DNA from: an uncultured Acidobacteriota bacterium | Lineage (GTDB): Bacteria; Acidobacteriota; JAQAZP01 | Direction: 5' to 3' | DNA length: 64,000 bases | Assembly: GCA_963836075.1 (NCBI GenBank) | Contig: CAWIIB010000009.1 | Coordinates: 416,001 to 480,000, forward strand | In this document: one piece after another, positions 1-64,000 of the stretch | Layout: each line of letters opens with the position of its first letter | Numbering within the stretch: position 1 is the first letter of the stretch | The notes under the pieces: model-generated | Told to the model about the DNA's origin: nothing | Database searches by the model: none | What the model saw: the letters and a program-made list of their open reading frames with translations, nothing else | Made by a program: the position numbers and the translations under genes

Positions 1-1828
1 CAGCACCACCGTGTCGGCCTCCACCAGGACATCCTTGCTGTCCTTGGCCGTGACCACCACCCCGCTGGCGGTGATCTCCTTGACCTGGCAGAGGGTCACC
101 ATCTCCACGTTGGCCCCCCTGAGCTTGCTCATGTAGCGCCAGATGTAGGAGGGATTGACATCGCGGCCGAACTTCTTCTGCGGGCCGATCATGGTCACCG
201 TGTGCCCCCCCTTGTCGAGGAGGTAGAGCGCGGTGGAGATGGAAACGCCGGTGCCGCCGATGATCGCCACCCGCTTGCCCACGTCGACTTTCTTGTGCAT
301 CACGTCCAGCGCGGAAACCACGTTGGGCCCGTCACCACCCGGATAAGCCGAGGGGTCGGGGGCGGCGCCGGTGGCCAGCACCACGATGTCGGTGCCCAGT
401 TCCTCCAGCATCTCCTTTGTCGCCGCGGTGCCCAGCTTCAACTGGCCGCCGTGCTTCTTCAGCATGGTGACATAGTAGTTGACCAGCCGGCCGAACTCCT
501 CGTCGCCCCAGGGGCCGTTGGCCGCGGCCGAGAGCTGGCCGCCAGGCTGCTCCTCCCTCTCGTAGACCGTTACCTGGTGGCCCTTCTCGGCGGCGATCAC
601 CGCCGTCTGCAGGCCGGCCACCCCCGATCCCACCACGGCCACCGTTTTCGGCCTCTCCGTTTTTGCGAAGCCGTAGAAGCCGAACTCCGGCTCGGTCTCG
701 TGGCCCAGCGAGGGACGGACCATGCAGTTCAGCTCGGCGTCGCGGAAGAGGCGGGCCAGGCAGAGGTTGCAGGCCATGCAGGGGATGATCTCGTCCTGCC
801 GGTCCTCGAGGATTTTCTGCGGCAGCATCGGGTCGGCGATCATCGCGCGGCACGATTCCCAGAAGTCGAGCTTGCCCTCGCCGATGGCCTGGTCCGGCTG
901 GTCGGGGAGGAAGAGGCGGTAGGCCATGGCCACGGTGATCTGCTCGGGCAGGGCCTTCTTGTATTCCTCGGCGATGTAGAGCCACGAGCCCTGGGGGCAG
1001 TCGCGGCTGATCACCGACTTGGCCGACTCCTGCCAGCCGGCGGTGATGGAGAGGCAGTCCACCCCGGCGTCGACGATGATCTTGTTGGTGGTCATCGTGT
1101 CCTCGGGGGTGTTGCCGCCCCGGTCGTCCAGCAGCTCGCGGCCGCAGAGGCGGATGACGATGGGATAGTCGTCGCCCACCACCTTGCGGATGCCGGCCAC
1201 GATGCGGCGGGGGAACTCGGCCCGCTTCTCCGGCGAACCGCCGAACTCGTCGGTCCGCTTGTTGGTGTAGGGCGAGATGAAGTTGGAGAGCAGGTAGCCG
1301 ACGATGCCCGAGATCTCGATGGCGTCGAAGCCGGCCTCCTGGCAGCGGATGGCCGCGTCAACGTGCTCCTGGACGCACTGCTCGATGTCCTCGACGCGTC
1401 ATCTCCACCGGCTCGCGGAAGCGGGGCAGCCGCTGGGGCACCACCGAGGGGCCCACGGTGTAGTCGAGATGCACGCCGCCCACCCGGCCGCAGTGCATCA
1501 GCTGCAGCACCGACTTGGAGTCGTACTTGCGGATCACGTCGGCGATGCGCTTCAGGCCGGGGATGAACTGGTCGTCGTAGATCGCCATCATCCCCACGTA
1601 GCCCTTGCCCTCGCCGCGAGGGGTCGGTGAAGGCGCCCTGGGTGGTCACCATCCCGGCGCCGCCCCGGGCCTGGGCCTCCATGTAGGCCACCTCCTTGTC
1701 CGAGACAAGCCGTCGACGAAGTTGAAGTTGGTCTCGGTGGAGGCGTACTTGATGCGGTTCTTCACCTCCATCTTCCCCAGGTATCCCGGGGAGAAGACGT
1801 GGGGATATTTTTTTGCGCCCGGTAGCAT
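1..1828 (-). CDS. NADH:flavin oxidoreductase, Old Yellow Enzyme / 2,4-dienoyl-CoA reductase (FadH)-like, with FeS and FAD domains; runs off left edge; three apparent frameshifts (~1710, ~1620, ~1395)
   Basis: Stitched frames give KNRIKYAS..., YMEAQARGGAGMVTT, LQLMHCGR, AGFDAIEISGIVGYLLSNFISPYTNKRTDEFGGS, CMACNLC...NCMVRP and VAVVGSGVAGLQTA (Rossmann fold). Confidence 0.85.
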
Positions 1829-1861
1829 GAGAACCTCCTGCTATTGATAGTTATCATTTCC

Positions 1862-1939
1862 AGGGACGTACATGAATATATGAATATTTGGCGCCTGGCG
1901 CCTGATTCTCAAAATATTCATATATTCATGTACGTCCCT
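1862..1939. repeat. Perfect 28-bp inverted repeat with 22-nt loop (REP-like hairpin or operator)
   Basis: agggacgtacatgaatatatgaatattt (1862-1889) / aaatattcatatattcatgtacgtccct (1912-1939). Confidence 0.9.
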
Positions 1940-1943
1940 CCGT

Positions 1944-2408
1944 TTACGCTTCGCCAGCCAACCGCTGCAGTTCCTCCAGCTTCGGGCGGTGGAGGATCAT
2001 CGCGCAAGCGGCCACCACGACGAAGAGATACAGCGTCTGCAGGCTGTCGCCGAGGAAGACCAGAACCAGCCCGAACAGACCTACCGCTTCGCAGATACCC
2101 GCGGAGATCATGGTGGCCATCCGGTATTTCGCCACCGCTACCGCACTCCCCAACGGCTGGCCCGATCCATCACCGGCGAGCATCCGCCTGCGGATGAAGA
2201 ATGAGCCGACAAGCATCAGGCCGCCCACCCCGGCGAGGATGTTTCTGATCGGCTGTACTGGAATGGATTCCGGATCCACCAGGTTCCGGCCGATGAGGGC
2301 GTGGCCGATCACCGCGTAGATCACCAGCGCCACGAAAATGGCACCCCAGATCACCTGGGTGGTACGGAACTCCTTCTGCAGGGTCTCGGTCATGGTGCTC
2401 ATGATCAT
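1944..2408 (-). CDS. Hypothetical membrane protein (~4 TM)
   Basis: 154 aa ORF with several hydrophobic segments, purine-rich RBS upstream, co-oriented with the operon. Confidence 0.75.
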   Translation of the reverse strand: MIMSTMTETLQKEFRTTQVIWGAIFVALVIYAVIGHALIGRNLVDPESIPVQPIRNILAGVGGLMLVGSFFIRRRMLAGDGSGQPLGSAVAVAKYRMATMISAGICEAVGLFGLVLVFLGDSLQTLYLFVVVAACAMILHRPKLEELQRLAGEA

Positions 2409-2421
2409 CCCTCCTCCCTCC

Positions 2422-2508
2422 TGTCATCGCGAACGTAGCGAGGCGATCTCTGTCAGGATTCACTGGTTCGTTTGAAATTGCTTCGTCGCTACGCTCCTCG
2501 CAATGACA
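2422..2508. repeat. REP-like palindromic element (tgtcat...atgaca family)
   Basis: tgtcatcgcgaacgtagcgaggcgatctc ... gaaattgcttcgtcgctacgctcctcgcaatgaca, imperfect inverted arms; minus strand reads CHCEERSDEAIS, typical of this intergenic repeat family. Confidence 0.7.
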
Positions 2509-2513
2509 ATCTG

Positions 2514-3716
2514 TCACTCCGTTCCAAACACAATCCCCGCGTCCCGCCAGGCCGCCACTTCATCTTCACCGGCGCCGGCCTCGGAGAGGATGCGCACCGT
2601 GTCCTGGCCATAGCGGGGCGGCGGCCCCAGAACCGCCGGCTCGTCGTCCCGCTGCACCGCCGACGGCTGCAGCTTCACCACGGTGCCGTCGGGGAGGGTG
2701 GTGCTCTTGAGGTGCGGCACCAGCCAGCCCGCCTCCGCCACCTGCGGGATGGTGCTCACCGCACAGGCCACGATGCCGGCCTGGTTCAGCGCCTCCACCA
2801 GGGTGGCAGTCTCCCAGCCTTTGGTCACCTCGGCCACTTCAAGGTGGATTTCCTCCCGCTGGGCCTTGCGCCCCTCGTTGGTGGACCGCACGTCGTTGGC
2901 CAGCTTCTTGAACGCATCGAGGCCGGTGAGCCGCTGCCACTGCACGTCATTGCCCACCGCCAGCAGCAGGTGGCCGTCTCTGGTGGGATAGACATTGACC
3001 GGCACGAACTGCCGGTGTTCGTTGCCCGCACGGTTGAAGCAGTCGGACGGCGCGCCCATCCCCACCATGGGCAGGGTGGTGATCAGCCAGCTGGCCGCCA
3101 CCCGGGCCATGGAGACGTCGATGCGCCGGGCCCCGGCCCCCTCGGCCTGTTCGGCCAGGGCGAGCATGGTCTGGGCAAAGACCTCGTCACCGGCCTTGAG
3201 GTCGGCCAGCGGGGCGCCAGTGAGCATCGGCGGGCCCTTGGGGTCGCCGGTGATCGCCATGTGGCCGGTGGCCGCCTGCACTGCCGGGTCGTAGCCCGGG
3301 GTCTTTGGCGCCTCGGGCCCGTAGGCAGAGATGCCGGCCCAGATGATCTTCGGGTTGTGCTTCTTCAGTGTCTCGAAGTCGATGCCCAGCTGCTCGTAGC
3401 GGGCGGGCAGGGTGTTGCAGCAGAAGACGTCCACCGGCAGCTCGCGCACCAGTCGGTGCAGCACCGCCCGGCCCTCCTCCGTCTTGAGGTTGATCGACAT
3501 CGCCTCCTTGCCCGCATTGGGCGCGACGAAGTAGGAGCAGCAGTCGGGGCCGCCCACCGGGTCGCCGATGTAGCGGTTGGGATCGCCGGGGGTGGTCTGG
3601 CCCGGCGCCGGTGTGGGCTCGAGCTTGATCACCCGCCAGCCGAGACAGGCGAAGCGCAGCGTGGCATAGGTCATGGAGAGCGCCTGCTCGAGGCTGAGCA
3701 CGGTTCTCGGTCTCAC
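2514..3716 (-). CDS. Family III CoA transferase (CaiB/BaiF)
   Basis: LGWRVIKLEP...GDPNR, NAGKEAMSINLK, ISAYG...PGYDPAVQAATG, ADLKAG motifs. Confidence 0.92.
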   Translation of the reverse strand: MRPRTVLSLEQALSMTYATLRFACLGWRVIKLEPTPAPGQTTPGDPNRYIGDPVGGPDCCSYFVAPNAGKEAMSINLKTEEGRAVLHRLVRELPVDVFCCNTLPARYEQLGIDFETLKKHNPKIIWAGISAYGPEAPKTPGYDPAVQAATGHMAITGDPKGPPMLTGAPLADLKAGDEVFAQTMLALAEQAEGAGARRIDVSMARVAASWLITTLPMVGMGAPSDCFNRAGNEHRQFVPVNVYPTRDGHLLLAVGNDVQWQRLTGLDAFKKLANDVRSTNEGRKAQREEIHLEVAEVTKGWETATLVEALNQAGIVACAVSTIPQVAEAGWLVPHLKSTTLPDGTVVKLQPSAVQRDDEPAVLGPPPRYGQDTVRILSEAGAGEDEVAAWRDAGIVFGTE

Positions 3717-6035
3717 GTCATCTCCTCCGGAAGGACCTCGCGGCCGGCGCGCAGCGAAAGCAGCACCCGCTCGGGGGTCAGCGGCAGCCGCCGGAAACGG
3801 ATGCCGGTGGCGTCGTGCACCGCGTTGGCCAGTGCCGGGGCGACGCAGATGGCCGGCGCTTCGCCGATCCCCTTGGCCCCGAACGGCCCCTCGGGCGCTC
3901 TGGTCTCGATGAAGTGCATCTCCACCTCGGGCATCTCCGGCGCGGTGATCAGCCGGTAATCGCGGAAGTCGGGGTTTTGCACCCGGCCCTCCTTCACCTG
4001 CAAATCTTCGGTGAGGCCGTAGCCCAGGCCCATGGACACACCACCCTCCACCTGGCCCTCGATGCCCAGGCGGTTGAGCACCCGGCCCACGTCGTGGGCC
4101 GCGGTGACCTTGAGCGGCCGCACCACCCCGGTCTCGGTGTCCACCTCCACCTCCACCACGTGGGTGCCGAAGGCGTAAGTCGGCGAGACGTTGCCCTTGA
4201 ATTCGCGGTTCTGCATCTGGCTGGGCGGCTCATAGTAGTGCTCGGTGATCACCGTCTCGAACTTGCTCCTGAAATGCAGCTTGCGGATCACCTTGCCCAG
4301 CCCGATCAGCACTTCCCCGTCCCCGGCCCGCACCACCTGGCCCCTGCGGATGTCGAGCTGGTCGGCGGGGAGTTCCAGCTGTTCGGCGGCGGCAGCGAGG
4401 AGTTTGGCCCGCGCTTTCTCCGCCGCGCCCCGGGCCGAGTTGCCGGCGACAAAGGTGGTGCGCGAGGCGTGGACCCCCACGTCCCAGGGCGTGATCGCGG
4501 TATCGTCGTTGATCACCCGGATCCGCTCCAGCGGCACTCCGAGCACTTCGGCGACGATCATCGCCAGCACCGTCTCCGAACCCTGGCCGATCTCCGACGA
4601 GCCGGTGATCAGGGTGAAGTTGGCGTAGTCGTCGGCTTTGAGGATCGTGCCGCAACCGTCCGAGTGGTAGATCTTGGCCCCGCCGCCCACGTGGACCATG
4701 GAGGCCATGCCGATGCCCCGCTTGAGGTGCGGCTCCGGCGCCTCCATCCGGCCGTGCTTTTCGGCCCAGCCGGCCGAGCCGGCCGCCGTCTCCAGGCACT
4801 CCTTCTGCCCGCAGGTCTCCAGATACATCCCCTGGCCGGTGGTCTCCCCCTGCTCCAGCGAGTTCTTCAGCCTGAGTTCCAGCGGATCGATGCCCAGTTC
4901 ATCGGCCAGCCGGTCGAGCTGGGACTCCACGGCAAAGGTGGCCTGCAGGTTGCCGTAGCCGCGCATCGAACCCGAGTAGGGGTTGTTGGTGTTCACCACC
5001 GTGGTGTGGAAGCGGACGCTGGGCACGCGGTAGAGCGAGGAAAAGCAGTGCATCATCACGAAGGGTGTGGTGGCCCCCCAGGAGGTGCGGCCGCCGTTGT
5101 CGTGGACCAGGTGCGCGTCACGAAATGTCAGGGTGCCGTCCTTCTTCGCGCCGCAACGCAGCCTGATCTCGGTGGGCTGGCGGGTGGGCGAGGCGATGAA
5201 CTCCTCATGGCGGTTGAACAGCAGGCGCACCGGCCGGCCGGAGGCCCGGGCCAGGTGCACCGCGATCGGCTCGAAGGGGTAGATGTCGAGCTTGGAACCG
5301 AAGCCGCCGCCAATGGTGGCCTGGACCACCCGGATCTTCTCCGGCGGCATCCTGACGATCCAGGCCATGTCCCGCTGGTAGAGGAAGGGGACCTGGGTCA
5401 GCGACCAGAGGGTCAGGTCGTCACGGGGCCCGAACTCGGCGATAATGCCCGAGGAGCCCATGCAGGCGTGGGTGACGAACTGCAGGTGGTAGGTGTCCTC
5501 CAGCACCACGTCGCTCTCCCGCTCGGCGGCCTCCACGTCGCCGTGGGCGTAGTCGTAGCGGAAGGGGACGTTGTCCGGCCGCTCCTCGTGAATCACCGGC
5601 GCCCCGGGCTTCAGCGCCTCGTGGGGGTCGAACACCGGCGGCAGGTCCTCGTATTCCACCTCGATCAGGCGGCAGGCCTCGCGGGCGATCTCCTCGGTCT
5701 CGGCGGCCACCGCGGCGATCTCGTCCCGCTGGCAGGTGACCTTGTCGCCCTTCAGGGCGTAGTTGTCCTTGCCGTGGCCGAAGGGGACGTTGATGATATC
5801 CTCCGCGGTGATCACCGCCTTGACCCCGGGCAGCGATTTCGCCCGCTCGGTTTTCACCGCAAGGATTTTCGCGTGGACCCGGTTCGTGCGCTTGATGGCG
5901 CCGTGCAGCATGCGCGGCCGCACCAGATCGTGGATGTAGACCGCGCGGCCGGTGGCACGCTCCGGCCCGTCCAGTTTTGGGGATACGTTGGCCGATCAGG
6001 CTCTCCCGGAGGATCTTCGGGGCGTTGTCGCTCAT
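3713..6035 (-). CDS. Xanthine dehydrogenase family molybdopterin-binding subunit (frameshift at ~5975)
   Basis: IGGGFGSK, MRGYGNLQ, EIGQGSET, GQVEGG, GAKGIGE motifs; N-terminus MSDNAPK...IGQRIPK joins LDGPERATG if one A of an A-run is removed. Confidence 0.9.
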
Positions 6036-6520
6036 GGCTCTACCCCCCTTTTAGCCAGCGATCGGATGGCATCGATGATCTTGACATAGCCGGTGCAGCG
6101 GCAGAGGTTCCCCTCCACCGAACGGCGGATCTGCTCCTCGGTGGGGTTGGGGTTCTCGCGGACAAAGGCATAGGCCCGCAGAACCATCGCCGGGGTGCAG
6201 AACCCGCACTGCACCGCACCCAGTTCCACAAAGGCGGCCACGGCCGGGTGCATTTCACCGTTCCGGCCCTGGAGCCCCTCGATGGTGGTCACCTCCCGGC
6301 CGTCGGCCTCGGCTGCCGGGTAGAGGCAGGAGTTCACCGCCACGCCGTCCACCAGCACGGTGCAGGCGCCGCAGTCCCCCTCCTCGCAGCTGGTCTTGGT
6401 CCCCTTGAGGTCCAAACGCTCGCGGAGCATGTCCACCAGCCGTTCCGCAGGCCGGACCGCCGTCTTCACCGGCTCGCCGTTGATGATGCAGCTGACTTCA
6501 AGCTCTACAGGCACGGGCAA
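6032..6520 (-). CDS. [2Fe-2S]-binding small subunit of the Mo hydroxylase (CoxS-like)
   Basis: GTKTSCEEGDCGACTV...NSC and QCGFCTP...GNLCRCTGY. Confidence 0.95.
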   Translation of the reverse strand: MPVPVELEVSCIINGEPVKTAVRPAERLVDMLRERLDLKGTKTSCEEGDCGACTVLVDGVAVNSCLYPAAEADGREVTTIEGLQGRNGEMHPAVAAFVELGAVQCGFCTPAMVLRAYAFVRENPNPTEEQIRRSVEGNLCRCTGYVKIIDAIRSLAKRGVEP

Positions 6521-7380
6521 GCCTCCTTACCAGCGACGCTGCCAGCTCGCGGCGATAGGCCGCGCTGCCGCGCACATCGGAGATCGGCGACACTTCCTGT
6601 CGCGCCGCTTCCGATGCCAGTTCCAGCGTTTCTTCATTCAGCAGTTGTCCATTGAGGGCTGCTTCGGTCTGCGGGCCGCGTATCGGCCGGTCGGCCAGCG
6701 CACCGAAAGCGATCCGCACCTCGCTCACCCGCTCCCCTTCCATCAGCAGGCCCATGCCGGCGGAAGCCGTGGCACAGACCATGGCCGGCCGGGTGCCCGG
6801 TTTCTGCGAGGCGAAGCGCATCCCGGCGGGCTGCGGGGGGATGACCACCGCGCTGATCAGCTCGTTGGTCTCCCGCACCGTCGAGCCGGGGCCGGTGAAG
6901 AAATCGGCCAGGGGAACCCGTCTCAGGTTCGGGCTGCTGTCCCCTCCGCAGGAAGCCAGCTCCACTTCGGCCTCGAGGATGAGCAGCGGCACGGCCGTGT
7001 CGGCGGCCGGCGAGGCGTTGGCCAGGTTGCCGCCCATGAGTGGCCACCGCCCTGATCTGGGGCGAGGCGATGAGGTCGGCGGCCGTGGCCAGCACCGGGC
7101 AGGTCTCGTTGAGCAGGGTATCGGCAGCCAGCTGGCGGAAGGTGGCCGCGCCGCCGATGCGGATCGTGTCGCCGTCCCGCTCGATCACGCCCAGCTCGGG
7201 AATGCGCTTGAGGCTCACCATCTCCCAGGACCCGGGCGGCATCTGACGCCTGTGGTCGCGGACCAGCAGGTCGGTCCCCCCGGCCACCGGCCAGAGCGGC
7301 ACCTCGGCCCCGGCCATCAGGGCCAGCGCTTCACGGAGAGACGCCGGCCGGTGGTAGTTGCGGCATTCGCTGGCACTCAA
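6498..7380 (-). CDS. FAD-binding medium subunit of the Mo hydroxylase (CoxM-like; frameshift at ~7040)
   Basis: VAGGTDL, IASPQIRAVAT + MGGNLANASPAAD, PISDVRGSAAYRR; no HcrB-type 4Fe-4S insert seen. Confidence 0.9.
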
Positions 7381-8996
7381 AACCTGATCGCCTCCTGGTA
7401 CCCGCCGAACACTTCTTTCAGTGCCCGGGTGATCTCGCCCACCGTGGCCATGGCCCGCACCGCGGCCATCACCGGGGGAACGAGGTTGTCGTTCGAACCG
7501 GCCGCCCGACGGATCTCCGCCAGAGCACCCTCCACCGCACCCGGGTCACGCAGGGTCCGAATGCGCGCGGTGCGCTGCACCAGCTTCTCCCCCTCGCCGG
7601 GGTCGTAGGGGTGGATCTCCACGTCGCGGGCCTCCTCCCCCTCGTCCATCACGAAGCGGTTGATCCCCACCTTGGGGATGACACCATCCTGGATGCCCTT
7701 CTCCCACTGGTAGGCCCGGCGGGCCACCGCGGCCTGCACGTCGCCGTCGGCAATGGCCTGCAGGATGCCCTTGCCCTGTTCCAGCTCCCGGACCATCTTT
7801 TCGATCCGCTCTTCCAGCTGGTTGGTGATCGTCTCCACGTAGTACGAGCCGGCCAGCGGGTCGACGGTGTCGCAGAGCCCCATCTCCTCCTGGAGGATCT
7901 GCATCGTGCGCAGGGAGATCCGCGCCGCCTTCTCGCTGGGGATGGTGTAGGCCTCGTCGTAGGAACAGAGGGCCATGGTCTGCGTCCCGGAAAGGGCGCT
8001 GATCAGGGCGTAGTATGCGCCGCGGACGATGTTGTTCTCCGGCTGCTGGATGGTCAGCCCGCCCCCGCCGCCGCCGGCGATCATCCGCAGCAGCATGGAG
8101 CGCGGGTTCTGCGCGCCGTAGTCCTCCTTGATCATCCGCGCCCAGAGACGCCGCCCGGCGCGGAACTTGGCGATCTGCTCGAAGAAGTTGCCGTGGATGT
8201 CGAAGTTGAAGGAGAGCCGCGGGGCGAACTCGTCGATGGTCATCCCCCGGGCCAGCACGTGGTCGATATAGGCCCGGGCGATGGCGAAGCCGTAGGCCAT
8301 CTCCTGCACCGGGTCGGCCCCCGACTCGCGGATGTGGTAGCCGCAGACCGAGACCGGGGAGTACTTGGGCATGTGCTCGGCGCACCAGGTGATGGTGTCA
8401 CCCACCAGGCGCACCGACGGCTCCACCGGGAAGACCCAGGTGCCGCGGCCGACGAACTCCTTGAGGATGTCGTTCTGGGCCGTGCCCCGCAGTTTGGTCA
8501 GGTCGTAGCCCCGTTTCTCGGCCAGGGCGAAGTACATCGCCATCAGGGTGATCGCCGCGCCGTTGATGGTCAGCGACACGGTGATCTTCTCCAGATCGAT
8601 GCCCTCGAAGGCTTCCTCCATGTCGGCCAGCGTGTCCACCGCCATCCCCACCCGGCCCACCTCGCCGGCGGCCATGGGATCGTCGCTGTCCAGCCCCACC
8701 TGGGTCGGCAGGTCAAAGGCCACGTTGAGGCCGGTGTTCCCCTGGGCGATGAGGTATTTGAAGCGCTGGTTGGTGTCGGCGGCCGACCCGAAGCCCGAAT
8801 ACTGGCGCATGGTCCAGGGCCGCTTGCGATACATTTCGGGGTGGATGCCCCGGGTGAAGGGATACTCGCCCGGCCGGCCGATGCTTCCCGCGCCGCCGCT
8901 GGCCTCCAGCTCTTCCGGGCCGTAGACCGGCTTGACCTCGATGCCCGATTCGAGAACCACGGGGGGGATGTCCTTTTTACTGTCGCTGTTGCTCAT
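7377..8996 (-). CDS. B12-dependent acyl-CoA mutase, substrate-binding subunit (methylmalonyl-CoA mutase family)
   Basis: PGEYPFTRG, WTMRQYSGFG, AFDLPTQ, QNDILKEF, GYHIRE, DPLAGSYYVE. Confidence 0.95.
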   Translation of the reverse strand: MSNSDSKKDIPPVVLESGIEVKPVYGPEELEASGGAGSIGRPGEYPFTRGIHPEMYRKRPWTMRQYSGFGSAADTNQRFKYLIAQGNTGLNVAFDLPTQVGLDSDDPMAAGEVGRVGMAVDTLADMEEAFEGIDLEKITVSLTINGAAITLMAMYFALAEKRGYDLTKLRGTAQNDILKEFVGRGTWVFPVEPSVRLVGDTITWCAEHMPKYSPVSVCGYHIRESGADPVQEMAYGFAIARAYIDHVLARGMTIDEFAPRLSFNFDIHGNFFEQIAKFRAGRRLWARMIKEDYGAQNPRSMLLRMIAGGGGGGLTIQQPENNIVRGAYYALISALSGTQTMALCSYDEAYTIPSEKAARISLRTMQILQEEMGLCDTVDPLAGSYYVETITNQLEERIEKMVRELEQGKGILQAIADGDVQAAVARRAYQWEKGIQDGVIPKVGINRFVMDEGEEARDVEIHPYDPGEGEKLVQRTARIRTLRDPGAVEGALAEIRRAAGSNDNLVPPVMAAVRAMATVGEITRALKEVFGGYQEAIRF

Positions 8997-9091
8997 CGAT
9001 CAGGCTCCAAAACGTTTATGTCAGATTCGGCGTAATCTCTTCGTTCACAATTTGCAGCACTGCCGGCGTGGCGATCTTCGGAATGCCGCTC

Positions 9092-9244
9092 TCACTTCTT
9101 CCTGAATTTCAGGAACAGCCCCAGGGCGAGCATGATCCCCCCCAGCATCAGGAGCGCCGTGTTGCCGTAGTTGAAGCCGATGACCAGGAACACGATGCCC
9201 AGGACCAGGCCGATCAGCGGCGCCTGTTTCTTCAGGTCATCCAT
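9092..9244 (-). CDS. Small two-TM membrane protein (not in ORF track)
   Basis: MDDLKKQAPLIGLVLGIVFLVIGFNYGNTALLMLGGIMLALGLFLKFRKK*, directly after the B12-binding subunit. Confidence 0.6.
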   Translation of the reverse strand: MDDLKKQAPLIGLVLGIVFLVIGFNYGNTALLMLGGIMLALGLFLKFRKK

Positions 9245-9252
9245 ATCCACGA

Positions 9253-9660
9253 TCAGTCCCCCCGCCCCATCCGCTCGTTGATGAAGGCCACCATCTCTTC
9301 CAGCCTGGCCCCGGTGGAGAAGACCCGGGCCACGCCGAGGGCCTCCAGTGCCGCATGATCACTCTTGGGAACATTGCCCCCCACGATCCAGAGCTTGTCA
9401 CCCAGGCCCTGCTCTTCGAAGAGCGTCTTCAACTGGGTGCAGATCGGCAGGTGGGCTCCGGTCATGACGGAAAGGCCGATGACATCCACATCTCTTGCCT
9501 TTGCCGCTTCGACAATGTCTTCCGGCGACTGGCGCAGGCCGGTGTAAAAGACGTCCATGCCGGCGGCGGACAAAGCCTGCACCACCACCTTGGCCCCCTG
9601 GTCGTGGCCGTCGAGGCCCGGTTTGGCCAGCAGCACGCGGATCGGTTTTTTCTCACTCAT
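9253..9660 (-). CDS. Cobalamin-binding subunit of the acyl-CoA mutase
   Basis: KPGLDGHDQGAKV (DxHxxG) motif, GLSVMTGAH. Confidence 0.95.
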   Translation of the reverse strand: MSEKKPIRVLLAKPGLDGHDQGAKVVVQALSAAGMDVFYTGLRQSPEDIVEAAKARDVDVIGLSVMTGAHLPICTQLKTLFEEQGLGDKLWIVGGNVPKSDHAALEALGVARVFSTGARLEEMVAFINERMGRGD

Positions 9661-9672
9661 GGTCGAAATACC

Positions 9673-10812
9673 TCACAGGCCGATTTCCTTGGCGATGATC
9701 AGGTCGAGGATTTCCGAGGTGCCGCCGCCGAAGAGGGTGAAGCGGACGTCCCTGAGGTGGCGCTGCACCGGGTATTCCATGGCGTAACCATACGAGGCGA
9801 GCACCCGGGAGGCCACGTCGCAGGCCCGCACCGCCGCCTCGGAGGCGAAGAGCTTGGCCATGGAGGCTTCCTTCATGTTGGACATCTCGTTGGCCTCGCG
9901 CCAGGTGGCGTAATCCATCAAACGCCGGGATGCCTCCAGCTCGGTGGCCGCCTCGGCCATCTTGACCTTCAGCGCCTGGAACTTGCCCACCGGCTTGCCG
10001 AACTGCTTCCGCTCATTGGCATACTGGATCGCGTATTCCAGGGCCGCCTCCCCCGGCCCCTGGGCCAGGGCGGCGGTGGTCAGCCGGATCTTGGTCAGGA
10101 TCTCGGTGAGGTAGTCCCGGCCGCCGTGCAGCTCGCCCAGCAGGTGGTCCTCCGGCACCACCACGCCCTCGAAAGCCACCTCGGAGTTCACCGATCCCCA
10201 GAGCCCCATCTTCTCGATGGTCTTGCCCACGGTGAGGCCGGGTGTCCCCTTCTCCACCAGGAAGACGCTCAGCTCTTTCTTCTCGCCGGTAAGGGCAAAG
10301 ACGGTGAACAGGTCGGCAATGGGCGCCGAGGTGATCCAGGTCTTGGTGCCGTCGATCTGCCAGCCGCCGTCCACCCTGGTGGCCCGGGTGGCGATGGCCC
10401 CCAGGTCGCTGCCCGCCTCCGGTTCGGTGATGCAGATGGTGCCCACCAGGTCGCCGTTGATCGCCGGCTTGAGGAACTTCTCGTGCAGTTCACTGTTGTC
10501 GGAGCGGTAGATGAAGTAGGTGCCCATCAGCGACTGCATGGTGCAGAGGGCGGCCACGGACAGCGAGGCCCGGGCCAGCTCTTCGATGGCGATGAGGTAA
10601 CCGCGCACGCCGCACTCGGTCCCGCCGCACGACTCGGGGTAGCGCATGCCGAAGAGCCCCAGCTGGCCCACCTGGCGGAACAGTTCGGGCGGCACGCCCT
10701 TGGCCCGGTCGATCTCCTCGGCCCGCGGGGCCACCTGCTCGGTGGCGAAGCGGCGGAAGGTCTCGCGGATCAGTTCCTCTTCCTCGCTGTAGGTGAAATC
10801 GAGCATGGTCAC
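9673..10812 (-). CDS. Acyl-CoA dehydrogenase
   Basis: ITEPEAGSD, GTKTWIT, RKQFGKPVGKFQ, ASMAKLFASE, GYAMEYPVQRHLRD. Confidence 0.95.
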   Translation of the reverse strand: MTMLDFTYSEEEELIRETFRRFATEQVAPRAEEIDRAKGVPPELFRQVGQLGLFGMRYPESCGGTECGVRGYLIAIEELARASLSVAALCTMQSLMGTYFIYRSDNSELHEKFLKPAINGDLVGTICITEPEAGSDLGAIATRATRVDGGWQIDGTKTWITSAPIADLFTVFALTGEKKELSVFLVEKGTPGLTVGKTIEKMGLWGSVNSEVAFEGVVVPEDHLLGELHGGRDYLTEILTKIRLTTAALAQGPGEAALEYAIQYANERKQFGKPVGKFQALKVKMAEAATELEASRRLMDYATWREANEMSNMKEASMAKLFASEAAVRACDVASRVLASYGYAMEYPVQRHLRDVRFTLFGGGTSEILDLIIAKEIGL

Positions 10813-11106
10813 TCCGTCATTTCAGCCGGTGTGGTATCAGCTGGGCCGCAAACAGGCCGAAGGCCGCATCGGTGCAGTCCATATCTCAGATTGTGAACCC
10901 GGAGGTCGGAATACCGCTTCACCGAATCAACTTCGATTGCACACTGAGGATAAACGCTAGCAACAGCGAACCTTATTCTGTTCCAACACGCAGGGGAGGG
11001 GTAGAACTGTCGGCTGATCAGGCCCCTGCGGACATATTCAATCTGGCAGGGCAGTAGATACCGGAAGTATAAGTCAGGTGGGGTCGGCGTTCAAGGAGAT
11101 GACACT

Positions 11107-12555
11107 TTACTCCAGATAGCCCAGCGCTTTGAGCCGCCGGGTGGTGTCGGCCAGCTGTTCCGGGTCGAACCGGCTGGGCAACGGGTCGGCCTCCCTGTTC
11201 CAGGTCCCCAGGCGCTTCCGCAACTCGTCCGCCTTGCGCTTCCAGCGCGGGTCGCCGGTGCGCAGCAGGTTGCGGGTCTCGTGGGGGTCCCGCGAAAGGT
11301 CATACAGCGCCTGGTCTTTGCGGTAGAGGGACATCTGGTATTTGAAGTCTCCGTCCCAGACACAGACCATCTTGGCGAAGTTTGGCCACTGTGCCGCGGG
11401 CAGGTCAGCATCGCCCGGCGCCCGCACCGCTTCACCGAAGCGGATGCGGGGCGGACTGTTCGCCTTGTCCTTGTCCAGTTGGATGGGCTGACCGTCGATG
11501 CCGGGCGGTTGCGGCATCTCGAGACGGTGAAGAACGGTGGGCAGGATATCGATGCTCGCCGTCACCCCGGGGATCTCCGTTCCGGCCCGGGCCGCCCCGG
11601 GCAGCCGGATGATGCCCACCGCGTCCATCTCGGTCTCGTAGGTCGACCAGCCGTGGCTGATCATCCCCCCGTGTTCCCCGATGTTCTCGCCATGGTCGCT
11701 GGTCACCACCAGCATGGACTGGTCGAGGATCCCGCTCTGGCGGAGATAATCGAACAGGCGGCCCAGTTGGTCATCCATGTAAGAGACTTCACCGGCATAG
11801 GCCCGGCGGGCGCGGTTGAACTGCTCGTCCAGGGAGGGCCGCCCACCAGCGCCCGGTTCCGCTCCCGGGACGTCGGTCACGCCGCCGGGACCGTACATCG
11901 TGTCGAAGGGCGGCGGCGGAGTGTGGGGTGCGTGGGCGTCGAAGTAGTGGATGAAGAGGAACAGCCGTTCCTTCCCGCTCCGGCCCTCCAGGTGGCTGAT
12001 CACGGCGTCGGTTACCGTCTCGGCGCTGCGCTGATTCTGGTCGGCGCCGAAGGTCCCCACTTCGATATCAAAGTTCTCGTCGAAGTAGTCGAACCCCTGG
12101 TTGAAGCGGAACCGGCTTTCCAGGGCAAAGGAACCGAGGAACCCCGCGGTGTGGAATCCGGCGTCCCCCAGGATCTCAGCCAGCATCAGGTTCTCGGGAT
12201 TCACCAGGTAGCCGTTGCTCACCACCCCGTGGGTGTGGGGGTAGTTGCCGGTGAGCAGGGACAGGTGGGAAGGCAGGGTTGCCGAGACCACGGTGCGGTA
12301 GTTGAGCAGCAGGATCGATTCCCGGGCCAGCTGGTCCAGGTGGGGCGTCCGGGCCCAGTCGTTGCCGTAGCAGCCGATGTGGTCGGTGCGCGTGGTGTCG
12401 AGGGAGATGAAAATCACGTGGCGCATAGCACCGTCCCTGGAGGGCCCGGTGCCGGAGCAGGACGGGATGGCGAGCAGGGAGGCCAGGCTCACGAGAAGGA
12501 CAAGCACCCGCAGGCCGGTTCTTCTCCCTCTGGTCGAAATACGGTTGTACAACAT
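11107..12555 (-). CDS. Sulfatase-like (alkaline phosphatase superfamily) lipoprotein
   Basis: ISLDTTRTDH, TLPSHLSLLTG, HYFDAHAP, TSDHGE, C-terminal LKALGY; signal peptide with Cys. Confidence 0.88.
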   Translation of the reverse strand: MLYNRISTRGRRTGLRVLVLLVSLASLLAIPSCSGTGPSRDGAMRHVIFISLDTTRTDHIGCYGNDWARTPHLDQLARESILLLNYRTVVSATLPSHLSLLTGNYPHTHGVVSNGYLVNPENLMLAEILGDAGFHTAGFLGSFALESRFRFNQGFDYFDENFDIEVGTFGADQNQRSAETVTDAVISHLEGRSGKERLFLFIHYFDAHAPHTPPPPFDTMYGPGGVTDVPGAEPGAGGRPSLDEQFNRARRAYAGEVSYMDDQLGRLFDYLRQSGILDQSMLVVTSDHGENIGEHGGMISHGWSTYETEMDAVGIIRLPGAARAGTEIPGVTASIDILPTVLHRLEMPQPPGIDGQPIQLDKDKANSPPRIRFGEAVRAPGDADLPAAQWPNFAKMVCVWDGDFKYQMSLYRKDQALYDLSRDPHETRNLLRTGDPRWKRKADELRKRLGTWNREADPLPSRFDPEQLADTTRRLKALGYLE

Positions 12556-12812
12556 GTTGACCGGTCTCTCACCACGCCTGGATCGGCACCCAGCTCACTC
12601 TCCATGCTCCGGGAGCAAGGATAGGTGAGCGCAATGATTTGGTCAATCGGACGGCAAGGGCCGGCAGCTTGACTGCTCAATGATGATTCCCTATCCTTTT
12701 CGAAACACTTTTCACCAGACTGGCAACTTAATACGGCACACTCTTTCGTCCGGTCATCCACGGATGGCAACAGGCCCGGGAGCATCCGTGGATGAGGGGC
12801 AGCGATCGTCGC

Positions 12813-15338
12813 ATGAATCTTCGCCGGCTCATCAGCACGCTCATCCTGTCCGTGGGGCTCCTCGTTTCGTATGCCGGGGCCGATACCCTGAGACTTGCCG
12901 ACGGCACGGTTCTGACAGGCGAGGTCAGACTGGTCACCGACTCGATCATCGAGGTGAAGACGGACGGAAAGGTCCGCTTCATCAGCCTGAACAAGGTCCA
13001 TCCTGAAGACCGGGCCCGTTTCGAGAAGCAGGCGGATCCCCCGGACGGCGCCGCGGAGGCCCCCGGGACACCTGGCGGCGACACACTGCCCGGCACGTCT
13101 GACAGCGCAGGAATCCCCACACCGCCGGCCGCAGCGGAGGCCGCAGCTCAGGATGTTCCGTGGGACGGGGAGACGCTGGACGTCCCGATCCTGACACGAA
13201 CAGCCTTCAGCGTGGACACGGCGCAAGCCACCCGCGTGAAAGCCGCCGAAGCGCTTCACCGGCTGGGATACGACGGCCCGGTGGACCCGCTGATCGAGCA
13301 GTTCGGCTCAACGGACGAGATGGTCGCCGCCCAGGCCCTGCAGGTGATGAGAAAGATGCCGTCCCTGCGCATGCTGGAGCCCATTCTGGCAAGGTTTACG
13401 GAATACCGGTGGCAGGACAAGGAAAACGTGCGCTGGTTTGGCGAGATTCTGGCCGCCATGGGGGACTCCGCCGTGCCGCGGATCATCGAGGTCTCGCAGC
13501 AGTCCGACTACCGCAAAGGCTACGACCTGATCACGGTAATGGGATTCCTCGATGATCCCCGCATCACCACTCATCTCGTGCAGCTCGTGGAACAGATGGA
13601 GAGCGGGTACCCGAGAGAGGAGGCTTTTGATTCGCTGGCCCGGATCGGGACACCGGAAGCGGTGGAAGCGATCATCGGGCCGCTGTGTCAGGCGGTGGAA
13701 AACGATACCAGTGACAACCTGGACTGTATGTGGGCCATCGGGACCCTCGGTGAACTGGGGGACAAGCGCGGTGTGGAGCCGTTGATCCACGCCCTGAAAC
13801 GTGAGTCCGAGCCTTCGGGCAGCCAGTACGCCATCGCGGAAGCCCTGGTGAAGATCAAGGACCCCAGGGCCCTGGGCCCGCTGATCGGCAAGCTGCGAAG
13901 CTCGAACATGGAAATGCGTCACCTGGCGGCCGAGGCCCTCGGCGGGCTGGGGGATCCCGCCGCGATCAAACCGCTGATGAGCCTGATGGTCTATCTGGAT
14001 GAAGATCTGCGCATGACGGCGGCGGAAGGCATCGGCATGATCGGTGACCTGAGAACGGCGGGGGTGTTGATCGGGTATCTCGATGCCTGCCCCGGTGACG
14101 AGAATACATACGAACCGCTGGTGGGTCTTGGCGAGATGGGCGGCAAGCGAGTCTACCGCGCCATCCAGCAGCGCATGAGCAGGGAACCTGCCGACGGGAT
14201 GACGGAGTACCATGGTCAGCAGGCCCTGGACAAGATCGACAGCGCCGGCACTGCTGAAGCGGAAGTGTCTGCAGGAGAGACATCCCTCTGGCACTTTTCG
14301 TGCTGGCTCGGCTTCCTCGTCCGCTGGCTGCTGATCGCCATCATCTGGTACCGCCTGATCGTTAACCCGGCCCGGGACGCCGAAGACCAGACGGCACGAA
14401 AACCCTCATGGTTCGAGCGTTTTGTCTTGCTTACCCTTGCCGGCTTGTGCGTCGTCCGTCTTTTATACGTGCTCATCTTCCACCTGAACCCCGGTGTGCT
14501 CACGCTGGTGGTCTCCACCGGCATGCCCCTGGGCCGCTATGTCCTCTGTGCCGTGATGGACCTGCTGGTGGTGCTGCTGGCCGTTCGCGGCGCCTGGCGC
14601 CGGCGGCCCTGGGGCTGGCCCCTGCTGCTCGCCTATCTCCCGATAGCCGCACTGCTCAGCCTCTATGACTACGGGTACTGGACGATGGTCATGCTGGTCG
14701 GCGCCTTTGGTGGCCTCGTCGCCCTTGGCGCCTGGCTGCTTGGCGAACGTCTGTCACTCCGCCCTGTCACATCCGAAACAAGGGTTGAACAGGTCGTGAT
14801 CGAACACCCCTGGTTCACCAGACCCTTCCTCACCGCCCTGGTTCTGCTCAACTCGGCCCGCCTGCTGATCGCGGTGGCGGCATCCGTCCTCTTCCTCGGC
14901 TTCACCATGACCTGGGGCTGGGACGCATTCACTATCCTGCTCGGTGTGCTGGCGGCCGCCATCGCCGGCGTTGCTGATGCCGCTTTGGTCTACCTGGTTA
15001 ACAAACTGCTGCTGATGTTGTTCTGCAGGGCTCGGCGGGGACCGACGTGGGTTGAGCGGACCATTGACGGAGTGAGCGGGCTTGTCCTGGCCGGCCTCTG
15101 CATCCTCGCCTTCGGCGCGTGTGTTGGAAGCGGGGTGGAGGAATCAGAAAACATCCCGGAGATGATCCTGAGTTCAGCAGCGCCGCTCCTGCTGATCGGG
15201 ATCATCAGCATCTATCCCGTTCTCCAGGTCTGGAGAAACAGGGAACAGAGAATCCTGCGCTACTACGTGATCGCCACCATCGTGGCCTACTTCCTGGCGC
15301 AGCCCCTCGCCTGGCTCTGGATAACGAAGCTGCAATAG
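12813..15338 (+). CDS. HEAT-repeat protein with signal peptide and C-terminal multi-pass membrane domain
   Basis: Repeated ALGxLGDxxAxxPLI units followed by many hydrophobic helices. Confidence 0.8.
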   Translation: MNLRRLISTLILSVGLLVSYAGADTLRLADGTVLTGEVRLVTDSIIEVKTDGKVRFISLNKVHPEDRARFEKQADPPDGAAEAPGTPGGDTLPGTSDSAGIPTPPAAAEAAAQDVPWDGETLDVPILTRTAFSVDTAQATRVKAAEALHRLGYDGPVDPLIEQFGSTDEMVAAQALQVMRKMPSLRMLEPILARFTEYRWQDKENVRWFGEILAAMGDSAVPRIIEVSQQSDYRKGYDLITVMGFLDDPRITTHLVQLVEQMESGYPREEAFDSLARIGTPEAVEAIIGPLCQAVENDTSDNLDCMWAIGTLGELGDKRGVEPLIHALKRESEPSGSQYAIAEALVKIKDPRALGPLIGKLRSSNMEMRHLAAEALGGLGDPAAIKPLMSLMVYLDEDLRMTAAEGIGMIGDLRTAGVLIGYLDACPGDENTYEPLVGLGEMGGKRVYRAIQQRMSREPADGMTEYHGQQALDKIDSAGTAEAEVSAGETSLWHFSCWLGFLVRWLLIAIIWYRLIVNPARDAEDQTARKPSWFERFVLLTLAGLCVVRLLYVLIFHLNPGVLTLVVSTGMPLGRYVLCAVMDLLVVLLAVRGAWRRRPWGWPLLLAYLPIAALLSLYDYGYWTMVMLVGAFGGLVALGAWLLGERLSLRPVTSETRVEQVVIEHPWFTRPFLTALVLLNSARLLIAVAASVLFLGFTMTWGWDAFTILLGVLAAAIAGVADAALVYLVNKLLLMLFCRARRGPTWVERTIDGVSGLVLAGLCILAFGACVGSGVEESENIPEMILSSAAPLLLIGIISIYPVLQVWRNREQRILRYYVIATIVAYFLAQPLAWLWITKLQ

Positions 15339-15382
15339 GAGCCTACGCACGAGGTGACGATCTCCAGTGCAGGGTATTGCAT

Positions 15383-16597
15383 ATGAGCATCAAGCGTAGA
15401 GTCATCTCGCAGGGCAAGAAGCTCATCCCTCGCCCGCTGTTGCCCCTCTTCACATCACTGAGAAACATTCGAACCTTCTACCCGCCGTATCTCTTCTCCG
15501 ACGGCCTGGCAAAACCTCCCGACATCGTCGAGATCGAAATCACCCACCGGTGCAATTGCCGCTGCAGAATGTGCGCGCTGCACGAAAACAGGGAAATCAG
15601 CGACGAAATCGAGCGCCGGGCCCATGATGAACTGCCGGTCAAGGCCTGGAAGGAGATTTTCGACGATCTCAGTGCCTCCGGGGTCCGGCAGGTGACCCTC
15701 TCGGGTGGCGAACCGCTGGTCAAGGAGCAGCTGGCGGAGCTCCTCAGCCATGCGCGGCACTGTGGCCTGGCAATCTCGATCATCACCAACGGCAGTCTGA
15801 TCGACCGCTCCATGGCCGAGTTGCTGGTGGATCTGCCAGTTGATCTGCTGATGATTTCTCTGGACGGCCCGCGCCAGGTCCACAACACTGTCCGGCGACA
15901 GGATGTGTTTGACGCCGTGATGGACGGCATCGACCTGATCCAGATGGAAAAGAAGAGAAGGTCACGTCAGTCCCCCAGAATGCTCTTCCTCTGCACGATT
16001 ACGAAGATGAATCAGAGCGATCTGACCGACGTGTTGAAAATCGGCCACGCCAAGAGGATGCCGGTCTATTTCAGCAGGCTTTTCTACACCACCGAAAATA
16101 TGTTGCGCGAAACGGACGCGATCTATCCCCTCGGTGCGGCGAAAACAGAAGATCAGATTTCCATCGGAAAGATGAAGACGGTGGACGTGGATGTCCTGTA
16201 CAACGAACTGCAACGTTTGAAGGCCGTCGCCAGGGACCATCCTGTGGAATACCGCTGCGAACTGAGAACCCGCAAAGACATCCAGAACTTCTACTATGAC
16301 GACAACTTCTCATTTGCCAACAAGTGTTTCTATCCCTGGCAGTCCGCCCGCGTCGACCCCCGGGGCCTTGTCTACCCCTGTTCGATGAATACGGAGATGG
16401 GGAACCTGATGGAGACTTCATTCGCCGAGATCTGGAACGGTCCCCGCTATATCCACTTCAGGCAGGCGCTGAAGAAGGTGCGCATTTTCCCAAAATGCCG
16501 CAAATGTTGCGAACTCTCCAAATGGCACGCTTTTCGGAGTTATCTGCCGAGCCTGCCTGCCGGCCTCACTCGCCGGAAGAGCAGACCCCCGGGATGA
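15383..16597 (+). CDS. Radical SAM protein with SPASM/Twitch domain
   Basis: CNCRCRMC, SGGEP, ISLDG...HNTVR, CFYPW...VYPC...CRKC. Confidence 0.9.
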   Translation: MSIKRRVISQGKKLIPRPLLPLFTSLRNIRTFYPPYLFSDGLAKPPDIVEIEITHRCNCRCRMCALHENREISDEIERRAHDELPVKAWKEIFDDLSASGVRQVTLSGGEPLVKEQLAELLSHARHCGLAISIITNGSLIDRSMAELLVDLPVDLLMISLDGPRQVHNTVRRQDVFDAVMDGIDLIQMEKKRRSRQSPRMLFLCTITKMNQSDLTDVLKIGHAKRMPVYFSRLFYTTENMLRETDAIYPLGAAKTEDQISIGKMKTVDVDVLYNELQRLKAVARDHPVEYRCELRTRKDIQNFYYDDNFSFANKCFYPWQSARVDPRGLVYPCSMNTEMGNLMETSFAEIWNGPRYIHFRQALKKVRIFPKCRKCCELSKWHAFRSYLPSLPAGLTRRKSRPPG

Positions 16598-16604
16598 ACC
16601 CCTC

Positions 16605-16647
16605 TCATCCTCTCCGTCTCCTTCTCGTCGAGCTGGAGGGTCTCGTC
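16605..16647 (-). repeat. Degenerate copy of hydantoinase B 3' end (copy A)
   Basis: Reads DETLQLDEKETERM vs DEKTLQLDEEETERL at the end of 43337..45073. Confidence 0.75.
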
Positions 16648-16652
16648 AACGA

Positions 16653-19145
16653 TCAATCAGCCGTGTCGAGGACGGCCTGCCAGCCGGCGGCTTCTTCGGG
16701 CCGGCCAACAGACTCAGTGACCTCCACCAGCATCTCGAGCAGTTGGGCCATCTTGGGGTGCTCGGGCCCGAAGCGGGTGGACATGATCCGGTAGGCCTCT
16801 TCCAGGTCCGGCAGCGCCTCGGCAGGCCGGCCGAGCCGCAGGCGGCACTCTCCGGCAGAATGGAGGGCGAATCCGCGGCCGATGAAATCCGGTGAGACCT
16901 CCTCGGCGAGGATGGCGGCGCTCTCTGCGGCGAGTGGTTCGGCCTCGGCGTAGCGCTGCTGGGCTGCGTAGAACGCCGCCAGATTGATGACACCCGCCAC
17001 CTGTTCGGGGTGTCGATCGCCGAGCACCCGCCGGCCGGTCTCGACGTTTTCAATATAGTAGGGCTCAGCTTCGTCGAAGCGGCCCTGGTCCTTGAGGATG
17101 ATGCCGAGATTGTTCACCCCCACCTGGGTCTGCTGGTGGTCGTTCCCCAGGATCCTGCGCATGGTCTCGAGCGCCTCCCGGGTCACTTTCTCGGCCTCGG
17201 CGTGTCGGCGAGCCAGACGCAGCAGCCAGCCGTAATTCGTCATCACCGACAGCGTGTGCGGGTGCTCCGTTCCAAATCGCTTCTCCAGAGCGGGGATCAG
17301 CTCGAGATAGAGGGCCTCGCTGCGCTCGAAGTCGAGCTGGTCCCCGGCCACCTGGGCCATGCTGTTGAGCAGGTCCAGCGTGGTTTCGTCATCGGGGCCG
17401 AGCGAGGTCCGGGCGATCTCCAGAACCGGTGTGCCGAGCGCGTCCGCCTCCTCGAGGCGATTCTGGTAGAGCAGGGTCTCCACCAGCACCGTGGTGGTGT
17501 TTACCACGTCGGGGTGGTCCTCACCGAGGACCTGGCGCTGCTTCTCCAGCACCTCCCGCAGCTCGGATTCCGCGGTTTCCAGATCACCGAGGAAGTAGCG
17601 GGCCGTCCCCAGATCGCTCTGCGCCCGCAGGGTTGCGGGAGCGAGCGGGCCGGCCACCTCCCGGTACAGCTGGAGAGACCGTTCCGCGTGGCCGGGAACC
17701 AGATCGAATTCACCAAGGTCCCGGTAGGTCGCCGCCAGCACCCGGCGCATTTCGGCTTCCACATCGGGCTGGTCGGCCAGCTCGGCGCCGATGCGAATTG
17801 CGGCCTTGTCGAGGATCTCCCGCAACATGGTGGTGTCCCGGCCGAGGGCCACCGAGGGGCCGACGCCGGCCAGCATGCTCTCCAGGAGCGCGGCCACCTG
17901 TTCGCTCTTGGCCGCGGCGGCATGCGCCCGTTCAGCTTCGCGCTCAGCGCGGACATACATGACCGAGGAGACGGCCAGCGCCGCAACGAGGGCGAGCAGC
18001 GCAGTGGCCGCGGCGCCAACCCAGGCCCGGTTGCGGCCGGCGAACTTGCGGATCTGGTACAGGGCACTTGGCGGGCGGGCATTGATCGGCTGGGAGGAGA
18101 GATAGCGGTCGATGTCCTCGGCCAGCGCCGCCGCCGACTCGTAGCGCCGTGCCGGCTCCTTTTCCAGCGCCTTGCCGACGATGTTCTCCACGTCCAGGTC
18201 CAGGCGGCCGATGCCGCTCCAGCTCTGGCGCAGCGGCCGCGGCGGTTCCTCGCAGATCACTCGAATCGCTTCGGCCAGGGCGGCACGCACGGTTTCGTAT
18301 GGCCGTTGCCCGGCCACCAGCTCGTAGAGGATGACGCCCAGGGCGTAGATATCGGTGCGCACATCCACCGCATCGGCCTCTCCCCGCGCCTGCTCCGGAC
18401 TCATGTAGGGCAGGGTGCCCTTGATCATCCCCACTTCGGTGGCCATGGTGGCCAGCACGTCCTGGTCGGTGAACCGGGCCAGCCCGAAATCGAGGATCTT
18501 CACCATGGGCAGCGGTGTGGTCTGACCACTCCCCGAGTAGGTGGTCTGCTCGTCGGTCACCAGGATGTTGGTCGGTTTCAGGTCACGGTGAATCACTCCC
18601 CGCTGGTGGGCATAGTGCACGGCCTGACAGAGCCCGGCGAACAGCCGCAACCGCAGTTTCAACTCGTCCGCAGTCACCTGCGACGGTCGCTGGGCAACCC
18701 AGCGGTCAAGGGTCAGGCCCCGGACCAGCTCCATGGCGAAGAAGTCACGGCCGTCGGCGGTGTGGCCCGACTCGTAGATCGCGGCGATATTGGGATGCTT
18801 CAGCCGGCCCAGAGTCTCCACCTCGCGGAGGAACATGCGGGCGTGCAGATCGTCCACCAGGTGGTGGCGGTGCGTCACCTTGATCGCCACCCGGCGCCTG
18901 GGGTGCTGCTGCTCAGCTTCATAGACCATGCCCATGGCCCCCTCGCCGAGCAGGCCGAGGATGCGATACCCCTCAATGTTTTCAGGAAGAGGCTGCGCAC
19001 CTCGCGGTGGACGGGGCGCTGACCGGTCGGTGGCGGCCAGGGTTTCCAGCTCGCCTGGAGTCGAGGGCTGGTCCGTGGCAGCCATGGTTTCCAACTCGTC
19101 TGGGACCGGGGGCTGCTCTTCCGGCCTGTTATCCTTGGGGTTCAT
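16653..19145 (-). CDS. Hanks-type Ser/Thr protein kinase with TM helix and TPR repeats
   Basis: LGEGAMGMVY, VAIK, HRDLKPTN, DFG, GTLPYMSPE; TM segment; LGxDHPx repeats. Confidence 0.95.
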   Translation of the reverse strand: MNPKDNRPEEQPPVPDELETMAATDQPSTPGELETLAATDRSAPRPPRGAQPLPENIEGYRILGLLGEGAMGMVYEAEQQHPRRRVAIKVTHRHHLVDDLHARMFLREVETLGRLKHPNIAAIYESGHTADGRDFFAMELVRGLTLDRWVAQRPSQVTADELKLRLRLFAGLCQAVHYAHQRGVIHRDLKPTNILVTDEQTTYSGSGQTTPLPMVKILDFGLARFTDQDVLATMATEVGMIKGTLPYMSPEQARGEADAVDVRTDIYALGVILYELVAGQRPYETVRAALAEAIRVICEEPPRPLRQSWSGIGRLDLDVENIVGKALEKEPARRYESAAALAEDIDRYLSSQPINARPPSALYQIRKFAGRNRAWVGAAATALLALVAALAVSSVMYVRAEREAERAHAAAAKSEQVAALLESMLAGVGPSVALGRDTTMLREILDKAAIRIGAELADQPDVEAEMRRVLAATYRDLGEFDLVPGHAERSLQLYREVAGPLAPATLRAQSDLGTARYFLGDLETAESELREVLEKQRQVLGEDHPDVVNTTTVLVETLLYQNRLEEADALGTPVLEIARTSLGPDDETTLDLLNSMAQVAGDQLDFERSEALYLELIPALEKRFGTEHPHTLSVMTNYGWLLRLARRHAEAEKVTREALETMRRILGNDHQQTQVGVNNLGIILKDQGRFDEAEPYYIENVETGRRVLGDRHPEQVAGVINLAAFYAAQQRYAEAEPLAAESAAILAEEVSPDFIGRGFALHSAGECRLRLGRPAEALPDLEEAYRIMSTRFGPEHPKMAQLLEMLVEVTESVGRPEEAAGWQAVLDTAD

Positions 19146-19424
19146 CTGGTGATCCTTGTTGTCGCGTTACCCAATCCCGGCGTGGATGATGACCTGTCAT
19201 TATTTAAAAACATTGATCACCAAAGTCAAATCCGCAGTCCGGAGCGGAGGGGTACGTCCGCTCTGGTTGATTGGGCAGGTCTAACTGTGCAGCTAATGGT
19301 CCGGGCGGGGAATGGAACCTATTCGAGATTCCGTGGAGGCCAGGGGGTTGTCCGGCAAGGGGGCATCATAAGACGCGGAAAACCAGCGAAACCGGAGGGC
19401 ATTGACATGGTCAGAGGCCTGTTC

Positions 19425-19520
19425 CACCGGGAGGATGATGCCGTGCACCTCCTCGGCGACTTTCTCCGCCTGGCGCAGCTTCGAATAGCCCCGGCCTCCC
19501 CCGCCGCCGGCCAGGTCCTG
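19425..19520 (-). repeat. Highly degenerate remnant of hydantoinase B C-terminal region (copy B)
   Basis: Reads QDLAGGGGGRGYSKLRQAEKVAEEVHGII vs QEAGGGGGWGDPKKRPAARVAEEVRDGII. Confidence 0.65.
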
Positions 19521-19555
19521 GAACGATCGCTGCAGCGCCGTAACGGCCTGTCACA

Positions 19556-19954
19556 TCACCGAAGCATTTCGAACAGATGATATCGTGCCGCCCGCCGATC
19601 GAAGGTGACGATTTTCTCGCAGCCGGCCGAATGTGCTGAACAAGCGATCAGCAGGTCCGGCAGGTCGACCTTCGAATCCCGTGCAACCCTGATAAACTGA
19701 CGAACAGCCGGTTGACTCTCGAACTCCAGGATTGGCATCAACAGCAGGTCATCCACGGCGTCCAGTATTTCCTCACGCCCGATATCGTACGCCGACTCCA
19801 ATGCCCGGATCGTCTGCAGTAGAACAAGGGTGGGGATATGAAAGGTCTCCCCGCCCTGCTCGGCGCGGGTGAACATTCGGTACACAGCCCTGGCTTGCTT
19901 CTCATCGTCTCTGACCAGGAATCGCACCAGCACATTCGTGTCCAGCGCCTTCAT
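19556..19954 (-). CDS. vapC: PIN-domain toxin (VapC family)
   Basis: [11 protein letters not shown]-terminus, DLLIA...IVTFD C-terminus; coupled to upstream antitoxin. Confidence 0.9.
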
Positions 19955-20199
19955 CTGCCGTCACCCCCGACTCCCCGCCGAACATGCTCGTCCATCTCCT
20001 CGATGGATACCGCCTTCCGGCCGGACCTGTGCAATCGTCCGAAAACATCATCCACCCGCCTGGTGACGGGCGTACACAGCACTCGGCCGTTCTCGTCGAG
20101 GATGAACTCCAGCTTGTCGCCGGAGTGGAGACCGAGTGCGTCCCGGATCGGTTTCGGGATGGTCACCTGCCCCTTCTTGGTCATTGTTGCCACGGCCAT
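19951..20199 (-). CDS. AbrB/MazE-family antitoxin
   Basis: [27 protein letters not shown]. Confidence 0.92.
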
Positions 20200-20227
20200 C
20201 TCCCGTTCTCCTTACTTTAATTAGATT

Positions 20228-20245
20228 CCTTACATTAAGGTAAGG
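20228..20245. promoter_or_regulatory. Putative autoregulatory operator of the AbrB-VapC operon
   Basis: ccttac-N6-gtaagg palindrome just upstream of the antitoxin, with another ccttac at 20210. Confidence 0.55.
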
Positions 20246-20366
20246 CATATGTGGCTGGAAGTCAATGGCAGTGCAATATCGCTGCCAGTGGGAAACCGGC
20301 TGGATTGATTGACGCAGGGGATTCAGGGCGGGAACTCAGGTTGACACAAACGCTACCTGGCAACAC

Positions 20367-20430
20367 ACCCCGCAGCCGGGCGGTCTGCTCGCCGAGGGCC
20401 ACGCCGTAGGCTTCGCGGGCCTGGTCCAGG
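20367..20430 (-). repeat. Degenerate, internally deleted copy of hydantoinase B 3' end (copy C)
   Basis: ccacgccgtaggcttcgcgggcctggtc is identical to the intact gene; preceded by ccccgcagccg. Confidence 0.8.
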
Positions 20431-20464
20431 CCTCGACACACCGGCCCGACAATGAGGTTGTCCG

Positions 20465-20776
20465 CTACAGGTCGAGGGCAAAGATGACCGCCCGGCCGAC
20501 CTCCGCCATTTGCCTGGCGGACAGTTCAGTGATCCGGGATCCGATCTTTTTCCTGGAGACGGTCTGGAGGTGGTCGAGGTTGACGGCGCAGTCCCGTTTC
20601 ATTCCTTCGGCCTTGTCGAGGAAAACTTCGCTGGGGATATCCCGGATCGTGGTGGTGATCGGTGCAATGGTGACCTCACCGAGGTGTTCGATGATGGAGG
20701 TCCGGGTCAGAATAAGGACCGGACGTTTCTTGTCAGGGGATTTGAACCTGTACCAACGGATCTCACCCCTTTTCAT
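20465..20776 (-). CDS. mazF: PemK/MazF-family toxin
   Basis: MKRGEIRW...KKRPVLIL...VTIAPITT...NLDHLQTV. Confidence 0.92.
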   Translation of the reverse strand: MKRGEIRWYRFKSPDKKRPVLILTRTSIIEHLGEVTIAPITTTIRDIPSEVFLDKAEGMKRDCAVNLDHLQTVSRKKIGSRITELSARQMAEVGRAVIFALDL

Positions 20777-21006
20777 TCGTCCCCCCAATCCTGCTCATCC
20801 TCCCAGACCAGGAACTCATCACGAGCCACCGGGTATTTCTCGTATCCCTGCCGGTGCTTCAGCTCGAGCTGCTGCAGATTGAATTTGACGATGGCCTCAC
20901 GGAGGGCTTCGCGGGTGAAGGCCGACCTGGTGGTTTTCAACTTCCTGGCAATCCGGTCGACGGCTTCCACCAGTTCCTCATCGAGGGTCATCTGTACCGT
21001 TCTCAT
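20773..21006 (-). CDS. Ribbon-helix-helix (CopG-like) antitoxin
   Basis: MRTVQMTLDEELVEAVDRIA...TRSAFTREAL; overlaps toxin start. Confidence 0.88.
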   Translation of the reverse strand: MRTVQMTLDEELVEAVDRIARKLKTTRSAFTREALREAIVKFNLQQLELKHRQGYEKYPVARDEFLVWEDEQDWGDE

Positions 21007-21027
21007 CCTGCACCTCGAAAAATGATA

Positions 21028-21065
21028 TTGATATTTATAGCTATAGTAATAGCTATAAATATCAA
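21028..21065. promoter_or_regulatory. AT-rich perfect 17-bp inverted repeat, likely operator of the RHH-MazF operon
   Basis: ttgatatttatagctat-agta-atagctataaatatcaa, 21 bp upstream of the antitoxin ATG. Confidence 0.7.
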
Positions 21066-21067
21066 CG

Positions 21068-21523
21068 TCAAGCAGGATCCAATGCAAATGATTTTGAAGA
21101 TCGGAGGATGTTCTGTTCGCTCTGCTCAGCCCTGTCATCCATACCCTGTTCGTGAAGCGCTCCGATAAATGCGGCCACCATACGCCGGTTGGCGTACACG
21201 CAGCCCTTCGCCTCTTTGCAGTCGGTGCTCTTGATGAAGGTGTCGAGCGGCAGCGCGTTGCCCTCGCGCACCGCGAAACAGGCGTCGAACAGTTTCAGCT
21301 GAGCCTCGTGCACGGCGGGATCGAATTCGAGCATCGTCCTTACCATCAACGACCAGATGGGGGCAAGGTCCTCGATCCCCAAGGTTTCTTTGTGCGGAGT
21401 CCAGGTGTAGCTCCAAGTCTTGCCCGGGTCGAGGTTCAACCTGCCGGCCCGCCGGTTGCTGTAAAAGGCGCCCCCGGCCAGCAGCACGTTGATAGACGAT
21501 TTGCAGATCATCTGCACATCCAC
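21068..21523 (-). CDS. Hypothetical protein or gene fragment
   Basis: 151 aa ORF filling the gap; no family recognised. Confidence 0.3.
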   Translation of the reverse strand: MDVQMICKSSINVLLAGGAFYSNRRAGRLNLDPGKTWSYTWTPHKETLGIEDLAPIWSLMVRTMLEFDPAVHEAQLKLFDACFAVREGNALPLDTFIKSTDCKEAKGCVYANRRMVAAFIGALHEQGMDDRAEQSEQNILRSSKSFALDPA

Positions 21524-21568
21524 CGTGTTTAAGCCGGCGAGATTTCCTCAGAAATCACGGCTGTTCAA

Positions 21569-22498
21569 TTACGGAGTTGCAGCGGTAACCGTGCAGGCGA
21601 CACTGTCCGTGTCACCGGCAGCCGAATAGGGCGGCTGATTGTATGGAGCAGGTGTAACATCCTCGACGACCAACTGGAAAAGATTGTCGCCGATCACCAT
21701 ACCAATCGCCGGAATGTTTTGGAGCCAGGAGGTGGAATAGCTCGCTCCTGACGGCAGGTTTGTAAAACCAGCCCGCCAATTCGGATACGATGTACCGCTG
21801 GCAAGGTCAACATCGATGCGGGCCGCAAAGCGCCGGGACTGTTCGAGGTACAGGTTTTCCAGATTGATCGTCAGTTGAGTGCTGAACGGAACAATACCTG
21901 TAGATGGTTCGCAATTCAGGGTGGCCCGCACCGTTGATGTCTTGGTCACGGTTGCTTCCAGGCCGGTATTCCCGAAGGCGTACCCGCCATAAACGACGAA
22001 GTCCAGCGACGAGCCGGCAGCTGTCGATACATCCAGATTGAAGGCACCGGCATCGGTTGTCTGCCAGAGCCATTCGGATCCTTGTCTTATCCCAACCTGC
22101 ATAAGTCCGGAATCACCGGCGAGGAACTGACCGACGACGCTGAAAGAACCGGACGCAGGCGCGGTCCAGCGAACCACAGACGGGGCATGGTTGGCGCGCG
22201 GATGCAGTGCGACGTCTCCTGGTTGAATTCCATGAATTTCGCCCCCGCTGTCGTTTCTCCACACTTCGGGAGGGTGGGCTTCCGGATACCACACCGGGCA
22301 GGTCCCATACACGATTTCGGTGCTGGTAAACGGTGTGAAGTAAGAAAAGTCGATGGGCATTTCACCATAGGTCCAGACACCATTCGGATTTCCATTATCG
22401 ATACTGAAATCCGCGCATACATCGTGGATCATGTCGGCTTTCACAGGCATCACCAACAAAACGGACAATACAACTACGACCGCTGCCGGCTTGTTCAT
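21569..22498 (-). CDS. Secreted protein with conserved C-terminal PAPYNQPPY domain
   Basis: Signal peptide ending VKA, beta-rich domain (DFSIDNGNPNGVWTYG), C-terminal domain at 21569-21934; RBS aggag. Confidence 0.85.
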   Translation of the reverse strand: MNKPAAVVVVLSVLLVMPVKADMIHDVCADFSIDNGNPNGVWTYGEMPIDFSYFTPFTSTEIVYGTCPVWYPEAHPPEVWRNDSGGEIHGIQPGDVALHPRANHAPSVVRWTAPASGSFSVVGQFLAGDSGLMQVGIRQGSEWLWQTTDAGAFNLDVSTAAGSSLDFVVYGGYAFGNTGLEATVTKTSTVRATLNCEPSTGIVPFSTQLTINLENLYLEQSRRFAARIDVDLASGTSYPNWRAGFTNLPSGASYSTSWLQNIPAIGMVIGDNLFQLVVEDVTPAPYNQPPYSAAGDTDSVACTVTAATP

Positions 22499-22915
22499 GA
22501 GGGACTCCTTCCTTTTTGCGAATCGTGCATCGTACTGGTTCGGGAACTATCATCAGGTTCAATCAATGGGGACGGGGATCGTCCAACCACCGGAAGCGGT
22601 CGCCGGAGCCGCCCCTCCCGCGGAAGTTCCCGACGATTCGAATCATTCGTCTACTCAGTAACGCGATGTTGAGATGGAATTCACGACAGGGGAATGCAGG
22701 TGTTTCCCGATGATTGACACGAAAAAGGGCAAAGGCTTGTACCGCGGCCCTTGGTGGCCGCGGATTTCAGCAATTTCTTAATCCCGCTGGCTGGCCACTC
22801 CCTCCGCATCATGGTGAAACTCATGTCGACTCTCTCTCGGTCTCCCCCTCAGGAACGGCCGTCCGTTCAAAGCTTGTATAATGAGGGATCATCCTTGATG
22901 GAAAATAATCCCTGA

Positions 22916-23500
22916 ATGTTCGATGGGGGATACAAGATTTTGGCAGCGACTCGTTCTACTGAATGGAAGGCCACGGTGGAGGCGCTCTATCGCAAGCACC
23001 ACCGGCTGCTGATCAGCAAGGCCTGGCAGTCCCTGAGGGACAAGAACCGGGTGGTGGACCTGGTTCAACAGGTGTTCACCAACCTGCTGGCCGCTGATCG
23101 AAATTTGGCTGGCAACGGCGAGGCGGAAAAATACCTCTTCACCGCCTTCCGCAACCTGCTGGTGGACCAGATCCGCCGGGGCAGCCGTTGGAAATACAGC
23201 TCGATCGAGGATGTCAATCCAAGCCGGGTGGCCTCCGACGCGCACCAGGAGGAGGAACTGATCAGCGAGCGGATGAGCGGTCGGGAACTGCCGCTGCCCC
23301 CGAAGCAGAAACGGGTCTTCGAAATGGCCTATTTCGAAGGGAAGAAGGACCGGGAAATTGCCGACGAACTGAAAATCAACATCCACACCCTTCAGCAGAG
23401 CCTGGTGCGCTCGCGACGGATGCTGGAGGCAATCCTGGTGGAGGAGCGCGGCATGAGCCGCGAGGAAGCGAGACGGCTCTTCTCACGCAAGAAATCGTGA
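22916..23500 (+). CDS. ECF sigma-70 factor
   Basis: Region 2 DLVQQVF...YLFTAFRNLLVDQIRR; region 4 LPPKQKRVFEMAYFEG...EIADEL. Confidence 0.88.
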   Translation: MFDGGYKILAATRSTEWKATVEALYRKHHRLLISKAWQSLRDKNRVVDLVQQVFTNLLAADRNLAGNGEAEKYLFTAFRNLLVDQIRRGSRWKYSSIEDVNPSRVASDAHQEEELISERMSGRELPLPPKQKRVFEMAYFEGKKDREIADELKINIHTLQQSLVRSRRMLEAILVEERGMSREEARRLFSRKKS

Positions 23501-23560
23501 ACCGCTGAAGAGCGCCGTGGCGCGGACGGTGGCACCAGCACACTGAGGACGATCAGGACA

Positions 23561-24298
23561 ATGAGCGAGCTTCGCGAACTCTACGATCAATTGAAGGACG
23601 AGCAAGCCGACTGCCCGCCCGCCGAGACGATACGGCGGCATACGGAGGGTCGCCTGGAAGGTGCTGAGGCCCGCCGGGTGGCTTTCCACCTCGCCGACTG
23701 TGCCAACTGTGTGGGAATGCTGGAACGGCTCGATCCGGCCGACCCGCCTGACCTGCCTGCCGACCTGGGCGATGAGATGGCCGCCGAGATCGGCCGTCGT
23801 CTCGGTTTCGACACCGAAGAGCGAACCACAGAAGCCGGCGGACGGCTCGGACGCCTGCTGGGATTCCGGGTGCCGGCTCTGGTGCCGCTGGCCGTGGCCG
23901 CCCTGGCCCTGGCTTTATTCTGGTGGGTGGGTGGTTCGGTTCAACCGGCTGGCGATGCTCCGGAGGTGATCCGCCAGCTGCCCATCTTCACCATCGACCA
24001 GACACTGGCCCGCTCCCCAGGGAATGCGGAAGCCGGGCCGACCGTCACCACCGGTGAGCCGTTCGTCCTGGAGGTCTTTCTCGACCGTCTCGACCTGGAG
24101 CCAGGGGATCGGTTGCGCTTCGTCGTCACCGACCCGACCGCTGCCACGGTGCTCGACGGCGATACCGTCGTGCTACTGGACTACAATGTTCGCTTGGCCC
24201 TCACCTTCAGCAAGCCCGGCACCTACCAGGTCATGCTCGAGGATGCCGGAGGCCGTGAAGTGGAACGGGTGACGGCCGAGGTGACAACGGCGGAATAG
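23561..24298 (+). CDS. Zinc-finger (zf-HC2) transmembrane anti-sigma factor
   Basis: CP...HLADCANC, one TM helix, C-terminal beta-sandwich-like region; directly after the ECF sigma. Confidence 0.85.
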   Translation: MSELRELYDQLKDEQADCPPAETIRRHTEGRLEGAEARRVAFHLADCANCVGMLERLDPADPPDLPADLGDEMAAEIGRRLGFDTEERTTEAGGRLGRLLGFRVPALVPLAVAALALALFWWVGGSVQPAGDAPEVIRQLPIFTIDQTLARSPGNAEAGPTVTTGEPFVLEVFLDRLDLEPGDRLRFVVTDPTAATVLDGDTVVLLDYNVRLALTFSKPGTYQVMLEDAGGREVERVTAEVTTAE

Positions 24299-24363
24299 GC
24301 CGTTGTCCCGGCAAGGCCACAAGAAGGGGATGATGAACCTCGGTTGCGGTGATGAATCCACTT

Positions 24364-27300
24364 CTATCCCGGATCGCCGAGCAGGATGAAGGCCGCCCAG
24401 AAGTGGGGATCGGCGAATGGCCGGTAGCCTCCCGGTGCCCCGCCCACCGCATCCCCGCCGGGACCACGATCGGTGTTGTCAGCCAACTCGGCGCCCATGG
24501 AGCGCAGCTCCCTGCCGGTCACGTTGGCCAACCACTGTTTCGCCTCCTGCAGCGCCAGGGCCCGGGGAACCCTCTGCCCGGGTCTGAACCGCCGGTCGCC
24601 CACAATACGCTGTTCGGGGAACTTTCCCAACACGTTCTCGTAAAAGCGCGTCATCAGCAGCATGGTGGCCTGGTCATTGACCTTCCATAGGCTGAGCAGC
24701 AGGCTGCGCGCCCCGGCGATGAACATCGCCTGGGAGAAGCCGAGATAACCTTCACCCCCTGTTTCGCGGCCCAGGGCCGTCTCACATCCGCTGAGCGTCA
24801 CCAGCTCAGCGTCCAGGTCCCAGGTGCGGACGATCTGTTCGCCGGTGAGCCGGCCGTCATACACCATGCCGCCGGCGGATTGATCTACCGTGCGGGCCAG
24901 GATCAGCGCGGACTGCAGGGCCATCCGGTCATTCATCACCCCATGGGTGGCCAGGTGGATCACCCCGAATTGTTTCAATGTGCCGGCGGTGGACAGCTCG
25001 GCCAGCCGTTGCTCACTTGCCTCCTGCCCCAGCAGAACTTCATTGCTGCTCTTTGATTCCCCTGCAGTCTGGAAGAGACCGGCAATGGTTTCCACCTCGC
25101 GGCGGCTCCCGGGAAGCCGCCGGAAAGACTGATGGCGAGTCGGGCCCAAAGCAGCATCCATTTCACGTTGCACAAGCAGTGCCTCGGGCATCGGCTCCTG
25201 GGACGGCCGCAGACCGAGGCGCCCGTGCGAAAGCTCGAGCTCATGGGTCTCGCCGTCCCGCCACACGGTGATTGGAATCACTGGCGGATTTTCGGTCGCT
25301 TCACCAGCCGGCTGCGCGTTTTGCACCTTTTGCATGACCGGTCCGAGATCCGCGGCCGATCCCAGCGATTCCCCGCCGTAGGACAGGAGTACATCCCCTT
25401 CCCGAATCCCGCCGCGGTAAGCGGCCGAGTCGTCCATCACCATGGCCACCAGCACACCATGATCCGGCAGTTCCGCCGGGGCGGTCTTGATTCCGGGAAC
25501 GCTGCCGAAATCGGGGTCGCCAAGGGCCAGGAGCCGCGGAGGATCGGCAGCCAAAGGCGATGCCGCAGGCGCCCGCTTTTCCCGCAGCCAGGCATACATG
25601 GTGCCCGAGGGGGCATAGCTGACGGTGAAAGACGCGTCCAGGGCCTCGATGGGGATTCCGGACATCGCCCCGGCCGGGAGAACGATCAGGTGCTCAACGT
25701 CACCGAGGTGCGGCAGAAGCGGGGCCAGTCTTTGGCCCTTTAAACGGTCGAGGATCGCCCGATTCCGCCTCAAGGCGGACCGCCGCTGGGGCCGGCCCAG
25801 TATCTGGCGCACCCGGCTGGTCAGTCCGTCATCCGCCTCCGTCCAGGCCCCGCCCTCGCCACTGCCGGCCAGCCGCACCCAGGCCGGTGCTCCGGTCCGC
25901 CGCACCGCGCAGGCCCAGTGCTCGCCGTTGGGGTCGGCAGCGTGCGGTCCGGCGGCGATGTCCACCCAACCCACCAGGGCCGCATTCTCCGGCAATGATT
26001 TCCGGATGCGGTCCAGCTCGAAGACCTCGCCGGCCGCGGGCCCATAGCGCTCAGCCAGTTCGGCCTGGAACCGGGCCAGCTCGGCTTGCAGCCGGACCTG
26101 CTCGCCGCGCAAACGCTCGAACTCGCCCCCAGCCGATTCCTCGGCTCCGACTGCCGCACCGAGTTTCTCCTCGAGCCGGCTCAGCTTGCCGATGAGGCTG
26201 CTCTCCCGGTCCCGCTCGGCAGCGGTGAGCGAACGGGCGTACCGCGCCGAGATAGCGTCCAGCAAACCGCGGGCCTGGTTCTCCTCGAAGGCCGACCAGG
26301 CCGGTCCTGGTTTTTTATTTCGTGCCAGGCAAGCGGCCAGCGGCGCCAGCGGTGAAACCTGCTCGGCAAAATAGGCCCGCTCCAGGCCACCGGCGCTGAC
26401 CCGCAGCCTCGCCGTCTCGAAAACCGCCGCCGACTCCCGCCACAGCGATTCGGCCGCCTGGTACTCGCCAATGCCGGCCTTCAACCGCGCCAGGGAGTTG
26501 AGGCTGAGCATCACGTCGGGATGATCGTCGCCCAATACCCGGCGGCGGCCGTCCAGCTCCTTGCGGAAGAATCCCTCCGCCGTCTGGAATTCACCGCGGG
26601 CCAGGTGGAGGTGCCCCATCCTGCCCAGCGCCGACAGGGTGCGGGGATTGTTCTGCCCCAAAGCCCGCCGGTAACCGTCCAGCGAATGCTGGTAGAGTTG
26701 CTCGGCCTCGCCCAAATTGCCGCGGGCCTCGAGCACCAGCCCGAGATTCCCCTGAGAGTCGCAGACTTCCGGATGCCCTTGTTCCAACACCCGACGGCGG
26801 GTGTCGAGCGCCTGGCGCAAGAGGGATTCAGCCTCGCCATACTCCCCGAGCCGGTAGCGCAGAATGCCGAGGCTGTCCAGGGTACGAAGCGTTTGCGGAT
26901 GTTCCGGTCCCAGCGCCTGCCGCCGGTTGCGAAGGGTGATCTCCTGCACTTCCGCCGCCTCTTCCACCCGCCCCTGGTATTCCAACAGCCGGGCCAGGTT
27001 GTGCATCGAGGAGAGCGTGTTCGGGTGCCGGTCGCCCACTGTCCGCCGGTCCCCCTCCAACGCTTCCAGCTGCAGCGCCTCCGCCTCGGCCATCCGGCCC
27101 TGGGCCTTGAGCAGGCCGGCCAGGTTGAGGATGGTGGTCAGGGTCTGCGAGTGGTCTTCACCCAGGACTTTTCGGTTGGTGGTCATGGCTTCACGCATGA
27201 GCACTTCGGCTTCGGTGAACCGGCCCTGCAGTTTGATCACCAGGCCCAGGTTGGCGATGGTTGACAATGTCGAGGGATGCTCATCACCCAGCAGGCGACG

Positions 27301-28179
27301 GTTGGTCTCCATCGCCGTCCGGAGAAATGACTCCGCCTCCTCGTACTGGTTCAACTGGACCAGCAGGGCCCCAAGGTTGTTGCAGGTGCTGGCGGTGCTG
27401 CGGTGCTCCCTCCCCAGAAATCGCCGACGATCCTCCAGGTTCTTGCGGTAGATCACTTCCGCTTCGGCGTATCGCCCCATTCTGTCCAACAGGTGGCCCA
27501 TGTTGTTTTGAAAAGTCATGGTGGCCGGGTGGTCTTCGCCAAGGACCACCTGGGAGTTTTCCATGGCCTCGCGATAGTATGGTTCGGCCTTTTCCAGTTG
27601 GCCCATTCTTTTGTAAAGCGCCCCGAGACGATAGACCGAATTCAGTGTTTTTTCATGATCCTTGCCAAAGACCTGCCGCCGGCCGGCAAGCGCCTTTACA
27701 AACAGCGGCTCCGCTTCTTCGAATTTGTTCTGCATATTTAAGGCATGCCCCAGTGCATTCATGGCCGCGAGCCGTCGCGGGTGCTTCTCATCCAACAACC
27801 GTTCCCAACCGGCCAGGGCCTGCCGGAGCAGAGGCTCAGCCTCGGCGTACTTGCTTTCATGCTCGGCGAGGGCGACACCGAGATTTTGCAGGGCCTCGAG
27901 GGTCAGGGGATCGTCGTCTCCCAGCGCCCCGCGCCGCAGCTCCAGCTGTTCGCGGCACGGCTCGATGGCCTCGATGGCATTACCCGCCTCGACCAGCTCC
28001 ACCATCTGCGCGGTGAGCGCTTCGTCCCGCTGTGCGTCCTCCTCAACGAGCAGGCCCACCACCGGCAGGATGTCTTCCACTTCAGACGCCGGTTGAGCAT
28101 CGGCCCGGCAAAACCAGCAGGGATTTAAAAAGGAAAGGAACAGGGAAAACGCCGCCAGGGGGATGAGCGTCTTTTTCAT
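24364..28179 (-). CDS. Exported TPR-CHAT (caspase-like) protease with PDZ insert
   Basis: Signal peptide MKKTLIP...ADA, many LGxxHPxTL TPRs, IHLATHG and LVTLSGCET dyad, SAAYRGGIREGDVLLSY PDZ-like segment, PHFWAAFILLG end. Confidence 0.92.
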   Translation of the reverse strand: MKKTLIPLAAFSLFLSFLNPCWFCRADAQPASEVEDILPVVGLLVEEDAQRDEALTAQMVELVEAGNAIEAIEPCREQLELRRGALGDDDPLTLEALQNLGVALAEHESKYAEAEPLLRQALAGWERLLDEKHPRRLAAMNALGHALNMQNKFEEAEPLFVKALAGRRQVFGKDHEKTLNSVYRLGALYKRMGQLEKAEPYYREAMENSQVVLGEDHPATMTFQNNMGHLLDRMGRYAEAEVIYRKNLEDRRRFLGREHRSTASTCNNLGALLVQLNQYEEAESFLRTAMETNRRLLGDEHPSTLSTIANLGLVIKLQGRFTEAEVLMREAMTTNRKVLGEDHSQTLTTILNLAGLLKAQGRMAEAEALQLEALEGDRRTVGDRHPNTLSSMHNLARLLEYQGRVEEAAEVQEITLRNRRQALGPEHPQTLRTLDSLGILRYRLGEYGEAESLLRQALDTRRRVLEQGHPEVCDSQGNLGLVLEARGNLGEAEQLYQHSLDGYRRALGQNNPRTLSALGRMGHLHLARGEFQTAEGFFRKELDGRRRVLGDDHPDVMLSLNSLARLKAGIGEYQAAESLWRESAAVFETARLRVSAGGLERAYFAEQVSPLAPLAACLARNKKPGPAWSAFEENQARGLLDAISARYARSLTAAERDRESSLIGKLSRLEEKLGAAVGAEESAGGEFERLRGEQVRLQAELARFQAELAERYGPAAGEVFELDRIRKSLPENAALVGWVDIAAGPHAADPNGEHWACAVRRTGAPAWVRLAGSGEGGAWTEADDGLTSRVRQILGRPQRRSALRRNRAILDRLKGQRLAPLLPHLGDVEHLIVLPAGAMSGIPIEALDASFTVSYAPSGTMYAWLREKRAPAASPLAADPPRLLALGDPDFGSVPGIKTAPAELPDHGVLVAMVMDDSAAYRGGIREGDVLLSYGGESLGSAADLGPVMQKVQNAQPAGEATENPPVIPITVWRDGETHELELSHGRLGLRPSQEPMPEALLVQREMDAALGPTRHQSFRRLPGSRREVETIAGLFQTAGESKSSNEVLLGQEASEQRLAELSTAGTLKQFGVIHLATHGVMNDRMALQSALILARTVDQSAGGMVYDGRLTGEQIVRTWDLDAELVTLSGCETALGRETGGEGYLGFSQAMFIAGARSLLLSLWKVNDQATMLLMTRFYENVLGKFPEQRIVGDRRFRPGQRVPRALALQEAKQWLANVTGRELRSMGAELADNTDRGPGGDAVGGAPGGYRPFADPHFWAAFILLGDPG

Positions 28180-28309
28180 CACACACCTCGTGCAGTAATT
28201 CGGAAATTGAATCGAGGCGAAATGTGTTGGTGTGTCAATGGTATTCGAAAGGTGGGGGAAAAGCGAACGGCCCGCCGGCACCCCGAAGGGCGCCGGCGGG
28301 AAATGCAGG

Positions 28310-31300
28310 TCAGGGCACGGTGACCTGCAAAAATGCGGCATCAGAGTCCACGTCACCCGAGGGCGGGTATGGCGGCTGGTTGTACGGCGCCGGGGTCACG
28401 TCCTCGGCCAGCAGGACAAAGCGATTTTCGCCCTTCAGCATCTGCAGCGCCGGGATGTTCTGGTTCCAGGAAGCGGTAAAGCTCTCCAGCGGGGCGATGT
28501 TGGTGAAGCCCGCCCGCCAGTTGGGGAAGTAGCCGCCGCCGGCCAAAGTCACATTGATCCGACTGGCGATCCGCCTGGTGATCCCCTCGTACTGGTTGGT
28601 CAGCGTGGCCTGCATGTTGGTGGTGAATGGAGCAACCCCCTGGGCCGGCGTGCAGGAAAAGGAGCCGGAAACGGTGGGCAGGCCGCTGCAGATCTCCTCG
28701 TGCTGCACCGCCGGGGTCATGGTCGCCGGGCTCTGGGTGTAGATGCTGAATACCGGGGACTGGGAACTCATGGCATAGGCGAATCCGGATGGGTATTCAA
28801 TGTTGTTGCCGCCTTCCACCTCCCAGATGTAGGGGCAGTCCCCCACCCTGCCGTTACGGTCGGTGTGGAGGAGGAGGATATCGTCTGCCCCAGCACCGAA
28901 AGCCGATGTATAGCCGGCCGCAGCGTACCCGCCATCCGCAGTCTCCAGCACGCCGAGGAGAGCGGTGTCACCGTCACCGTTCACATGATGTATCCACTGC
29001 GGTATTCCTTCGCCGTCAAACTTGGCCAGCACCCCATTGGTATCGAGGACACTGGGGGGCAGGACATACCCAGCGGCGATGATCCCGCCGTCAGCAGTGG
29101 CCCTAAAATCGAAATAGCTCTCACTATCCGGATCGCCGGCTGTTCTGGCCCACATCCTCGCTCCGGTGTCACTGTTGATCTTGACAAAGAACGCGTCTCC
29201 CCCTGCCTGGCCACCCAGGACATAGTGGCCGTCGGGCATGGTGATGATCCCGTAAAAACCTAAGTTATTCCCCACGCCATGCCCACTGCTCCAGCCCACA
29301 TCACCATTGGCGTCGAGCTTGATCACCTGGGAATAAATCGTGGTACCGGCATCGTAGACGCCGGCCAGCAGAATGCCACCGTCAGTGGTACCAATGGCGC
29401 ACCTGGCATTTTCCGTTCGGTTCGTCGCACCCACCGTACGGATCCAGCCGATATCGCTGGCCGCATCGATGGTGAAGACCAGCGCGTCGTATTGATCGAC
29501 TCCCGCAACGCCTGTCGAACCGGCCACAATGTAATCACCATCAGGCATCCGGCGGATCGATCTGAGCACCTCGCTTCTCGGGCTGCCAACGGTTTTGGCC
29601 CAGTTGAGTCCACCCCCGGCGTCGAAACCCATCACCAGTGCATCGGCCTGGCCCACACCAAAGCTGTAAGTATATCCCACCACAATACAGCCATCATCAT
29701 CGGTCACCACCAGATCCAGAGGCGAGTCATAGTCATCCCCGCTGGCCAGGCTGGCCCATTGGAGATTGCCCAGCGCATCGTATTTGATCACCATGACACC
29801 CTGGGACGTACCGGAAGCCGCCGAGGCGACGATGAAACCCCCATCAGAGGTCTGGCCAATGGCCCGTCCCTCATCACCGGCCCACTCACCACTGGCCGCC
29901 AGCCAGTATCGCTTCTCCGGCGGGGAGTATTCGCAGACCAAGCGGGTTGGGCCAGTAGATGAAGGCCCAGTAAAGTTCCGGATCCTCCACACTCAACGCC
30001 GGAGTGGTGATTGTCGGTTCTGTTGCGGTAACCGTAAAGGAGGGGTTGGTGACATCGGGATAGCATCCGGCGCCGTATTCGCAGCCAGGAATGAGACCGT
30101 CCCGGTTGGCCGTCACCAGCAGCATGCCGAGGGGATCGGAGGTGTAATAATGGAAAGTGGCCGTCTCGCCGACCATGAAAACCCCGCCACCGGGCAGTCC
30201 GGTCACTGAATTGGCCGTTTCGGCCTCCTCTCCGCCAAACACCCGGGCCCATTGGTAGGCGCCGTACTGGTCGAAGGTGACCAGGAAGGCATCGGAATCA
30301 CCGAATCCGAAATTGTATGTGGTGCCGGCCACCGCGTAGCCGCCCTCGGCCAGTTCGCAGACCGCGTTTCCGTAGTCACCGTTGGGCGACCCGCCCACGG
30401 TGGAAGCGGTGAGCAGGGAGCCGTTGGCGTCGAAAATAGCAAAAAGCAGGTCCGATGCCCCGCTGCCCTCGGCGGTCTGGCCGGTGAGCACCAGGTCACC
30501 GTTTGAGGCCTCGAGGGCGTCCCGGCCCTGGTCCACGTACTGTTCACCCAGGGTCTCGCCCCAGAGCAGGCCGCCGCTGCTGTCGAAACGGAGGAGGAAG
30601 GCGTCATCGTAACCGGCGCCAAAACTCGAGGTGCTGCCGGCGCATATAAAACCGGCATCCGAGGTGAGCCGGATGGAAGCGATGGAGTCATCCTGCGGAC
30701 CGGAGATCAGCGAGGACCAGCTAAACGTGCCGTCAGCCTGGAATGCCGCCAGGATGGCATCGGCATCCCCGCTGCCGAAACTGTAGGTGTAGCCGGCCAC
30801 CACCAGGTCCCCATCGGGTGTCTCGCAGACACCGGCGGCGCCGTCAGCGCTGCTGCCACCGGCCACACGGGACCATTGCGGGATTCCCGATCCGTCGAAC
30901 TTTATCAGGTAGATGTCGTTGCCACCGGCGCCAAGCATGGTGGTTTGACCAACAATGACGAAGCCGCCATCCGATGTTTCGCATACATCGTAGGCCATGT
31001 CCCAGCCGTCTCCGGCAATGCGGGCCCACTCCACCACTCCCTGGTTGTTCATTTTGACCAGGAGGAACTGTATGGTCCCGGAGTAATCATTGTAGTACAT
31101 GCCGGCCGCCACGGCCCCTCCATCGGAAGTGAGAATACCCTTGCGCCCAAAGTCAGCAGCGATGTCACCAAAGGAACTCATGAAGTAGTGGATCTCGTCA
31201 TCGCGGCTGCCGGCCAGATGCCGGGAATAGGTATCGGTAACATCCTGGAAGGCAATAGCGGCATTGCGAACCGCCAGGTCTTCGCTGACGTCGCGGGCAG

Positions 31301-31415
31301 ACACCGGGGCTGACCCGGATATCGAGTCGGCATGCAACAAGCCCGTGGAGAGCCAACCGTTGCAGCACATCAGCAAACAGGTGAGAAAAAGGCTGATCAG
31401 ATGTTTAGTCTTCAT
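28310..31415 (-). CDS. Large secreted beta-propeller repeat protein with C-terminal PAPYNQPPY domain (frameshift near 29.9-30.0 kb joins two ORFs)
   Basis: Signal peptide from MKTKHLIS; repeated TxDGGxxxAG/FGxGxxD units in both overlapping ORFs; C-terminal domain at 28310-28675. Confidence 0.8.
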
Positions 31416-31600
31416 CGTGCCCGAGCTCCTTGTGATGTATAAAAAACTCAACAAATCGCTACAGGAAGCAGGAACGCACGGCAGCACATTTCTTGTATCG
31501 GGCCGCGGAACTCAGGCCTGCGGCCCGGTTGCTTTGGCCGCCGCGCGATCGGCACGAAGTCAGAGAACGATCACCACGATCCACAACAACCCGGTGAGTG

Positions 31601-31779
31601 GGCCGAGGTGTCAATCTGCTGGGTTTGATGGCTGCGGCTGGAATCCAGGATTGTCGTCGGTGATATACATCCTATTCTCACCGCAACCGCTTGGTCTCTT
31701 CCTCGACCAGTTGGAGGGTCTTCTCGTGGGGCCACGCCGTAAGCTTCGCGGGCCTGGTCGAGGGAGATGATGCCGTCGC
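31601..31779 (-). repeat. Diverged copy of hydantoinase B 3' end plus ~70 bp of its downstream flank (copy D)
   Basis: Aligns end to end with 43266-43447, including gtgtcaatctgc...ttgtcgtcg.tgatatac. Confidence 0.9.
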
Positions 31780-31918
31780 CCGCACGGTTCGTGGGGACGG
31801 AGATTATACGTTCGCGGTGGAGGATCCCACTTCGAGCGAATATTCCTGTCGACTCTGCGTATATCAATATGATATCATTTCAATATCATGTTCGGTTGGA
31901 GCCGAAAAGGAGGAACAG

Positions 31919-32878
31919 ATGATTGAAGAAACGACGTACAAGCCGGTCAGTGGTTGGCTACCCCTGCTGTTCTGCATCGCGCTGCTGGTCGCGGGACCGT
32001 GGCTGTTCATCACATCCATCGTCAGGCTGAACACGATGCCCGGCGCAACGTTCCTGCCGATGCTGATTGGCGGGATCATCTCCTTCCTGCTGGGAACCCT
32101 CACGCTCTCCGGGTTCCAGGCGATCGCACCGAACGAGGCGCGCGCCTACCTCCTGTTCGGCAAGTACAAGGGATCGGTGGTCCAATCCGGTTTCTTCTGG
32201 GTCAATCCCTTCTACTCCAAGAAGAAGCTGTCATTGAGGGTACGCAACTTCGAAACCGGCTCGATCACCACACCGGAGAAGAAGGACGCGGGCGGCAAGG
32301 TCGTCACGGCCAGGAGCCGCACTTCCGGCAGGCCGTCCAAGGTCAACGACAAGGACGGCAATCCGATCGATATTTCGGCGGTGGTCGTATGGCGTGTCGT
32401 CAACACCGCCGAGGCGCTGTTCGAGGTCGATGACTACGAGGACTTCGTCGAGGTGCAGAGCGAGGCCGCCCTGCGCAATCTGGCCAGCCGGCACCCCTAC
32501 GACAGTTCCGACGACGAGATCTCTCTGCGCGGCAATGCCACCGAAGTGTGCGACCAGCTGCAGCATGACATCCAGGAGCGCCTGGACAAGGCGGGAGTGG
32601 AAGTGATCGAAGCGCGTATCAGCCACCTGGCCTACGCGCCGGAGATCGCCGCGGCCATGCTGCAACGACAGCAGGCCCAGGCGGTGGTGGCGGCCCGCAC
32701 CAAGATTGTAGAGGGCGCGGTCAGCATGGTGCAGATGGCTCTCGATCATCTGAAGAGGGATTCGATCGTGGAGCTGGACGACGAGCGAAAAGCGGCGATG
32801 GTCTCGAACCTGCTTGTGGTCCTGTGCAGCGACCGGCATACCCAACCGGTCGTGAACACGGGCTCTCTCTACCAGTGA
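31919..32878 (+). CDS. SPFH/band 7 domain membrane protein
   Basis: KVNDKDGNPIDISAVVVW, EARISHLAYAPEIAAAMLQRQQA; RBS aggagg. Confidence 0.93.
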   Translation: MIEETTYKPVSGWLPLLFCIALLVAGPWLFITSIVRLNTMPGATFLPMLIGGIISFLLGTLTLSGFQAIAPNEARAYLLFGKYKGSVVQSGFFWVNPFYSKKKLSLRVRNFETGSITTPEKKDAGGKVVTARSRTSGRPSKVNDKDGNPIDISAVVVWRVVNTAEALFEVDDYEDFVEVQSEAALRNLASRHPYDSSDDEISLRGNATEVCDQLQHDIQERLDKAGVEVIEARISHLAYAPEIAAAMLQRQQAQAVVAARTKIVEGAVSMVQMALDHLKRDSIVELDDERKAAMVSNLLVVLCSDRHTQPVVNTGSLYQ

Positions 32879-32891
32879 TTCCGAGGAACCA

Positions 32892-33107
32892 GTGGCGGAC
32901 CGCAATTCATTCCTGATTCGTACCGACCCCCGGGTCCTGGAGGCGCTTCGCCTCTGGGCCCGGGACGAATTACGAAGCGTCAACGGGCAGATCGAGTACC
33001 TGCTGCGAAAAGCGCTGCGTGAATCGGGGCGCCTCGGCCCCGGTTCTTCCACTTCCTCAGATCCGCCGAGCAAATCTCCCGAGAGCCGTCGGCGACGAAA
33101 ACCCTGA
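32892..33107 (+). CDS. Arc-like ribbon-helix-helix DNA-binding protein
   Basis: FLIRTDPRVLEALRLWARDELRSVNGQIEYLLR, the usual partner of this SPFH subfamily. Confidence 0.82.
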   Translation: MADRNSFLIRTDPRVLEALRLWARDELRSVNGQIEYLLRKALRESGRLGPGSSTSSDPPSKSPESRRRRKP

Positions 33108-33192
33108 TGTTCTCGATGGAGCGTGCCGCCAGTTGCCTGTTGGCGACCTCGTACTGCTCGCGACGCGACCAGGCACGGGACATTCGCTCTCT

Positions 33193-33382
33193 CTAATCCC
33201 CCCCCGCAACCGCGCCGTCTCTTCCTCATCAAGCTGGAGGGTCTTCTCGTCGAGGGCCACGCCGTAGGCTTCGCGGGCCTGGTCGAGGGAGATGATGCCG
33301 TTGACGAAGCCGTCGGTCTGGGGGTCGGTGCCCGAATAGTCGAAGACGATGGAGCGGTCCTTGACCTCGATGGTGACCTTGA
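33193..33382 (-). pseudogene. Hydantoinase B remnant (copy E): 3' end fused to an internal segment
   Basis: 33193-33301 matches 43337-43443; 33296-33382 is identical to 44221-44307; junction at shared tgccgt. Confidence 0.92.
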
Positions 33383-33710
33383 GTGAACCGGGCCATGGAA
33401 CTGCTCACCGAGGAGGCGCTGGCGGAAGCGCTGCGAGGCTGTGTCTGCCCCGCGAAGGACGATCCCCACGGCCTGAAAAAACCTCCAGGAGCCACGTGGG
33501 ACAGCCTGACGGCCGTTCCATTTTCACAATGCAAAATATCCCTCCCGAACATTGTCTACTATTGTGGTAGCCTTGCCGGATAAAAATATAAAGAGTGCTC
33601 CCCATTTCCGTTGGCGAGCCTGGAGGAACAGCTGATACCGGGACCACCCGTGATCCGGTTATTCCTTGCACCAAACGTCGAAAACAGTTCAAGACTGAGG
33701 AGAGAGAGAA

Positions 33711-34703
33711 ATGCAGATGAGAAGCCGGTTCGTTCGCGGTATTCCATTCCTGGCGGTTCTGTTCACTTCCCTGTTCGCCTGTGCAACGGGCACCGTAGTG
33801 GCCGCGGAAAACTACCCCCCCGATGCTGTGGGGGTCCGGTTCACCATCGATCCGGCGGCACTGTCGGACGTACACAACACCGCGGAACTGGCCGATGCCC
33901 TGCACCGGGAGCTGAAACTGGAGGCAGCATCGCCCCTGGGTTTCGAGGTGGTTGTTCACATGGTTGGCAACGTCTACCAGGGCCGGGACCAGCAGCCCCA
34001 TTCCGAGGGCAGCGGCATCATGGTGACTCTGGAGAAAGGCACACCGGTCAGCGGCCGGATCAAGGACCTGCCGTTCCACACCTACGGAGACTTCAGCGAA
34101 AGCGAGGCATGGGATTTTTTCAGGGGAAAAATCCAGGAAGCTTTGATGTATTCCATGAACTCGAGCGGCGCCTTCAAGGCCGACGATGAAGGCACCGTCT
34201 GGCTCACCGTGGCTGAAGTGGCGGATGGCGCCAGCAGTTTCACGCCGGACGGCAGCAGAATGATCCTGGAACTGAGTGCTGAATTTTCGTACCGGGACGG
34301 CTCCAAGTTTGGCAGCAAGACGCCGCCTGAAGGGTATCGACAGGAGCTGAAAACCGTTCAGATCGTGCTCTCACCCGCAGAAGTGCAGACCAGAGAAAAA
34401 CCTGTGGTGGAAGACGTGCCCGCGGCCAGTACGGCGGCAGCCGAAACGGACGGCATTACAGCGGTATACGGCTACGATGAAAGCGGATTACGGATCGAAA
34501 AGAAGGACGGCCAGTATGTCATGTCGGATATCCGGAAATCGCCTCCGGAATATCTGCCGCTGACGTCCATCGGAGAGAATCAGTTCAGCGTTGACTACTA
34601 CGGCGAGCCCGCGAAGCTCAAATTCTCGCTGGATGACAAGGGGCAGGCTTTTTCCATGTCCGTCGAGCAGCAGGGCCACACGATAAAGCTGCCGCGAAAG
34701 TAA
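33711..34703 (+). CDS. Hypothetical exported protein / lipoprotein
   Basis: 330 aa ORF, hydrophobic N-terminus ending LFAC. Confidence 0.7.
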   Translation: MQMRSRFVRGIPFLAVLFTSLFACATGTVVAAENYPPDAVGVRFTIDPAALSDVHNTAELADALHRELKLEAASPLGFEVVVHMVGNVYQGRDQQPHSEGSGIMVTLEKGTPVSGRIKDLPFHTYGDFSESEAWDFFRGKIQEALMYSMNSSGAFKADDEGTVWLTVAEVADGASSFTPDGSRMILELSAEFSYRDGSKFGSKTPPEGYRQELKTVQIVLSPAEVQTREKPVVEDVPAASTAAAETDGITAVYGYDESGLRIEKKDGQYVMSDIRKSPPEYLPLTSIGENQFSVDYYGEPAKLKFSLDDKGQAFSMSVEQQGHTIKLPRK

Positions 34704-34839
34704 GGTCCGGAACATCTGGGATGCTCTGGAACCGGAAGGGTGAGAATATGCCGAAAATGAGATGGTGAATCCTGCTGGTCCTGCTCGTGATGTGTGCCTG
34801 TGGGGGCACTGCTGCTGACGGAGACGCGGAGACCGCGCG

Positions 34840-35215
34840 GGAAGCGGCGCTTTGCCCCCAGGTGCTCGAGGATGCGGCGGATCACCTCGGACTGCGCCGT
34901 CGAGATGAACGAGACGACCTTCACCGAGCCGTCCACCGAGAAACCGCTGTGCTCCCAGCCCAACATCTCGTCGCGAAGGCCGCAAGCTCAGACGCTTTCG
35001 GCGCACCATCAGGTCGAGTACCCGCCTGGTGAACAGCTGCTCCAGCACCTCGATATCCCCCTGCATGTCGAAGGGCATCGGGCGGAAGAAGCCTGATGCG
35101 TCAAAGGCCCCGTCGGTGGCCAGGGCATGGAGGTGGATATGAGGGTTTACCCGGTCCCCGAACCGCTGGGGCGTCACCACCATCCCCACCCGGAGTTCGT
35201 CATGGACCAGACCGG
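34840..35215 (-). mobile_element. IS91-family (rolling-circle HUH) transposase remnant, frameshifted and internally deleted
   Basis: QRFGDRVNPHIHLHALATDG, WEHSGFSVD, and C-terminal SFI...VIRRILEHLG. Confidence 0.8.
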
Positions 35216-35279
35216 CGCGGTAGAAATCGTTAGGTCGCCTCCACCGCTGAGCGGCAGAGGCCGGTGGAGATTCGGCGCT

Positions 35280-35432
35280 TCAGCGGCTCGCCGCAGTCAC
35301 CGAGGAGACGAGCCCGTCGAGGGTGCCGGCGATCTCTTCGGCCAGCGCCAGCGAGATGGCGTTGCGGCGTCCGGGATCGTTGAGGGTGACCACGGCCACG
35401 CGGTTGTGAGTTTCGATGCGGAGCAGGTTCAT
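35280..35432 (-). pseudogene. Enoyl-CoA hydratase/isomerase N-terminal fragment
   Basis: MNLLRIETHNRVAVVTLNDPGRRNAISLALAEEI..., stop after 50 aa; strong RBS ggaggtg. Confidence 0.7.
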
Positions 35433-35690
35433 TCGTTCACCTCCCTCGGTGCCGTCTTCCGGTCCATCAGCAGTTTATCGGAAAACAGTGGCCGGGGGGA
35501 ACGCCGAAAAAAGGCTCCACGCTCTCTCGGTCCGGATATCGAAGGGGACTGCAGGAGCATCATTGACCCCTGAACAGGTAATCTCTATAATTTTTATATA
35601 TTATTTCGAGCTACGTTTCATGAATCGTCCGGTTTCCCGGTTGACAGCTCCCGTTCGGTGCTGCTGTCGATCGCAGAAGGGTTGTCCGCA

Positions 35691-38370
35691 ATGGCTCAAT
35701 GCGGCTCATGCAAAGCGGAACTCGCAGACAGCGCAATGATATGCCTGAACTGCGGCCACCCGGTGGACGAGGCGGATCTGGTGCAGCGTTCCGACCCCAC
35801 GGCCACTGTCGGCTCGTCGGCCTCGTCCTCCTCCGCCTCCGAGACCGAGGTGCGATTTGCCCCCGGTACGCTGCTGGCCGATCGATACCGTATCGTCGGC
35901 CGTCTCGGCAAGGGCGGGATGGGTGAGGTCTACCGTGCCGACGACATGAAGCTCGGCCAGCAGGTGGCGTTGAAATTCCTGCCCGAGCGATTCAGGGAGG
36001 AACCGTCCCTCCTGACCCGTTTTCTCCACGAGGTGAAAATCGCCCGGCAGATTTCCCATCCGAGCGTGTGCCGGGTCTATGATGTCTTCGAGTACGAGGA
36101 CCAGCACTTCCTCTCAATGGAATATGTTGATGGCGAGGACCTCCGTTCACTGCTCCGGCGGATAGGTCGACTATCCGAAGACAAGGCACTGCAGATCGCA
36201 CGGCAGCTTTGCGCCGGGTTGGCGGCGGCCCATGACAAGGGTGTGCTGCACCGGGACCTCAAGCCGGCCAACATCATGCTGGACGGCAGCGGCCGGGTGC
36301 GTATCACCGATTTCGGCCTCGCCGCCATGGCCGGTGAAATACAGAAGAGCGATCTCAAATCCGGCACTCCGGCTTACATGGCGCCCGAACAGCGGGCGGG
36401 CCGGGAGGTCTCGATCGCCAGCGACATCTACACTCTCGGCCTGGTGCTGTTCGAACTGTTCACCGGCAAGCCTGCCTTCGCGGCGGCCACCCGGACCGAA
36501 CTGGAAAAGAAGCAGCTGCAGGATGTGACCACCCCGTCCAGCCTGGTGCGGAGTATCGATCCGGCCGTGGAGCGGGTCATCCTGGCCTGCCTCGCCCGGC
36601 ATCCGGCCGAACGGCCTTCGTCGGTCCTGGCGGTGGCCGCGGCGCTGCCCGGCGGGGATCCGCTCGGTGAAGCGCTGGCTGCCGGTGAGACGCCGTCCCC
36701 CGAGATGGTCGCCGCCTCGATGGTCCGGGGCGGCCTGCGCCCGCTCTTGGCCTGGGCCACGCTGGCCGGCATTGTCGCCTGTGCCGTGATCCTGTTCCTG
36801 CTCGCCGGGAAAGGGAAGGTGACCTCCCATGCGCCGCTGACCAAGGCCCCCCAGGTCCTGATTGACGAGGCACAGAGCATCCTGGCCGGTGCCGGTCTGA
36901 ATACTGAACCGGCCGACTACCTCTGGGGATACATCCGGAACGACCAGGCACTCGATCATTTCGAGGAACTGAAAAGCGCCGATCGCTGGGACGGTCTCGG
37001 TGAGCGGGAGCGCTCGAGCCTTTTCTTCTTCTACCGCCAGAGCCCGGTGCTGCTCGAACCGCTCAGTGTGGTTTCGAACCGGATGAACCTGGAGGATCCG
37101 CCGACGACGACGCCGGGCATGGCGACGGTGAGGCTGGATACCGAAGGCCGGCTGGTCCGCATGGAGATCCTGCCGCCGGAGAAGGATGAAGGGGACGATG
37201 AGCCGCCCGGCAAACCGGACTGGGCCCCGCTTTTCGCCGCGGCCGGGATCGACATGGAGACACTGCAGCCGGTGGAGCCGGTTTGGAATCCACCCCTGTA
37301 CTGCGACTACCGGGCCGCCTGGGAGCTGGCCGGGGCCTCACCGGGGATCAGGGTAGAAGCCGCCTCCTATCGCGGAAAACCAATCTACTTCAGGGTCGTG
37401 GCGCCGTGGGAGAAGCCGTTCGAACCTGCCGCCCTGGAGAAGCCGCGCGGGGAGCGGCTCGCCCAGACCGGTTTCATCCTGCTGGTCACGGTGGTGCTGG
37501 TCGGCGGCTTCCTGCTGGCCCGACGGAACCTTCGTCTTGGCAGGAGCGATCTTCGCGGTTCCTACCGCATCGCCACCGTCTTCGTCCTGATCCACATGCT
37601 GGCATGGCTGCTCTACGCCAAGCACCTGGCGTCCATCGACCTCGCCTTCTGGGGCCTGATCGCCACCCTGGCCCAGACCTTCTTCGAAGCGCTGCTGATC
37701 TACACCTTCTACCTCGCCCTGGAACCGTACATTCGCCGCCGCTGGCCCGACACCATCATCTCCTGGACCCGGGCGCTCTCCGGCCGGTTTCGTGACCCGC
37801 TGGTGGGCCGGGACGTCATGTTCGGCTGCGGCCTCGGGCTGGCCGCAGCGCTGCTCTGGAAGGTCGGTCAGCTGGCGCCGCCGTATTTCGGCAAGATCCC
37901 GCGCCGGCCCGACTGGGTGACGCTCAACGCGCTCAACGGGAGCCGTTTCGCCGTGGGGGAACTGCTCGACAGTCTCGTCCACGCCGTCGTGCCGGCGATG
38001 GCGCTGCTGATCATCCTGCTGCTCGTCTCGCTGCTGGTGAAGCGATTCTGGGTCACCGGGATCATCGTGACCCTGCTGGTCTTGCTGCTCAACCTGCCCG
38101 AGATCGAGTACCTGGTTCGACCTGTTCGGGATCGCGGTGACCATGGGCCTGGTGGTCTTCAGCCTGGTCCGTCTCGGCCTGCTCTCCGCGACGGTCATCT
38201 TCGGCGTATCGGCAGCGGTGAACGAACTGGTGATCACCTCCGACCTGACCCACTGGTGGGCCACCGGCACCATCGTCACCCTCGGTGCCACTCTCGCCCT
38301 CGCTTTCTATGGCTTTTACATCGCCCTGGCCGGCCGGCCGATGATCGGCTCCGACTGGCTGGAGGGATAG
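35691..38370 (+). CDS. Ser/Thr protein kinase with N-terminal zinc ribbon and C-terminal multi-TM domain (frameshift at ~38120)
   Basis: CGSC...CLNC, LGKGGMGEVY, HRDLKPAN, DFG, GTPAYMAPE; TM array continues in ORF 38137..38370. Confidence 0.9.
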
Positions 38371-38399
38371 CAGACCGAACGACACTCCCGGGGGATACC

Positions 38400-38666
38400 A
38401 TGAAAATACTGAGAACCGTGCTGGCAACGCTGTCCCTGCTGGCGTCCACCTTCGGTCTGGCGGCCACATCCCCGGCCGACAACGCCGGCCTCGCTTCCCG
38501 CATCGCCGCGACGGCCTCCGACCGGAAAGCCGGTTTCATCGAGGCACGTCGCTGGTTCCACCGGTATTCGGAACTGTCGAACCATGAGTTCGGAACCGCC
38601 GGCCAGGTGAGGGCGAGACGATTTAAACAACAGTGCGGATGGGTTTTTTCTGGAGGTACAGGCTGA
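38400..38666 (+). pseudogene. M20 amidohydrolase N-terminal fragment
   Basis: Signal peptide then RRWFHRYSELSNHEFGTA (cf. RRxxHxxPELSxxExxT), then similarity lost. Confidence 0.6.
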
Positions 38667-38803
38667 TGAGAGACGAGGCGGGCGCGCACAGCCCCTGGCT
38701 TCGGATATTCCGCGGTGCGATGGAGGTGCAGCGCGAGGTCACGGTGCGGGAGACGGCCCGCTGACCACTGTTCCCGGCGCTGCGTACGCGTGGAAAAAAA
38801 TCG

Positions 38804-38845
38804 AAAAATGGGGACTGGCACGCCTTGGCGCCTGTCCCCATTTTT
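38804..38845. repeat. REP-like hairpin / bidirectional terminator
   Basis: aaaaatggggactggcacgccttggcgcctgtccccattttt; near-identical inverted copy at ~42514. Confidence 0.75.
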
Positions 38846-38895
38846 ATTTAAGTGCCTTTCGGATCTTCTCCGGGGTGATTGCATCACCCCCGATT

Positions 38896-39288
38896 TCAGA
38901 CGAGGACGATCGCTGCCCGGTGGCCGGCGGCCGAGGCGAGACGGGCGTCCCTGGTGATCAGAGGCGCTTCCAGGACTTCCGCCAGGGCCAGATGGACGGC
39001 GTCGTATGCGGTGGCGTTGTTCCGCAGCTCCCAGACCCGGAACAGAAACAGGTCGTGGGGATAGCGGGTCAACGGCAGGTCGAGCAGGTCCTCGAGCGCC
39101 TGGCGGCCCCGGGACGGTTTGAGTTCACCCGCGAGAGAATAGCGCCGGAGCACCTGGGCCACCTCGAGGTCGAGGAGGTGCGGGGCGTGAAGCGTCTCGC
39201 CGTCGGCGAAGATGCGCTCGCTGATCCGCTCCGCCGCCGGGGTGTTCAGCAGCACCTCTAAAACCGCGGAAGCATCGACGACAATCAC
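38896..39288 (-). CDS. vapC: PIN-domain toxin (VapC family)
   Basis: MIVVDASAVLE, APHLLDLEV, TAYDAVHLALAE, LITRD. Confidence 0.93.
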   Translation of the reverse strand: MIVVDASAVLEVLLNTPAAERISERIFADGETLHAPHLLDLEVAQVLRRYSLAGELKPSRGRQALEDLLDLPLTRYPHDLFLFRVWELRNNATAYDAVHLALAEVLEAPLITRDARLASAAGHRAAIVLV

Positions 39289-39515
39289 CGCCCGTCCCTT
39301 TCGTCCCTGACTGCCCGGGCCGGCGGCACGCCGGTGATGACGGCTTTGCGGCCGCGCAGGCGAAGTCTCAGTTCACGCGGGGATGGACGTTCCATCAGGC
39401 GCTCCACCTCGCCGAGGAGGTAGTCGGAGAGGGGCAGACCCTCGAGCGCCGCCCTGGCTTTGAGCAGGCGGTGCAGCTCGTCCGGCACGTTTCGAATTTG
39501 GATCATCTTGGACAT
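39285..39515 (-). CDS. FitA-like RHH antitoxin
   Basis: MSKMIQIRNVPDELHRLLKARAA...LSDYLL; upstream ttgaca...cacatgtg...tgtcaa palindromic region. Confidence 0.88.
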   Translation of the reverse strand: MSKMIQIRNVPDELHRLLKARAALEGLPLSDYLLGEVERLMERPSPRELRLRLRGRKAVITGVPPARAVRDERDGR

Positions 39516-39885
39516 GTTGACAACATATTCACATGTGATCCACATGTCAAGCGGAGGTCCTCAGGGACGACATCAGCCGGCCATTTTCTCCCCGGGAATT
39601 CCCGTGGGATGGCAGCCGGCTGGGCTGGAGAGGAAGGGGGCGGTGGCACAGCCGTGGCATACGGTCCGAAAGCGGGCAGGCAGGGTTGTATGCGCGTACC
39701 GCCAGGCAGGGAGATCCCCGCAATCGGTGCGATTTCGGACTTGCCAAATTAAACTATAAACCATAAATTTGTATGTGATCTATCAGATGCAGGCATTCTA
39801 ATCATCAAAAGATACTGTTCGTTGTTGCTCACTGCCATAAGGTGGCCTTGAATATCGATCCTGCCGCCGCAGGGAGGCCTCGTCA

Positions 39886-42477
39886 ATGGGTATACGATCA
39901 CGGTTGGGCATCTGCTTTCACCTGCTGGCGATGGCGCTTGCGTTGTCCACCTCGGCGGAGGCAAGGCTGTTCGATGCGGCGATCGCCTTACCGGTCGAAA
40001 GCCGAGCGTTTGCTGTCGATGACCTGGATGGGGACGGGATTCAGGATCTTGCGGTGTTCCGTGAATGGACATATGACGAGGAACTTGTCGGGATTTGTTT
40101 CGGCCGGGGCGACGGCACATTTCAATATCCCGTGGATTATTCCATCGGCGAAGCAGGGCCCATCTCTGGAACTTCGATGATCACCGATGACCTGGACCAG
40201 GACGGTGACTCTGATGTGGCCGTCGTGACATACCGCGTATACGACACGAGGAGCAATATCTGGGTGCTGCTGAACAACGGCGACGGCACTTTTGCCGTTG
40301 CCGGTCACTACCGGCTTTTCACTGAAGCCAGGATGGTGAAATCCCTCGACCTCGACGGCGACGGACATCGTGACCTTGCGTTGGCCCACTCGGATGGCGG
40401 TGCGTCGGGGCAGGAAGGGCGGCTGTCGGTCCTCTTTGGCCGGGGAGATGGTACTTTTAAGAAGGCCATAGCTTACGACCTCGATTTCGAAGCATTGAAC
40501 TTTGCCGTTGGCGATTTCAACGGTGACGGTGCACAGGACCTCGTGCTCAATGAGTTCCATAACGACATGATCATGGTGCTGCTGGGCAATGGCGACGGCA
40601 CATTCCAAGGCGGTGTCGAGTACCAGGTGGGTGATCATCCCTGGGGCGTGGCTGCCGGCGACCTGAACGCTGACGGCTGGACTGACCTGGTCGCGGCCAA
40701 TCGAAGTGGCGACACGGTTTCAGTGCTGATCGGGCTTGGGGACGGGAGTTTTCTACCCGCCGAACATATTCCTGTTGCCGAGAACCCGTGGTCCATCGAA
40801 GTCTTCGATATCGACAATGATCAGATACCGGACCTGATCACAACGTGTAGCCATGAAAGCGGTGGTGATCTTTCGTTTTTAAAGGGCGAGGGTGATGGTA
40901 CATTCCAGGAAGGTGTGCTGGTGGAAACCGGTAGTTCAAATATCTCCTTTTGCGTTGCGGACTGTGACGGCGACGGCAATCCGGATTTTGTTGTGGACAA
41001 CAATGTTTTTCTTGTCGGTGGAGACGTGTCTGTCATCCTGGGCCATGGTGACGGCACTTTCGCTACAGCGTCTTCCAACAATGCATTTCCGGGTCACTGT
41101 ACAGGCGATGTCGGTGACGTGAATGCCGACGGCAATCCCGACGTGGTCCTTCCGGCTGAAGACGTGGGCAAGGTAGATTACCAGATCATTGTTTTGCTGG
41201 GCAGGGGGGACGGGACATTCGGCAGCAAAGTCGGTTCCGTGGCCGGCAATGGGTTCAGTTCATTGGTCGTCGAAGATTTTAATCGAGACGGTTATTCCGA
41301 CATTGTTGCGTGCTTCAGGTACGATCCCTACCTAACGGTTCTGCTGGGCCAGCGCGACGGCCGAGTACAGGAGATCGCGGAAATCGAGATTCCTGACGAG
41401 CCGCTATCCCCGATCATCACCGATGATCTGGACGTTGACGGCAACTTCGATCTGATCGTGCGGACGTATTCCGATTACTTTGTACTCCTGGGCCATGGAG
41501 ACGGATCCTTTGAGCCGGCATCGGCGCTGGGGTTGGGTACATATAGGGGAACTTGCGATTTTGGCGACCTGAACCATGATGGAAACCCTGACCTGGTCCT
41601 GGTCAATCACAGTGGCGACAGCGTTTCGGTGATGATGGGGCACGGCGACGGCACGTTCGCCGATGAAGCGAACTACAGCGTGTTTGCTCCTGAATCCGTG
41701 GCCATCGGCGATCTGGATGAAGACGGGAACCCCGATCTGGCCGTGTCATGTGAATACACGACCCTGGGGTTCTTGGTTGGTAACGGAGACGGTTCGTTCC
41801 AGGACGCGGTGGAACTGGAATATCCCGACGTTGCGAACCCGGAGATGATCGATCACGTCGGTGATGTTGATCTTGATGGACACCTCGATCTGGTAATTCG
41901 CTGCTCCAATTGGGTCGCGGTTCTGCTGGGCGACGGGGACGGCTCGTTCCGGCCATTTGTATATGGCATAGAGAATAGTGACACTGTCGAGTCCATGGCC
42001 ATGATTGATCTGGATAATGACGATGATCTCGACCTGGTTGTTTCACGAGGATGTTCTTCCTGGAAGATCTCGGTGCTGATCAACAATACGATGAGCCGGA
42101 CCATCAACGGCGACTACACGATATCTCCGCTTGCCGGTACGCTGCCCTTCGAGACGAGCCACCAGGTCTACCTGAGAAACATGCTCCATGGCCGCGATGC
42201 GACACATACCCGCACGGCATCGGTGGCCATCGACGTCGAGATCGGCAGCGGCGCCTGGTTCAGCAACTGGCGGGCGGGGTACACCAATCTGTCGCCGAAC
42301 GAGGTCCTCTTCCGGAACTGGCCCAACCAGTTCCCTGCCGGCCCCACCCTTGTGGGCACGAACAGTTTCCATTTCCGGGTGATGGACACCACGCCGGCGC
42401 CATACAACCAGCCGCCCTACCCGCCGTCCGGGGATGCGGCGACACGGGTGAGGACGGTTATCGCGACAATACCCTGA
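39886..42477 (+). CDS. Secreted FG-GAP/VCBS repeat protein with C-terminal PAPYNQPPY domain
   Basis: Signal peptide ending AEA; many DxDGDGxxDL / LGxGDGTF repeats; C-terminal domain at 42100-42477. Confidence 0.9.
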   Translation: MGIRSRLGICFHLLAMALALSTSAEARLFDAAIALPVESRAFAVDDLDGDGIQDLAVFREWTYDEELVGICFGRGDGTFQYPVDYSIGEAGPISGTSMITDDLDQDGDSDVAVVTYRVYDTRSNIWVLLNNGDGTFAVAGHYRLFTEARMVKSLDLDGDGHRDLALAHSDGGASGQEGRLSVLFGRGDGTFKKAIAYDLDFEALNFAVGDFNGDGAQDLVLNEFHNDMIMVLLGNGDGTFQGGVEYQVGDHPWGVAAGDLNADGWTDLVAANRSGDTVSVLIGLGDGSFLPAEHIPVAENPWSIEVFDIDNDQIPDLITTCSHESGGDLSFLKGEGDGTFQEGVLVETGSSNISFCVADCDGDGNPDFVVDNNVFLVGGDVSVILGHGDGTFATASSNNAFPGHCTGDVGDVNADGNPDVVLPAEDVGKVDYQIIVLLGRGDGTFGSKVGSVAGNGFSSLVVEDFNRDGYSDIVACFRYDPYLTVLLGQRDGRVQEIAEIEIPDEPLSPIITDDLDVDGNFDLIVRTYSDYFVLLGHGDGSFEPASALGLGTYRGTCDFGDLNHDGNPDLVLVNHSGDSVSVMMGHGDGTFADEANYSVFAPESVAIGDLDEDGNPDLAVSCEYTTLGFLVGNGDGSFQDAVELEYPDVANPEMIDHVGDVDLDGHLDLVIRCSNWVAVLLGDGDGSFRPFVYGIENSDTVESMAMIDLDNDDDLDLVVSRGCSSWKISVLINNTMSRTINGDYTISPLAGTLPFETSHQVYLRNMLHGRDATHTRTASVAIDVEIGSGAWFSNWRAGYTNLSPNEVLFRNWPNQFPAGPTLVGTNSFHFRVMDTTPAPYNQPPYPPSGDAATRVRTVIATIP

Positions 42478-42513
42478 AGGCTGTGGGAGGGGCAGGCACC
42501 TGGCTGCTAGGAT

Positions 42514-42598
42514 AAAAATGGGGACGGGCACCAAGGCATGCCAGTCCCCATTTTTTCCCGTTCGCATCAAGAGGTGACAGGGTGCCAGTCACCTTTTC
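42514..42598. repeat. Two REP-like hairpins
   Basis: aaaatggggacgggcaccaaggcatgccagtccccatttt, then aggtgacagggtgccagtcacct. Confidence 0.7.
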
Positions 42599-42700
42599 CT
42601 TCTTCTTCTCCCTCAGCGACTTCAGTATCTTCTCCGGGGTGATCGGCAGGTCCTTGATCCAGACGCCGGTGGCTCCCGCGATGGCGTGAGCCACCGACCC
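42590..42700 (-). pseudogene. C-terminal remnant of a xanthine dehydrogenase-family Mo subunit
   Basis: VAHAIAGATGVWIKDLPITPEKILKSL, cf. LANAVHDATGIRFRRLPLTPERVL in 3713..6035. Confidence 0.7.
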
Positions 42701-42760
42701 AGGATGGGCAGGTGTTAGACGTGCCTTCCGGGTGACGATTTCGTCAACCGCGGTTTCCAG

Positions 42761-42976
42761 CTACTTGGCGATGGTGAGTCCCCGCCCCTTTGGTTCCGGG
42801 ACGGGCCTACCGTTCTGATTGGCGGTATCGATCCAGGGCGCTACGGCCTTTTTGGCATTCCCCAAAGCTTCCTCCTGGGTCTCACCATGAGCCGCACAAC
42901 CGGGAAGTTCGGGCACTTCCGCCACGAAACAGCGGTCCTCGATACTCCAGAAGATGTTGATCTCGTACTTGTTCAT
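42761..42976 (-). CDS. hicB: HicB-family antitoxin
   Basis: YEINIFWS.ED..FVAEVPELPGCAAHGETQEEAL. Confidence 0.92.
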   Translation of the reverse strand: MNKYEINIFWSIEDRCFVAEVPELPGCAAHGETQEEALGNAKKAVAPWIDTANQNGRPVPEPKGRGLTIAK

Positions 42977-43233
42977 CGGGGATCCTCGTCGAGGTTGTAC
43001 TTGAGGATGACCATTCGAACCTGCTTGACCTGATACGGTTTAGCGTTACCGCCGGTTGCCTGAAGATTGATCAGTTCCTCGATGCCTTCTCTCCAGAAGA
43101 TGTGGTGGCTGCCCCTGCTCCTGGAACGAAAACCAAGGCGTTTCAGGAGGGAGCAGATGTCTTTGAATCTTATGGACGAGTCGGTCCGCTCCGGCCGCCG
43201 GGGCCGGCAGATGCTCTTCGTCTCCTGGCCCAT
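42973..43233 (-). CDS. hicA: HicA-family toxin
   Basis: IRFKDICSLLKRLGF...RGSHHIF...AKPYQVKQV. Confidence 0.88.
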   Translation of the reverse strand: MGQETKSICRPRRPERTDSSIRFKDICSLLKRLGFRSRSRGSHHIFWREGIEELINLQATGGNAKPYQVKQVRMVILKYNLDEDPR

Positions 43234-43336
43234 GCAGGCCAGGCTGAGCAAGATCAGGGCCGGATGGCGGAAGTGTCAATCTGCCGGGTTTTCTGACCGC
43301 AGTTGGAAACCGGGGTTGTCGTCGATGATATACGTT

Positions 43337-45073
43337 TTACGCCCCCCGCAGCCGCTCCGTCTCTTCCTCGTCAAGCTGGAGGGTCTTCTCGTCCAGCACC
43401 ACGCCGTAGGCTTCGCGGGCCTGGTCGAGGGAGATGATGCCGTCGCGTACCTCCTCGGCCACCCTGGCTGCCGGGCGCTTCTTCGGGTCGCCCCAGCCAC
43501 CACCGCCGCCGGCTTCCTGCACATACAGCGTGCCGGGGGGCACCCCGCGCACCAGGTCCTTGGTGGTGCAGGTGTAGACCTCGCCGTCCGGCTCGTGCAG
43601 CTCGATGTAATTGAGCGTGCCCTCGCCGCCGCCAAAGAGGCCGAAGGCCGGCTCGATGTCGCCGTCGCCAAAGGTCACCAGCTGCACCGGCCCGCCGCCG
43701 AAGCGGATGCGGGTCTCCACGCCGAGGCCGCCGCGCCACTGGCCGGGGCCGGCCGAGTCGGTGAGCAGCTCGTGCTTCTCCAGCAGGTGCGGCGTCTGCT
43801 GCTCGAACATCTCGTAGTCCTGGTCCAGCACGCCGCCCGAGGCGTCGATCATGCCGATGTGGTCGTAGCCGTCGGTGCCCTTCATCGCCCCCGAGCCGCC
43901 CTTGAGGCCCATGAAGCAGATGTCGACGTAGGTGTCGTTCTTCCGGGTGTCGAGACCGGTGGTCAGCGAACAGAGCAGCTGGTTCCAGCCGGCGGTGACC
44001 CGGTCGGGGATCACCGGGGCCAGGGCGCGCATGATGGCGTCGGCGTTGGGCGGGCAGAGGTGGTTGCCGAAGGTGGTGGCCGCCGGGTACGCGGCATTGA
44101 GGATCGTCCCCTCGGGGATGATTATGGAGATCGGCTCCACCATCCCCTCGTTGTGCGGGATGTCGGGGTTGACCATCTGCAGGAAGGTGAGGATGGTGGC
44201 CGAGGCCGAGGAGGTGTAGGTGCCGTTGACGAAGCCGTCGGTCTGGGGGTCGGTGCCCGAATAGTCGAAGACGATGGAGCGGTCCTTGACCTCGATGGTG
44301 ACCTTGATCTGGTAGGTGCTGCCCGGGGTTCGGCCGTCGAAGTAAACGGTGGCCTCGCCGGAGTATTTGCCGTTGGGGATCCGCTCGATCTCGGCTTCCA
44401 TCATCTTCTTTGTGGAGGCGAAGATGTGCTGTTTGTGGGCCTCGAAGGTCTCCAGGCCGTATTTCTGCACCAGTTTCTGCAGCCGCCGCTCACCCACCAC
44501 GCAGGCGCCGATCTCGGCCCGCATGTCCTCCTCGACGATGTCGAGACGGATGTTGGCGAAGATCAGGTTCCAGACGTCCTTGCGCAGCCACCCCTTCTCG
44601 TAGACCTTCACCGGCGGGATTCTGAGCGCCTCCTGCCAGACCTCGGTGGCGTTGGGGTTGTAGCCGCCTCGTACCGCGCCGCCGATGTCGGCCTGGTGGC
44701 CCTTGGTGGCCGCCCAGCCGATCAGCGTCTCCTCGAGAAAGATCGGCTTGAACACCGCCACGTCGTTGTTCTGGTTGCCGAGGGAGAAGACGTCGTTGTG
44801 CATGATCACGTCACCGGGATAGATCTCGTCGCCGTAGTAATCGATGATGTACTTGCAGACCGGGGCCAGGGAGAAGGAGAGGATCGGCAGGTTCTCGGTC
44901 TGCTCCAGCATCCGGCCCTCGGCATCGTAGAGGCCGGTGACAAAGTCCCGGGCCTCGCAGAGGATCGGCGAACGGGTGGTCTTGGTCATCGAAACCGACA
45001 TCTCGTCGGTGATCGACTTGAAGGCCCGGGTGAGCACCGAGGCGAGGATGGGGTCGATGTTAGCTTCAGCCAT
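43337..45073 (-). CDS. Hydantoinase B / 5-oxoprolinase family subunit
   Basis: SPILCEARDF, PGDVIMHND, GHQADIGG, DSAGPGQWRGG, AGGGGGWGDP. Confidence 0.95.
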   Translation of the reverse strand: MAEANIDPILASVLTRAFKSITDEMSVSMTKTTRSPILCEARDFVTGLYDAEGRMLEQTENLPILSFSLAPVCKYIIDYYGDEIYPGDVIMHNDVFSLGNQNNDVAVFKPIFLEETLIGWAATKGHQADIGGAVRGGYNPNATEVWQEALRIPPVKVYEKGWLRKDVWNLIFANIRLDIVEEDMRAEIGACVVGERRLQKLVQKYGLETFEAHKQHIFASTKKMMEAEIERIPNGKYSGEATVYFDGRTPGSTYQIKVTIEVKDRSIVFDYSGTDPQTDGFVNGTYTSSASATILTFLQMVNPDIPHNEGMVEPISIIIPEGTILNAAYPAATTFGNHLCPPNADAIMRALAPVIPDRVTAGWNQLLCSLTTGLDTRKNDTYVDICFMGLKGGSGAMKGTDGYDHIGMIDASGGVLDQDYEMFEQQTPHLLEKHELLTDSAGPGQWRGGLGVETRIRFGGGPVQLVTFGDGDIEPAFGLFGGGEGTLNYIELHEPDGEVYTCTTKDLVRGVPPGTLYVQEAGGGGGWGDPKKRPAARVAEEVRDGIISLDQAREAYGVVLDEKTLQLDEEETERLRGA

Positions 45074-45081
45074 GACGACTC

Positions 45082-47190
45082 CTACTCCAGCAGGTTGCGC
45101 ACCGTCTCCGGCAGCGCGTCGATTCGGTCGCGGAGATAGGTGACAAATGCACCGTGCAGGTCCACCACCGCGTCGAAGTCCCCGGAGATGAAGAGCGTGG
45201 TGTTCACCTGTTCCACCAGCGCCGGCCCGGCGATGCGGTTGCCCGGCTCGAGGGTGTGGCCGTCGTAGACCGGGATCTCGGCAAACTCGCCGGTCTCGGG
45301 GACGTAGGCCCGCCGCGTGCCCTTTAGCGAGGCCGAGGAGTCGGCCCCGGCCGCTTCGCCGGCGATGGAGCGGGGCTTGTCGGTGATCCCCACCGCCGAC
45401 AGCCTGACATTGATCAGCTCCAGCGGCGTGCCCTCCTCTTCCAGCGAGTAGCCGTATAGCCGGTCATGCTCAGCGTGGAAGCGGGAGGCGATGGCTTTCA
45501 TCCTCGGGGACTGGGTCACTTCGTCAAGTTTGGCCGGCAGGGTTACCTCGTGATACTGCTTGAGGTAGCGCAGGTCGAGGGCCGGCTCCAGTCTGACCCG
45601 GTCGGCGGGGATCCCCTCCCCTGCCAGTACCCGCTGCCCCTCGGCCGCCATCTCGTCCACCAGTGAAACCAGGCGGTCCGGGTCCAGCTGGTCCCAGCGG
45701 GAGATCAGGCTGCGCACGTAGTCGTGTTTGAGGTCGGTGGCCAGCATCCCGGCGGCGCAGAAGATCGACGACTCCCGGGGAACGAGGAAGAAGGGGATCT
45801 CCAGCTCGCGGCAGATCAGACAGGCGTGGAGCGGCCCGGCCCCGCCGGCCACCACCACCGGGAAGTCCCGCGGGTCGTGGCCCCGCTTGATGGTCACTTC
45901 GCGGACGCCGTTGGCCATGTTGTTGTTGATCACCCGGTAGACCCCGGCAGCCGCGTCCTCCTCGCTGCCCCCCAGCGGGCCGGAGAGGGAGGACATGGCC
46001 TGGCGGGCCGAGTCGATGTTCAGCGGCAGCTTGCCCCCGGCAAAGAAGTCCGGGTCGAGGTAGCCCAGCAGCAGGTCGGCATCGGTGCAGGTGGGCCGGT
46101 CCCCGCCGCGGCCGTAACAGGCCGGGCCGGGGTCTGCTCCGGCGCTCTGTGGGCCCACCCGCAGCAGACCGCCCTCGTCGAGCCAGCCCACCGAGCCGCC
46201 CCCGGCGCCGATGGTGACGATGCCCAGCATGGGCAGGGCCAGGCGGCGGCGGTCGATCTCGCCGTCGGTGACCGTGATCGGTTTGCCGTCCAGCACCAGC
46301 GCGGTGTCGAAGGAGGTGCCGCCCATGTCCACGGTGATCGAGTCGGCCAGGCCGTGCACCGCCACGTGGGCCGCCCCGGCGCCCGGTCCGGCGGCCGGTC
46401 CGGAGAGCAGGGTCATGGCCGCCAGGTCGCGGGCCGCCTCGGGCGTGGTCACCCCGCCGTTGGACTGCATGATCAGCAGCACACCGCGGAAGCCCTGCTC
46501 ACCAAGCCGCCGCAGCAGGGCCTCGATGTAGCGTTTGAGGATCGGCCCGGCATAGGCGTTGAGCACGGTGGTACTCACCCGGTCATAGAAGCGGACCGCC
46601 GGCAGGACCCTGGTCGATACCGAGAGGTAGGCGCCGGGGTGCTCCTCGGCGGCGATCTCGGCCGCCCGCTGTTCGTGGGCCGGGTTGGCAAAGGCGTTCA
46701 TCAGGCAGACGGCCAGCGCCTCCACCCCGTCGTCCCTGAGCAGCCGCACCGCGGCGGTGAGCCCCTCCACGTCCAGCTCGGTGAGCACCTCTCCCTGGGG
46801 CCCCACCCGCCCCTTCACCGGCAGGCGCCGGCGCCGGGGCACCAGCGGCTCCACATTGGTGTAGCGGTTGTTGTATTGCTCCTCGCGGATGCCGCGGCGC
46901 ATTTCCAGCGCGTCACGCACGCCCTCGGTGGTGATCAGCCCGGTACGGGCACCGTTGCCGGTGAGCACGGCGTTGGTGGTCACCGTGGTGCCGTGGACAA
47001 TGATGTCGATGGTGGGAACGAACGCTTCCAGGGTCATCCCCCGGGCTCCGGCGATCTCCTCGAGACCGTTAATCAGCCCGATGGAGGGGTCCTCGGGTGT
47101 GGAGAGCACCTTGAAAATGGCCGAACCGTCCCCCTCCTGCACCAGGAAATCGGTGAAGGTGCCTCCCACGTCGATACCGATTCGCAGCAT
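45082..47190 (-). CDS. Hydantoinase A / 5-oxoprolinase family ATP-binding subunit
   Basis: GIDVGGTFTD, HGTTVTTNA, LSGPAAG, DMGGTSFD, IGAGGGS, GPQSAGADPGPACY. Confidence 0.95.
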   Translation of the reverse strand: MLRIGIDVGGTFTDFLVQEGDGSAIFKVLSTPEDPSIGLINGLEEIAGARGMTLEAFVPTIDIIVHGTTVTTNAVLTGNGARTGLITTEGVRDALEMRRGIREEQYNNRYTNVEPLVPRRRRLPVKGRVGPQGEVLTELDVEGLTAAVRLLRDDGVEALAVCLMNAFANPAHEQRAAEIAAEEHPGAYLSVSTRVLPAVRFYDRVSTTVLNAYAGPILKRYIEALLRRLGEQGFRGVLLIMQSNGGVTTPEAARDLAAMTLLSGPAAGPGAGAAHVAVHGLADSITVDMGGTSFDTALVLDGKPITVTDGEIDRRRLALPMLGIVTIGAGGGSVGWLDEGGLLRVGPQSAGADPGPACYGRGGDRPTCTDADLLLGYLDPDFFAGGKLPLNIDSARQAMSSLSGPLGGSEEDAAAGVYRVINNNMANGVREVTIKRGHDPRDFPVVVAGGAGPLHACLICRELEIPFFLVPRESSIFCAAGMLATDLKHDYVRSLISRWDQLDPDRLVSLVDEMAAEGQRVLAGEGIPADRVRLEPALDLRYLKQYHEVTLPAKLDEVTQSPRMKAIASRFHAEHDRLYGYSLEEEGTPLELINVRLSAVGITDKPRSIAGEAAGADSSASLKGTRRAYVPETGEFAEIPVYDGHTLEPGNRIAGPALVEQVNTTLFISGDFDAVVDLHGAFVTYLRDRIDALPETVRNLLE

Positions 47191-47317
47191 CGTTCTCCCT
47201 CCGGTTCAGGCGGACGGCGGGTTTGATTTAAGGGGCGGAATGAACCGTCAGGTTACCGAACGGTTGTTCGACATTCATTATAGATGGCGGTCGAGTGGGA
47301 TGGCAAGGTTTCCGGGG

Positions 47318-48127
47318 CTAGCGGGCCGTCATCTCGAACAGGACGTGGTCGCCGACCAGCTGGAGAGGCCAGCGGTGGGCCAGCAGGGACTCCGTCCGCG
47401 CGGCGAGGCGGAAGAGCCGTGGCCAGCGCTCGGCCAGGCCGTGGAGGTAGGGCGGCGGGACCAGCAGGCCCAGCGCCGTGCGGCGCTCCACCCGGAAGTG
47501 CGGGGAGAAAATCCGCGAGTAGCCGGCGGCGCTCTCGTAGCAGGTGTGCACCCCGTGCCCGTCGATCACGGCCACCACCCCGTCGCGGCGGTGGCGGCGG
47601 AAGGCGGTGGCGGGCTCGGACCGCAGCAGGTAGTAGAACTGCTCCCATGGGCAGGGCCGGGTCATCACGCAGGCGAGAAAGGGGGCCCCGGGGCGGAGCA
47701 GGCCGTGAAACCGTTCCACCAGTGCGGGCAGGTCGCGGACACAGTTCAGCGCGCCGAAGTTGGAGAGCAGGCCGTCGAACGGCGCGGCCCCGGACACCGC
47801 CTCCGGCAGCGGCCCGCTGCTCAGGTCGGCGCAGAGCAGCACCGGCGGGTGCTCGCAGGCCAGGGCCGTTGCCTTGGCCCTCGACGCCTCGACCATGGCC
47901 GGCGAGATGTCCACCGCGGTCAGCCGGTGGCCCTGCCCGGCCAGGCGGGCCATGTCGATCCCGGTGCCGCACCCCACTTCGAGAATGCTCGACGAGGGCG
48001 CGAAACAGGCATCCATCCGCTGCCAGGTGCGTTTGCGCATCCAGTGGCCCACGGGGTTGTCGCCGAAGTCCTCGTCGTAGTCCGGGGCCAGGCTGTCGAA
48101 GCCTTGCGCAGTGGACGTGGAGCTCAT
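47318..48127 (-). CDS. Class I SAM-dependent methyltransferase
   Basis: FDSLAPDYD, ILEVGCGTGID, FDGLLSNFGALNC. Confidence 0.9.
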   Translation of the reverse strand: MSSTSTAQGFDSLAPDYDEDFGDNPVGHWMRKRTWQRMDACFAPSSSILEVGCGTGIDMARLAGQGHRLTAVDISPAMVEASRAKATALACEHPPVLLCADLSSGPLPEAVSGAAPFDGLLSNFGALNCVRDLPALVERFHGLLRPGAPFLACVMTRPCPWEQFYYLLRSEPATAFRRHRRDGVVAVIDGHGVHTCYESAAGYSRIFSPHFRVERRTALGLLVPPPYLHGLAERWPRLFRLAARTESLLAHRWPLQLVGDHVLFEMTAR

Positions 48128-49122
48128 GAAGCGGGCCTCTGGACGCGCAGCTCGCGGAGGCGCTCCACCCGCTCCCTGATAGCCGTGCGGATCATCTCGC
48201 GGTGGTGCAGCCCGTGGAAACGCAGTTCCCGGCCTTCCCTGGCCGCGTCGAGCACGGCATGGGGCGGTTCGCCGCCGCACGCGCGATAGTGGGCGAAGAG
48301 CCGGCCAAAGAGCAGCCGCCGCATCAGCGCCTCCAGGCCGTCGCCCAGCCGGCCGCCGAAGACCAGCTCGAAGGTGCGGCTGAGCAGGCGCAGCACGACG
48401 TTGCGCTTCACCGGCTCCGCCTCCTCGCGGTGCGCGGTGCGCCGGAAGTTGGGGACAAAGTCGCTGACCCAGCCGTTGACCTCGAGAAAGCGTTCGAACA
48501 GCGCCGTGCCCATCAGGGGTATGGACTGGGTCACTTCCCGCGCATTGTAGAAATCGCGGGGGAGGATCTCCAGGTGGTCCTCGGTGATGTAGTAGTTGGG
48601 GCAGAGGGTCTGCACCGAGGTCAGGCGCTGGAACGTACCGAGGAAGAAAAAGACGGTCCACATCCGGTTGGGGGCGGTGAAGACGAGGAAGTCGGGGTCC
48701 CCGTCCTCGCCGGCGTTGTCCGTGGCCAGGGAACCGGTCACCGCCAGCGCCCGGATGAAGGGCACGTTGCCGATGAAGCGGGTGACCCGGCGTGCCCCGC
48801 GCCAGATCTCCCGGCTGTTCAGCAGTCGCTTGTGGCGCAGGTCGACGAGGGCTTCCCGGCCCGCGAGGTGGTAGAAGCCGTCGCGCGAGGCCGCCAGGCC
48901 GTCGGCCGGACCGCCGTCCCCGAGGCGGCGCGCCAGTTCCTCGCGGCTCAGCTCCAGCGGGCAGTAACGCCAGATCTCATCCAGGGTCAGGGGGTAGTCG
49001 AAGATGTCGCCGTAGAGAACCGGCTCGAGGTGCCTGATGTCCGGGTCGAGCAGGGAGGCCGGCGCTTCGACGAAAGGTCCGATCGACTGGCTGGTGTCAG
49101 ACGGCGTGGTCATGGCATTCAC
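48124..49122 (-). CDS. Nucleotidyltransferase-fold protein (YxDIFDYPLT family)
   Basis: N-terminal YGDIFDYPLTLDEI; VTGSLA...DGDPDFLV (GS...DxD); LCPNY. Confidence 0.7.
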   Translation of the reverse strand: MNAMTTPSDTSQSIGPFVEAPASLLDPDIRHLEPVLYGDIFDYPLTLDEIWRYCPLELSREELARRLGDGGPADGLAASRDGFYHLAGREALVDLRHKRLLNSREIWRGARRVTRFIGNVPFIRALAVTGSLATDNAGEDGDPDFLVFTAPNRMWTVFFFLGTFQRLTSVQTLCPNYYITEDHLEILPRDFYNAREVTQSIPLMGTALFERFLEVNGWVSDFVPNFRRTAHREEAEPVKRNVVLRLLSRTFELVFGGRLGDGLEALMRRLLFGRLFAHYRACGGEPPHAVLDAAREGRELRFHGLHHREMIRTAIRERVERLRELRVQRPAS

Positions 49123-49151
49123 CCGAATCGTGGCCGGTCCACAGTCAATGA

Positions 49152-50363
49152 CTAGACCGAGTCGAGCAGGTGCCCGAGCTTTTCTTTCTTGGTCCGCAGG
49201 TAGCGTTCGTTCTCTGCGCCGGGCGTGATCTCCACCGGCACGCGCTCGACGATCTCCAGGCCGTAGCCGGCCAGCGCGATGTACTTCCGCGGGTTGTTGG
49301 TCAGCAGGCGGATCCGCTTCAGCCCCAGCTTGCGCAGGATCTGCGCGCCGATGCCGTAGTCCCGCTGGTCGGCCTTGAAGCCGAGGTGCTCGTTTGCTTC
49401 CACCGTGTCCTCGCCCTGGTCCTGCAGCTCGTAGGCCTTGAGCTTGTTCAGCAGGCCGATACCGCGGCCCTCCTGGTTCATGTAGAGGAACACACCCCGT
49501 TTCTCCTTGGCGATCATCGCCAGGGCCATGTCCATCTGGTCCCCGCAGTCGCAGCGCAGCGAACCGAACACGTCGCCGGTGAGGCAGCGCGAGTGCACGC
49601 GCACCAGCAGCGGGTCGTCGCTTTCGATGTCGCCCATGATCAGCGCCACGTGGTACACGCCGTCGATCACGCTCTCGTAGGCGGCGATGCGGAACTCGCC
49701 CGCCGGGGTGGGCAGTTTCGGCTCGGCCACCTTGCGGATGAAGGACTCGTGCTGCAGCCGGTACTCGATCAGGTCGGCCACGGTGACCATCTTCAGCCCG
49801 TGCTCGGCGGCGAACGTCGCCAGCTGGGGCACGCGGGCCATGGTGCCGTCCTCGTTCATGATCTCGCAGATCACTCCGGCAGGAGTGAAGCCGGCCAGGC
49901 GGGCCAGGTCCACCGCGGCCTCGGTCTGCCCGGTGCGCTGCAGCACACCGCCAGGTTTGGCCCGCAAGGGGAACATGTGCCCCGGCCGGGCAAGGTCCGA
50001 GGGCCTGGTTGCGGGATCGACGGCAGTGAGCACGGTGGCCGCCCGGTCGGCGGCGGAGATGCCGGTGGTGACCTTGTAACGGGCCTCGATGGAGACGCAG
50101 AAGGCCGTCTCGTAGCGGCAGGTGTTGTCCTGCACCATCGGCCGCAGTTCGAGCTGGTCACAGCGCTCCTCGGTCATCGGCAGGCAGATCAGCCCGCGGC
50201 CGTGGCGGGCCATGAAGTTGATCACCTCCGGAGTGACCTTTGCCGCGGCGATGGTCAGGTCGCCCTCGTTCTCGCGCTCCTCGTCATCGCAGACGATGAC
50301 CATTCTGCCGTTGCGGATGTCCTCGATGGCTTCTTCGATTGTGCTGAACGGACTGTCGTTCAT
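49152..50363 (-). CDS. ribBA: Bifunctional DHBP synthase / GTP cyclohydrolase II
   Basis: [64 protein letters not shown]. Confidence 0.97.
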
Positions 50364-50716
50364 CGCATCGGCCTGCTCCATTCCGCTATCGTGCGTGACG
50401 AACGATGGGTCACGGGTGTGATGTCCCGGACCGGGTGACGGTCTCGGCGATACCAACGACGCGGGGGTTTTCACAGTTGAACGCAAAAATCACGTTCGAA
50501 AAAGCGTACATGGCAACCCGCAGCCTGTCAAGAAAGACGATGACCTGGATCGCCGACAGGTTAATTCTTGTCAGGTCGGAGATATCCACCTATACTTATA
50601 AAAAAGTGTTTTCTATTCAGTACGACAATGTGCAGCTGGACTGTGAAGTTGACCTTCACCGATGAGATCGTGGCGCCCTGAAAAAAAAGGCCGCTCGCAA
50701 CTGTCTAAAGAAATCA

Positions 50717-52177
50717 ATGGCTGACCTGCTGCTGGTAAACCCGCTGTTTCTCGAGCAGGACCCGATGGAACAGCGCCTGATGACGCCCTACTATCCCCTG
50801 GGGCTGCTCTACCTCGCCGGGGTTGCCCGCGACGCCGGCTACGACGTGGCGCTGTTCGACTGCACCTTCGACAAGGACGAGCAGCGGTTCATCGAGACGC
50901 TCGAGCGGGACCGCCCCGCCGTGGTGGGCTTGAGCATCCTGACCACCGTGCGCCGGCAGGCGCTGCGGCTGGCCGGGCTGGCCCGGGCGCGCGGCGCCAC
51001 GGTGATCGTGGGCGGGGCCGACCCCACCGGACGCCCCGAAACCTACCTCGAGCACGAGGCGGATGGACGGCGGGTGGTGGACATCGTCGTCATGGGCGAG
51101 GGGGAGCAGACGTTCACCGAGTTGCTGCCGGTCATCACCCGGGACGAGTGGGCCACCGCCGACCTCGCCGGCGTGGCCGGGCTGGCCTTCATCGGCGGGG
51201 ACGGCGCCGTCCAGCGCACGGCCCCGCGGCCGAAAATCAGCGACCTGGACCAGCTGCCGGCCCCGGCCCGGGACCTCCTCGACTTTGAGCCCCACCGGCG
51301 GGCCTGGCGCGAGCGGCACGGCTACTTCAGCCTGTCCCTCATCGCCACCCGGGGCTGCCCCTTCAACTGCAGCTGGTGCCAGCGCACGGTGTTCGGGCGC
51401 AGCTTCCGTCCCCGCTCCCCCCTGGCCGTGGCCGAGGAGATGCGGCGGCTGAAGGACGAGCAGCAGCCGGACCGCATCCGCATCGTGGACGACGTGATGG
51501 GCGTGGACCGCAACTGGGTGAGGGAATGGCGCGACGAGGTGGTCCGCCTCGACGCGGCGATACCGTTCGAGTGCCTCAGCCGCGCCGACCTGGTGACCGA
51601 CGAGCTGCTGGGGCAGCTGAAGGAGGCCGGGTGCTTCCGGGTCGCCTTCGGTGCCGAATCGGGGTCGCAGAAAGTGCTGGACGCGATGAACAAGGGGATC
51701 ACGGTGGCGCAGGTGCGGGAGGCGGCGAAGCTCTGCCGCCGGCACGGGCTGGAGTGCTACTTCTTCATCATGGTCGGCTACCCCGGCGAGGAGTGGGAGG
51801 ACATCCTGATGACCGTCGAGCTGCTCCAGGAGTGCCGGCCGGACCAGTTCAGTTCCACCATCGCCTACCCGCTGCCCGACACCACCTTTTTCGAGGAGGT
51901 CAAGGAGCAGCTGGTGGCCTCGCCCGACTGGGACTTCACCGCCGAGAACCGGCTGCTCTTCGAACGGCCCTACTCCTCGATGTTCTACCGCTGGGTCCTG
52001 AGGATGCTGAGCCGGCAGTGGCTGCTGGCCCGGATCCGTCACGGCGATCAGCGGGCCGGCCTGGTTAAGCGCCTCCGCACCAGGGCGGAAGCCCTCCTGG
52101 CCCGGACCGTGGTCGAAGTGCTCCGCCGGGTGCCCCGCCGGCCAGGGCAGCCGAAAACACTTTCCAGTGAATCCTGA
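50717..52177 (+). CDS. Cobalamin-binding domain radical SAM protein
   Basis: PLGLLYLA, GEGEQT, TRGCPFNCSWC, GAESGSQKVLDAMNKG, MVGYPGE. Confidence 0.93.
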   Translation: MADLLLVNPLFLEQDPMEQRLMTPYYPLGLLYLAGVARDAGYDVALFDCTFDKDEQRFIETLERDRPAVVGLSILTTVRRQALRLAGLARARGATVIVGGADPTGRPETYLEHEADGRRVVDIVVMGEGEQTFTELLPVITRDEWATADLAGVAGLAFIGGDGAVQRTAPRPKISDLDQLPAPARDLLDFEPHRRAWRERHGYFSLSLIATRGCPFNCSWCQRTVFGRSFRPRSPLAVAEEMRRLKDEQQPDRIRIVDDVMGVDRNWVREWRDEVVRLDAAIPFECLSRADLVTDELLGQLKEAGCFRVAFGAESGSQKVLDAMNKGITVAQVREAAKLCRRHGLECYFFIMVGYPGEEWEDILMTVELLQECRPDQFSSTIAYPLPDTTFFEEVKEQLVASPDWDFTAENRLLFERPYSSMFYRWVLRMLSRQWLLARIRHGDQRAGLVKRLRTRAEALLARTVVEVLRRVPRRPGQPKTLSSES

Positions 52178-52202
52178 CCCGTGACGATGGTGTGATCCGC
52201 GA

Positions 52203-53522
52203 ATGGCAAACCGCTCCTGCAAGACGCTTCTGCTGCTGCTGGCCGCCCTGACCCTTTCCACCGGCTGCCGCCCAGCACTGCAGGAGGCGACGGAAATCGA
52301 ACCGGGCCACTGGTTCAAGCCGACCTCGGCAGCGGTGATCTCCTCGCCGTTGGCCCACGACTTCGACGGCGACGGGGTCAGGGAAATCTGTGTCGGCAGT
52401 TGGGACGGCCACTGCTACCTGCTGGACCACCGGCTGGCCGACCGGCCCGGCTGGCCGCACTACATCCGCCGCGGCTACTTCTCCTCCCCTGCCCTCGGCG
52501 ACCTCGATGGTGACGGCACGCCGGAGATCCTCATCGGCTCCGACGCGGGAAAGCTGTTCGCCTGGACCGCCGCCGGCAAGGCCTCGCCAGGCTTTCCGGT
52601 CACCCTGCGCGCACGCATCTGGGCCACGCCCACGGTGCTGGACGACGGCCGCATCGCCATCGGGGACGAGGAACAGCTGCTCGTGCTGCAGGCCGGCGGC
52701 CGTCCGGCGGCGGGGTGGCCCCGGCCGGTTCGCGGCTGGCCCGACGCCACGGTGGCCTGCGTCCCGGGGCTGCTGGCGGTGACCACCCTGACCCCCGGGC
52801 GGGAAACGGGAGGCTGGCTCCACGCCTTCCGCGAGAACGGCGAACCGCTGCCTGGGTTCCCCGTCGAGCTCGACCGGGACAGCGACTCGTCGCCGGTCAT
52901 CGCCGACCTCGACGGGGACGGGCAGTGGTGGATCATCTTCGGCGACGACGACGGCTGGCTCCACGCGGTGGACACCGGCGCCCGCGAGCGGCCCGGCTTC
53001 CCGGTGCGCACGCTGGGCGGGCGGGACGACCTGCCGCCGTCACCGGCCAGCGACGGCGGGACGATCCACAGCATCGAAGCCACCCCGGCGGTGGCCGACA
53101 TCGACGGCGACGGGCGGCTGGACATCGCCGCCGGCGCCTGGGATGGCCGGATGTACGTCTGGGACGCCGACGGCCGGCCCCTGCCGGGGTGGCCGAAGGA
53201 CGTCGGCGACCAGATCATCTCCTCGGCGGCGCTGGTGGACCTCGACGGCGATGACCGGCTGGACATCGTGGTGGGCTCCAAGGACCACCACCTCCATGGC
53301 TGGACCGCGACCGGGAGCCCGCTCCCCGGGTTCCCCCGTGACCTGGGGGACTACGTCTTCTCCTCGCCGTGGGTCGGCGACCTCGAGGGGAACGGCCTGG
53401 CCGACATCGTCGTCGGCGCCAATAACGGGATCCACCTGCTGGCCGACGTGGCCCCCCTCGGCCGCCGCGCCTGGCCGATGTTCCACCGCGATCCCCGGCG
53501 GACGGGAGGGGTGGTGCCGTGA
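52203..53522 (+). CDS. FG-GAP repeat lipoprotein
   Basis: Lipobox STGC; SSPxxxDLDGDG repeats with PGWP/PGFP; WPMFHRD end. Confidence 0.88.
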   Translation: MANRSCKTLLLLLAALTLSTGCRPALQEATEIEPGHWFKPTSAAVISSPLAHDFDGDGVREICVGSWDGHCYLLDHRLADRPGWPHYIRRGYFSSPALGDLDGDGTPEILIGSDAGKLFAWTAAGKASPGFPVTLRARIWATPTVLDDGRIAIGDEEQLLVLQAGGRPAAGWPRPVRGWPDATVACVPGLLAVTTLTPGRETGGWLHAFRENGEPLPGFPVELDRDSDSSPVIADLDGDGQWWIIFGDDDGWLHAVDTGARERPGFPVRTLGGRDDLPPSPASDGGTIHSIEATPAVADIDGDGRLDIAAGAWDGRMYVWDADGRPLPGWPKDVGDQIISSAALVDLDGDDRLDIVVGSKDHHLHGWTATGSPLPGFPRDLGDYVFSSPWVGDLEGNGLADIVVGANNGIHLLADVAPLGRRAWPMFHRDPRRTGGVVP

Positions 53523-54367
53523 GCCGGAAGCAGCGCCTTCTTCTCTGGCTGGCGATTGCCGCAGTGGTCTTGCCGCTGGCCTGGCTGGCCGCGGCGGAGC
53601 TGGTCGAACCCCACCTCCTGCTCAAGGCCGGCGCCCGGCTGCGCCCGGGGCCGCCACCCCTCGAAGTGCCGGCGCCGGGCGGGACCAGCCTGCGCCTCTA
53701 CGATGACACTCGCCCGTATATCGGCAAGATCTCCGGCGTGCAGAAGGGGCTGGTCTGGGTCGCCGAAGGCCGGGAGCTGATCGAGGAAGGCTTCGGGTTC
53801 GGCTGCCCGATCATCGAAGCGGCGGGCCAGGCCCACCTCTCGCGGGAGGCGACCACGGAACTGGAAGAGCGGGACGGCGCGATGCGGCTGGTGAAGCGCT
53901 ACCGCATCGACACCGTCGACCGGCCGGTCCAGCTCTTCCGGCGAAAGTACGCCCCGGTGCCCCCCCGGGGAACGGTGGCCTTCCGCTACGACGTGTACCC
54001 CAACGGGACCATTGAGGTGGAAGTCGACTTCACCGGGCTGCAGGGGGCCTGGCAAAAGGCCTTCGTGATGAACGAGCAGGGGGCCCGGCACTTCACCCGG
54101 TACACGGACGGCCAGCGCACCGTGGAGGGCGCGCAGATCGGCATCTGGCAGCCGACGGATGCCGCCGGCGGCTGCTTCGCCAGCGCCGACGGCCGCCACC
54201 GGTTCTGTATCGAGACACACGATCCGGCGAAACAGGTCTACGGCCGCGAGCGCTACACCCAGCGGGTGTGGCGCGGGCTCTACGTGCTCTCCTGGTCCGG
54301 CGTCGACCTCGAGCTCGACGGTCCCCGGGACCGGTTCCGCTACCGCATCACGTTGGAGGCGCGATGA
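53519..54367 (+). CDS. Hypothetical membrane-anchored protein
   Basis: 282 aa, N-terminal TM, 4-bp overlaps with both neighbours. Confidence 0.75.
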   Translation: MSRKQRLLLWLAIAAVVLPLAWLAAAELVEPHLLLKAGARLRPGPPPLEVPAPGGTSLRLYDDTRPYIGKISGVQKGLVWVAEGRELIEEGFGFGCPIIEAAGQAHLSREATTELEERDGAMRLVKRYRIDTVDRPVQLFRRKYAPVPPRGTVAFRYDVYPNGTIEVEVDFTGLQGAWQKAFVMNEQGARHFTRYTDGQRTVEGAQIGIWQPTDAAGGCFASADGRHRFCIETHDPAKQVYGRERYTQRVWRGLYVLSWSGVDLELDGPRDRFRYRITLEAR

Positions 54368-55854
54368 ACAGGGACCTGTCGCTCCGGCAAAGCCGCTGGC
54401 TGCTGATCGCCGTCATCGCCGCGGCCGCCGTGCTCCGCTTCTGGCACATCGGGGCTCCAGGGCTCACCGGCGACGAGAGCTACTACTGGCTCTGGTCGGA
54501 GCACCTCGACCTCTCCTACCACGACCACCCCTGGGGCGTGGCGCTGCTGATCCGCCTGAGCACGCTGCTCGGCGGCTCCAGCGAGGCCGGTGTCCGCTGG
54601 CTCAACGCCCTGCTCGGCGTGGGCGCGGTCCTGCTCGTCCACCGGCTGGGGCGCCGCCTCTTCTCCCCGGCGGCCGGCCTGCTCGCCGCCGCCATCGTCG
54701 CCGTCGGCGCGCCATACCTGATCACCGCGCGGTTCGTCTTCACCGACGCCCTGCAGCTGATCATCCTGCTGGCCAACCTCCACTTCCTCGTCCCGCTGCT
54801 GGCCGAGGAGCCGTCCCCGCGCGAGGGCCGGGCACTCTGGGGCGCCGCCATCACCATGGCCCTGTTGTTCAACACCAAGTACAGCGCCTACGTCTACGCC
54901 GTGGCCGTACTCGTGCTCATCATCTGGAACCGGCCCGGCCTGCTGCGCGCCCGGCGCACCTGGCTGGCCGCCGGCGTGGCGCTTACCGGGCTGGCGCCCA
55001 CGCTGATCTGGAACGCGACCCACGACTGGACGTCCTTCCGCTGGCAGATCCACCACTTCACCTCCACCTCCCTCACCGAGACCCCGGCGCTGATACGCAT
55101 GGTGCACCTGGCCGACTACCTCACCCTGCCCGTGGCGCTGTTCGCCCTGATCGGCTGCATCGGCCCGCTGGACCGCCGCCGCCGGCTGCTGCTGGTCCCC
55201 GCCGCCCTGCTGGTGCTGCCGGTGGCCCTGGGCCCGGCGGACAGCCCGCGCAACGTCACCAGCGGTTTCGTCCTGCTGATCGTCCTCGCCGCCGGCACGG
55301 TGCTGCGCTGGTACCAGGCCGACCGCAAGCGGCCGGTCATCGCCCTGGCCATCGCCGCCATCGGCGCCACTGCCGTCATCGGCGCGGGCACGGTGCGGGC
55401 CACCCTGCAACCCACTGCCTGGCCGCACAGCCCGGTGGCCCGGGCGGTGCGTCTGGACGGCAGCGGCTGGGACCGGGTGGATGAGCTGGGCCTCGACGGT
55501 TCGCACACCGTGTTCGCCATCGACTACAGCCTCGCCGGCCAGCTGCGCTACTACACCGGTCTGCCGGTGCACACCTCCTGGCCGCAGTTCCGGCTGTGGG
55601 ACGCCATGGACCTGGACGACGTGACGATGATCAGCCTGACCTTCGTCGATCCGGACCTGGTCTCCTCGCGGCTCGGGAATTCCTTCGGCCGGTTCTCCGG
55701 CCCCCGGGAGCTGGTCCTCGGCGAGGGCCGTGAGCGGCGGGCATTCCACATCTGGCGCGCCCGGGATTGCCTGGTGGACGAGCCGTCATTCATCCAGTCC
55801 TTCGACCTGATCAACCTGGTCCGCGAAGGACAATCGGGCGCGGAAGATGGGTGA
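54364..55854 (+). CDS. GT-C fold glycosyltransferase (family 39 / ArnT-like)
   Basis: GDESYYWLWS...YHDHP, TDA, TKYS; many TM helices. Confidence 0.88.
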   Translation: MNRDLSLRQSRWLLIAVIAAAAVLRFWHIGAPGLTGDESYYWLWSEHLDLSYHDHPWGVALLIRLSTLLGGSSEAGVRWLNALLGVGAVLLVHRLGRRLFSPAAGLLAAAIVAVGAPYLITARFVFTDALQLIILLANLHFLVPLLAEEPSPREGRALWGAAITMALLFNTKYSAYVYAVAVLVLIIWNRPGLLRARRTWLAAGVALTGLAPTLIWNATHDWTSFRWQIHHFTSTSLTETPALIRMVHLADYLTLPVALFALIGCIGPLDRRRRLLLVPAALLVLPVALGPADSPRNVTSGFVLLIVLAAGTVLRWYQADRKRPVIALAIAAIGATAVIGAGTVRATLQPTAWPHSPVARAVRLDGSGWDRVDELGLDGSHTVFAIDYSLAGQLRYYTGLPVHTSWPQFRLWDAMDLDDVTMISLTFVDPDLVSSRLGNSFGRFSGPRELVLGEGRERRAFHIWRARDCLVDEPSFIQSFDLINLVREGQSGAEDG

Positions 55855-57181
55855 CCGGATGGACCACAAACCGGCCGGCAGCTGGTGGCGCGCCATCCAG
55901 GACAACACCCCGGTCCGTATCGGCAAGAACTCCATCTCGCTGCTCTCCGGGCAGCTGGGCACCTATATCCTCGCCCTGGTGCTGGCCGGCCAGCTGATGC
56001 GGACCGTGGGCGCGGAGGGGCTGGGGCGCTACCTGGTGGCCCTGACCATCGAACTGATCGTCCTGATGATCGCCGACCTGGGGCTGGGCATCTACACCAC
56101 GCGCGAGCTGGCCCGGGACCAGCCGGCCGCAGAGGCGGCATCGCTGTGGGCCACGGTGCTCACCCTGCGACTCGTCGCAGTGGTCATCGCGGTGATCGCG
56201 CTCAACGGCATCGTGGCGCCGGTCTTTTTTCCCGGCCCGTGGCAGCGGTTGATCGCCATCGTCTCCCTGGCCATCGCGCCCGACTCCTTCAACAGTGCCG
56301 TCGGCGCCCTGGTCAAGGCCTACCGGCGGATGGAAGTGTTCAGCCTGATCACCCTGGCCGCCCGGGCCCTGGGCACCGGCGCCGGGGTGCTCCTGCTCAT
56401 CGCCGGGAAAGACGAATCGGCGGTGCTGCTGGCCTACGCGGCCGCCAGCGGTGCGGGATCGCTGGCCTACGCGGTCTTGCTGCGCCGCTGGCGAGTCGGC
56501 GCCCGCTGGTCCGCGGTGGGCGTCCGCTGGCGGCCGGTGCTCAGACAATCGGTCCCCTTCGCCCTCACCGGCATCTGCGCCATGCTGCAGCGGCGGGTCG
56601 GTCTGCTCCTGCTGGCATCCTGGCAGGGGGATGCGGCGGCCGGCCTGTTCGGCGCCGCCCACCGGCTGTGGGAAGCCATGGGCATCCTGCCGGCCTGCCT
56701 GCTCGACGCGCTGTTCCCCGAGATGTCGAGGCTGGGCACCGGCGAGGCGGGCCGGCTGGCGCTGCGGCGGTTCCGGCGGCAGGGGCGCCGGCTGATGCTG
56801 GCGCTCTCCGCACTGCTGGTCCTGCCCGGCCTGCTGGTGGCCCCCGCGCTGGTCGACCTGATCTTCGGCGCGTCGGCCACCGCCGGCTCGGCCCAGAACC
56901 TCTTCCGGCTGCTCCTGCTCTGCCTGCCGTTCACCGCGCTCTGCATGCTCAACGGACACGTGCTCTACGTGCTGGGGCGCCAGCGGCAGGTCACCGTGGC
57001 CATGGCTGCCACGACCCTCACAGGCATCGCGCTCTATGTGGTCTTCATCCCCGCCTGGAGCGCCTGGGGCACCGCCGCCGTGCTGGGCTTCACCGAGATT
57101 CTGCTCTGGGCCCTGCTCGCCCTGCTGGCCGCCCGGGCCCTGCCGCGCCGCGAGGTCTCCGCTTCAGGGCCTCGACCCTGA
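55847..57181 (+). CDS. Wzx/MOP-family flippase
   Basis: IGKNSISL, LGRY...DLGL...RELA, ALFPEMSR; highly hydrophobic. Confidence 0.88.
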   Translation: MGDRMDHKPAGSWWRAIQDNTPVRIGKNSISLLSGQLGTYILALVLAGQLMRTVGAEGLGRYLVALTIELIVLMIADLGLGIYTTRELARDQPAAEAASLWATVLTLRLVAVVIAVIALNGIVAPVFFPGPWQRLIAIVSLAIAPDSFNSAVGALVKAYRRMEVFSLITLAARALGTGAGVLLLIAGKDESAVLLAYAAASGAGSLAYAVLLRRWRVGARWSAVGVRWRPVLRQSVPFALTGICAMLQRRVGLLLLASWQGDAAAGLFGAAHRLWEAMGILPACLLDALFPEMSRLGTGEAGRLALRRFRRQGRRLMLALSALLVLPGLLVAPALVDLIFGASATAGSAQNLFRLLLLCLPFTALCMLNGHVLYVLGRQRQVTVAMAATTLTGIALYVVFIPAWSAWGTAAVLGFTEILLWALLALLAARALPRREVSASGPRP

Positions 57182-58964
57182 ACAGCCGCACACCGCGCAT
57201 CCGTTCCGCCGGCGCCAGGTCGAAGACCAGCATCATCTTGGCCAGCAGCTGCTCGCTGAGCCGGCCGTCGGGCCGCAGCACCAGGTAGACCGGCCGTCCG
57301 CGGGCCAGCGCGGTTCGGACCTGCTCCAGCCGCCAGCGGTCGGTGGTGAACAGCGGCTCCGTCCGGCCATCCCGACGCTCCAGCCCCACGAACAAGCGGA
57401 CATTCCTGCCGGCACGGAACAGCGGGCGCAGGACGTCACGGGGTTCCGGCGTGGTCCGGGCGAAGCGGGCCTGGGGCAGGGGCGGGCCATCGCCGCGCCA
57501 GCCGCGCAGCTGGAAGCGGAAAACGTGGCGGCCGTCGTTGTCCGAGAGCTGTATCCACTCGCGGCCGCCGCGGCCCTGCAGCCGCAACTCGGCCACCACC
57601 GGCGACATGTTGCCGACGATCAGGGCGCTGCCGGGCGTGGCCTGGAGCAGCCACTGGCTGTAGGGCATCCCGCCTTCTCCCCACCGCTCGCTCGCCGGCG
57701 CACCGGCGACACCGAACCCGAGCGGCGGCAGCAGGACGGCGGCACAGGCGAGGAGGGCCGCCGCCCGCACCGTGCGGCGCCAGCGGGCCCCGGCCGGACG
57801 GTGCCAGGCCAGCTGCAGCCCCTCGGCGGCCCAGAGGGCGGCCCAGGGGATGGCCACGATGATCAGCCGCACCTGGGCGCCGTAATAAAACTGCAGGAAG
57901 ACCAGCTGGACCAGCAGCATGGCGGCGCCGGCCGCGTGCAGGCCCCGCAGGCGGGCGCGGCGAGCGAGCAGCAGCAGGCCGGCGGCCGCCAGCAGGAACA
58001 CCGCCGGCGCGTAAAGCTGCTGCTCCGGCCCGTCGAAGATCATCCCGCCCAGCAGGGTGGCGTAGTAGTGCAGGTTGCCGAAAGTGGGATATTCCCTGCC
58101 GGCGACGAACTGCGGCCCGAAGAGTTCCGTCGCCGACCCGTATTGCTCGATCCAGTAGGAATAGCCGGTGGCCAGCGGGTCGCCGAAGTTGGCCTGGTTG
58201 AACAGCAGCTGCGGGACCAGGCAGACCGCGCACCCGGCGATAACGGGGAGCACGGCGGCAAGCGGCGGGAAGCGGCGGCCGCGGCGCTGCGGCCAGACCG
58301 CCGCGGCCAGCAGCACGGGGAGCAGGATGACCCCGACCACGCGCAGGGCCACGCTAAAGCCGGCGGCCGCCCCGGCGAGGAACAGCCTGGTCTTCACCAC
58401 CCGCCCTTCGGCCGGCGGGCCGGCAGGTAGGAGGAGGAAGATCAGCATGACCACGTTGAGGTAGGCCAGGTCGCTGAGCACCCGGAAGGAGAGATGAATG
58501 AGCTGCGGGGAGGTGGCGACGATGGCCGCGGCGAAGAGCGCGGCGCCCGGGCCGGCGCCCGCCCGCCGGGACAGGGCGTGGACGATGAGGACCAGCAGCA
58601 GCCCGAGGACGAAGTTGACCAGGTGGAAGCGGAGCTCCGGCAGGCCCGCCAGGTGGGCGCCGGCCAGCAGGGCCGGGAACCCGTAGGGATAGCGCGGCGG
58701 GTAGACGCCGCTGCCGATGGGCATCACCAGGCCGCGGCCCTCGGCGAGGGAGACGGCGGACGCGGTGTATTCGAGCGCGTCGGGGAAGGGCCGCGGGTCG
58801 AAGGAGCGGAAGGAAACGTGCTGCCACCGTATCCAGGCGGAGAAGAGGAGCAGCAGCGCCAGCAGCACGAGCCACCACCGGCCTGGCGCAGGGCCGGAGG
58901 CGTTTCCGCCCGCTGCACCGCTGCCCTGCTCCCGGCTCGGTCCTGAGGCTGGTTCGAGGGCCAT
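57090..58964 (-). CDS. GT-C-like integral membrane glycosyltransferase
   Basis: PDALEY...LAEGRG...YPYGFPALL, VLSD, multi-TM architecture. Confidence 0.72.
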   Translation of the reverse strand: MALEPASGPSREQGSGAAGGNASGPAPGRWWLVLLALLLLFSAWIRWQHVSFRSFDPRPFPDALEYTASAVSLAEGRGLVMPIGSGVYPPRYPYGFPALLAGAHLAGLPELRFHLVNFVLGLLLVLIVHALSRRAGAGPGAALFAAAIVATSPQLIHLSFRVLSDLAYLNVVMLIFLLLPAGPPAEGRVVKTRLFLAGAAAGFSVALRVVGVILLPVLLAAAVWPQRRGRRFPPLAAVLPVIAGCAVCLVPQLLFNQANFGDPLATGYSYWIEQYGSATELFGPQFVAGREYPTFGNLHYYATLLGGMIFDGPEQQLYAPAVFLLAAAGLLLLARRARLRGLHAAGAAMLLVQLVFLQFYYGAQVRLIIVAIPWAALWAAEGLQLAWHRPAGARWRRTVRAAALLACAAVLLPPLGFGVAGAPASERWGEGGMPYSQWLLQATPGSALIVGNMSPVVAELRLQGRGGREWIQLSDNDGRHVFRFQLRGWRGDGPPLPQARFARTTPEPRDVLRPLFRAGRNVRLFVGLERRDGRTEPLFTTDRWRLEQVRTALARGRPVYLVLRPDGRLSEQLLAKMMLVFDLAPAERMRGVRLFRVEALKRRPRGAAGPGRPAGRAGPRAESR

Positions 58965-59004
58965 GGCCGTCTCCCGATCGGTTTCCCTGCGCCCCGGACG
59001 CGGT

Positions 59005-61392
59005 TCAGCGGCCGCCGGTTGAGTCCGGTTCGGCCTCCACGTAGCCCAGGGCTTCGAGGCGTTCCAGCTGTTCGCTGCTCAGCACGCCGCCGCCCTGCTC
59101 ATCCGTTCCACCCGGCCGCCCGGCCGCGAGGTGCCGCTCGAGGTCGGCCAGCAGTTCGGCGGCCGCCGGAGGCTTGTCGCCGAACAGGTCGTCCCGCTCT
59201 CCCGGGTCGCGCCCCAGGTCGAAGAGCAGGTGCTCGCCGGTGTCCGGGGCGTAGAACAGCTTGTAGCCGTCCCGGCGGACGATGCGCGAGGCCTCGTAGC
59301 CCCCCTCGGCGAAAGGCCCGCTGGTCAGCGCATTGAGTTCACTGTATACCCCGGCGGGGCGCGGCTGGCCGCCGGCCGGCAGCGCCTGACCGCCGGCCCC
59401 GGCCGACTCGAGCAGCATCCCCGCCAGGTCCACCGTGCGGACCGGCCGGGCCACCAGGCGCGGAGCGGCGCCGCGGGTGCCGGCCGGTTCGACGATGAAC
59501 AGCGGGACGTGGATCTGCTCCTCGTGCAGGCTGGTGCCGTGCGAGAAGGCACCCCGCTCGGCAAAGGCCTCGCCATGGTCGGCGAGAAAGGCCACCAGCG
59601 TGCGGTCGTCCAGGCCGAGGGCCTCCAGCCGGGCCAGCAGGCGGCCGACGTGGAAATCGGTGAAGGCCACCTCCCCCTCGTAGAGCCGGACCAGGTGCGC
59701 CCGCTCGGCCGGTGAAATGCCGAACGATGGATCGCGAATCCGCTGCAGGTTGAGCCACTCGCTCAGGCCCTGGATCACCTGGGGACGCATGCCGGCGCCA
59801 CCCGCCGGCACCCCGGGATCGTAAGGCGCGGCCGGCTGGTACGGGCCGTGGGGGTCCATGTAATGGACGTAGAGGAAGAAAGGCACATCACCGAACTCGC
59901 CCAGCCGTGCGGCAGCCAGGTCGGTAATGCGCCGCGCCTTCCGCTCCTGGTCGCGCCGGGAGATGGAGTTGAAGGACATGAAGCCCTGGGCGAACCCGTT
60001 GCCCGGCGAAATGAGCTGGTTGTCCGAGATCGCGGCGGTGACGTACCCGGCATCGCGGAACCGCTCGGCCAAGGTGGCCAGGCGCTGGTCCAGCGAGAGC
60101 GTGTTCAAGTAGCGGACGCCGTGCTCGTACGGGTAGAGGCCGGTGAAGATCGAGGCCACCGAGGGGACGGTCCAGGAGCTGGCCGCATACGCGGTGGTGA
60201 ACAGGTCGCCGCGGCGGCTGTAGCTGTCGATGTGCGGGGAGAGGCGCCGCGCGTTGCCCAGGCAGCCGAGCCGGTCGGCGCGCAGCGCATCCACCAGGAT
60301 GACGAGGACGCTGGTCCGCCCCTCGTCCGGAGTCACGATCATCGGATTGGCCCACGCCGCGAAGCGGGCCGAATTCCCGCGGCCCCTGTCTTCGGTGGCG
60401 AAGTGCAGCGTCACCCGCCGGCCGGCGAAACAGGCGAGGGGCACGCGCGCGGTTACCCAGCCCCGCTCGGCCGGCCGTTGCCGCGGCGCCAGGATCCGGT
60501 CGAAGATCGTTGTCCTGCCGCTTTCGCCATCCACGGAGACCTGGACGGAGAAGCGCACCGGGTTGCCGCCGCCGCGCCAGCCCGGTGTGGCGATCCCCGC
60601 GGCGAGGTCGAGTAGCGGGAGGTGCTCCGCGGCCGGCAGCTCGACGGTCAGGTCGAGTGGCGATCCGGGAAGGACGCGCATGATCGGCCGCTGGTCGCCG
60701 GCCAGGGCCAGTGCCGCGCCGGGCTCCCGGTGCTCCGCCTGCAGCAGGCTCTTCTCGACGGCGGGGAGCCCGGCGTGGAAGCGGATGAAATCGAGGTCCA
60801 CCCGGCCCGTGCCGTCCGAAGGGGCCAGTTCGATCCGGTCCAGCCGGCCGCGCCAGGCCGCATCACCGGACACTTCGATGATGTAGGTGCGGAAGGCATC
60901 ACCGGTGATCAGCTGGAACCGTTTCGCCCCCCCCACCATCTCTCCGTCCACCGAGGCACGCCAGAAGAGCCGGCCCCAGTGCCCTGCCGAAGCCCGCAGC
61001 CGCACCCGGACCTCGCGCACCTCGCTGCAGTCGAAGTCCGGCCGGAGCCGCACCCGGGTCTGCCCTCCGGCCGACGGGAGGGTGAGCCGGCCGTCGGCTG
61101 CCGGTCCGGCGTCCGCCCCGGGCCGCAGCTGCCAGGGGAGGTCGCCGCCCTCGCCGGAGAACTCGCAGGCGGAAACCAGGCGCTCCCGTTCCGCCAGCAG
61201 CCGCCGGTAGCGGGCCTGCCGCTGTCCGGCGCGCCCGTCGCTCACCCGGGACAGTTCGATGAGATCGATGATCCCGCCGCGCACGGCCGCGGCCTGTCCG
61301 GGCTCCGGCGCCGGCCGGCACCCACCGGTGGCGGCAACCAGGAGCATGGCAAGCAGAATGGGGAACGTGGTGCGCACGGTCCTCCTCGACAC
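59005..61392 (-). CDS. Sulfatase-like lipoprotein with N-terminal beta-sandwich domains
   Basis: ILVDALRADRL, SWTVPSVASIFTG, HYMDPHGPY, ADHGE, LEALGY; lipobox GGC. Confidence 0.88.
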   Translation of the reverse strand: MSRRTVRTTFPILLAMLLVAATGGCRPAPEPGQAAAVRGGIIDLIELSRVSDGRAGQRQARYRRLLAERERLVSACEFSGEGGDLPWQLRPGADAGPAADGRLTLPSAGGQTRVRLRPDFDCSEVREVRVRLRASAGHWGRLFWRASVDGEMVGGAKRFQLITGDAFRTYIIEVSGDAAWRGRLDRIELAPSDGTGRVDLDFIRFHAGLPAVEKSLLQAEHREPGAALALAGDQRPIMRVLPGSPLDLTVELPAAEHLPLLDLAAGIATPGWRGGGNPVRFSVQVSVDGESGRTTIFDRILAPRQRPAERGWVTARVPLACFAGRRVTLHFATEDRGRGNSARFAAWANPMIVTPDEGRTSVLVILVDALRADRLGCLGNARRLSPHIDSYSRRGDLFTTAYAASSWTVPSVASIFTGLYPYEHGVRYLNTLSLDQRLATLAERFRDAGYVTAAISDNQLISPGNGFAQGFMSFNSISRRDQERKARRITDLAAARLGEFGDVPFFLYVHYMDPHGPYQPAAPYDPGVPAGGAGMRPQVIQGLSEWLNLQRIRDPSFGISPAERAHLVRLYEGEVAFTDFHVGRLLARLEALGLDDRTLVAFLADHGEAFAERGAFSHGTSLHEEQIHVPLFIVEPAGTRGAAPRLVARPVRTVDLAGMLLESAGAGGQALPAGGQPRPAGVYSELNALTSGPFAEGGYEASRIVRRDGYKLFYAPDTGEHLLFDLGRDPGERDDLFGDKPPAAAELLADLERHLAAGRPGGTDEQGGGVLSSEQLERLEALGYVEAEPDSTGGR

Positions 61393-61511
61393 CGGGTCCG
61401 GTCATCGTCGGGCGAATCGTCTCTGGATCCTTCAAGAATGATCTACAGCCGTTGTAGCCGACCCGGCGGATTCCGTCAAGACCGGTCACCACGTCCCGTT
61501 GCCAGTTGTGG

Positions 61512-61562
61512 CTCCTGAATATTCCATACGACGCGCTGAAGGTTGTCCCTCCTGAATATTCC
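61512..61562. repeat. 14-bp direct repeat in divergent intergenic region
   Basis: ctcctgaatattcc at 61512 and 61549. Confidence 0.6.
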
Positions 61563-62052
61563 GTCCGCGTTCATTTCATTAGACTTACGCGACCGCCATG
61601 AAATCAAGAAACTCGACGTCTTACGATACTGCAGTGTGTAACCCGATTTGAGTTTTTTGCCAACGCTCTCTGGTCATCCGGAATCCCACTTTATCCCGGA
61701 CATGTACGCTCTGAGCCATTAGCCCGGGGAGCTGCACTGGTCTCACTTTCAGCCGCATTCCACGCCGCTCTCGCCTGCTCACAAGAGAACCCGAATCTCA
61801 ATCCCGGGCGATTTCCGGATTTCGATGCCGGGTTCCGGTCTCCCCGCTTGGCGAGATTTCTGCTGCCTGCAGCAATTAAAAAATACGGCAATACACTCTC
61901 ATCACCGGTTTGATTCAAGCCGCTTCGAATGTCCCTGGCCCGGGTGACCAGGTACATGGGATGGAAGCCGTACCGCTGTGCTTCCGCGCAGCGGTCGATG
62001 CAGTATGATTGGTGAAGCAACCATTCAGCCACAATCCTGGAGGGAACAACCG

Positions 62053-62947
62053 ATGAACGAATTCTGGCAATCACTGGACGAACTGCTGAACAGGCAGCTC
62101 TTCTCTCTCGGCGGTTGGACACTCAGCCTGCACCGGGCACTGTCTTTCATTCTGATTCTCGCGGTCGCTTTCGCCCTGTCCATCTTTTTCCAGCGCATGG
62201 TGGACCTGGCCTTCCGGCGTCGGGAGATTCAGGATGAAGGCACACAGGCCGTGGTGAAACGGCTTCTCCATTACCTGATTCTGCTCATCGGGCTCGGCGT
62301 CGGTCTCGAGACCGTGGGCGTGGAGTTGACGGCGCTCTTCACTGCCGGAGCCGTTTTCGCCGTTGCCATCGGTTTTGCCATGCAGACGATTCTGCAGAAT
62401 TTTGTCGCGGGTGTGATCCTCCTGATCGAACGGTCGATCAAGCCGGGGGATATACTCGATGTCGAAGGGATGAGGGTGAAAGTCGTGACCATGGGCATCC
62501 GGACAACGGTGGCCCGCACGCTGGACGAAGAGGACCTCATTCTGCCGAACTCGCTGTTGAGCCAGTCAATAGTGAAGAACTTCACCTTGCGGGACACGCT
62601 CTACCGGGTCCGGGTCCCGGTCGGCGTCTCCTACGGCTCCGACATGCGGCAGGTATTTGAAATCCTCAAATCCGCGTCTTCGGGTTTGCCGGGGGTGGGA
62701 TATGATCGGGAGCCGGTCGGTACTGTTGACCGAATTCGGGAGCTCCTCGGTCAACTTCGAGGTTTCGGTCTGGACCAACAATTCATGGGTCTATCGACAG
62801 ACCGTGTCGAGGCTCAACGAGAGTATCTGGTGGGGTCTGAAAAAAGCCAACATCACCATCGCGTTCCCCCAGTTGGACGTGCATTTCGATCCGCCGGTGG
62901 AAAAGTCCCTGCAGGCTCTGGGCGGAACAGCTTCTCCAGCCGCTTGA
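62053..62947 (+). CDS. mscS: Small-conductance mechanosensitive channel (frameshift at ~62715)
   Basis: IGFAMQTILQNFVAGVILLIER.IKPGD, LPNS, VGVSYGSD; second frame EFGSSSVNFEV...ITIAFPQLDVH. Confidence 0.88.
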
Positions 62948-63053
62948 ACGACGCGAGCTGGTGTCCGGGCGCCGGGCAGATTCTATGATATACTCAGCCG
63001 TATACTATATTGTTTCAATAGTTTAGGTGGCGAACCACAGCGATGGACAGTTG

Positions 63054-64000
63054 ATGCATCATCTGGAAAAAACAGCCATCCTCATCAGTTACTTCGCCAA
63101 ACAGGATGAAGCTCGTGAAGCTTTCTTTAAACTGCGCCGGAAGGGACACCGCCGCGTCGCGTGGGTGAGCAAGAGCGCGGAGGGAAAGGTCCGGACGCGG
63201 GATCCCTTCCGCAGGCGCCGGGCCTGGGGAGCGGTCGTTGCCATTGTCCTGTTTGGATGTCTGGCAACAGCGGTTTCACTGCGCTTTACGTGGCCGGAGC
63301 CGCTGCTTCGTCCTTTCCCGGGAATCCTGCTCGTGGTTCTGGTGGGCGGGCTCCTCGGCTTCCTGGTTAATGCTGCCTGGATGCGGCGATCGAGGTTGGG
63401 AATCGCGAGAACGTTGCTTGACAATCATGCGCGCTGGCTCGTTTCCGGTGAATCGATCATTATTCTCCAGGGACCGATCGATACCTTGCATCGCCCCTTC
63501 TCCCTGTTGCTGAAAAGCAGCGAGGTCCCGCCACGAGTCTTTGTTTTGCACCCCCGACGGGAAAGAAGCGTCAAAGCGGACTGGCGCCCGGGGAGACCGC
63601 CCCCCAATCCGGCGCAGCTGAAGGATAATGCTCAGCAACTGGCCGCTGTGCATCAGGTTGACCCGGCACCGCCACGGAACAACAGATTTCTCAAGCGGCT
63701 CGATCAGGGTCTCAAGCATTTCCAGCAAGCTTGCCTGGATCTCTCGGAAGCATATCGCTTGCAACTATCCGCACCGCCGGCCAGTGAATGGCTCCTCGAC
63801 AACGAATATATCTTTGAAAGCAACGCCCGCGACATCCGGCTTAACCTGCCCAGGCGTTATTACCGGCAGTTGCCGGTGCTGGCCAACGGGCCCGACCAGG
63901 GGATGCCTCGCATCTACGGCCTGGCGCGGGAACTTGTCGCTCAGACCGGCCTGCATCTGGATCAGGAGGTCATTCTGGCCTATATCCAGGCCTATCAGTC
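63054..64000 (+). CDS. Cyclic beta-1,2-glucan synthase (NdvB/ChvB/Cgs family), N-terminal part; runs off right edge
   Basis: Open frame from ATG 63054 containing PASEWLLDNEY...LPRRYYRQLPVL...PRIYGLAREL...AYQ. Confidence 0.85.
   Translation, partial: MHHLEKTAILISYFAKQDEAREAFFKLRRKGHRRVAWVSKSAEGKVRTRDPFRRRRAWGAVVAIVLFGCLATAVSLRFTWPEPLLRPFPGILLVVLVGGLLGFLVNAAWMRRSRLGIARTLLDNHARWLVSGESIIILQGPIDTLHRPFSLLLKSSEVPPRVFVLHPRRERSVKADWRPGRPPPNPAQLKDNAQQLAAVHQVDPAPPRNNRFLKRLDQGLKHFQQACLDLSEAYRLQLSAPPASEWLLDNEYIFESNARDIRLNLPRRYYRQLPVLANGPDQGMPRIYGLARELVAQTGLHLDQEVILAYIQAYQ

Follow-up and report, generated by a model that had tools for sequence, protein, structure and literature searches.

The 64,000-nt stretch of DNA analysed here (the window), derived from an uncultured acidobacterium, probably carries an acidobacterial counterpart of the iaa gene cluster, which would serve oxygen-independent breakdown of indoleacetate and which appears to have been split by serial insertion at the end of hyuB and to be still working. 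An iaa-like anaerobic catabolic operon had been proposed for this DNA by a sequence-only reading, and this proposal is supported by reciprocal hits, gene order and the motif and clade membership of the dehydrogenase.

Gene complement and relationship to the Aromatoleum iaa cluster

Pfam (48 ORFs) and NCBIfam (17 ORFs) scans of the window recovered all the genes listed previously and their order of transcription on the minus strand. The upstream block comprises two intact genes, encoding HyuA (hydantoinase A-type, IaaC-like; positions 45082–47190; 59% identity to the Aromatoleum protein; dN/dS 0.16) and HyuB (hydantoinase B-type, IaaE-like; 43337–45073; Pfam 5e-148; 74%; dN/dS 0.14), the latter with a single tblastn match in the host genome (G000). 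The downstream block, on the same strand, starts with an acyl-CoA dehydrogenase of the IaaF (benzylmalonyl-CoA dehydrogenase) subclass (9673–10812; 54% versus 38% for the next G000 hit), followed by an IaaG-like B12-binding small subunit identified with Pfam (9253–9660; about 53–55%) and the IaaH-like large subunit of an MCM-type B12-dependent acyl-CoA mutase (7377–8996; MM_CoA_mutase 1e-188; 64% versus 40%). The hydroxylase genes come next: the FAD subunit in the iaaI position (6498–7380; Pfam, NCBIfam), in two overlapping frames that cover profile positions 4–108 and 107–169 plus the C-terminal domain; the 2Fe-2S subunit in the iaaJ position (6032–6520; Pfam; 47%, with a G000 paralogue elsewhere scoring 50%); and the Mo-cofactor subunit of the xanthine-dehydrogenase family in the iaaK position (3713–5923; 59% versus 33% for the next G000 hit). 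An IaaL-like family III CoA-transferase (2514–3716; CoA_transf_3 8e-64; 53% versus 30%) is followed by a small hydrophobic or membrane ORF of 154 aa (1944–2408, minus strand; GC3 0.82; weak ATP-synt_C hit only; dN/dS 0.29), which is kept at 72% and 65% identity in two genomes of the same genus, G001 and G002, respectively; the previous gene list was correct in what it named and incomplete in omitting this ORF. The cluster does not end at position 1, as had been assumed: the OYE/FadH-type flavin reductase (Oxidored_FMN and Pyr_redox_2; minus strand, from ~1828, its C-terminal part matching FadH/OYE profiles from position ~201 and its N-terminal part scattered over three frames) overruns the window edge by ~134 nt and is followed at its 3' side by a ferredoxin gene (contig C9, 415608–415847). 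We take iaaIJK to encode the Mo enzyme and iaaA the thiolase, in keeping with gene order.

As the sequence-only reading had suggested, the gene order is that of Aromatoleum: nine genes (iaaC, E, F, G, H, I, J, K and L) are colinear with a locus from an Aromatoleum metagenome-assembled genome (L026), to which the nine proteins are 47–74% identical. In L026, genes for a GntR regulator, a thiolase and a CoA ligase precede the nine shared genes and a binding protein follows them, in agreement with the published iaaABCDEFGHIJKLM order, as given in PMC9613470 and PMC8360864. The arrangement is not a matter of chance: the Aromatoleum locus and further loci have the same nine-gene order. When 14 L026 proteins were used as tblastn queries, the window gene was the best G000 hit for eight (IaaC, E, F, G, H, I, K and L), by a wide margin over the next hit for IaaF, IaaH, IaaK and IaaL; iaaA, iaaB, iaaM and the regulators are absent from the cluster. 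The CoA ligase and thiolase, for which a search had been suggested, were found only in part: no IaaB orthologue was found in G000 (best match 29–30%), and an IaaA-like thiolase is present elsewhere in the genome only as a 40% match. For IaaM and GntR, no G000 match was obtained at 1e-10 with the L026 proteins.

The dehydrogenase has GGG at the place of the YEG of other family members (C-terminal ...FTLFGGGTSEIL), as do all of its 120 best hits (121 of 121 sequences with the query); this motif is a hallmark of the IaaF subclass according to PMC8360864. In a quick maximum-likelihood tree of 86 rows, the protein falls inside a 12-row, all-GGG clade together with Aromatoleum (SH-aLRT 99); its neighbours in the tree carry Planctomycetota and Actinomycetota labels, and it lies apart from the proteobacterial group. 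The host had been suspected to be non-betaproteobacterial and is indeed non-proteobacterial, its named RibBA relatives being mostly Acidobacteriota.

None of the 17 ORFs scanned reached the cut-off of an NCBIfam equivalog. The best models for HyuA and HyuB were those of the caprolactamase subunits CapA and CapB, an ATP-dependent lactamase of the hydantoinase/oxoprolinase family (PMC8453981) with which they share the two-subunit HyuA/HyuB architecture; however, the scores (659 and 402 bits against curated cut-offs of 1000) are far too low, and both proteins are much nearer to those in the Aromatoleum iaaC and iaaE positions (59% and 74%), IaaCE being a hydantoinase-like hydrolase (PMC8453981). 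The known Aromatoleum cluster, which directs anaerobic indoleacetate degradation to 2-aminobenzoyl-CoA, is represented by A. aromaticum EbN1 and A. evansii, with which the window shares the nine-gene order, the GGG dehydrogenase, the split B12 mutase and the family III CoA-transferase. By contrast, the cluster described here resides in an acidobacterium, has 32.5 kb of other DNA separating iaaE from iaaF, lacks iaaA, iaaB, iaaM and a regulator, has the membrane ORF, the OYE/FadH-type reductase and the ferredoxin appended at its end, and encodes a HyuB that extends ~15 residues further at the C terminus than its Aromatoleum counterpart.

Interruption of the operon and the hyuB relics

The gap between the two blocks is 32,524 nt, close to the ~32 kb accessory tract reported earlier, and the view that one ancestral operon was later interrupted is supported by adjacency of hyuB and the dehydrogenase gene in relatives, together with the grouping of the proteins with Iaa. 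HyuB is encoded immediately upstream of the dehydrogenase in nine of the 10 genome loci whose dehydrogenase shares 50% identity or more and in two of three other Acidobacteriota; G156 and G204 both have this arrangement. Among the 58 metagenome loci whose sequence reaches far enough downstream, the dehydrogenase starts at most 300 nt from HyuB in 30 and at 324–497 nt in four more, whereas in 24 no IaaF-type dehydrogenase lies downstream, so the order is common, not universal. Sixteen of these 24 have no other iaa gene within the sequence covered, indicating that HyuAB of this type can stand alone; G011 encodes HyuAB at 73% identity without an IaaF orthologue. The dehydrogenase nearest to that of the window in genome contigs (66%; L024) is placed after a PUFA-synthase-like gene. 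In the same-genus genome G002, the dehydrogenase-to-transferase block is present with only a fragment of hyuB and no HyuA at E<=1e-20.

The tract contains five decayed copies of the hyuB 3' end, all on the hyuB strand, at 33.2, 31.7, 20.4, 19.4 and 16.6 kb (94–100, 82, 84, 76 and 84% identity to hyuB, respectively). The module nearest hyuB (33383–43336) includes a second Ser/Thr kinase, an FG-GAP protein, unknown ORFs and a second VapBC pair (38896–39545), and is bounded by a relic (33200–33382) in which codons 544–577 (94%) are joined to codons 256–284 (100%), and which is a longer hyuB copy that has lost internal sequence at a microhomology of 6 nt. The next relic (31601–31779; codons 543–578 plus 76 nt of downstream flank; 82% over 181 nt) is separated by a module encoding an ECF sigma factor, a possible anti-sigma factor, a 1330-aa TPR-CHAT protein and beta-propeller proteins (20523–31600) from a third (20373–20522; codons ~518–567; 84% over 57 nt). 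Then follow a VapBC-type toxin–antitoxin pair (MazE-fold antitoxin and PIN protein; 19556–20199, minus strand), with relics on both sides, and two relics that abut in gene coordinates, at 19416–19511 (codons 521–552; 76% over 99 nt) and 16597–16674 (codons 553–578; blastn 84% over 45 nt, also found by tblastn); these are complementary halves of one relic flanking a Ser/Thr kinase-TPR gene (16653–19145, minus strand). Next come genes for a HEAT-repeat protein and a radical SAM/SPASM enzyme on the plus strand (12792–16597), absent at the same place in G001, and, innermost, a sulfatase gene (11107–12555, minus strand), which, like the kinase gene, is common to G001. GC content drops to 0.55–0.60 in parts of the tract, including part of the sigma-factor module. 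No match to the hyuB coding sequence was found outside the tract in the 6.2 Mb genome, and this confinement of five same-strand 3' copies points to serial insertion at that gene end; the 80 metagenome loci contained no such relics.

The tract of G001 differs in content from that of G000, with only the kinase and sulfatase genes and the iaa blocks in common: it has tandem paralogous genes, and the insert adjoining hyuB encodes a DUF6036 nucleotidyltransferase. Its own relics (codons ~338–580 and ~447–580) are up to ~730 nt long and 95–96% identical to its own hyuB, and the flank of the first matches sequence downstream of the intact hyuB of G000. The insertion pattern is repeated in G044, from another acidobacterial family, in which the intact hyuB lies 15.2 kb upstream of the dehydrogenase gene. 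Three direct relics occupy the interval, and a broken tyrosine integrase gene (internal stop) lies beside hyuB, ~2 kb from its end.

We propose that an uninterrupted iaaC-E-F-G-H-I-J-K-L operon would have received DNA repeatedly at the hyuB (iaaE) 3' end in this genus, each insertion retaining an intact hyuB and shifting further downstream a copy of the gene end truncated at its 5' side, and that the outcome would be the present 32.5 kb mosaic of kinases, toxin–antitoxin pairs, secreted repeat proteins and a sigma factor. Islands that enter the 3' end of a gene, such as those in tRNA and tmRNA genes or e14 and phage 21 in icd of E. coli, carry a replacement end, and the likeness to them extends to an intact target gene followed by foreign DNA and then a same-orientation truncated gene end, to tandem units, to toxin–antitoxin genes inside the inserts and, in G044, to an integrase adjoining the target. 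Unlike in those islands, no integrase is left in the window; the relics begin at different codons (256, 518–521 and 543–544 in G000; ~338 and ~447 in G001, where they reach ~730 nt), so there is no single attachment point; and the target is a gene of a catabolic operon, hence each event also parts hyuB from its downstream partners. On balance, the inserts are most likely integrative islands that have since lost their integrases, a model for which we also count the VapBC pair in a relic-bounded position in G000 and the DUF6036 nucleotidyltransferase gene beside hyuB in G001; homology-anchored illegitimate recombination is a possible alternative origin. An origin of the relic array independent of mobile elements, through tandem duplications of the hyuB end and downstream DNA, deletions and gene replacement by homologous recombination with relatives, is rather doubtful. 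The 64-kb window has no tyrosine integrase, serine recombinase or rve transposase gene, and the variable relic boundaries, the microhomology deletion and the tandem paralogues of G001 would all suit such an origin, but the tract genes are mutually unrelated and unlike between G000 and G001, parts of the tract have lower GC, toxin–antitoxin cassettes are present, and in G044 the integrase lies beside hyuB within a relic-bounded segment.

Selection and the apparent frameshifts

Across all 12 comparisons of iaa-block genes between G000 and G001, dN/dS is 0.08–0.39; both blocks are under purifying selection. The split operon would still function as two units, the downstream one probably driven by a new promoter in the conserved minus-strand spacer before iaaF (10813–11106), which contains a sigma-70-like promoter match (11094–11066; consensus match only) and lies in a segment (9261–11098) that aligns with G001 at 89%.

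That the cluster is instead a decaying remnant, its function lost after the split and its genes turning into pseudogenes, is quite improbable. The absence of HyuA from G002 and of the activating enzyme from the cluster could be read in this way, as could the frameshifts. One extra base near 7039 divides the FAD-subunit gene between two frames, as seen in alignment with G001 and G002, where the gene is a single frame. The reductase gene differs from that of G001 by three single-base indels (~1707, ~1617 and ~1398; three gaps in 1608 nt), two of which are shared by a contig of low depth (about 2.3 of 6.3) from one run (X1). However, the low dN/dS values extend to every gene of both blocks, the frameshifted ones included; G001 carries both of the latter intact, with a reductase of 654 aa; and the reductase indels are missing from contigs of four runs in three studies at every indel site that these contigs span. 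Furthermore, other genes in the assembly are split by frameshifts (a thiolase gene and a 4-hydroxybenzoyl-CoA-reductase-like gene, C9:1.80 Mb), which fits consensus errors in a long-contig assembly, and the frameshifts in the FAD-subunit and reductase genes may be assembly errors.

Predicted pathway and substrate

By homology, the Mo-hydroxylase (iaaIJK positions) would presumably oxidise C2 of the indole ring, and the ATP-dependent hydantoinase-like HyuAB (IaaCE) would presumably open the resulting lactam to a (2-aminophenyl)succinyl compound, steps that we assume in keeping with gene order. CoA would then be moved or installed by the IaaL-like transferase, the IaaGH-like B12 mutase would rearrange the product to (2-aminobenzyl)malonyl-CoA, and the GGG-motif IaaF-like dehydrogenase would oxidise and decarboxylate it to 2-aminocinnamoyl-CoA. 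Beta-oxidation and ring reduction would depend on genes elsewhere in the genome; a BamBCDEF-like set (AOR-type, HdrD-like, HdrA-like and MvhD-like proteins) is encoded at C9:1829729–1837534. The reductase noted earlier as an addition to the operon is indeed present but not peculiar to this host: it is 58% identical, and the ferredoxin 72% identical, to counterparts in G204, and related reductases adjoin HyuB in L134, L145 and L146. Outside Proteobacteria, iaa-like clusters thus repeatedly carry the OYE-type reductase and its ferredoxin as an accessory, and the reductase would probably act on the enoyl-CoA product.

Indoleacetate is the predicted substrate on the strength of 47–74% identity to the Aromatoleum proteins. 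The same enzyme logic might serve another lactam-forming N-heteroaromatic or arylsuccinate-type acid, for example a different 3-substituted indole or oxindole, or a CoA ester that is derived from tryptophan and made elsewhere, and this modest identity, the missing CoA ligase IaaB and binding protein IaaM, the position of the dehydrogenase among Planctomycetota- and Actinomycetota-labelled sequences and the lack of an NCBIfam equivalog among the 17 ORFs would agree with it, as would the low-rate activity of IaaF on medium-chain alkylmalonyl-CoAs reported in PMC8360864. We nevertheless consider another substrate unlikely, given that all nine genes stand in the Aromatoleum order, the GGG motif is retained and genes resembling those for indolepyruvate:ferredoxin oxidoreductase directly precede the cluster, upstream of HyuA, in acidobacterial and metagenomic relatives (G156, G204, L132 and L147). 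This type of oxidoreductase makes indoleacetyl-CoA from the transamination product of tryptophan.

Relic-marked serial insertion, its repetition in G044 and the recurrence of the reductase–ferredoxin pair in non-proteobacterial clusters are new here. Collectively, these results describe an already known pathway that has a new host and whose genes have an unusual history of insertion.

An iaa-like gene set and its acidobacterial host

Gene calls from a GC3 filter combined with Pfam and NCBIfam scans confirmed every gene that the sequence-only reading had listed on the minus strand, namely HyuA (45082–47190), HyuB (43337–45073), an acyl-CoA dehydrogenase (9673–10812), a B12-binding subunit (9253–9660), an MCM-type mutase (7377–8996), the three subunits (FAD, 2Fe-2S and Mo) of a hydroxylase of the xanthine dehydrogenase family (3713–7380), a family III CoA-transferase (2514–3716) and an OYE/FadH-type reductase running from about 1828 to past position 1. 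A hydrophobic ORF of 154 aa (1944–2408) lies between the transferase and the reductase, which ends about 134 nt to the left of the window, with a ferredoxin gene next to it. The host had been supposed to be non-betaproteobacterial, and this is borne out by the neighbouring RibBA, most of whose named relatives carry the label Acidobacteriota or Vicinamibacteria. A second RibBA in the genome (P0130, on the 2.30 Mb contig C1) is 83% identical to that of the window (49152–50486); it is a paralogue, or else the assembly, with a contamination estimate of 4.6%, mixes strains. Further along, a stretch with a GC content of 0.70–0.73 (50717–61392) encodes a B12-binding radical SAM enzyme, an FG-GAP protein, two PMT_2 glycosyltransferases, a polysaccharide flippase-like protein and a large sulfatase-domain protein; it is an envelope glycan cluster without relation to the iaa finding.

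Thirty-five relatives of the dehydrogenase were aligned, and a scan of genome contigs with this alignment returned 80 loci, including one from a MAG of Aromatoleum sp. (L026) in which nine genes, from HyuA to the CoA-transferase, stand back to back in the order of the window, as the proposed likeness to the iaa gene order had implied. Identities between the window and L026 proteins are 59% for HyuA, 74% for HyuB, 54% for the dehydrogenase, 55% for the B12 subunit, 64% for the mutase, 35%–50% for the FAD, 47% for the FeS and 59% for the Mo subunit, and 53% for the CoA-transferase. From the alphabetical order of the genes, we take iaaIJK to encode the Mo enzyme and iaaA the thiolase. The L026 set is flanked upstream by genes for a GntR regulator, a thiolase-like protein and an AMP-ligase and downstream by one for a periplasmic binding protein, a layout that fits the Aromatoleum locus iaaABCDEFGHIJKLMPQR as it appears in PMC9613470. 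In PMC8360864, IaaB is the ligase, IaaL the transferase, IaaGH the mutase, IaaF the dehydrogenase and IaaM the binding protein, and in PMC8453981 IaaCE is a hydantoinase-like hydrolase.

When the L026 proteins were searched against the source genome, the window genes were the best match, by wide margins, for eight of the 14 (IaaC, IaaE, IaaF, IaaG, IaaH, IaaI, IaaK and IaaL), which substantiates the claim of an iaa-like set, and IaaJ was level with a paralogue from the same genome. The IaaGH-like two-subunit B12 mutase (64% and 53%–55%; reciprocal best hits) adjoins the IaaF-type gene, the next match in the genome to the IaaL protein is only 30% identical, and the IaaCE-like HyuAB, the sole matches in the genome, lie 32.5 kb from the rest of the cluster. 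All three subunits of the molybdenum hydroxylase were found; the FAD subunit is frameshifted in the assembly and intact in both same-genus genomes, G001 and G002. The proposed search for a CoA ligase and a thiolase had a divided outcome: a 40% match to the protein in the IaaA position occurs elsewhere in the genome, but the best matches to IaaB there are generic AMP-ligases, 29%–30% identical, none of them near the cluster, and an IaaB was likewise not found in the flanks of the iaa-like loci L025 and L029. Nor did the IaaM-type binding protein, the GntR regulator and the 116-aa ORF of L026 have a match in the source genome at 1e-10. All NCBIfam matches that would make the proteins a caprolactamase or a xanthine dehydrogenase fell below their cut-offs, and Iaa orthology is preferred. 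The window probably holds a known pathway, in a new host and in a somewhat different build.

According to PMC8360864, all IaaF orthologues carry the motif GGG and other acyl-CoA dehydrogenases YEG or a close variant. GGG is present near the C-terminal end of the window protein (...FTLFGGGTSEIL...) and in all 121 sequences formed by this query and its 120 best databank hits, whereas the 80 genome loci divide into 12 with GGG, 65 with YEG or GEG and three that are unreadable. At 50% identity or more, all ten genome loci have GGG, nine have the B12 subunit and nine have HyuB directly upstream, eight of these HyuB being 69%–75% identical and one divergent at 29%. In the tenth locus (L024, from a Planctomycetota MAG; dehydrogenase 66% identical), the gene upstream is PUFA-synthase-like and the contig stops 200 nt past the dehydrogenase; here (L024 3016–9993) the closest GGG dehydrogenase directly follows a 2325-aa PfaC-like protein with KS, CLF and four FabA domains, which hints that the GGG subclass is also used outside iaa-type clusters. 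A quick maximum-likelihood search over 86 rows grouped the window protein with Aromatoleum in a clade of 12 rows, all of them GGG (SH-aLRT 99), nearest to rows labelled Planctomycetota and Actinomycetota and outside the eight proteobacterial rows, with five paralogues from the source genome elsewhere; for the dehydrogenase, the protein on which this was tested, grouping with a non-Iaa clade did not occur.

A cluster in another acidobacterial genome (G016:C20:52000–68000; L015/L016) also brings HyuBA, a Mo-hydroxylase, a transferase and a dehydrogenase together. It comprises an ABC transporter, HyuB–HyuA, the Mo-hydroxylase, an isochorismatase, a second HyuB/HyuA pair, the CoA-transferase, the dehydrogenase, a MaoC hydratase, an SDR and a luciferase-like oxygenase. 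As the dehydrogenase motif is GAG rather than GGG and a B12 mutase is missing, we assign it to a different pathway and did not count it as an iaa relative.

An operon split at the end of hyuB

The cluster is not one contiguous operon: the accessory tract, put at about 32 kb by the sequence-only reading, measures 32,524 nt from the hyuB stop to the dehydrogenase start. It encodes a sulfatase, a HEAT protein and a radical SAM/SPASM enzyme, two Ser/Thr kinases, two VapBC-type toxin–antitoxin pairs, an ECF sigma factor, a 1330-aa TPR–CHAT protein, an SPFH protein, FG-GAP and beta-propeller proteins and ORFs of unknown function, and parts of it have a GC content of 0.55–0.60 versus 0.63–0.70 in the iaa blocks. 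It was rejected as a defence island, PADLOC returning only generic kinase, radical-SAM and repeat matches for 23 tract proteins. The HEAT-repeat and radical SAM/SPASM pair (12792–16597), which may be a peptide- or cofactor-maturation module, lies on the opposite strand with one of the hyuB relics described below, c16k, at its edge, and is missing at the corresponding place in G001. Several secreted repeat proteins that differ in other respects close with a shared C-terminal domain of about 120 aa (41%–58% identity) that matched no Pfam family and may serve in sorting or anchoring; it occurs in the window at 21569–22498, 28310–29992 and 39886–42477, and in G001 and to the left of the window at L013 6431–11391, L014 640–2163 and L023 ~2050–2400. 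Two copies of a 44-nt GC-rich hairpin (38804–38847 and 42512–42555), 93% mutually complementary and with A/T runs on both sides, flank the second VapBC pair and an FG-GAP gene; each being itself a hairpin, they were rejected as the terminal inverted repeats of a transposon and look like two bidirectional terminators.

That the two blocks adjoin in relatives held for the genome loci, HyuB directly preceding the dehydrogenase in nine of ten. Within the phylum, an IaaF-type dehydrogenase (E ≤ 1e-110) was present in six of 401 sampled genomes, three of this genus together with G044, G156 and G204, and in the last two HyuA, HyuB, dehydrogenase, B12 subunit and mutase follow one another unbroken. 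Metagenome data supported the proposal in part. Among 80 loci with a HyuB 71%–94% identical, 58 extend at least 1300 nt downstream; the dehydrogenase starts within 300 nt of HyuB in 30 of these and at 324–497 nt in four, and does not lie downstream in the other 24, where it is upstream or divergent in five, only a weak CoA-transferase match occurs in three and 16 show no other iaa gene in the available sequence. The Aromatoleum order is the commonest, yet others occur, and the loci devoid of other iaa genes, like the genome G011, indicate that this HyuAB type can stand alone.

A whole-genome HyuB search, followed by repeat finding and sensitive blastn/tblastn, uncovered five copies of the hyuB 3′ end in the source genome, all in the tract and all on the strand of the gene, that is, as direct repeats. 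The copy nearest the gene, c33k (33200–33382; residues 544–577 joined to 256–284, at 94% and 100%), derives from a longer copy that lost an internal part at a 6-nt microhomology; c31k (31601–31779; residues 543–578 at 82%) retains 76 nt of downstream flank; and c20k (20373–20522; residues ~518–567, 84%), c19k (19416–19511; residues 521–552, 76%) and c16k (16597–16674; residues 553–578, 84%) follow. The last two abut in gene coordinates and are separated by 2.7 kb holding a kinase–TPR gene; they are two halves of one relic. The first VapBC pair sits exactly between c20k and c19k. Relics are 5′-truncated and reach the stop codon and, where preserved, the old downstream flank, the intact gene is always upstream, and identity to the live hyuB tends to drop with distance from it. 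The innermost segment, the sulfatase gene and a 294-nt spacer, has no relic beside the dehydrogenase in the source genome. Comparison of the last 320 nt of the region with the whole 6.2 Mb genome gave no hyuB coding match outside the tract. The intergenic stretch downstream of hyuB (43240–43322) has two 76% matches 1.5 Mb away (C9:1964867–1964946 and C9:1966770–1966853) and may be a small dispersed repeat.

Comparable relics occur in the same genus and in a second family. In G001, a single contig carries the block from dehydrogenase to reductase, again behind the kinase–TPR and sulfatase genes; the HEAT/radical-SAM pair is absent, a 420-aa ORF is extra, and the tract differs from that of the source genome except for the kinase, the sulfatase and the iaa blocks. 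After its HyuA–HyuB, on another contig, come a 1 kb insert with a gene for a DUF6036 nucleotidyltransferase and then a relic (residues ~338–580, 96% identical to the genome's own hyuB); the 30 nt past this relic match the sequence downstream of the intact hyuB of the source genome, while homology past the intact hyuB of G001 ends at the stop codon. A second relic (residues ~447–580, 95%) runs across a contig end. G002 has the dehydrogenase block and a hyuB relic from about residue 319, and lacks a HyuA match at E ≤ 1e-20, which in so fragmented an assembly may not mean loss. In G044 (family f10), which has a dehydrogenase–mutase–transferase–hydroxylase block, the intact hyuB lies 15.2 kb upstream on the same strand, with three direct relics in between (86%–90% nucleotide identity to its own hyuB), one of them 270 nt from the dehydrogenase. 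Relics were found neither in the 80 metagenome loci nor in the other genome loci, and the short HyuB hits in L027 and L033 come from full-length genes that are cut or frameshifted.

Origin of the insertions and upkeep of the split operon

These relics would be explained by repeated insertion at the hyuB 3′ end, if the arriving DNA carries a copy of that end, or recombines through one, and every new insert displaces the previous end. We incline, by no great degree, to regard the inserts as integrative islands that have since lost their integrases, in view of the toxin–antitoxin cassettes and of a tyrosine integrase gene in G044, which lies some 2 kb from the end of hyuB, within the segment that the first relic delimits, and contains an internal stop. 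This is the only recombinase found inside an insert; the window (C9:416001–480000) has no match to PF00589, PF00239 or PF00665, and tblastn with integrase probes, which are insensitive, gave none in the 80 metagenome loci. The five same-strand relics do supply the flanking direct repeats of a target-gene end that an island would have. On the other hand, the relics start at different points, their boundaries fall at several codons and an alignment of 14 gene ends and relics yielded no common att core; together with the missing recombinase matches, this speaks for insertion by homology-anchored illegitimate recombination, which we hold to be the less probable origin, if a credible one. The decaying hyuB-end copies record the order and rough age of the insertions, an unusually legible history at one gene end that recurs in a second family, and the invasion of the same junction in two acidobacterial families makes the hyuB end a candidate insertion hotspot.

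Between the source genome and G001, dN/dS is 0.08–0.16 for the B12 subunit, mutase, dehydrogenase, HyuB, HyuA and Mo subunit and 0.20–0.39 for the reductase, FeS subunit, transferase, FAD parts and membrane ORF, and these low values imply that purifying selection has acted on both blocks ever since the split, itself older than the two species. Conservation in G001 extends to the spacer that precedes the dehydrogenase; this spacer contains a sigma-70-like match (11094–11066; a consensus match only). The FAD subunit is frameshifted by one extra base near 7039 and the reductase by one missing and two extra bases, none of these sites being in a homopolymer run. Where contigs from four public runs (three studies) cover the sites of the three reductase indels, the indels are missing; since these contigs also carry substitutions, they represent related strains. 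In the best of the runs, X1, about 2.3 of a depth of 6.3 agrees with the window at two reductase sites, and at the FAD-subunit site the Logan contigs offered one from X2 over 6996–7232 with a single gap, its place not given. Frameshifts are not confined to the window, since a 4-hydroxybenzoyl-CoA-reductase-like Mo enzyme and a thiolase at C9:1800409–1806791 (L105 4409–10791) are each split into two overlapping frames. We lean to consensus errors rather than very recent decay. The locus is a clear natural example of an operon on which purifying selection persists although DNA was repeatedly inserted between two of its genes.

Pathway context and the added reductase

Indolepyruvate:ferredoxin oxidoreductase-like genes lie directly upstream of HyuA in G156, G204, L132 and L147, and G011 has a fused version with an aminotransferase; this linkage in relatives points to a predicted entry from tryptophan via indoleacetyl-CoA. 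The best match in the source genome is 37% identical (C9:2300638–2302997). The thiolase match for the iaaA position adjoins a 3-hydroxyacyl-CoA dehydrogenase gene (C9:1.72 Mb). Genes for an AOR-type protein, a small ORF, an HdrD-like CCG protein, a large HdrA-like flavoprotein and an MvhD-like protein at C9:1829729–1837534 (L106 9729–17534) form a layout that resembles class II benzoyl-CoA reductase BamB–F. A PF06050 hit at C9:1.726 Mb fell below the subunit B cut-offs, was not counted as class I benzoyl-CoA reductase and looks like a 2-hydroxyacyl-CoA dehydratase with its activase.

The reductase, regarded by the sequence-only reading as an addition, does go beyond the Aromatoleum set, and no homologue occurs within 10 kb at any of the 80 genome loci. 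It is, however, a recurrent accessory outside the Proteobacteria and so not peculiar to the source genome: in G204 the same operon opens with the reductase (58%) and ferredoxin (72%), a related reductase comes right after HyuB in L134, L145 and L146, and L132 has a distant one upstream. The family to which it belongs (FadH, enoate reductases, BaiCD) reduces activated C=C bonds, and the simplest guess is that the enzyme would act on a cinnamoyl-type product. In PMC8360864, IaaF used neither ETF nor artificial dyes, and how it is re-oxidised without oxygen is a question which that study leaves open. That reductase and ferredoxin are the redox partner of the IaaF-type dehydrogenase, taking its electrons or reducing 2-aminocinnamoyl-CoA as an internal sink, is improbable; if true, it would bear on that question.

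The iaa operons mentioned in PMC8360864 are those of sulfate reducers, Rhodopseudomonas, Ferroglobus and Thermoplasmatales, and the listings and abstracts searched do not place the pathway in Acidobacteriota, although a 2016 survey cited there may add clusters. Cluster-based pathway prediction will miss split versions like this operon. The genes would place the oxygen-independent pathway for the auxin indoleacetate, or indoleacetate derived from tryptophan, in sediment Acidobacteriota and reveal its variable parts: the ligase is missing or has a substitute, relatives have an indolepyruvate oxidoreductase linked to the set, and a reductase and ferredoxin have been added.

Follow-up and report, generated by a model that had tools for sequence, protein, structure and literature searches.

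In the 64,000-nucleotide stretch of DNA analyzed here (the window), which derives from an uncultured Acidobacteriota bacterium, a lineage-specific island at positions 10813-43336 splits a hyuA-hyuB-acd-B12-mutase operon exactly at the stop codon of hyuB. Downstream of the intact gene, the island contains five scars of the hyuB 3' end and the remnants of an IS91-family transposase gene positioned next to the hyuB stop, with no integrase, and the cargo at this position varies in a close relative. We tentatively favor an IS91-family rolling-circle element as the most likely driver of serial accretion at the hyuB end.

All conserved operon genes lie on the minus strand. Upstream of the island are hyuA (45082-47190), a core operon gene encoding a hydantoinase/oxoprolinase A-type subunit (Pfam Hydantoinase_A, Hydant_A_N, and Hydant_A_C; GC3 0.90; 91% identity to the closest relative, locus L001), and the intact hyuB (43337-45073), encoding a hydantoinase B family protein of 578 aa (Pfam Hydantoinase_B, E 5e-148; GC3 0.93), whose 3' end is the repeated sequence. 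The remainder of the operon (2514-10812) encodes, according to Pfam, an acyl-CoA dehydrogenase (acd, 9673-10812), a B12-binding subunit, a mutase, a flavoprotein, 2Fe-2S and molybdopterin subunits, and a CoA-transferase, and each of these genes is matched in 32-50 of 80 hyuB loci. Among the 64 related hyuB loci with at least 1.5 kb of downstream sequence, acd lies within 600 bp downstream of hyuB in 38 (mostly at 5-35 bp), and acd, B12, or mutase lies at most 3 kb from hyuB in 42. In the window, the hyuB-acd gap is 32.5 kb, and GC3 within it is 0.60-0.86, compared with 0.90-0.93 for hyuA, hyuB, and acd.

Searching the region 43000-45300 against the whole window (blastn, word size 7) returned five plus/plus matches to the hyuB end (F1 to F5, F1 being the most distal), all on the hyuB strand and downstream of the intact gene; the next best match anywhere in the window had an E value of 0.01. 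Each of the five was confirmed at the protein level by tblastn. A hidden Markov model of 77 HyuB proteins, applied to the six-frame translation, detected F5 and F2 clearly and F4 and F3 weakly, missed F1, and found no remnants beyond these five. The first-pass annotation, made from the letters alone, had described five such co-oriented scars at coordinates that agree with ours within about 10 bp, and its observation that the three distal copies are shorter or more eroded than the two proximal ones likewise holds.

All five remnants are on the minus strand. F5 (about 33200-33392) joins hyuB residues 250-284 to residues 544-577, ends at the stop codon, and lies within a Pfam Hydantoinase_B match at 33060-33404. 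Its end part (33200-33301) is 94.1% identical to hyuB over 102 bp (blastn E 3.5e-40), its upstream part (33296-33382) matches an internal hyuB segment (44221-44307) over 87 bp at 100% identity, and its internal junction coincides with a 6-bp microhomology, ACGGCA. This distribution of mismatches (0 in 87 bp upstream versus 6 in 102 bp at the end; Fisher p = 0.03) is consistent with incoming DNA having replaced the end of the intact gene. F4 (31601-31779) covers residues 544-576, the last ~105 bp with a frameshift, together with 71 bp of sequence past the stop codon, and matches the hyuB end at 82.3% over 181 bp, this flank included (blastn E 1e-46). F3 (20374-20430) corresponds to residues ~549-567 (84.2%, E 2e-11 by blastn). 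F2 (about 19410-19511) corresponds to residues 521-554 at 53% amino acid identity and lacks the final 24 codons (blastn 19416-19511, 75.8%, E 2e-11), and F1 (16599-16674) corresponds to residues 553-577 with an in-frame stop (blastn 16599-16643, 84.4%, E 1.3e-7).

The remnants all fall within the last ~60 codons of hyuB, and their preserved 3' ends lie at or just after the stop codon, while their 5' ends are ragged. The starts of the recent copies differ, at hyuB positions 44069, about 44307, and 43446; the last of these, the 5' boundary of F4, is close to the F5 junction (43443), where the most conserved C-terminal motif, DGIISLDQAREAYGV, begins. The five scars share no single segment; F1 and F2 do not overlap.

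A pseudogene of an IS91-family transposase begins 103 bp past the hyuB stop in the same orientation as hyuB, and 7.9 kb of cargo interrupts it. Its pieces, at 43233-43144, 35280-34913, and 34924-34832 (tblastn and HMM), all on the minus strand like hyuB, are 80-88% identical to full-length IS91-family transposases of 456 aa. The piece at 43144-43233 comprises the initial 18-30 codons and continues in frame into hicA (tblastn with residues 1-30 of the query proteins P0002 and P0003; HMM positions 1-21; translation), and the pieces within 34832-35280 comprise residues 133-254, frameshifted, and 388-418, separated by an internal deletion (Pfam Y2_Tnp, E 1.6e-4; tblastn; HMM). P0003 itself scores 153.5 bits against the NCBIfam model "IS91 family transposase", for which the cutoff is 125. 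The 103-bp flank that separates the hyuB stop from the transposase start codon (43234-43336, minus strand) is the putative left, terIS-side end of the insertion sequence (IS). A 71-bp portion of it recurs after F4, so the hyuB piece was duplicated jointly with its flank, and about 30 bp are found again behind a truncated hyuB copy in L001; the flank is absent from the 79 other loci. A single set of IS91 remnants is detectable in the window, and no IS sequence adjoins F1, F2, F3, or F5 (tblastn, HMM). The hyuB copies do not consistently have a GTTC/CTTG-type tetranucleotide at their 5' boundaries (GTTC lies 2 nt from that of F5; L001 and F4 have none).

The transposase fusion forms the start of the toxin gene hicA (chimeric ORF 42973-43251), which is paired with the antitoxin gene hicB (42761-42976; the pair, 42761-43251, is on the minus strand; Pfam HicA_toxin, HicB_lk_antitox). 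This pair belongs to the 7.9-kb cargo between the two parts of the transposase gene (35281-43143), which also holds a FG-GAP protein (39886-42477, plus), vapBC (38896-39545, minus), and a Ser/Thr kinase (35658-38666, plus), all assigned with Pfam. This newest cargo was inserted into the transposase gene or replaced part of it, and it has no hyuB duplicate. A 1.4-kb segment (33393-34831) between the IS91 remnant and F5 contains a 330-aa ORF (33711-34703, plus) with no match in Pfam, NCBIfam, or PADLOC. Between F5 and F4 lies a cassette on the strand opposite hyuB (31691-33104, plus) that encodes a SPFH/Band 7 protein (31691-32878; Pfam Band_7) and a small RHH protein (32856-33104; Pfam RHH_5/Arc). 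The 11-kb module that follows (20431-31600; Pfam, NCBIfam) encodes two beta-propeller-like surface proteins (28310-31487, minus), a CHAT-TPR protein (24364-28356, minus), an ECF sigma factor (22916-23500) with a candidate anti-sigma factor (23561-24298; both plus), a 309-aa protein (21569-22498, minus), and an RHH-MazF pair (20465-21138, minus). A cassette of an AbrB/MazE-type antitoxin and a PIN toxin (19556-20199, minus; Pfam MazE_antitoxin, PIN) sits exactly between F3 and F2, and a Ser/Thr kinase with TPR repeats (16653-19145, minus; Pfam Pkinase, TPR_12) sits between F2 and F1. The distal part of the island (10813-16598) encodes a sulfatase (11107-12555, minus), a HEAT-repeat protein (12792-15338, plus), and a radical SAM/SPASM protein (15119-16597, plus), identified with Pfam; in none of the other loci do these genes show linkage to hyuB, except for a weak sulfatase match (33%) in L061. 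Toxin-antitoxin cassettes are frequent cargo.

The closest relative, L001 (94% HyuB identity), has cargo different from that of the window. There, the intact hyuB is followed by a 991-bp insert encoding a DUF6036 nucleotidyltransferase pair, a toxin-antitoxin-like cassette of ~1 kb, and then by a 732-bp copy of the hyuB 3' end at 96.2% identity, the short stretch of window flank described above, and IS91 transposase residues 126-174. Mismatches between the L001 hyuB copies reveal no single crossover point. Because this locus combines different cargo with a hyuB 3' duplicate of its own, the hyuB end is a lineage-specific accretion hotspot.

Neither the 66 annotated ORFs of the window, nor 146 six-frame pieces of its unannotated spans, nor 11 ORFs of L001 include an integrase, a resolvase, or another transposase, and in the 21 other loci without adjoining acd, the 58 ORFs located up to 3 kb downstream of hyuB include no recombinase. 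The first-pass interpretation is partly supported by these results. Its inserted DNA at the hyuB end agrees with the operon comparison and the lower GC3, the variable cargo it proposed to look for in relatives is seen in L001, the lack of an integrase in the window extends to the six-frame pieces, and the IS91-driven option it listed gains support from the pseudogene abutting the hyuB stop. The analogy to integrase insertion at tRNA-like sites does not fit scars with ragged 5' ends and no common core, and the tract starts at 10813 rather than 16605. The newest 7.9 kb entered at the IS91 transposase gene and not at the hyuB end.

How could such an island arise? Capture may have proceeded by one-ended transposition of the IS91 element and re-entry by homologous recombination. 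The island would have grown over several rounds, every detectable one duplicating a 3' piece of hyuB (hyuB'), with older copies displaced distally and decaying there. In each round, termination at the left end of the IS would fail, so that the adjacent hyuB end would be copied out with the IS and previously acquired DNA; the resulting circle (cargo-hyuB'-IS) would then re-enter via homologous recombination within hyuB to yield hyuB-IS-cargo-hyuB', and the IS copies would be degraded by later deletions and insertions. In IS91, terIS is described as lying on the transposase-start side, and termination there as failing in 1-10% of events, co-mobilizing adjacent DNA (PMC13181058); in the window, the transposase start is directed away from hyuB. 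A scheme of this kind has been proposed for ISCR1 and the duplicated 3' conserved segment (3'CS) of complex class 1 integrons. The order of the newest unit, hyuB, IS91, 1.4 kb, F5, matches the layout described for ISCR1, which is 3'CS, ISCR1, variable region, 3'CS, with the circle rescued by homologous recombination (PMC6834847). The flank duplicated with hyuB' in F4, the differing 5' ends of the recent copies, the mismatch pattern of F5, and the lack of a recombinase in the window and L001 ORFs also speak for this reading. In L001 and in the F5-F4 interval, however, the cassette directly follows the hyuB stop with no IS, so the model needs precise IS loss twice. Locus L013, which has a MNT/HepT cassette in its hyuB-acd spacer without an IS or a duplicate, also counts against an IS91 driver, as do the single detectable set of IS91 remnants, the lack of a consistent tetranucleotide at the 5' boundaries, and the absence of one crossover point between the L001 copies, and the newest 7.9 kb, lacking a hyuB duplicate, indicates that some additions took another route.

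Those cassettes abutting the stop codon would be expected if the IS had no role. DNA from relatives carrying a hyuB 3' part and new genes would then pair with hyuB and join illegitimately on the other side, by homology-facilitated illegitimate recombination or Campbell-type circle insertion, displacing the resident gene end downstream, with the IS91 copy a mere passenger. The ragged 5' ends, the long recent homology tracts (732 bp in L001, at least 970 bp for the F5 precursor), the identity pattern of F5 (100% upstream, 94% at the end), cargo down to the size of a 1-kb toxin-antitoxin-like pair, and the lack of a recombinase gene in the window and the L001 ORFs all agree with this route, and a sequential-displacement model of this kind has been described (PMC5361080). 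We nevertheless consider it rather unlikely: it leaves unexplained the joint duplication of the IS-side flank with hyuB' in F4 and several independent junctions right at the stop codon, there is no microhomology at the three best-preserved 5' junctions, and homology-facilitated illegitimate recombination is reported to occur at frequencies orders of magnitude below those of ordinary recombination (PMC5361080).

An intact gene with old ends piling up downstream in one orientation is also the classic signature of site-specific tandem accretion (PMC5704250), in which elements with an integrase for the conserved hyuB end would insert one after another and each bring a replacement end, and would then have decayed to integrase-less (cis-mobilizable) remnants or depend on an integrase encoded elsewhere. 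Several copies do end at the stop codon, and the F4 boundary and F5 junction nearly coincide at the conserved motif. This origin is improbable, however, given that neither the island nor the scanned ORFs from 10 kb of L001 contain an integrase or a fragment of one, that no recombinase is encoded within 3 kb downstream of hyuB in the 21 other loci lacking adjoining acd, that the scars share no segment, that the 732-bp and at least 970-bp repeats differ in their 5' ends, and that a 6-bp microhomology deletion accounts for the F5 junction. Least probable by far is that nothing was captured horizontally, the scars being decayed old tandem duplications of hyuB or repeat-caused assembly artefacts. 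The 87-bp exact repeat could mislead a short-read assembler, and the source seems to be an uncultured lineage, its best match being a metagenome-assembled genome. Yet for random pieces of a decayed 1737-bp gene, the probability that every one overlaps the last 175 nt, as the five remnants do, is only ~1e-4, and the genes in between have no relation to the operon and are lower in GC3. The other four remnants, at 76-84% identity to hyuB, are too diverged for misjoins, an assembler would not create the 6-bp overlap underlying the F5 junction, and L001, an independent assembly, has the same kind of structure.

Under the favored IS91 reading, the closest parallel in layout is with ISCR1 complex class 1 integrons, where an IS91-family transposase gene is likewise described directly downstream of, and co-oriented with, a conserved segment, in the order conserved segment, IS, cargo, truncated segment duplicate, and where repeated rounds can lengthen the array (PMC6834847, PMC3575428). 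In the window, however, a chromosomal catabolic gene of an Acidobacteriota-like genome provides the anchor with its end, in place of an integron on a plasmid, the cargo consists of toxin-antitoxin pairs, kinases, and surface proteins rather than resistance genes, and the IS is a pseudogene that most scars do not adjoin; its transposase passes the general IS91 model cutoff but falls far below that of the ISCR clade Ia model (151.9 versus 925 bits). Tandem accretion of the ICESt1 type, by integrative and cis-mobilizable elements, similarly leaves an intact target gene, displaced ends as co-oriented direct repeats between modules, and decayed elements (PMC5704250), whereas the window has long, variable repeats without a core common to all and without an integrase. 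Vibrio cholerae type VI effector-immunity arrays and Rhs orphan arrays are described as using a constant upstream gene as homology anchor, with each addition shifting old 3' ends and their companions downstream and no dedicated recombinase (PMC5361080); here, by contrast, the ends that were displaced are homologous copies of a single enzyme's C-terminus and have no alternative function, their companions are accessory genes unrelated to them, and an IS91 element lies at the junction. The phenomenon hence maps onto known processes, and what is new is an IS91-family pseudogene at the hyuB stop whose flank travels with a hyuB remnant, both in F4 and in L001.

In most relatives, hyuB, a hydantoinase B family gene, adjoins an acyl-CoA dehydrogenase gene (acd). 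A contig search with HyuB yields 80 loci, of which 64 include at least 1.5 kb downstream of hyuB; acd starts less than 600 bp past the hyuB end in 38 of these 64, mostly at 5-35 bp, and acd, a B12-binding subunit or a mutase lies within 3 kb in 42. The window holds counterparts of all three (acd, 9673-10812; B12-binding subunit, 9253-9660; mutase, 7377-8996), with 32.5 kb (10813-43336) separating hyuB from acd. Because acd adjoins hyuB in most relatives, we place the start of this island at acd; the first-pass annotation had begun the tract at the most distal scar (16605), which falls short of its true extent. GC3 of the picked island open reading frames (ORFs) is 0.60-0.86, compared to 0.93 for hyuB, 0.90 for hyuA, and 0.92 for acd. 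The tract very probably represents an island built up serially at the hyuB end.

The distal part of the island consists of a sulfatase gene (11107-12555, minus strand), a HEAT-repeat protein gene (12792-15338, plus strand), and a radical SAM/SPASM protein gene (15119-16597, plus strand). With a SPASM maturase-like enzyme beside it, the sulfatase looks like one half of a sulfatase-maturation pair, and the 220-bp overlap of the HEAT and radical SAM ORFs means that one start codon is probably wrong. A scan of the whole window finds no tRNA genes, a search of 12000-48000 finds no Rfam families, and neither the 293 bp upstream of acd nor the 250-bp tail of the related hyuB locus L002 matches the 103-bp flank that follows hyuB (43234-43336). 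Palindromes with perfect centers occur at 1862-1939 (78 bp, 85% self-complementary), between convergent genes, and at 21028-21065 (38 bp, 89%), upstream of an RHH-MazF pair, where the palindrome may serve as an operator. At the window edge, ORFs in 61978-63956, including a mechanosensitive channel, have a GC3 of 0.67-0.69 against approximately 0.9 in their neighbors, and could mark a second region of foreign origin.

The hyuB ORF (43337..45073, minus strand) encodes a 578-residue product that matches Pfam Hydantoinase_B with an E value of 5e-148. When 43000-45300 is searched against the whole window (blastn, word size 7), five same-strand matches to the hyuB 3' end appear, and tblastn agrees; the five co-oriented fragments reported from the sequence alone are thus borne out. 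They are named F5, nearest to hyuB, through F1, the most distal. F5 joins a terminal piece (33200-33301, 94.1% over 102 bp, E 3.5e-40) to an upstream piece (33296-33382) that matches internal hyuB sequence at 44221-44307 in all 87 bp (100%, E 3.5e-40), together covering HyuB residues 250-284 and 544-577 in tblastn. F4 (31601-31779, 82.3% over 181 bp, E 1e-46) covers residues 544-576, F3 (20374-20430, 84.2%, E 2e-11) residues ~549-567, F2 (19416-19511, 75.8%, E 2e-11) residues 521-554, and F1 (16599-16643, 84.4%, E 1.3e-7) residues 553-577. All remaining blastn matches of the hyuB region in the window have E values of at least 0.01, and a profile of 77 HyuB proteins, which itself misses F1, reveals no further remnants in the six-frame translation.

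Reading in gene orientation, hyuB is followed by the 103-bp flank, 9.8 kb of further DNA, and F5; then come a 1.4-kb SPFH/RHH cassette, F4 with 71 bp of flank, 11 kb, F3, a 0.86-kb antitoxin-PIN cassette, F2, a Ser/Thr kinase gene, F1, and a final 5.8 kb up to acd. The 5' ends of the copies vary: in hyuB coordinates they fall at ~44307 in F5, 43446 in F4, ~43430 in F3, 43513 in F2, 43410 in F1, and 44069 in the partial copy (hyuB') carried by the closest relative, L001. The similarity ends at the stop codon in F5, F1, and the intact L001 hyuB, with unrelated DNA beyond, while the intact window gene, F4, and the truncated copy of L001 extend into the shared post-stop flank, by 71 bp in F4 and ~30 bp in the L001 copy. 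F2 corresponds to hyuB 43513-43418 and F1 to 43410-43342, and as these two do not overlap, the five scars have no shared core. F5 was once longer, a 777-bp deletion having occurred between two ACGGCA hexamers, and this 6-bp repeat is the sole microhomology, the 5' junctions of the L001 copy, F5, and F4 having none; GTTC or CTTG tetranucleotides are not consistently present at the hyuB' 5' boundaries. The upstream piece of F5 has no mismatches in 87 bp and the terminal piece has 6 in 102 bp (Fisher p = 0.03), a pattern that suggests, from sequence comparison, that the last ~100 bp of the present hyuB came from elsewhere.

The absence of a visible integrase, as first noted, holds for the 66 chosen window ORFs, among which Pfam finds neither integrase nor transposase, and for the 146 six-frame pieces of unannotated island spans; 11 ORFs scanned in L001 likewise contain no recombinase. 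The six-frame scan does, however, detect a Y2_Tnp domain (PF04986) at 34491-35279 on the minus strand (E 1.6e-4). This fragment is 80-88% identical to full-length 456-residue proteins with PF14319 and PF04986. A search with the transposase fragment gives 25 matches at E <= 0.001, 10 of which are 455-459 residues long, and one retrieved database protein, P0003, scores above the NCBIfam IS91 family cutoff (153.5 versus 125 bits). Pieces of the transposase lie on the hyuB strand at 43233-43144 (residues 1-30), 35280-34913 (residues 133-254), and 34924-34832 (residues 388-418). Its start codon, at 43233, is 103 bp past the hyuB stop codon on the same strand, and the gene is interrupted by 7.9 kb that encode hicAB, an FG-GAP protein, vapBC, and a kinase. 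The flank carried with hyuB' in F4 comes from the side of the insertion sequence (IS) where the transposase starts. In L001, transposase residues 126-174 begin 63 bp after the truncated hyuB copy; since transposase pieces follow hyuB in both, the hyuB-flank-IS91 arrangement is common to the window and L001 lineages. The flank contains an imperfect palindrome in which one change between the window copy and F4 looks compensatory to the eye. When folded, the flank and its copies are no more stable than shuffled sequences (z 0.7 to 2.0), and promoters and terminators in 42900-43400 are no more frequent than shuffles predict.

Comparison with L001, an Acidobacteriota metagenome-assembled genome whose HyuB is 94% identical, shows that cargo at this position varies between close relatives, a check that the first-pass annotation had proposed: L001 has different cargo and a 3' duplicate of its own hyuB. 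Positions 124-4077 of L001 are collinear with window 47292-43337 (hyuA and hyuB, 89.7%). A 991-bp insert then starts exactly at the hyuB stop codon; on the strand opposite to hyuB it has a gene for a DUF6036 nucleotidyltransferase and, overlapping this, a small partner ORF. Next comes a 732-bp hyuB 3' copy (5069-5800) that is 96.2% identical to the intact L001 gene. Beyond this copy the cargo is unlike that of the window except for the C-terminal domain of large surface proteins, and acd is absent within 10 kb. When both L001 copies and the window are compared three ways to place the crossover point, the pattern is mixed and no one crossover stands out.

Of the 80 loci, L001 alone carries a second copy of its own hyuB end downstream of the gene. 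In L013, from a Planctomycetaceae member and thus another phylum, an MNT/HepT pair (11700-12489) occupies a 781-bp hyuB-acd spacer with neither hyuB duplicate nor IS. Of the 21 other loci without acd beside hyuB, 14 have an AMP-binding ligase as the next gene, and none of 58 ORFs scanned downstream of hyuB in these 21 matches a recombinase or transposase. These locus comparisons indicate that the spot at the hyuB end is variable in the window/L001 lineage, whereas most other lineages keep it fixed. A search of 5.8 billion proteins for short HyuB C-terminal sequences gives 501 matches at E <= 1e-5; the 120 listed are mostly genes cut at contig ends, and identity reaches 90% among these 120 only in P0028, which is the L001 copy, and in P0027, encoded on a 955-bp contig. 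Four loci with a ~490-bp gap after hyuB (L014, L018, L020, and L041) share a conserved ~170-residue ORF between hyuB and acd, a possible additional operon gene in these lineages. HyuB identity is 72-77% across Planctomycetota, Desulfobacterota, Gemmatimonadota, Pseudomonadota, and bins labeled 'Thermoplasmata archaeon' (L005, L007, L011, L058, and others); such conservation is unusually high and may also reflect wide operon transfer or mislabeled bins.

Pfam domains predict several type II toxin-antitoxin pairs in the window: HicA/HicB, PIN with a FitA-like RHH protein, PIN with a MazE-type protein, and PemK/MazF with an RHH protein. The L013 pair is predicted to comprise NTP_transf_2 and HepT-like proteins, whereas in the putative DUF6036 pair of L001 only the nucleotidyltransferase has a domain match. 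The hicA ORF (42973-43251, minus strand) is chimeric, its first 18 codons (MGQETKSICRPRRPERTD) being the IS91-family transposase start in frame with the HicA domain, and the toxin gene may therefore now use the transposase start codon and upstream region. For the cargo, PADLOC gave only generic kinase, radical-SAM, and HEAT/TPR matches, which we do not take as a sign of a defense system. A 44-bp palindromic element occurs in two copies, 93% identical, at 38804-38847 (plus strand) and 42512-42555 (minus strand), one after a kinase gene and the other after an FG-GAP gene; with its GC-rich hairpin between an A run and a T run, it looks like a bidirectional terminator. Three otherwise different large island proteins share a C-terminal domain of ~120-148 residues (41-58% identity; 21572-22000, 28313-28675, and 42094-42474), also found in two large L001 proteins (8555-8920 and 10945-11388). 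No Pfam family matches this domain, which may serve in sorting or anchoring.

IS91-family transposition is described in the excerpted text of PMC13181058 as rolling-circle replication from oriIS to terIS, with terIS on the transposase-start side and adjacent DNA co-mobilized when termination fails, in 1-10% of events. For ISCR1, sections of PMC6834847 and PMC3575428 report the model of Toleman et al. (2006): aberrant replication makes circles of cargo, truncated 3'CS, and ISCR1, which homologous recombination through the 3'CS would then rescue, giving 3'CS-ISCR1-cargo-3'CS, and successive rounds lengthen the array. In an analogous scheme hyuB would play the role of the 3'CS. Such a scheme would predict hyuB copies anchored at the 3' end but ragged at the 5' end, one orientation for all copies, IS-side flank attached to them, and the order hyuB-IS-cargo-hyuB'. 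The newest unit shows all four features; F4 and L001 show them in part. The window order, hyuB-IS91-1.4 kb-F5, is the same as that of the ISCR1 product, and just as the terIS side faces the co-mobilized segment in IS91/ISCR capture, the transposase start here faces the hyuB end. Because the newest unit agrees with all four predictions, we rank an IS91-assisted, homology-anchored route first, while giving it slightly less than an even chance of having built the island.

Several observations weigh against this route. The window contains a single set of IS remnants with undefined ends, and there is no consistent junction tetranucleotide. The first-pass suggestion that the process might be IS91-driven gains from the transposase pseudogene beside the hyuB end, but F1, F2, and F3 show no IS trace. 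Two cassettes (that of L001 and that between F5 and F4) abut the stop codon with no IS between, so that precise IS loss would be needed, and the 7.9-kb block came in with no hyuB duplicate. An alternative that does without the IS is plain homology-anchored recombination, as modeled in the portion of PMC5361080 consulted. The homologous anchor that homology-facilitated illegitimate recombination needs on one side is present, the 5' junctions of L001, F5, and F4 lack microhomology, and we consider this explanation rather unlikely. Accretion by an integrase since lost or acting in trans, along the lines of the ICE/IME/CIME elements treated in part of PMC5704250, is more improbable still: none of the ORFs and island pieces searched in the window and L001 matches a recombinase, and the five scars share no att-like core, although erosion could have removed one. 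Decay of a paralogue, or an assembly artifact, is hardly credible; the probability that random-decay pieces of a full gene would all overlap the last 175 nt of hyuB is only ~1e-4, and the 3' bias is hence real.

Each ingredient has been described before: accretion arrays with displaced gene ends, partial duplications of the ISCR type, and sequential displacement. As far as a literature search aimed at mechanisms can tell, the present case appears unusual in bringing them together in a chromosomal catabolic operon of an uncultured Acidobacteriota-like lineage, with no integrase found and with toxin-antitoxin cassettes as frequent cargo. Tentatively, and with more doubt than we attach to the IS91-assisted route itself, the IS91-family element at the stop of this catabolic-operon gene could be a chromosomal ISCR-like capture platform in an environmental Acidobacteriota, with hicA fused to the transposase start. 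Each round would combine one-ended rolling-circle transposition with homologous re-entry, adding cargo, often toxin-antitoxin cassettes, and leaving a hyuB' scar. If true, ISCR-type accretion would build genomic islands generally, beyond the setting of antibiotic resistance, with gene-end scars as its footprint.

Most genomic islands are put down to integrases at tRNA genes. Here, an island grew within a conserved operon with no integrase found, and the scars of a protein-coding gene end adjoin a rolling-circle transposon. Although split by 32.5 kb, the operon keeps both halves, and one may ask how transcription of the downstream half is now achieved. If the IS91-assisted route is right, scanning for 3'-end scars beside IS91 remnants would find further such events, and the mechanism of ISCR1 and clinical resistance integrons would also shape the chromosomes of soil and sediment bacteria.

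Follow-up and report, generated by a model that had tools for sequence, protein, structure and literature searches.

Introduction

C-terminal tags for sorting and anchoring determine how bacterial surfaces are built, and those described so far, LPXTG, PEP-CTERM, the T9SS CTD and dockerins, have each led to dedicated machinery. The T9SS CTD is an Ig-like β-sandwich of ~70–100 residues, and the typical T9SS cargo spectrum comprises gingipain-like C25 peptidases, PAD, S8 and M28 peptidases and β-helix proteins. Acidobacteriota are, to our knowledge, not a T9SS phylum. Shuffled binding modules, in turn, occur at varied positions. Here, we analyse a 64-kb window, i.e. the whole stretch of DNA under study, for which an initial annotation had noted the same C-terminal domain on three otherwise unrelated secreted proteins and had placed it in the slot of a sorting or anchoring signal. 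The domain is a previously unnamed family of ~121-residue all-β domains, found in a narrow group of uncultured bacteria.

Results and discussion

Three domain copies in the window

The segments 21569–21934 (−), 28310–28675 (−) and 42100–42477 (+) encode one shared domain, which aligns over 121–125 columns. Relative to the first copy, the other two show 50% and 38% identity, and 39 columns are invariant in the three-copy alignment, NWRAG and TPAPYNQPPY among them. Searching the six-frame translated window with an HMM of the three copies returned each at an E-value of 1e-62 to 1e-65 and the next unrelated frame only at E > 3, so that the shared domain is far beyond chance. A stop codon directly ends the domain in all three cases. 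The proposal that the core is invariant in protein and differs in codons holds as well, because the 30-nt TPAPYNQPPY core carries three to seven synonymous differences between copies and copies A and B use different codons at 35 of 62 identical residues. A decayed fourth fragment is found at 21398–21502 (−), covering HMM positions 37–71 only (domain E 1.2e-6); it sits in an ORF at 21068–21523, just downstream of the P0001 gene, that matches no Pfam or NCBIfam family. A recent local duplication without wider meaning could account for three copies plus a decayed remnant within 21 kb. Still, the identities of 38–50%, the saturated synonymous differences among the window copies, the 492 representatives elsewhere and the members at further sites of the window’s 3.5-Mb contig (see below) refute this explanation, to which we assign practically no probability.

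The gene of P0001 (21569–22498, −) encodes a secreted protein of 309 residues with a signal peptide, an N-terminal part and the C-terminal domain, the latter matching the HMM at E 2.5e-65 and carrying both Cys8 and Cys114. The N-terminal part has no known family in Pfam or NCBIfam and no relative among the proteins compared. As a lead only, the ESM Atlas places it near unnamed clusters (0.93–0.94) that are commonest in Acidobacteriota. An AlphaFold2 model of whole P0001, calculated without an alignment, reached a pLDDT of 37.1 and is thus uninformative on the “small beta domain” noted before. The gene of P0004 (39886–42477, +) encodes an 863-residue secreted protein whose annotation as FG-GAP cargo is confirmed by PF13517 (E 8e-78, 13 stretches). 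Its domain copy is devoid of the Cys pair, and homologues at 69–84% identity have the identical architecture. The N-termini of P0001 and P0004 are signal-peptide-like as judged by eye.

The domain is equally real in the middle gene, and yet the segment 28310–31415 (−) is not the single open frame it had been taken for. It consists of two reading frames: an upstream frame (29886–31415, −) with a signal peptide (MKTKH...) and a first β-propeller module, and a downstream frame (28310–29992, −) with a second β-propeller module and the C-terminal domain, without a signal peptide of its own. The break, a frameshift, is placed near 29,930–29,950 because a homologue from another locus (L072) runs through this junction in one frame; that homologue has its own frame break at another place. 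The database gene model of the downstream piece, P0178 (494 aa), begins within a propeller blade and has no signal peptide. As for the suggested TxDGG propeller cargo, the repeat matches in Pfam and NCBIfam are sub-threshold only, those of the upstream frame being weak hits to delta-60, SBBP and DUF5122.

Size of the family and position of the domain

Among 1.84 billion representative proteins, the domain was found in 492 at E ≤ 1e-3 and in 326 at E ≤ 1e-30, so the family extends well past the three original copies. At least 39 and at least 53 distinct copies were counted in the examined parts of two MAGs (~716 kb in all, with 80 of 108 genome matches in the set), one of which is labelled Acidobacteriota by NCBI, and at least three further members lie on the window’s own 3.5-Mb contig. 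The strictly C-terminal position claimed for the domain is retained almost throughout this larger set. In 147 of the 150 best representatives no more than 10 residues follow the domain, and in the other three it is internal; it is terminal in all 59 further matches and in 101 of 103 six-frame matches in the loci, the remaining two being partial fragments. A single copy per protein is the rule (142/150). The eight two-copy proteins comprise seven with the copies directly in tandem and P0013, in which ~175 residues lie between them. Secretion of the carriers is supported by a crude hydrophobicity rule, applied to ATG starts only, by which 64 of 80 complete frames begin with a signal-peptide-like N-terminus.

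The initial annotation had not recognised the domain as a named family, and the database comparisons agree. The three window copies have no match in Pfam-A, NCBIfam 20.0 or PDB sequences, and when 93 members were scanned singly against Pfam and NCBIfam, no family was matched by more than one of them at E ≤ 1; none has a consistent match. Against PDB sequences, the three-sequence profile gave no match and the 93-sequence profile a best E of 0.16. The full-text literature on C-terminal sorting domains, on T9SS in Acidobacteriota and on the motif PYNQPP did not return the domain at search-match level.

Fold and conserved residues

AlphaFold2 predicts the domain as an eight-strand all-β sandwich with high confidence (pLDDT 97.4, pTM 0.85). 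The Foldseek matches listed are generic Ig/FnIII-like neighbours only: the best is RbmA (4kkr; TMq 0.74, rmsd 2.7), followed by CARDB 3idu (TMq 0.59), both at 12–15% identity and Foldseek E-values of only 1e-4 to 1e-3, besides macroglobulin domains and GH3 FnIII-like domains. Cys8 is present in 74, Cys114 in 73 and the pair in 71 of 93 members; the two residues covary, which fits an extracytoplasmic disulfide. The sequence closes with Pro in 87 of the 93 members, within a C-terminal pattern ...C-T-V-T-G-x-A-P, and this Pro is missing from the three internal copies and from the upstream copy in four of the two-copy proteins. Its acidity (median pI 4.5, net charge −3) makes it unlikely that the domain binds anionic envelope polymers by simple electrostatics. 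With this composition, the Pro end and no hydrophobic helix, it is indeed unlike PEP-CTERM or LPXTG signals, as had been stated. At the junction with the cargo there is a weak P-T-D / T-V preference and no conserved cleavage site.

The fold invites the reading of an ordinary adhesion or ligand-binding module of the Ig-like type, be it a CARDB/FnIII-type spacer or a glycan binder, without any role in sorting, which domain shuffling within a single lineage would have spread among C-termini. The generic structural neighbours and the tandem and internal copies agree with it, the conserved aromatic and polar residues W53, W70, Y98, Y103, N99 and Q100 could form a putative ligand site, and the best ESM Atlas cluster for the domain is named CARDB, albeit at 0.84, below the level that counts. 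On the other hand, no member among the 93 matches the CARDB, PKD or FnIII Ig-like Pfam families, and the top Foldseek matches contain no CBM-type jelly-roll. A domain that is 98% terminal with a position-specific terminal Pro differs from shuffled modules with their varied positions; moreover, the cargo is too varied for one substrate, spanning proteases, cytochromes, a kinase, a phosphatase and propellers, and anchoring or sorting tags fill the same slot in homologues (see below). An ordinary binding module is therefore considered improbable.

Cargo and the slot of known tags

The two MAGs contribute 91 distinct carriers, of which 72 were covered by the cargo scan. Ten are peptidases (three C25, two S8, two M14, and one each of M28, M23 and trypsin-like), nine are β-helix/PMP proteins, nine FG-GAP and six BNR/sortilin-like proteins, two are multihaem cytochromes, and a cupredoxin, CotH, an arylsulfotransferase and others were also identified; the cargo further takes in a kinase and a phosphatase, and 24 of the 72 could be assigned to no family. 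C25 peptidases with a propeptide and PAD_porph are included. The C25 carriers match the PorU model through the common peptidase domain only, with 45–80 bits against a cut-off of 420.

The C-terminal tails can be compared directly across homologues of one C25 cargo. Among the best 120, nine end in the domain and 95 in dockerin-like tails, the latter number resting on a test with an ad hoc motif; the dockerin-like tails belong to other lineages, some of which NCBI labels Planctomycetota. Most of the dockerin-like and choice-of-anchor matches fall short of curated cut-offs: P0232 exceeds that of Dockerin_1, P0228 only just misses that of dockerin_GC, a MYXO-CTERM-like tail in P0289 scores 18.8 bits against a cut-off of 20, and P0313 ends, in the corresponding position, with a sub-threshold tail of the T9SS type A/FlgD-like kind. 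P0334 carries a Cys-rich tail with a TM segment and basic end. A choice_anch_J-like region lies just before the tail in six of eight proteins scanned, all at 20–29 bits and below the cut-off of 30; it precedes the domain in P0216 and other tails in five of seven homologues (P0232, P0228, P0235, P0289 and P0334), and has no match in P0313 and P0222. The domain is thus found in the slot where other bacteria have anchoring or secretion tags, and hence it probably marks a protein-sorting route not yet described. Together with the absence of a family name, the many copies, the terminal position and the signal-peptide-like N-termini of the carriers, this supports the sorting/anchoring reading of the initial annotation. 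The checks suggested there and run here all agree with it, and none of the findings named there as refuting was obtained.

Which kind of tag the domain represents can be weighed from the same data. An export-and-attachment signal analogous to the T9SS CTD would be recognised as a folded domain in the periplasm by an outer-membrane translocon and then be cleaved, with release or covalent attachment of the cargo; such a route would rely either on new machinery or on a highly diverged T9SS. The terminal position (147/150 and 59/59), the at least 39 and 53 carriers per MAG with Sec-type N-termini, the β-sandwich fold, the cargo (C25 with propeptide, PAD_porph, S8, M28) and the tail of P0313 are in line with such a signal. 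Conversely, none of the 93 members matches the T9SS models (TIGR04183/PF18962, TIGR04131/PF13585 or the FlgD_ig surrogate), and neither does any of four window proteins match T9SS CTD models at E ≤ 1. Alignment of the family profile with the P0313 tail by hhalign, a single-sequence target, gave a probability of 0.08%, and no T9SS CTD structure is among the 46 Foldseek matches listed. Two-copy (8/150) and internal (3/150) proteins are odd for a signal, the junction offers no conserved cleavage site, and the window shows none of the T9SS core components (SprA, PorV, PorU, GldKLMN). A T9SS-like signal is accordingly regarded as rather unlikely.

Neighbour genes

Dedicated machinery was seen neither in the 64-kb window nor in 72 loci, and there is no conserved partner gene beside the domain genes of either set; the “system” in the title of the initial annotation therefore stays a hypothesis. 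For the neighbour search, 492 crude gene calls from the 72 loci were clustered all against all, and representatives of the clusters present in at least three loci were scanned against Pfam. Multi-TM sulfatase-like genes (13 loci, one to five genes away, in no fixed arrangement) and an FG-GAP family recur; both were rejected as partners and taken as abundant paralogue families. A TPR-CHAT-PDZ gene that adjoins one window copy is not seen among the neighbour families that recur in at least three loci. None of the 492 gene calls has a PEP-CTERM-like tail, and another common “tail” was rejected as a C-terminal tag, representing FG-GAP repeats that reach the protein end.

A tentative model and its implications

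The reading we tentatively put forward, at somewhat less than even confidence, is that of a C-terminal sorting/anchoring module, most likely a retained docking domain. Carriers with signal-peptide-like N-termini would be exported by Sec, with the domain predicted to fold as a compact sandwich. After export, a Cys8–Cys114 disulfide, suggested by the covarying cysteines, would staple the domain. Through the invariant NWRAG strand and the TPAPYNQPPY..GD loop, the cargo may then be held on a common cell-envelope component, much as by dockerins and other cell-surface binding modules. The near-invariant terminal Pro might shield the exposed end from carboxypeptidases, such as those apparently secreted by the same organisms bearing the same tag. 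A retained surface-docking module is favoured over a cleaved export signal, as tandem and occasional internal copies are expected of binding modules and not of cleavable signals. Against docking it should be noted that the analysis yielded no binding partner or ligand, that an export signal would account just as well for the strict terminal position and the conserved last residue, and that gingipain-like C25, PAD, S8, M28 and β-helix cargo is typical of T9SS.

It is rather doubtful that the domain is the tag recognised by an undescribed pathway for outer-membrane export or surface attachment, operating in a lineage that lacks a T9SS. If so, this would constitute a second, independently evolved secretion system for folded C-terminal domains with its own translocon and processing enzyme, for which a C25 peptidase bearing the tag itself is one candidate. 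At 39–53 or more tagged secreted proteins per genome, including proteases, polysaccharide-active β-helix proteins and multihaem cytochromes, a family model could let annotators flag the exoproteome of the lineage and would give a handle on partner or machinery by phylogenetic profiling. Being small, confidently modelled and probably disulfide-stapled, the domain may suit display or pull-down experiments.

Comparison with described systems

Like the domain, dockerins sit mostly at the C-terminus of many unrelated secreted enzymes within a single organism and are sometimes duplicated or internal. They differ in their paired EF-hand calcium loops, as compared to a predicted all-β domain; PF00404 (type I dockerin) and NF041540 (GC-type dockerin) have no match among the window proteins or the 93 members, and we know of no cohesin-like partner. 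The T9SS CTD shares the extreme C-terminal position, a broadly similar β-sandwich as predicted for the domain, the diverse Sec-exported cargo with dozens of carriers per genome, and an overlap in C25, PAD, S8, β-helix and FG-GAP proteins. It shows no sequence or profile similarity to the domain, which is longer (121 aa, eight strands), has the Cys pair and terminal Pro, and is duplicated or internal in 11 of 150 proteins. PEP-CTERM, MYXO-CTERM and LPXTG tags appear to have the “choice of anchor” slot in common with it (exemplified by the sub-threshold tail of P0289) and consist of a motif, a transmembrane helix and a basic tail, whereas the domain is soluble, acidic and ends in Pro. RbmA, the FnIII-like protein of Vibrio cholerae, and CARDB are alike in fold only: both are extracellular matrix or cell-surface modules and, unlike the domain described here, are not confined to C-termini.

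Domain copies in the window

Throughout the window (G+C content 58–72%) three secreted proteins had been described in the initial annotation as ending in a common domain. Alignment of the final ~121 residues of P0001 (21569–22498, minus strand), P0004 (39886–42477, plus strand) and the reading frame ending at 28310 gave 38–50% identity and 39 invariant columns, and the shared terminal domain is thereby upheld; the middle gene, in turn, is not a single frame (see below). On translation, both P0001 (309 aa) and the FG-GAP protein P0004 (863 aa) have a signal-peptide-like N-terminus. An HMM built on the three copies, run against all six frames of the window, returned each of them at E 1e-62 to 1e-65 and no unrelated match below E 3. 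The TPAPYNQPPY core is invariant in protein with 3–7 synonymous site differences between copies, and copies A (21569–21934, minus) and B (28310–28675, minus) use different codons at 35 of 62 identical residues, in agreement with the earlier statement that each copy encodes the core differently. Because of these codon differences at identical residues and within the invariant core, the three copies are, judged from sequence, old and maintained by selection on the protein. A decayed remnant of the domain, covering HMM positions 37–71 only, lies at 21398–21502 (minus) inside an ORF (21068–21523) immediately 3′ of the P0001 gene; the remainder of this ORF gave no family match.

The middle gene is split into an upstream frame encoding a signal peptide and a first propeller (29886–31415, minus) and a downstream one, in a different frame, encoding a second propeller and the domain (28310–29992, minus). 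A homologue in L072, one of 72 loci fetched from two MAGs, reads in a single frame across the corresponding junction, which places the break in the window near 29,930–29,950. The homologue has a frameshift of its own elsewhere (L072 3968–3987), beside a C/G run. As it is uninterrupted at the window's junction and itself broken at another site, the ancestral two-propeller carrier is predicted to be one protein of ~1,040 aa. The two genes could both be pseudogenes or could both reflect assembly indels.

Distribution and position in proteins

Searching 1.84 billion representative proteins with a profile yielded 492 members at E ≤ 1e-3, 447 at 1e-10 and 326 at 1e-30. Among the best 150 of these 492 representatives, the domain ends within 10 residues of the C-terminus in 147; two copies were present in eight, the last copy always being terminal, and in three the domain is internal, with 199–334 residues after it. 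In the latter proteins (P0050, P0085 and P0087) the internal copies have no terminal Pro and are followed by G-[LI]-[DT]-[EP] and then by the further residues. Further matches from two word-based searches were terminal in 59 of 59 cases. Among GTDB species genomes, the domain was confirmed in 108 stretches. The best 80 of these correspond to the 72 loci and all belong to two MAGs (CBESOE01; JAQAZP01, which is labelled as an Acidobacteriota bacterium). Six-frame matches in the loci finish 0–7 residues before a stop codon in 101 of 103 cases, the remaining two being partial fragments. The fetched parts of the MAGs hold at least 39 and at least 53 distinct copies, both lower bounds with matches covering fewer than 90 model positions dropped. 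At least three more carriers, each with a signal peptide (P0193, P0195 and P0200), are encoded elsewhere on the window's contig (3,516,849 bases). After removal of 5′-open and partial matches, a crude rule identified signal-peptide-like N-termini in 64 of 80 distinct complete frames.

Cargo proteins

The cargo scan covered 72 of 91 distinct carriers, namely the shortest ones within the size limit, and placed no Pfam family over the tail in any of them. Ten are peptidases (C25 with propeptide, three; S8 and M14, two each; M28, M23 and trypsin-like, one each), nine beta-helix/PMP, nine FG-GAP and six BNR/sortilin-like proteins; 11 others include CotH + LTD, an arylsulfotransferase, a purple-acid-phosphatase-like enzyme and GH-like domains, and 24 match no family. 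The set also holds electron-transfer proteins, i.e. two multihaem cytochromes c (MtrC/MtrF-like matches) and one cupredoxin, a plastocyanin-like copper protein (L030 91–1263, L034 4715–6688 and L065 11514–12230, all minus). These carriers hint at electron-transfer proteins being held on the cell surface. Both the cargo spectrum and the strict terminal position of the domain would suit a T9SS-like export signal, but the domain did not pass the corresponding sequence tests. We regard this assignment as less likely than a retained docking module.

Fold and conserved residues

AlphaFold2, provided with the 93-member domain alignment, returned an all-beta model of eight strands (pLDDT 97.4, pTM 0.85), in which the conserved TPAPYNQPPY..GD segment forms a long loop preceding the last strand. 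Against the PDB, Foldseek retrieved nothing beyond generic sandwiches of the Ig/FnIII-like type, none with an E better than 1e-4; neighbours include RbmA (TMq 0.74), factor XIII barrels, macroglobulin domains, CARDB and GH3 FnIII-like domains. While this fold would fit a plain binding module devoid of a sorting role, the positional rule does not; we consider such a function improbable. Cys8 is found in 74 and Cys114 in 73 of the 93 members, with both in 71, and replacement of the pair is joint. This co-occurrence points to a disulfide joining the first and last strands, and thus to folding outside the cytoplasm. Of the 93 members, 87 have Pro as their final residue, and the domain is acidic (median pI 4.5).

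The domain has no match in Pfam-A, NCBIfam 20.0 or PDB sequences, and with the 93 members scanned singly at E ≤ 1, every Pfam or NCBIfam family that came up did so for just one member. Named matches in the protein collection read "hypothetical protein", and for none of the matches there has a Pfam domain been precomputed across the tail. Nothing on the domain was found in those parts of the literature reached by full-text search. Tests against the T9SS CTD, dockerin, tripartite-tag and CARDB families assigned the domain to none of them.

Surroundings of the carrier genes

No recognisable sorting machinery is encoded in the window. Genes close to its three carriers code for a secreted TPR-CHAT-PDZ protein, an ECF sigma/anti-sigma pair and two Ser/Thr kinases; a PIN-domain gene and a Band-7 gene are also nearby. 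The ECF sigma factor and the membrane anti-sigma-like protein (22916–23500 and 23561–24298, plus) lie between two carrier genes. The PIN-domain gene (38896–39288, minus) and a partial match to a Y2-type transposase (34488–35189, minus) are likewise situated between carrier genes; several ORFs at 32–35 kb belong to no family. The TPR-CHAT gene (24364–28356, minus; likely start Met at 28179), with PDZ inserted in CHAT, shares the strand of the frameshifted carrier gene and follows it ~130 bases downstream. To find a protease with a PDZ domain beside a conserved C-terminus is suggestive; no CHAT-containing family is among the neighbour families recurring in at least three of the 72 loci, and when 492 crude gene calls of the loci were clustered, no partner with a fixed arrangement emerged.

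Large proteins combining a multi-TM N-terminal part with a sulfatase/phosphoethanolamine-transferase-like domain occur 1–5 genes from carriers in 13 of 72 loci in no fixed arrangement (e.g. L007 9338–11539, minus); the window has one at 59005–61392 (minus). The window example is part of a region resembling a surface-polysaccharide cluster (50717–61392), together with a B12-radical SAM gene, a domain-less FG-GAP protein (52203–53522), a Polysacc_synt flippase (55847–57181) and a PMT_2-like glycosyltransferase (57090–58964). A soluble sulfatase (11107–12555) and a radical SAM/SPASM gene (15119–16597) are also present in the window. A domain-less FG-GAP-like repeat family of ~700–1,080 aa, frequently ending in ...VAAGRF, comprises 29 genes in the loci (e.g. 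L021 6590–9079, L069 6408–8912 and L050 4386–6878); 13 directly adjoin a carrier, eight of them immediately downstream on the same strand.

Comparison with known C-terminal tails

With the cargo region of a single C25 carrier as query, the best 120 homologues were compared at their C-termini. Nine end in the domain and 95 in dockerin-like loops, recognised by a motif drawn up ad hoc; by eye, several of the 15 other tails are dockerin-like too. Eight proteins of this set were scanned against Pfam and NCBIfam. Dockerin_1 was matched above cut-off in P0232 and below it in P0222 and P0235, dockerin_GC in P0228 (26.5 vs. a cut-off of 29), MYXO-CTERM in P0289 (18.8 vs. 20), and both the T9SS type A sorting domain (18.7 vs. 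23) and FlgD_ig (17.6 vs. 27) in P0313. Immediately before the tail, six of the eight have a choice-of-anchor-J-like region (20–29 bits vs. a cut-off of 30), which in P0216 spans residues 687–837, with the domain at 850–969.

No conserved cleavage site was seen at the cargo–domain junction. For this reason, and because the domain looks durable (probable disulfide, terminal Pro), is sometimes duplicated or internal, and has its place in cargo homologues mostly filled by dockerin-like binding modules, a retained docking module is the reading we tentatively favour. The proposed role in sorting or anchoring gains support as a candidate, and the domain merits a family model and a partner search. 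What emerges is a new extracytoplasmic family of C-terminal domains that is restricted to a lineage and appears to stand in the "choice of anchor" position. Within one cargo family, it appears to occupy the position of the anchoring or sorting tails of other lineages, as suggested by matches that are mostly sub-threshold but concordant.
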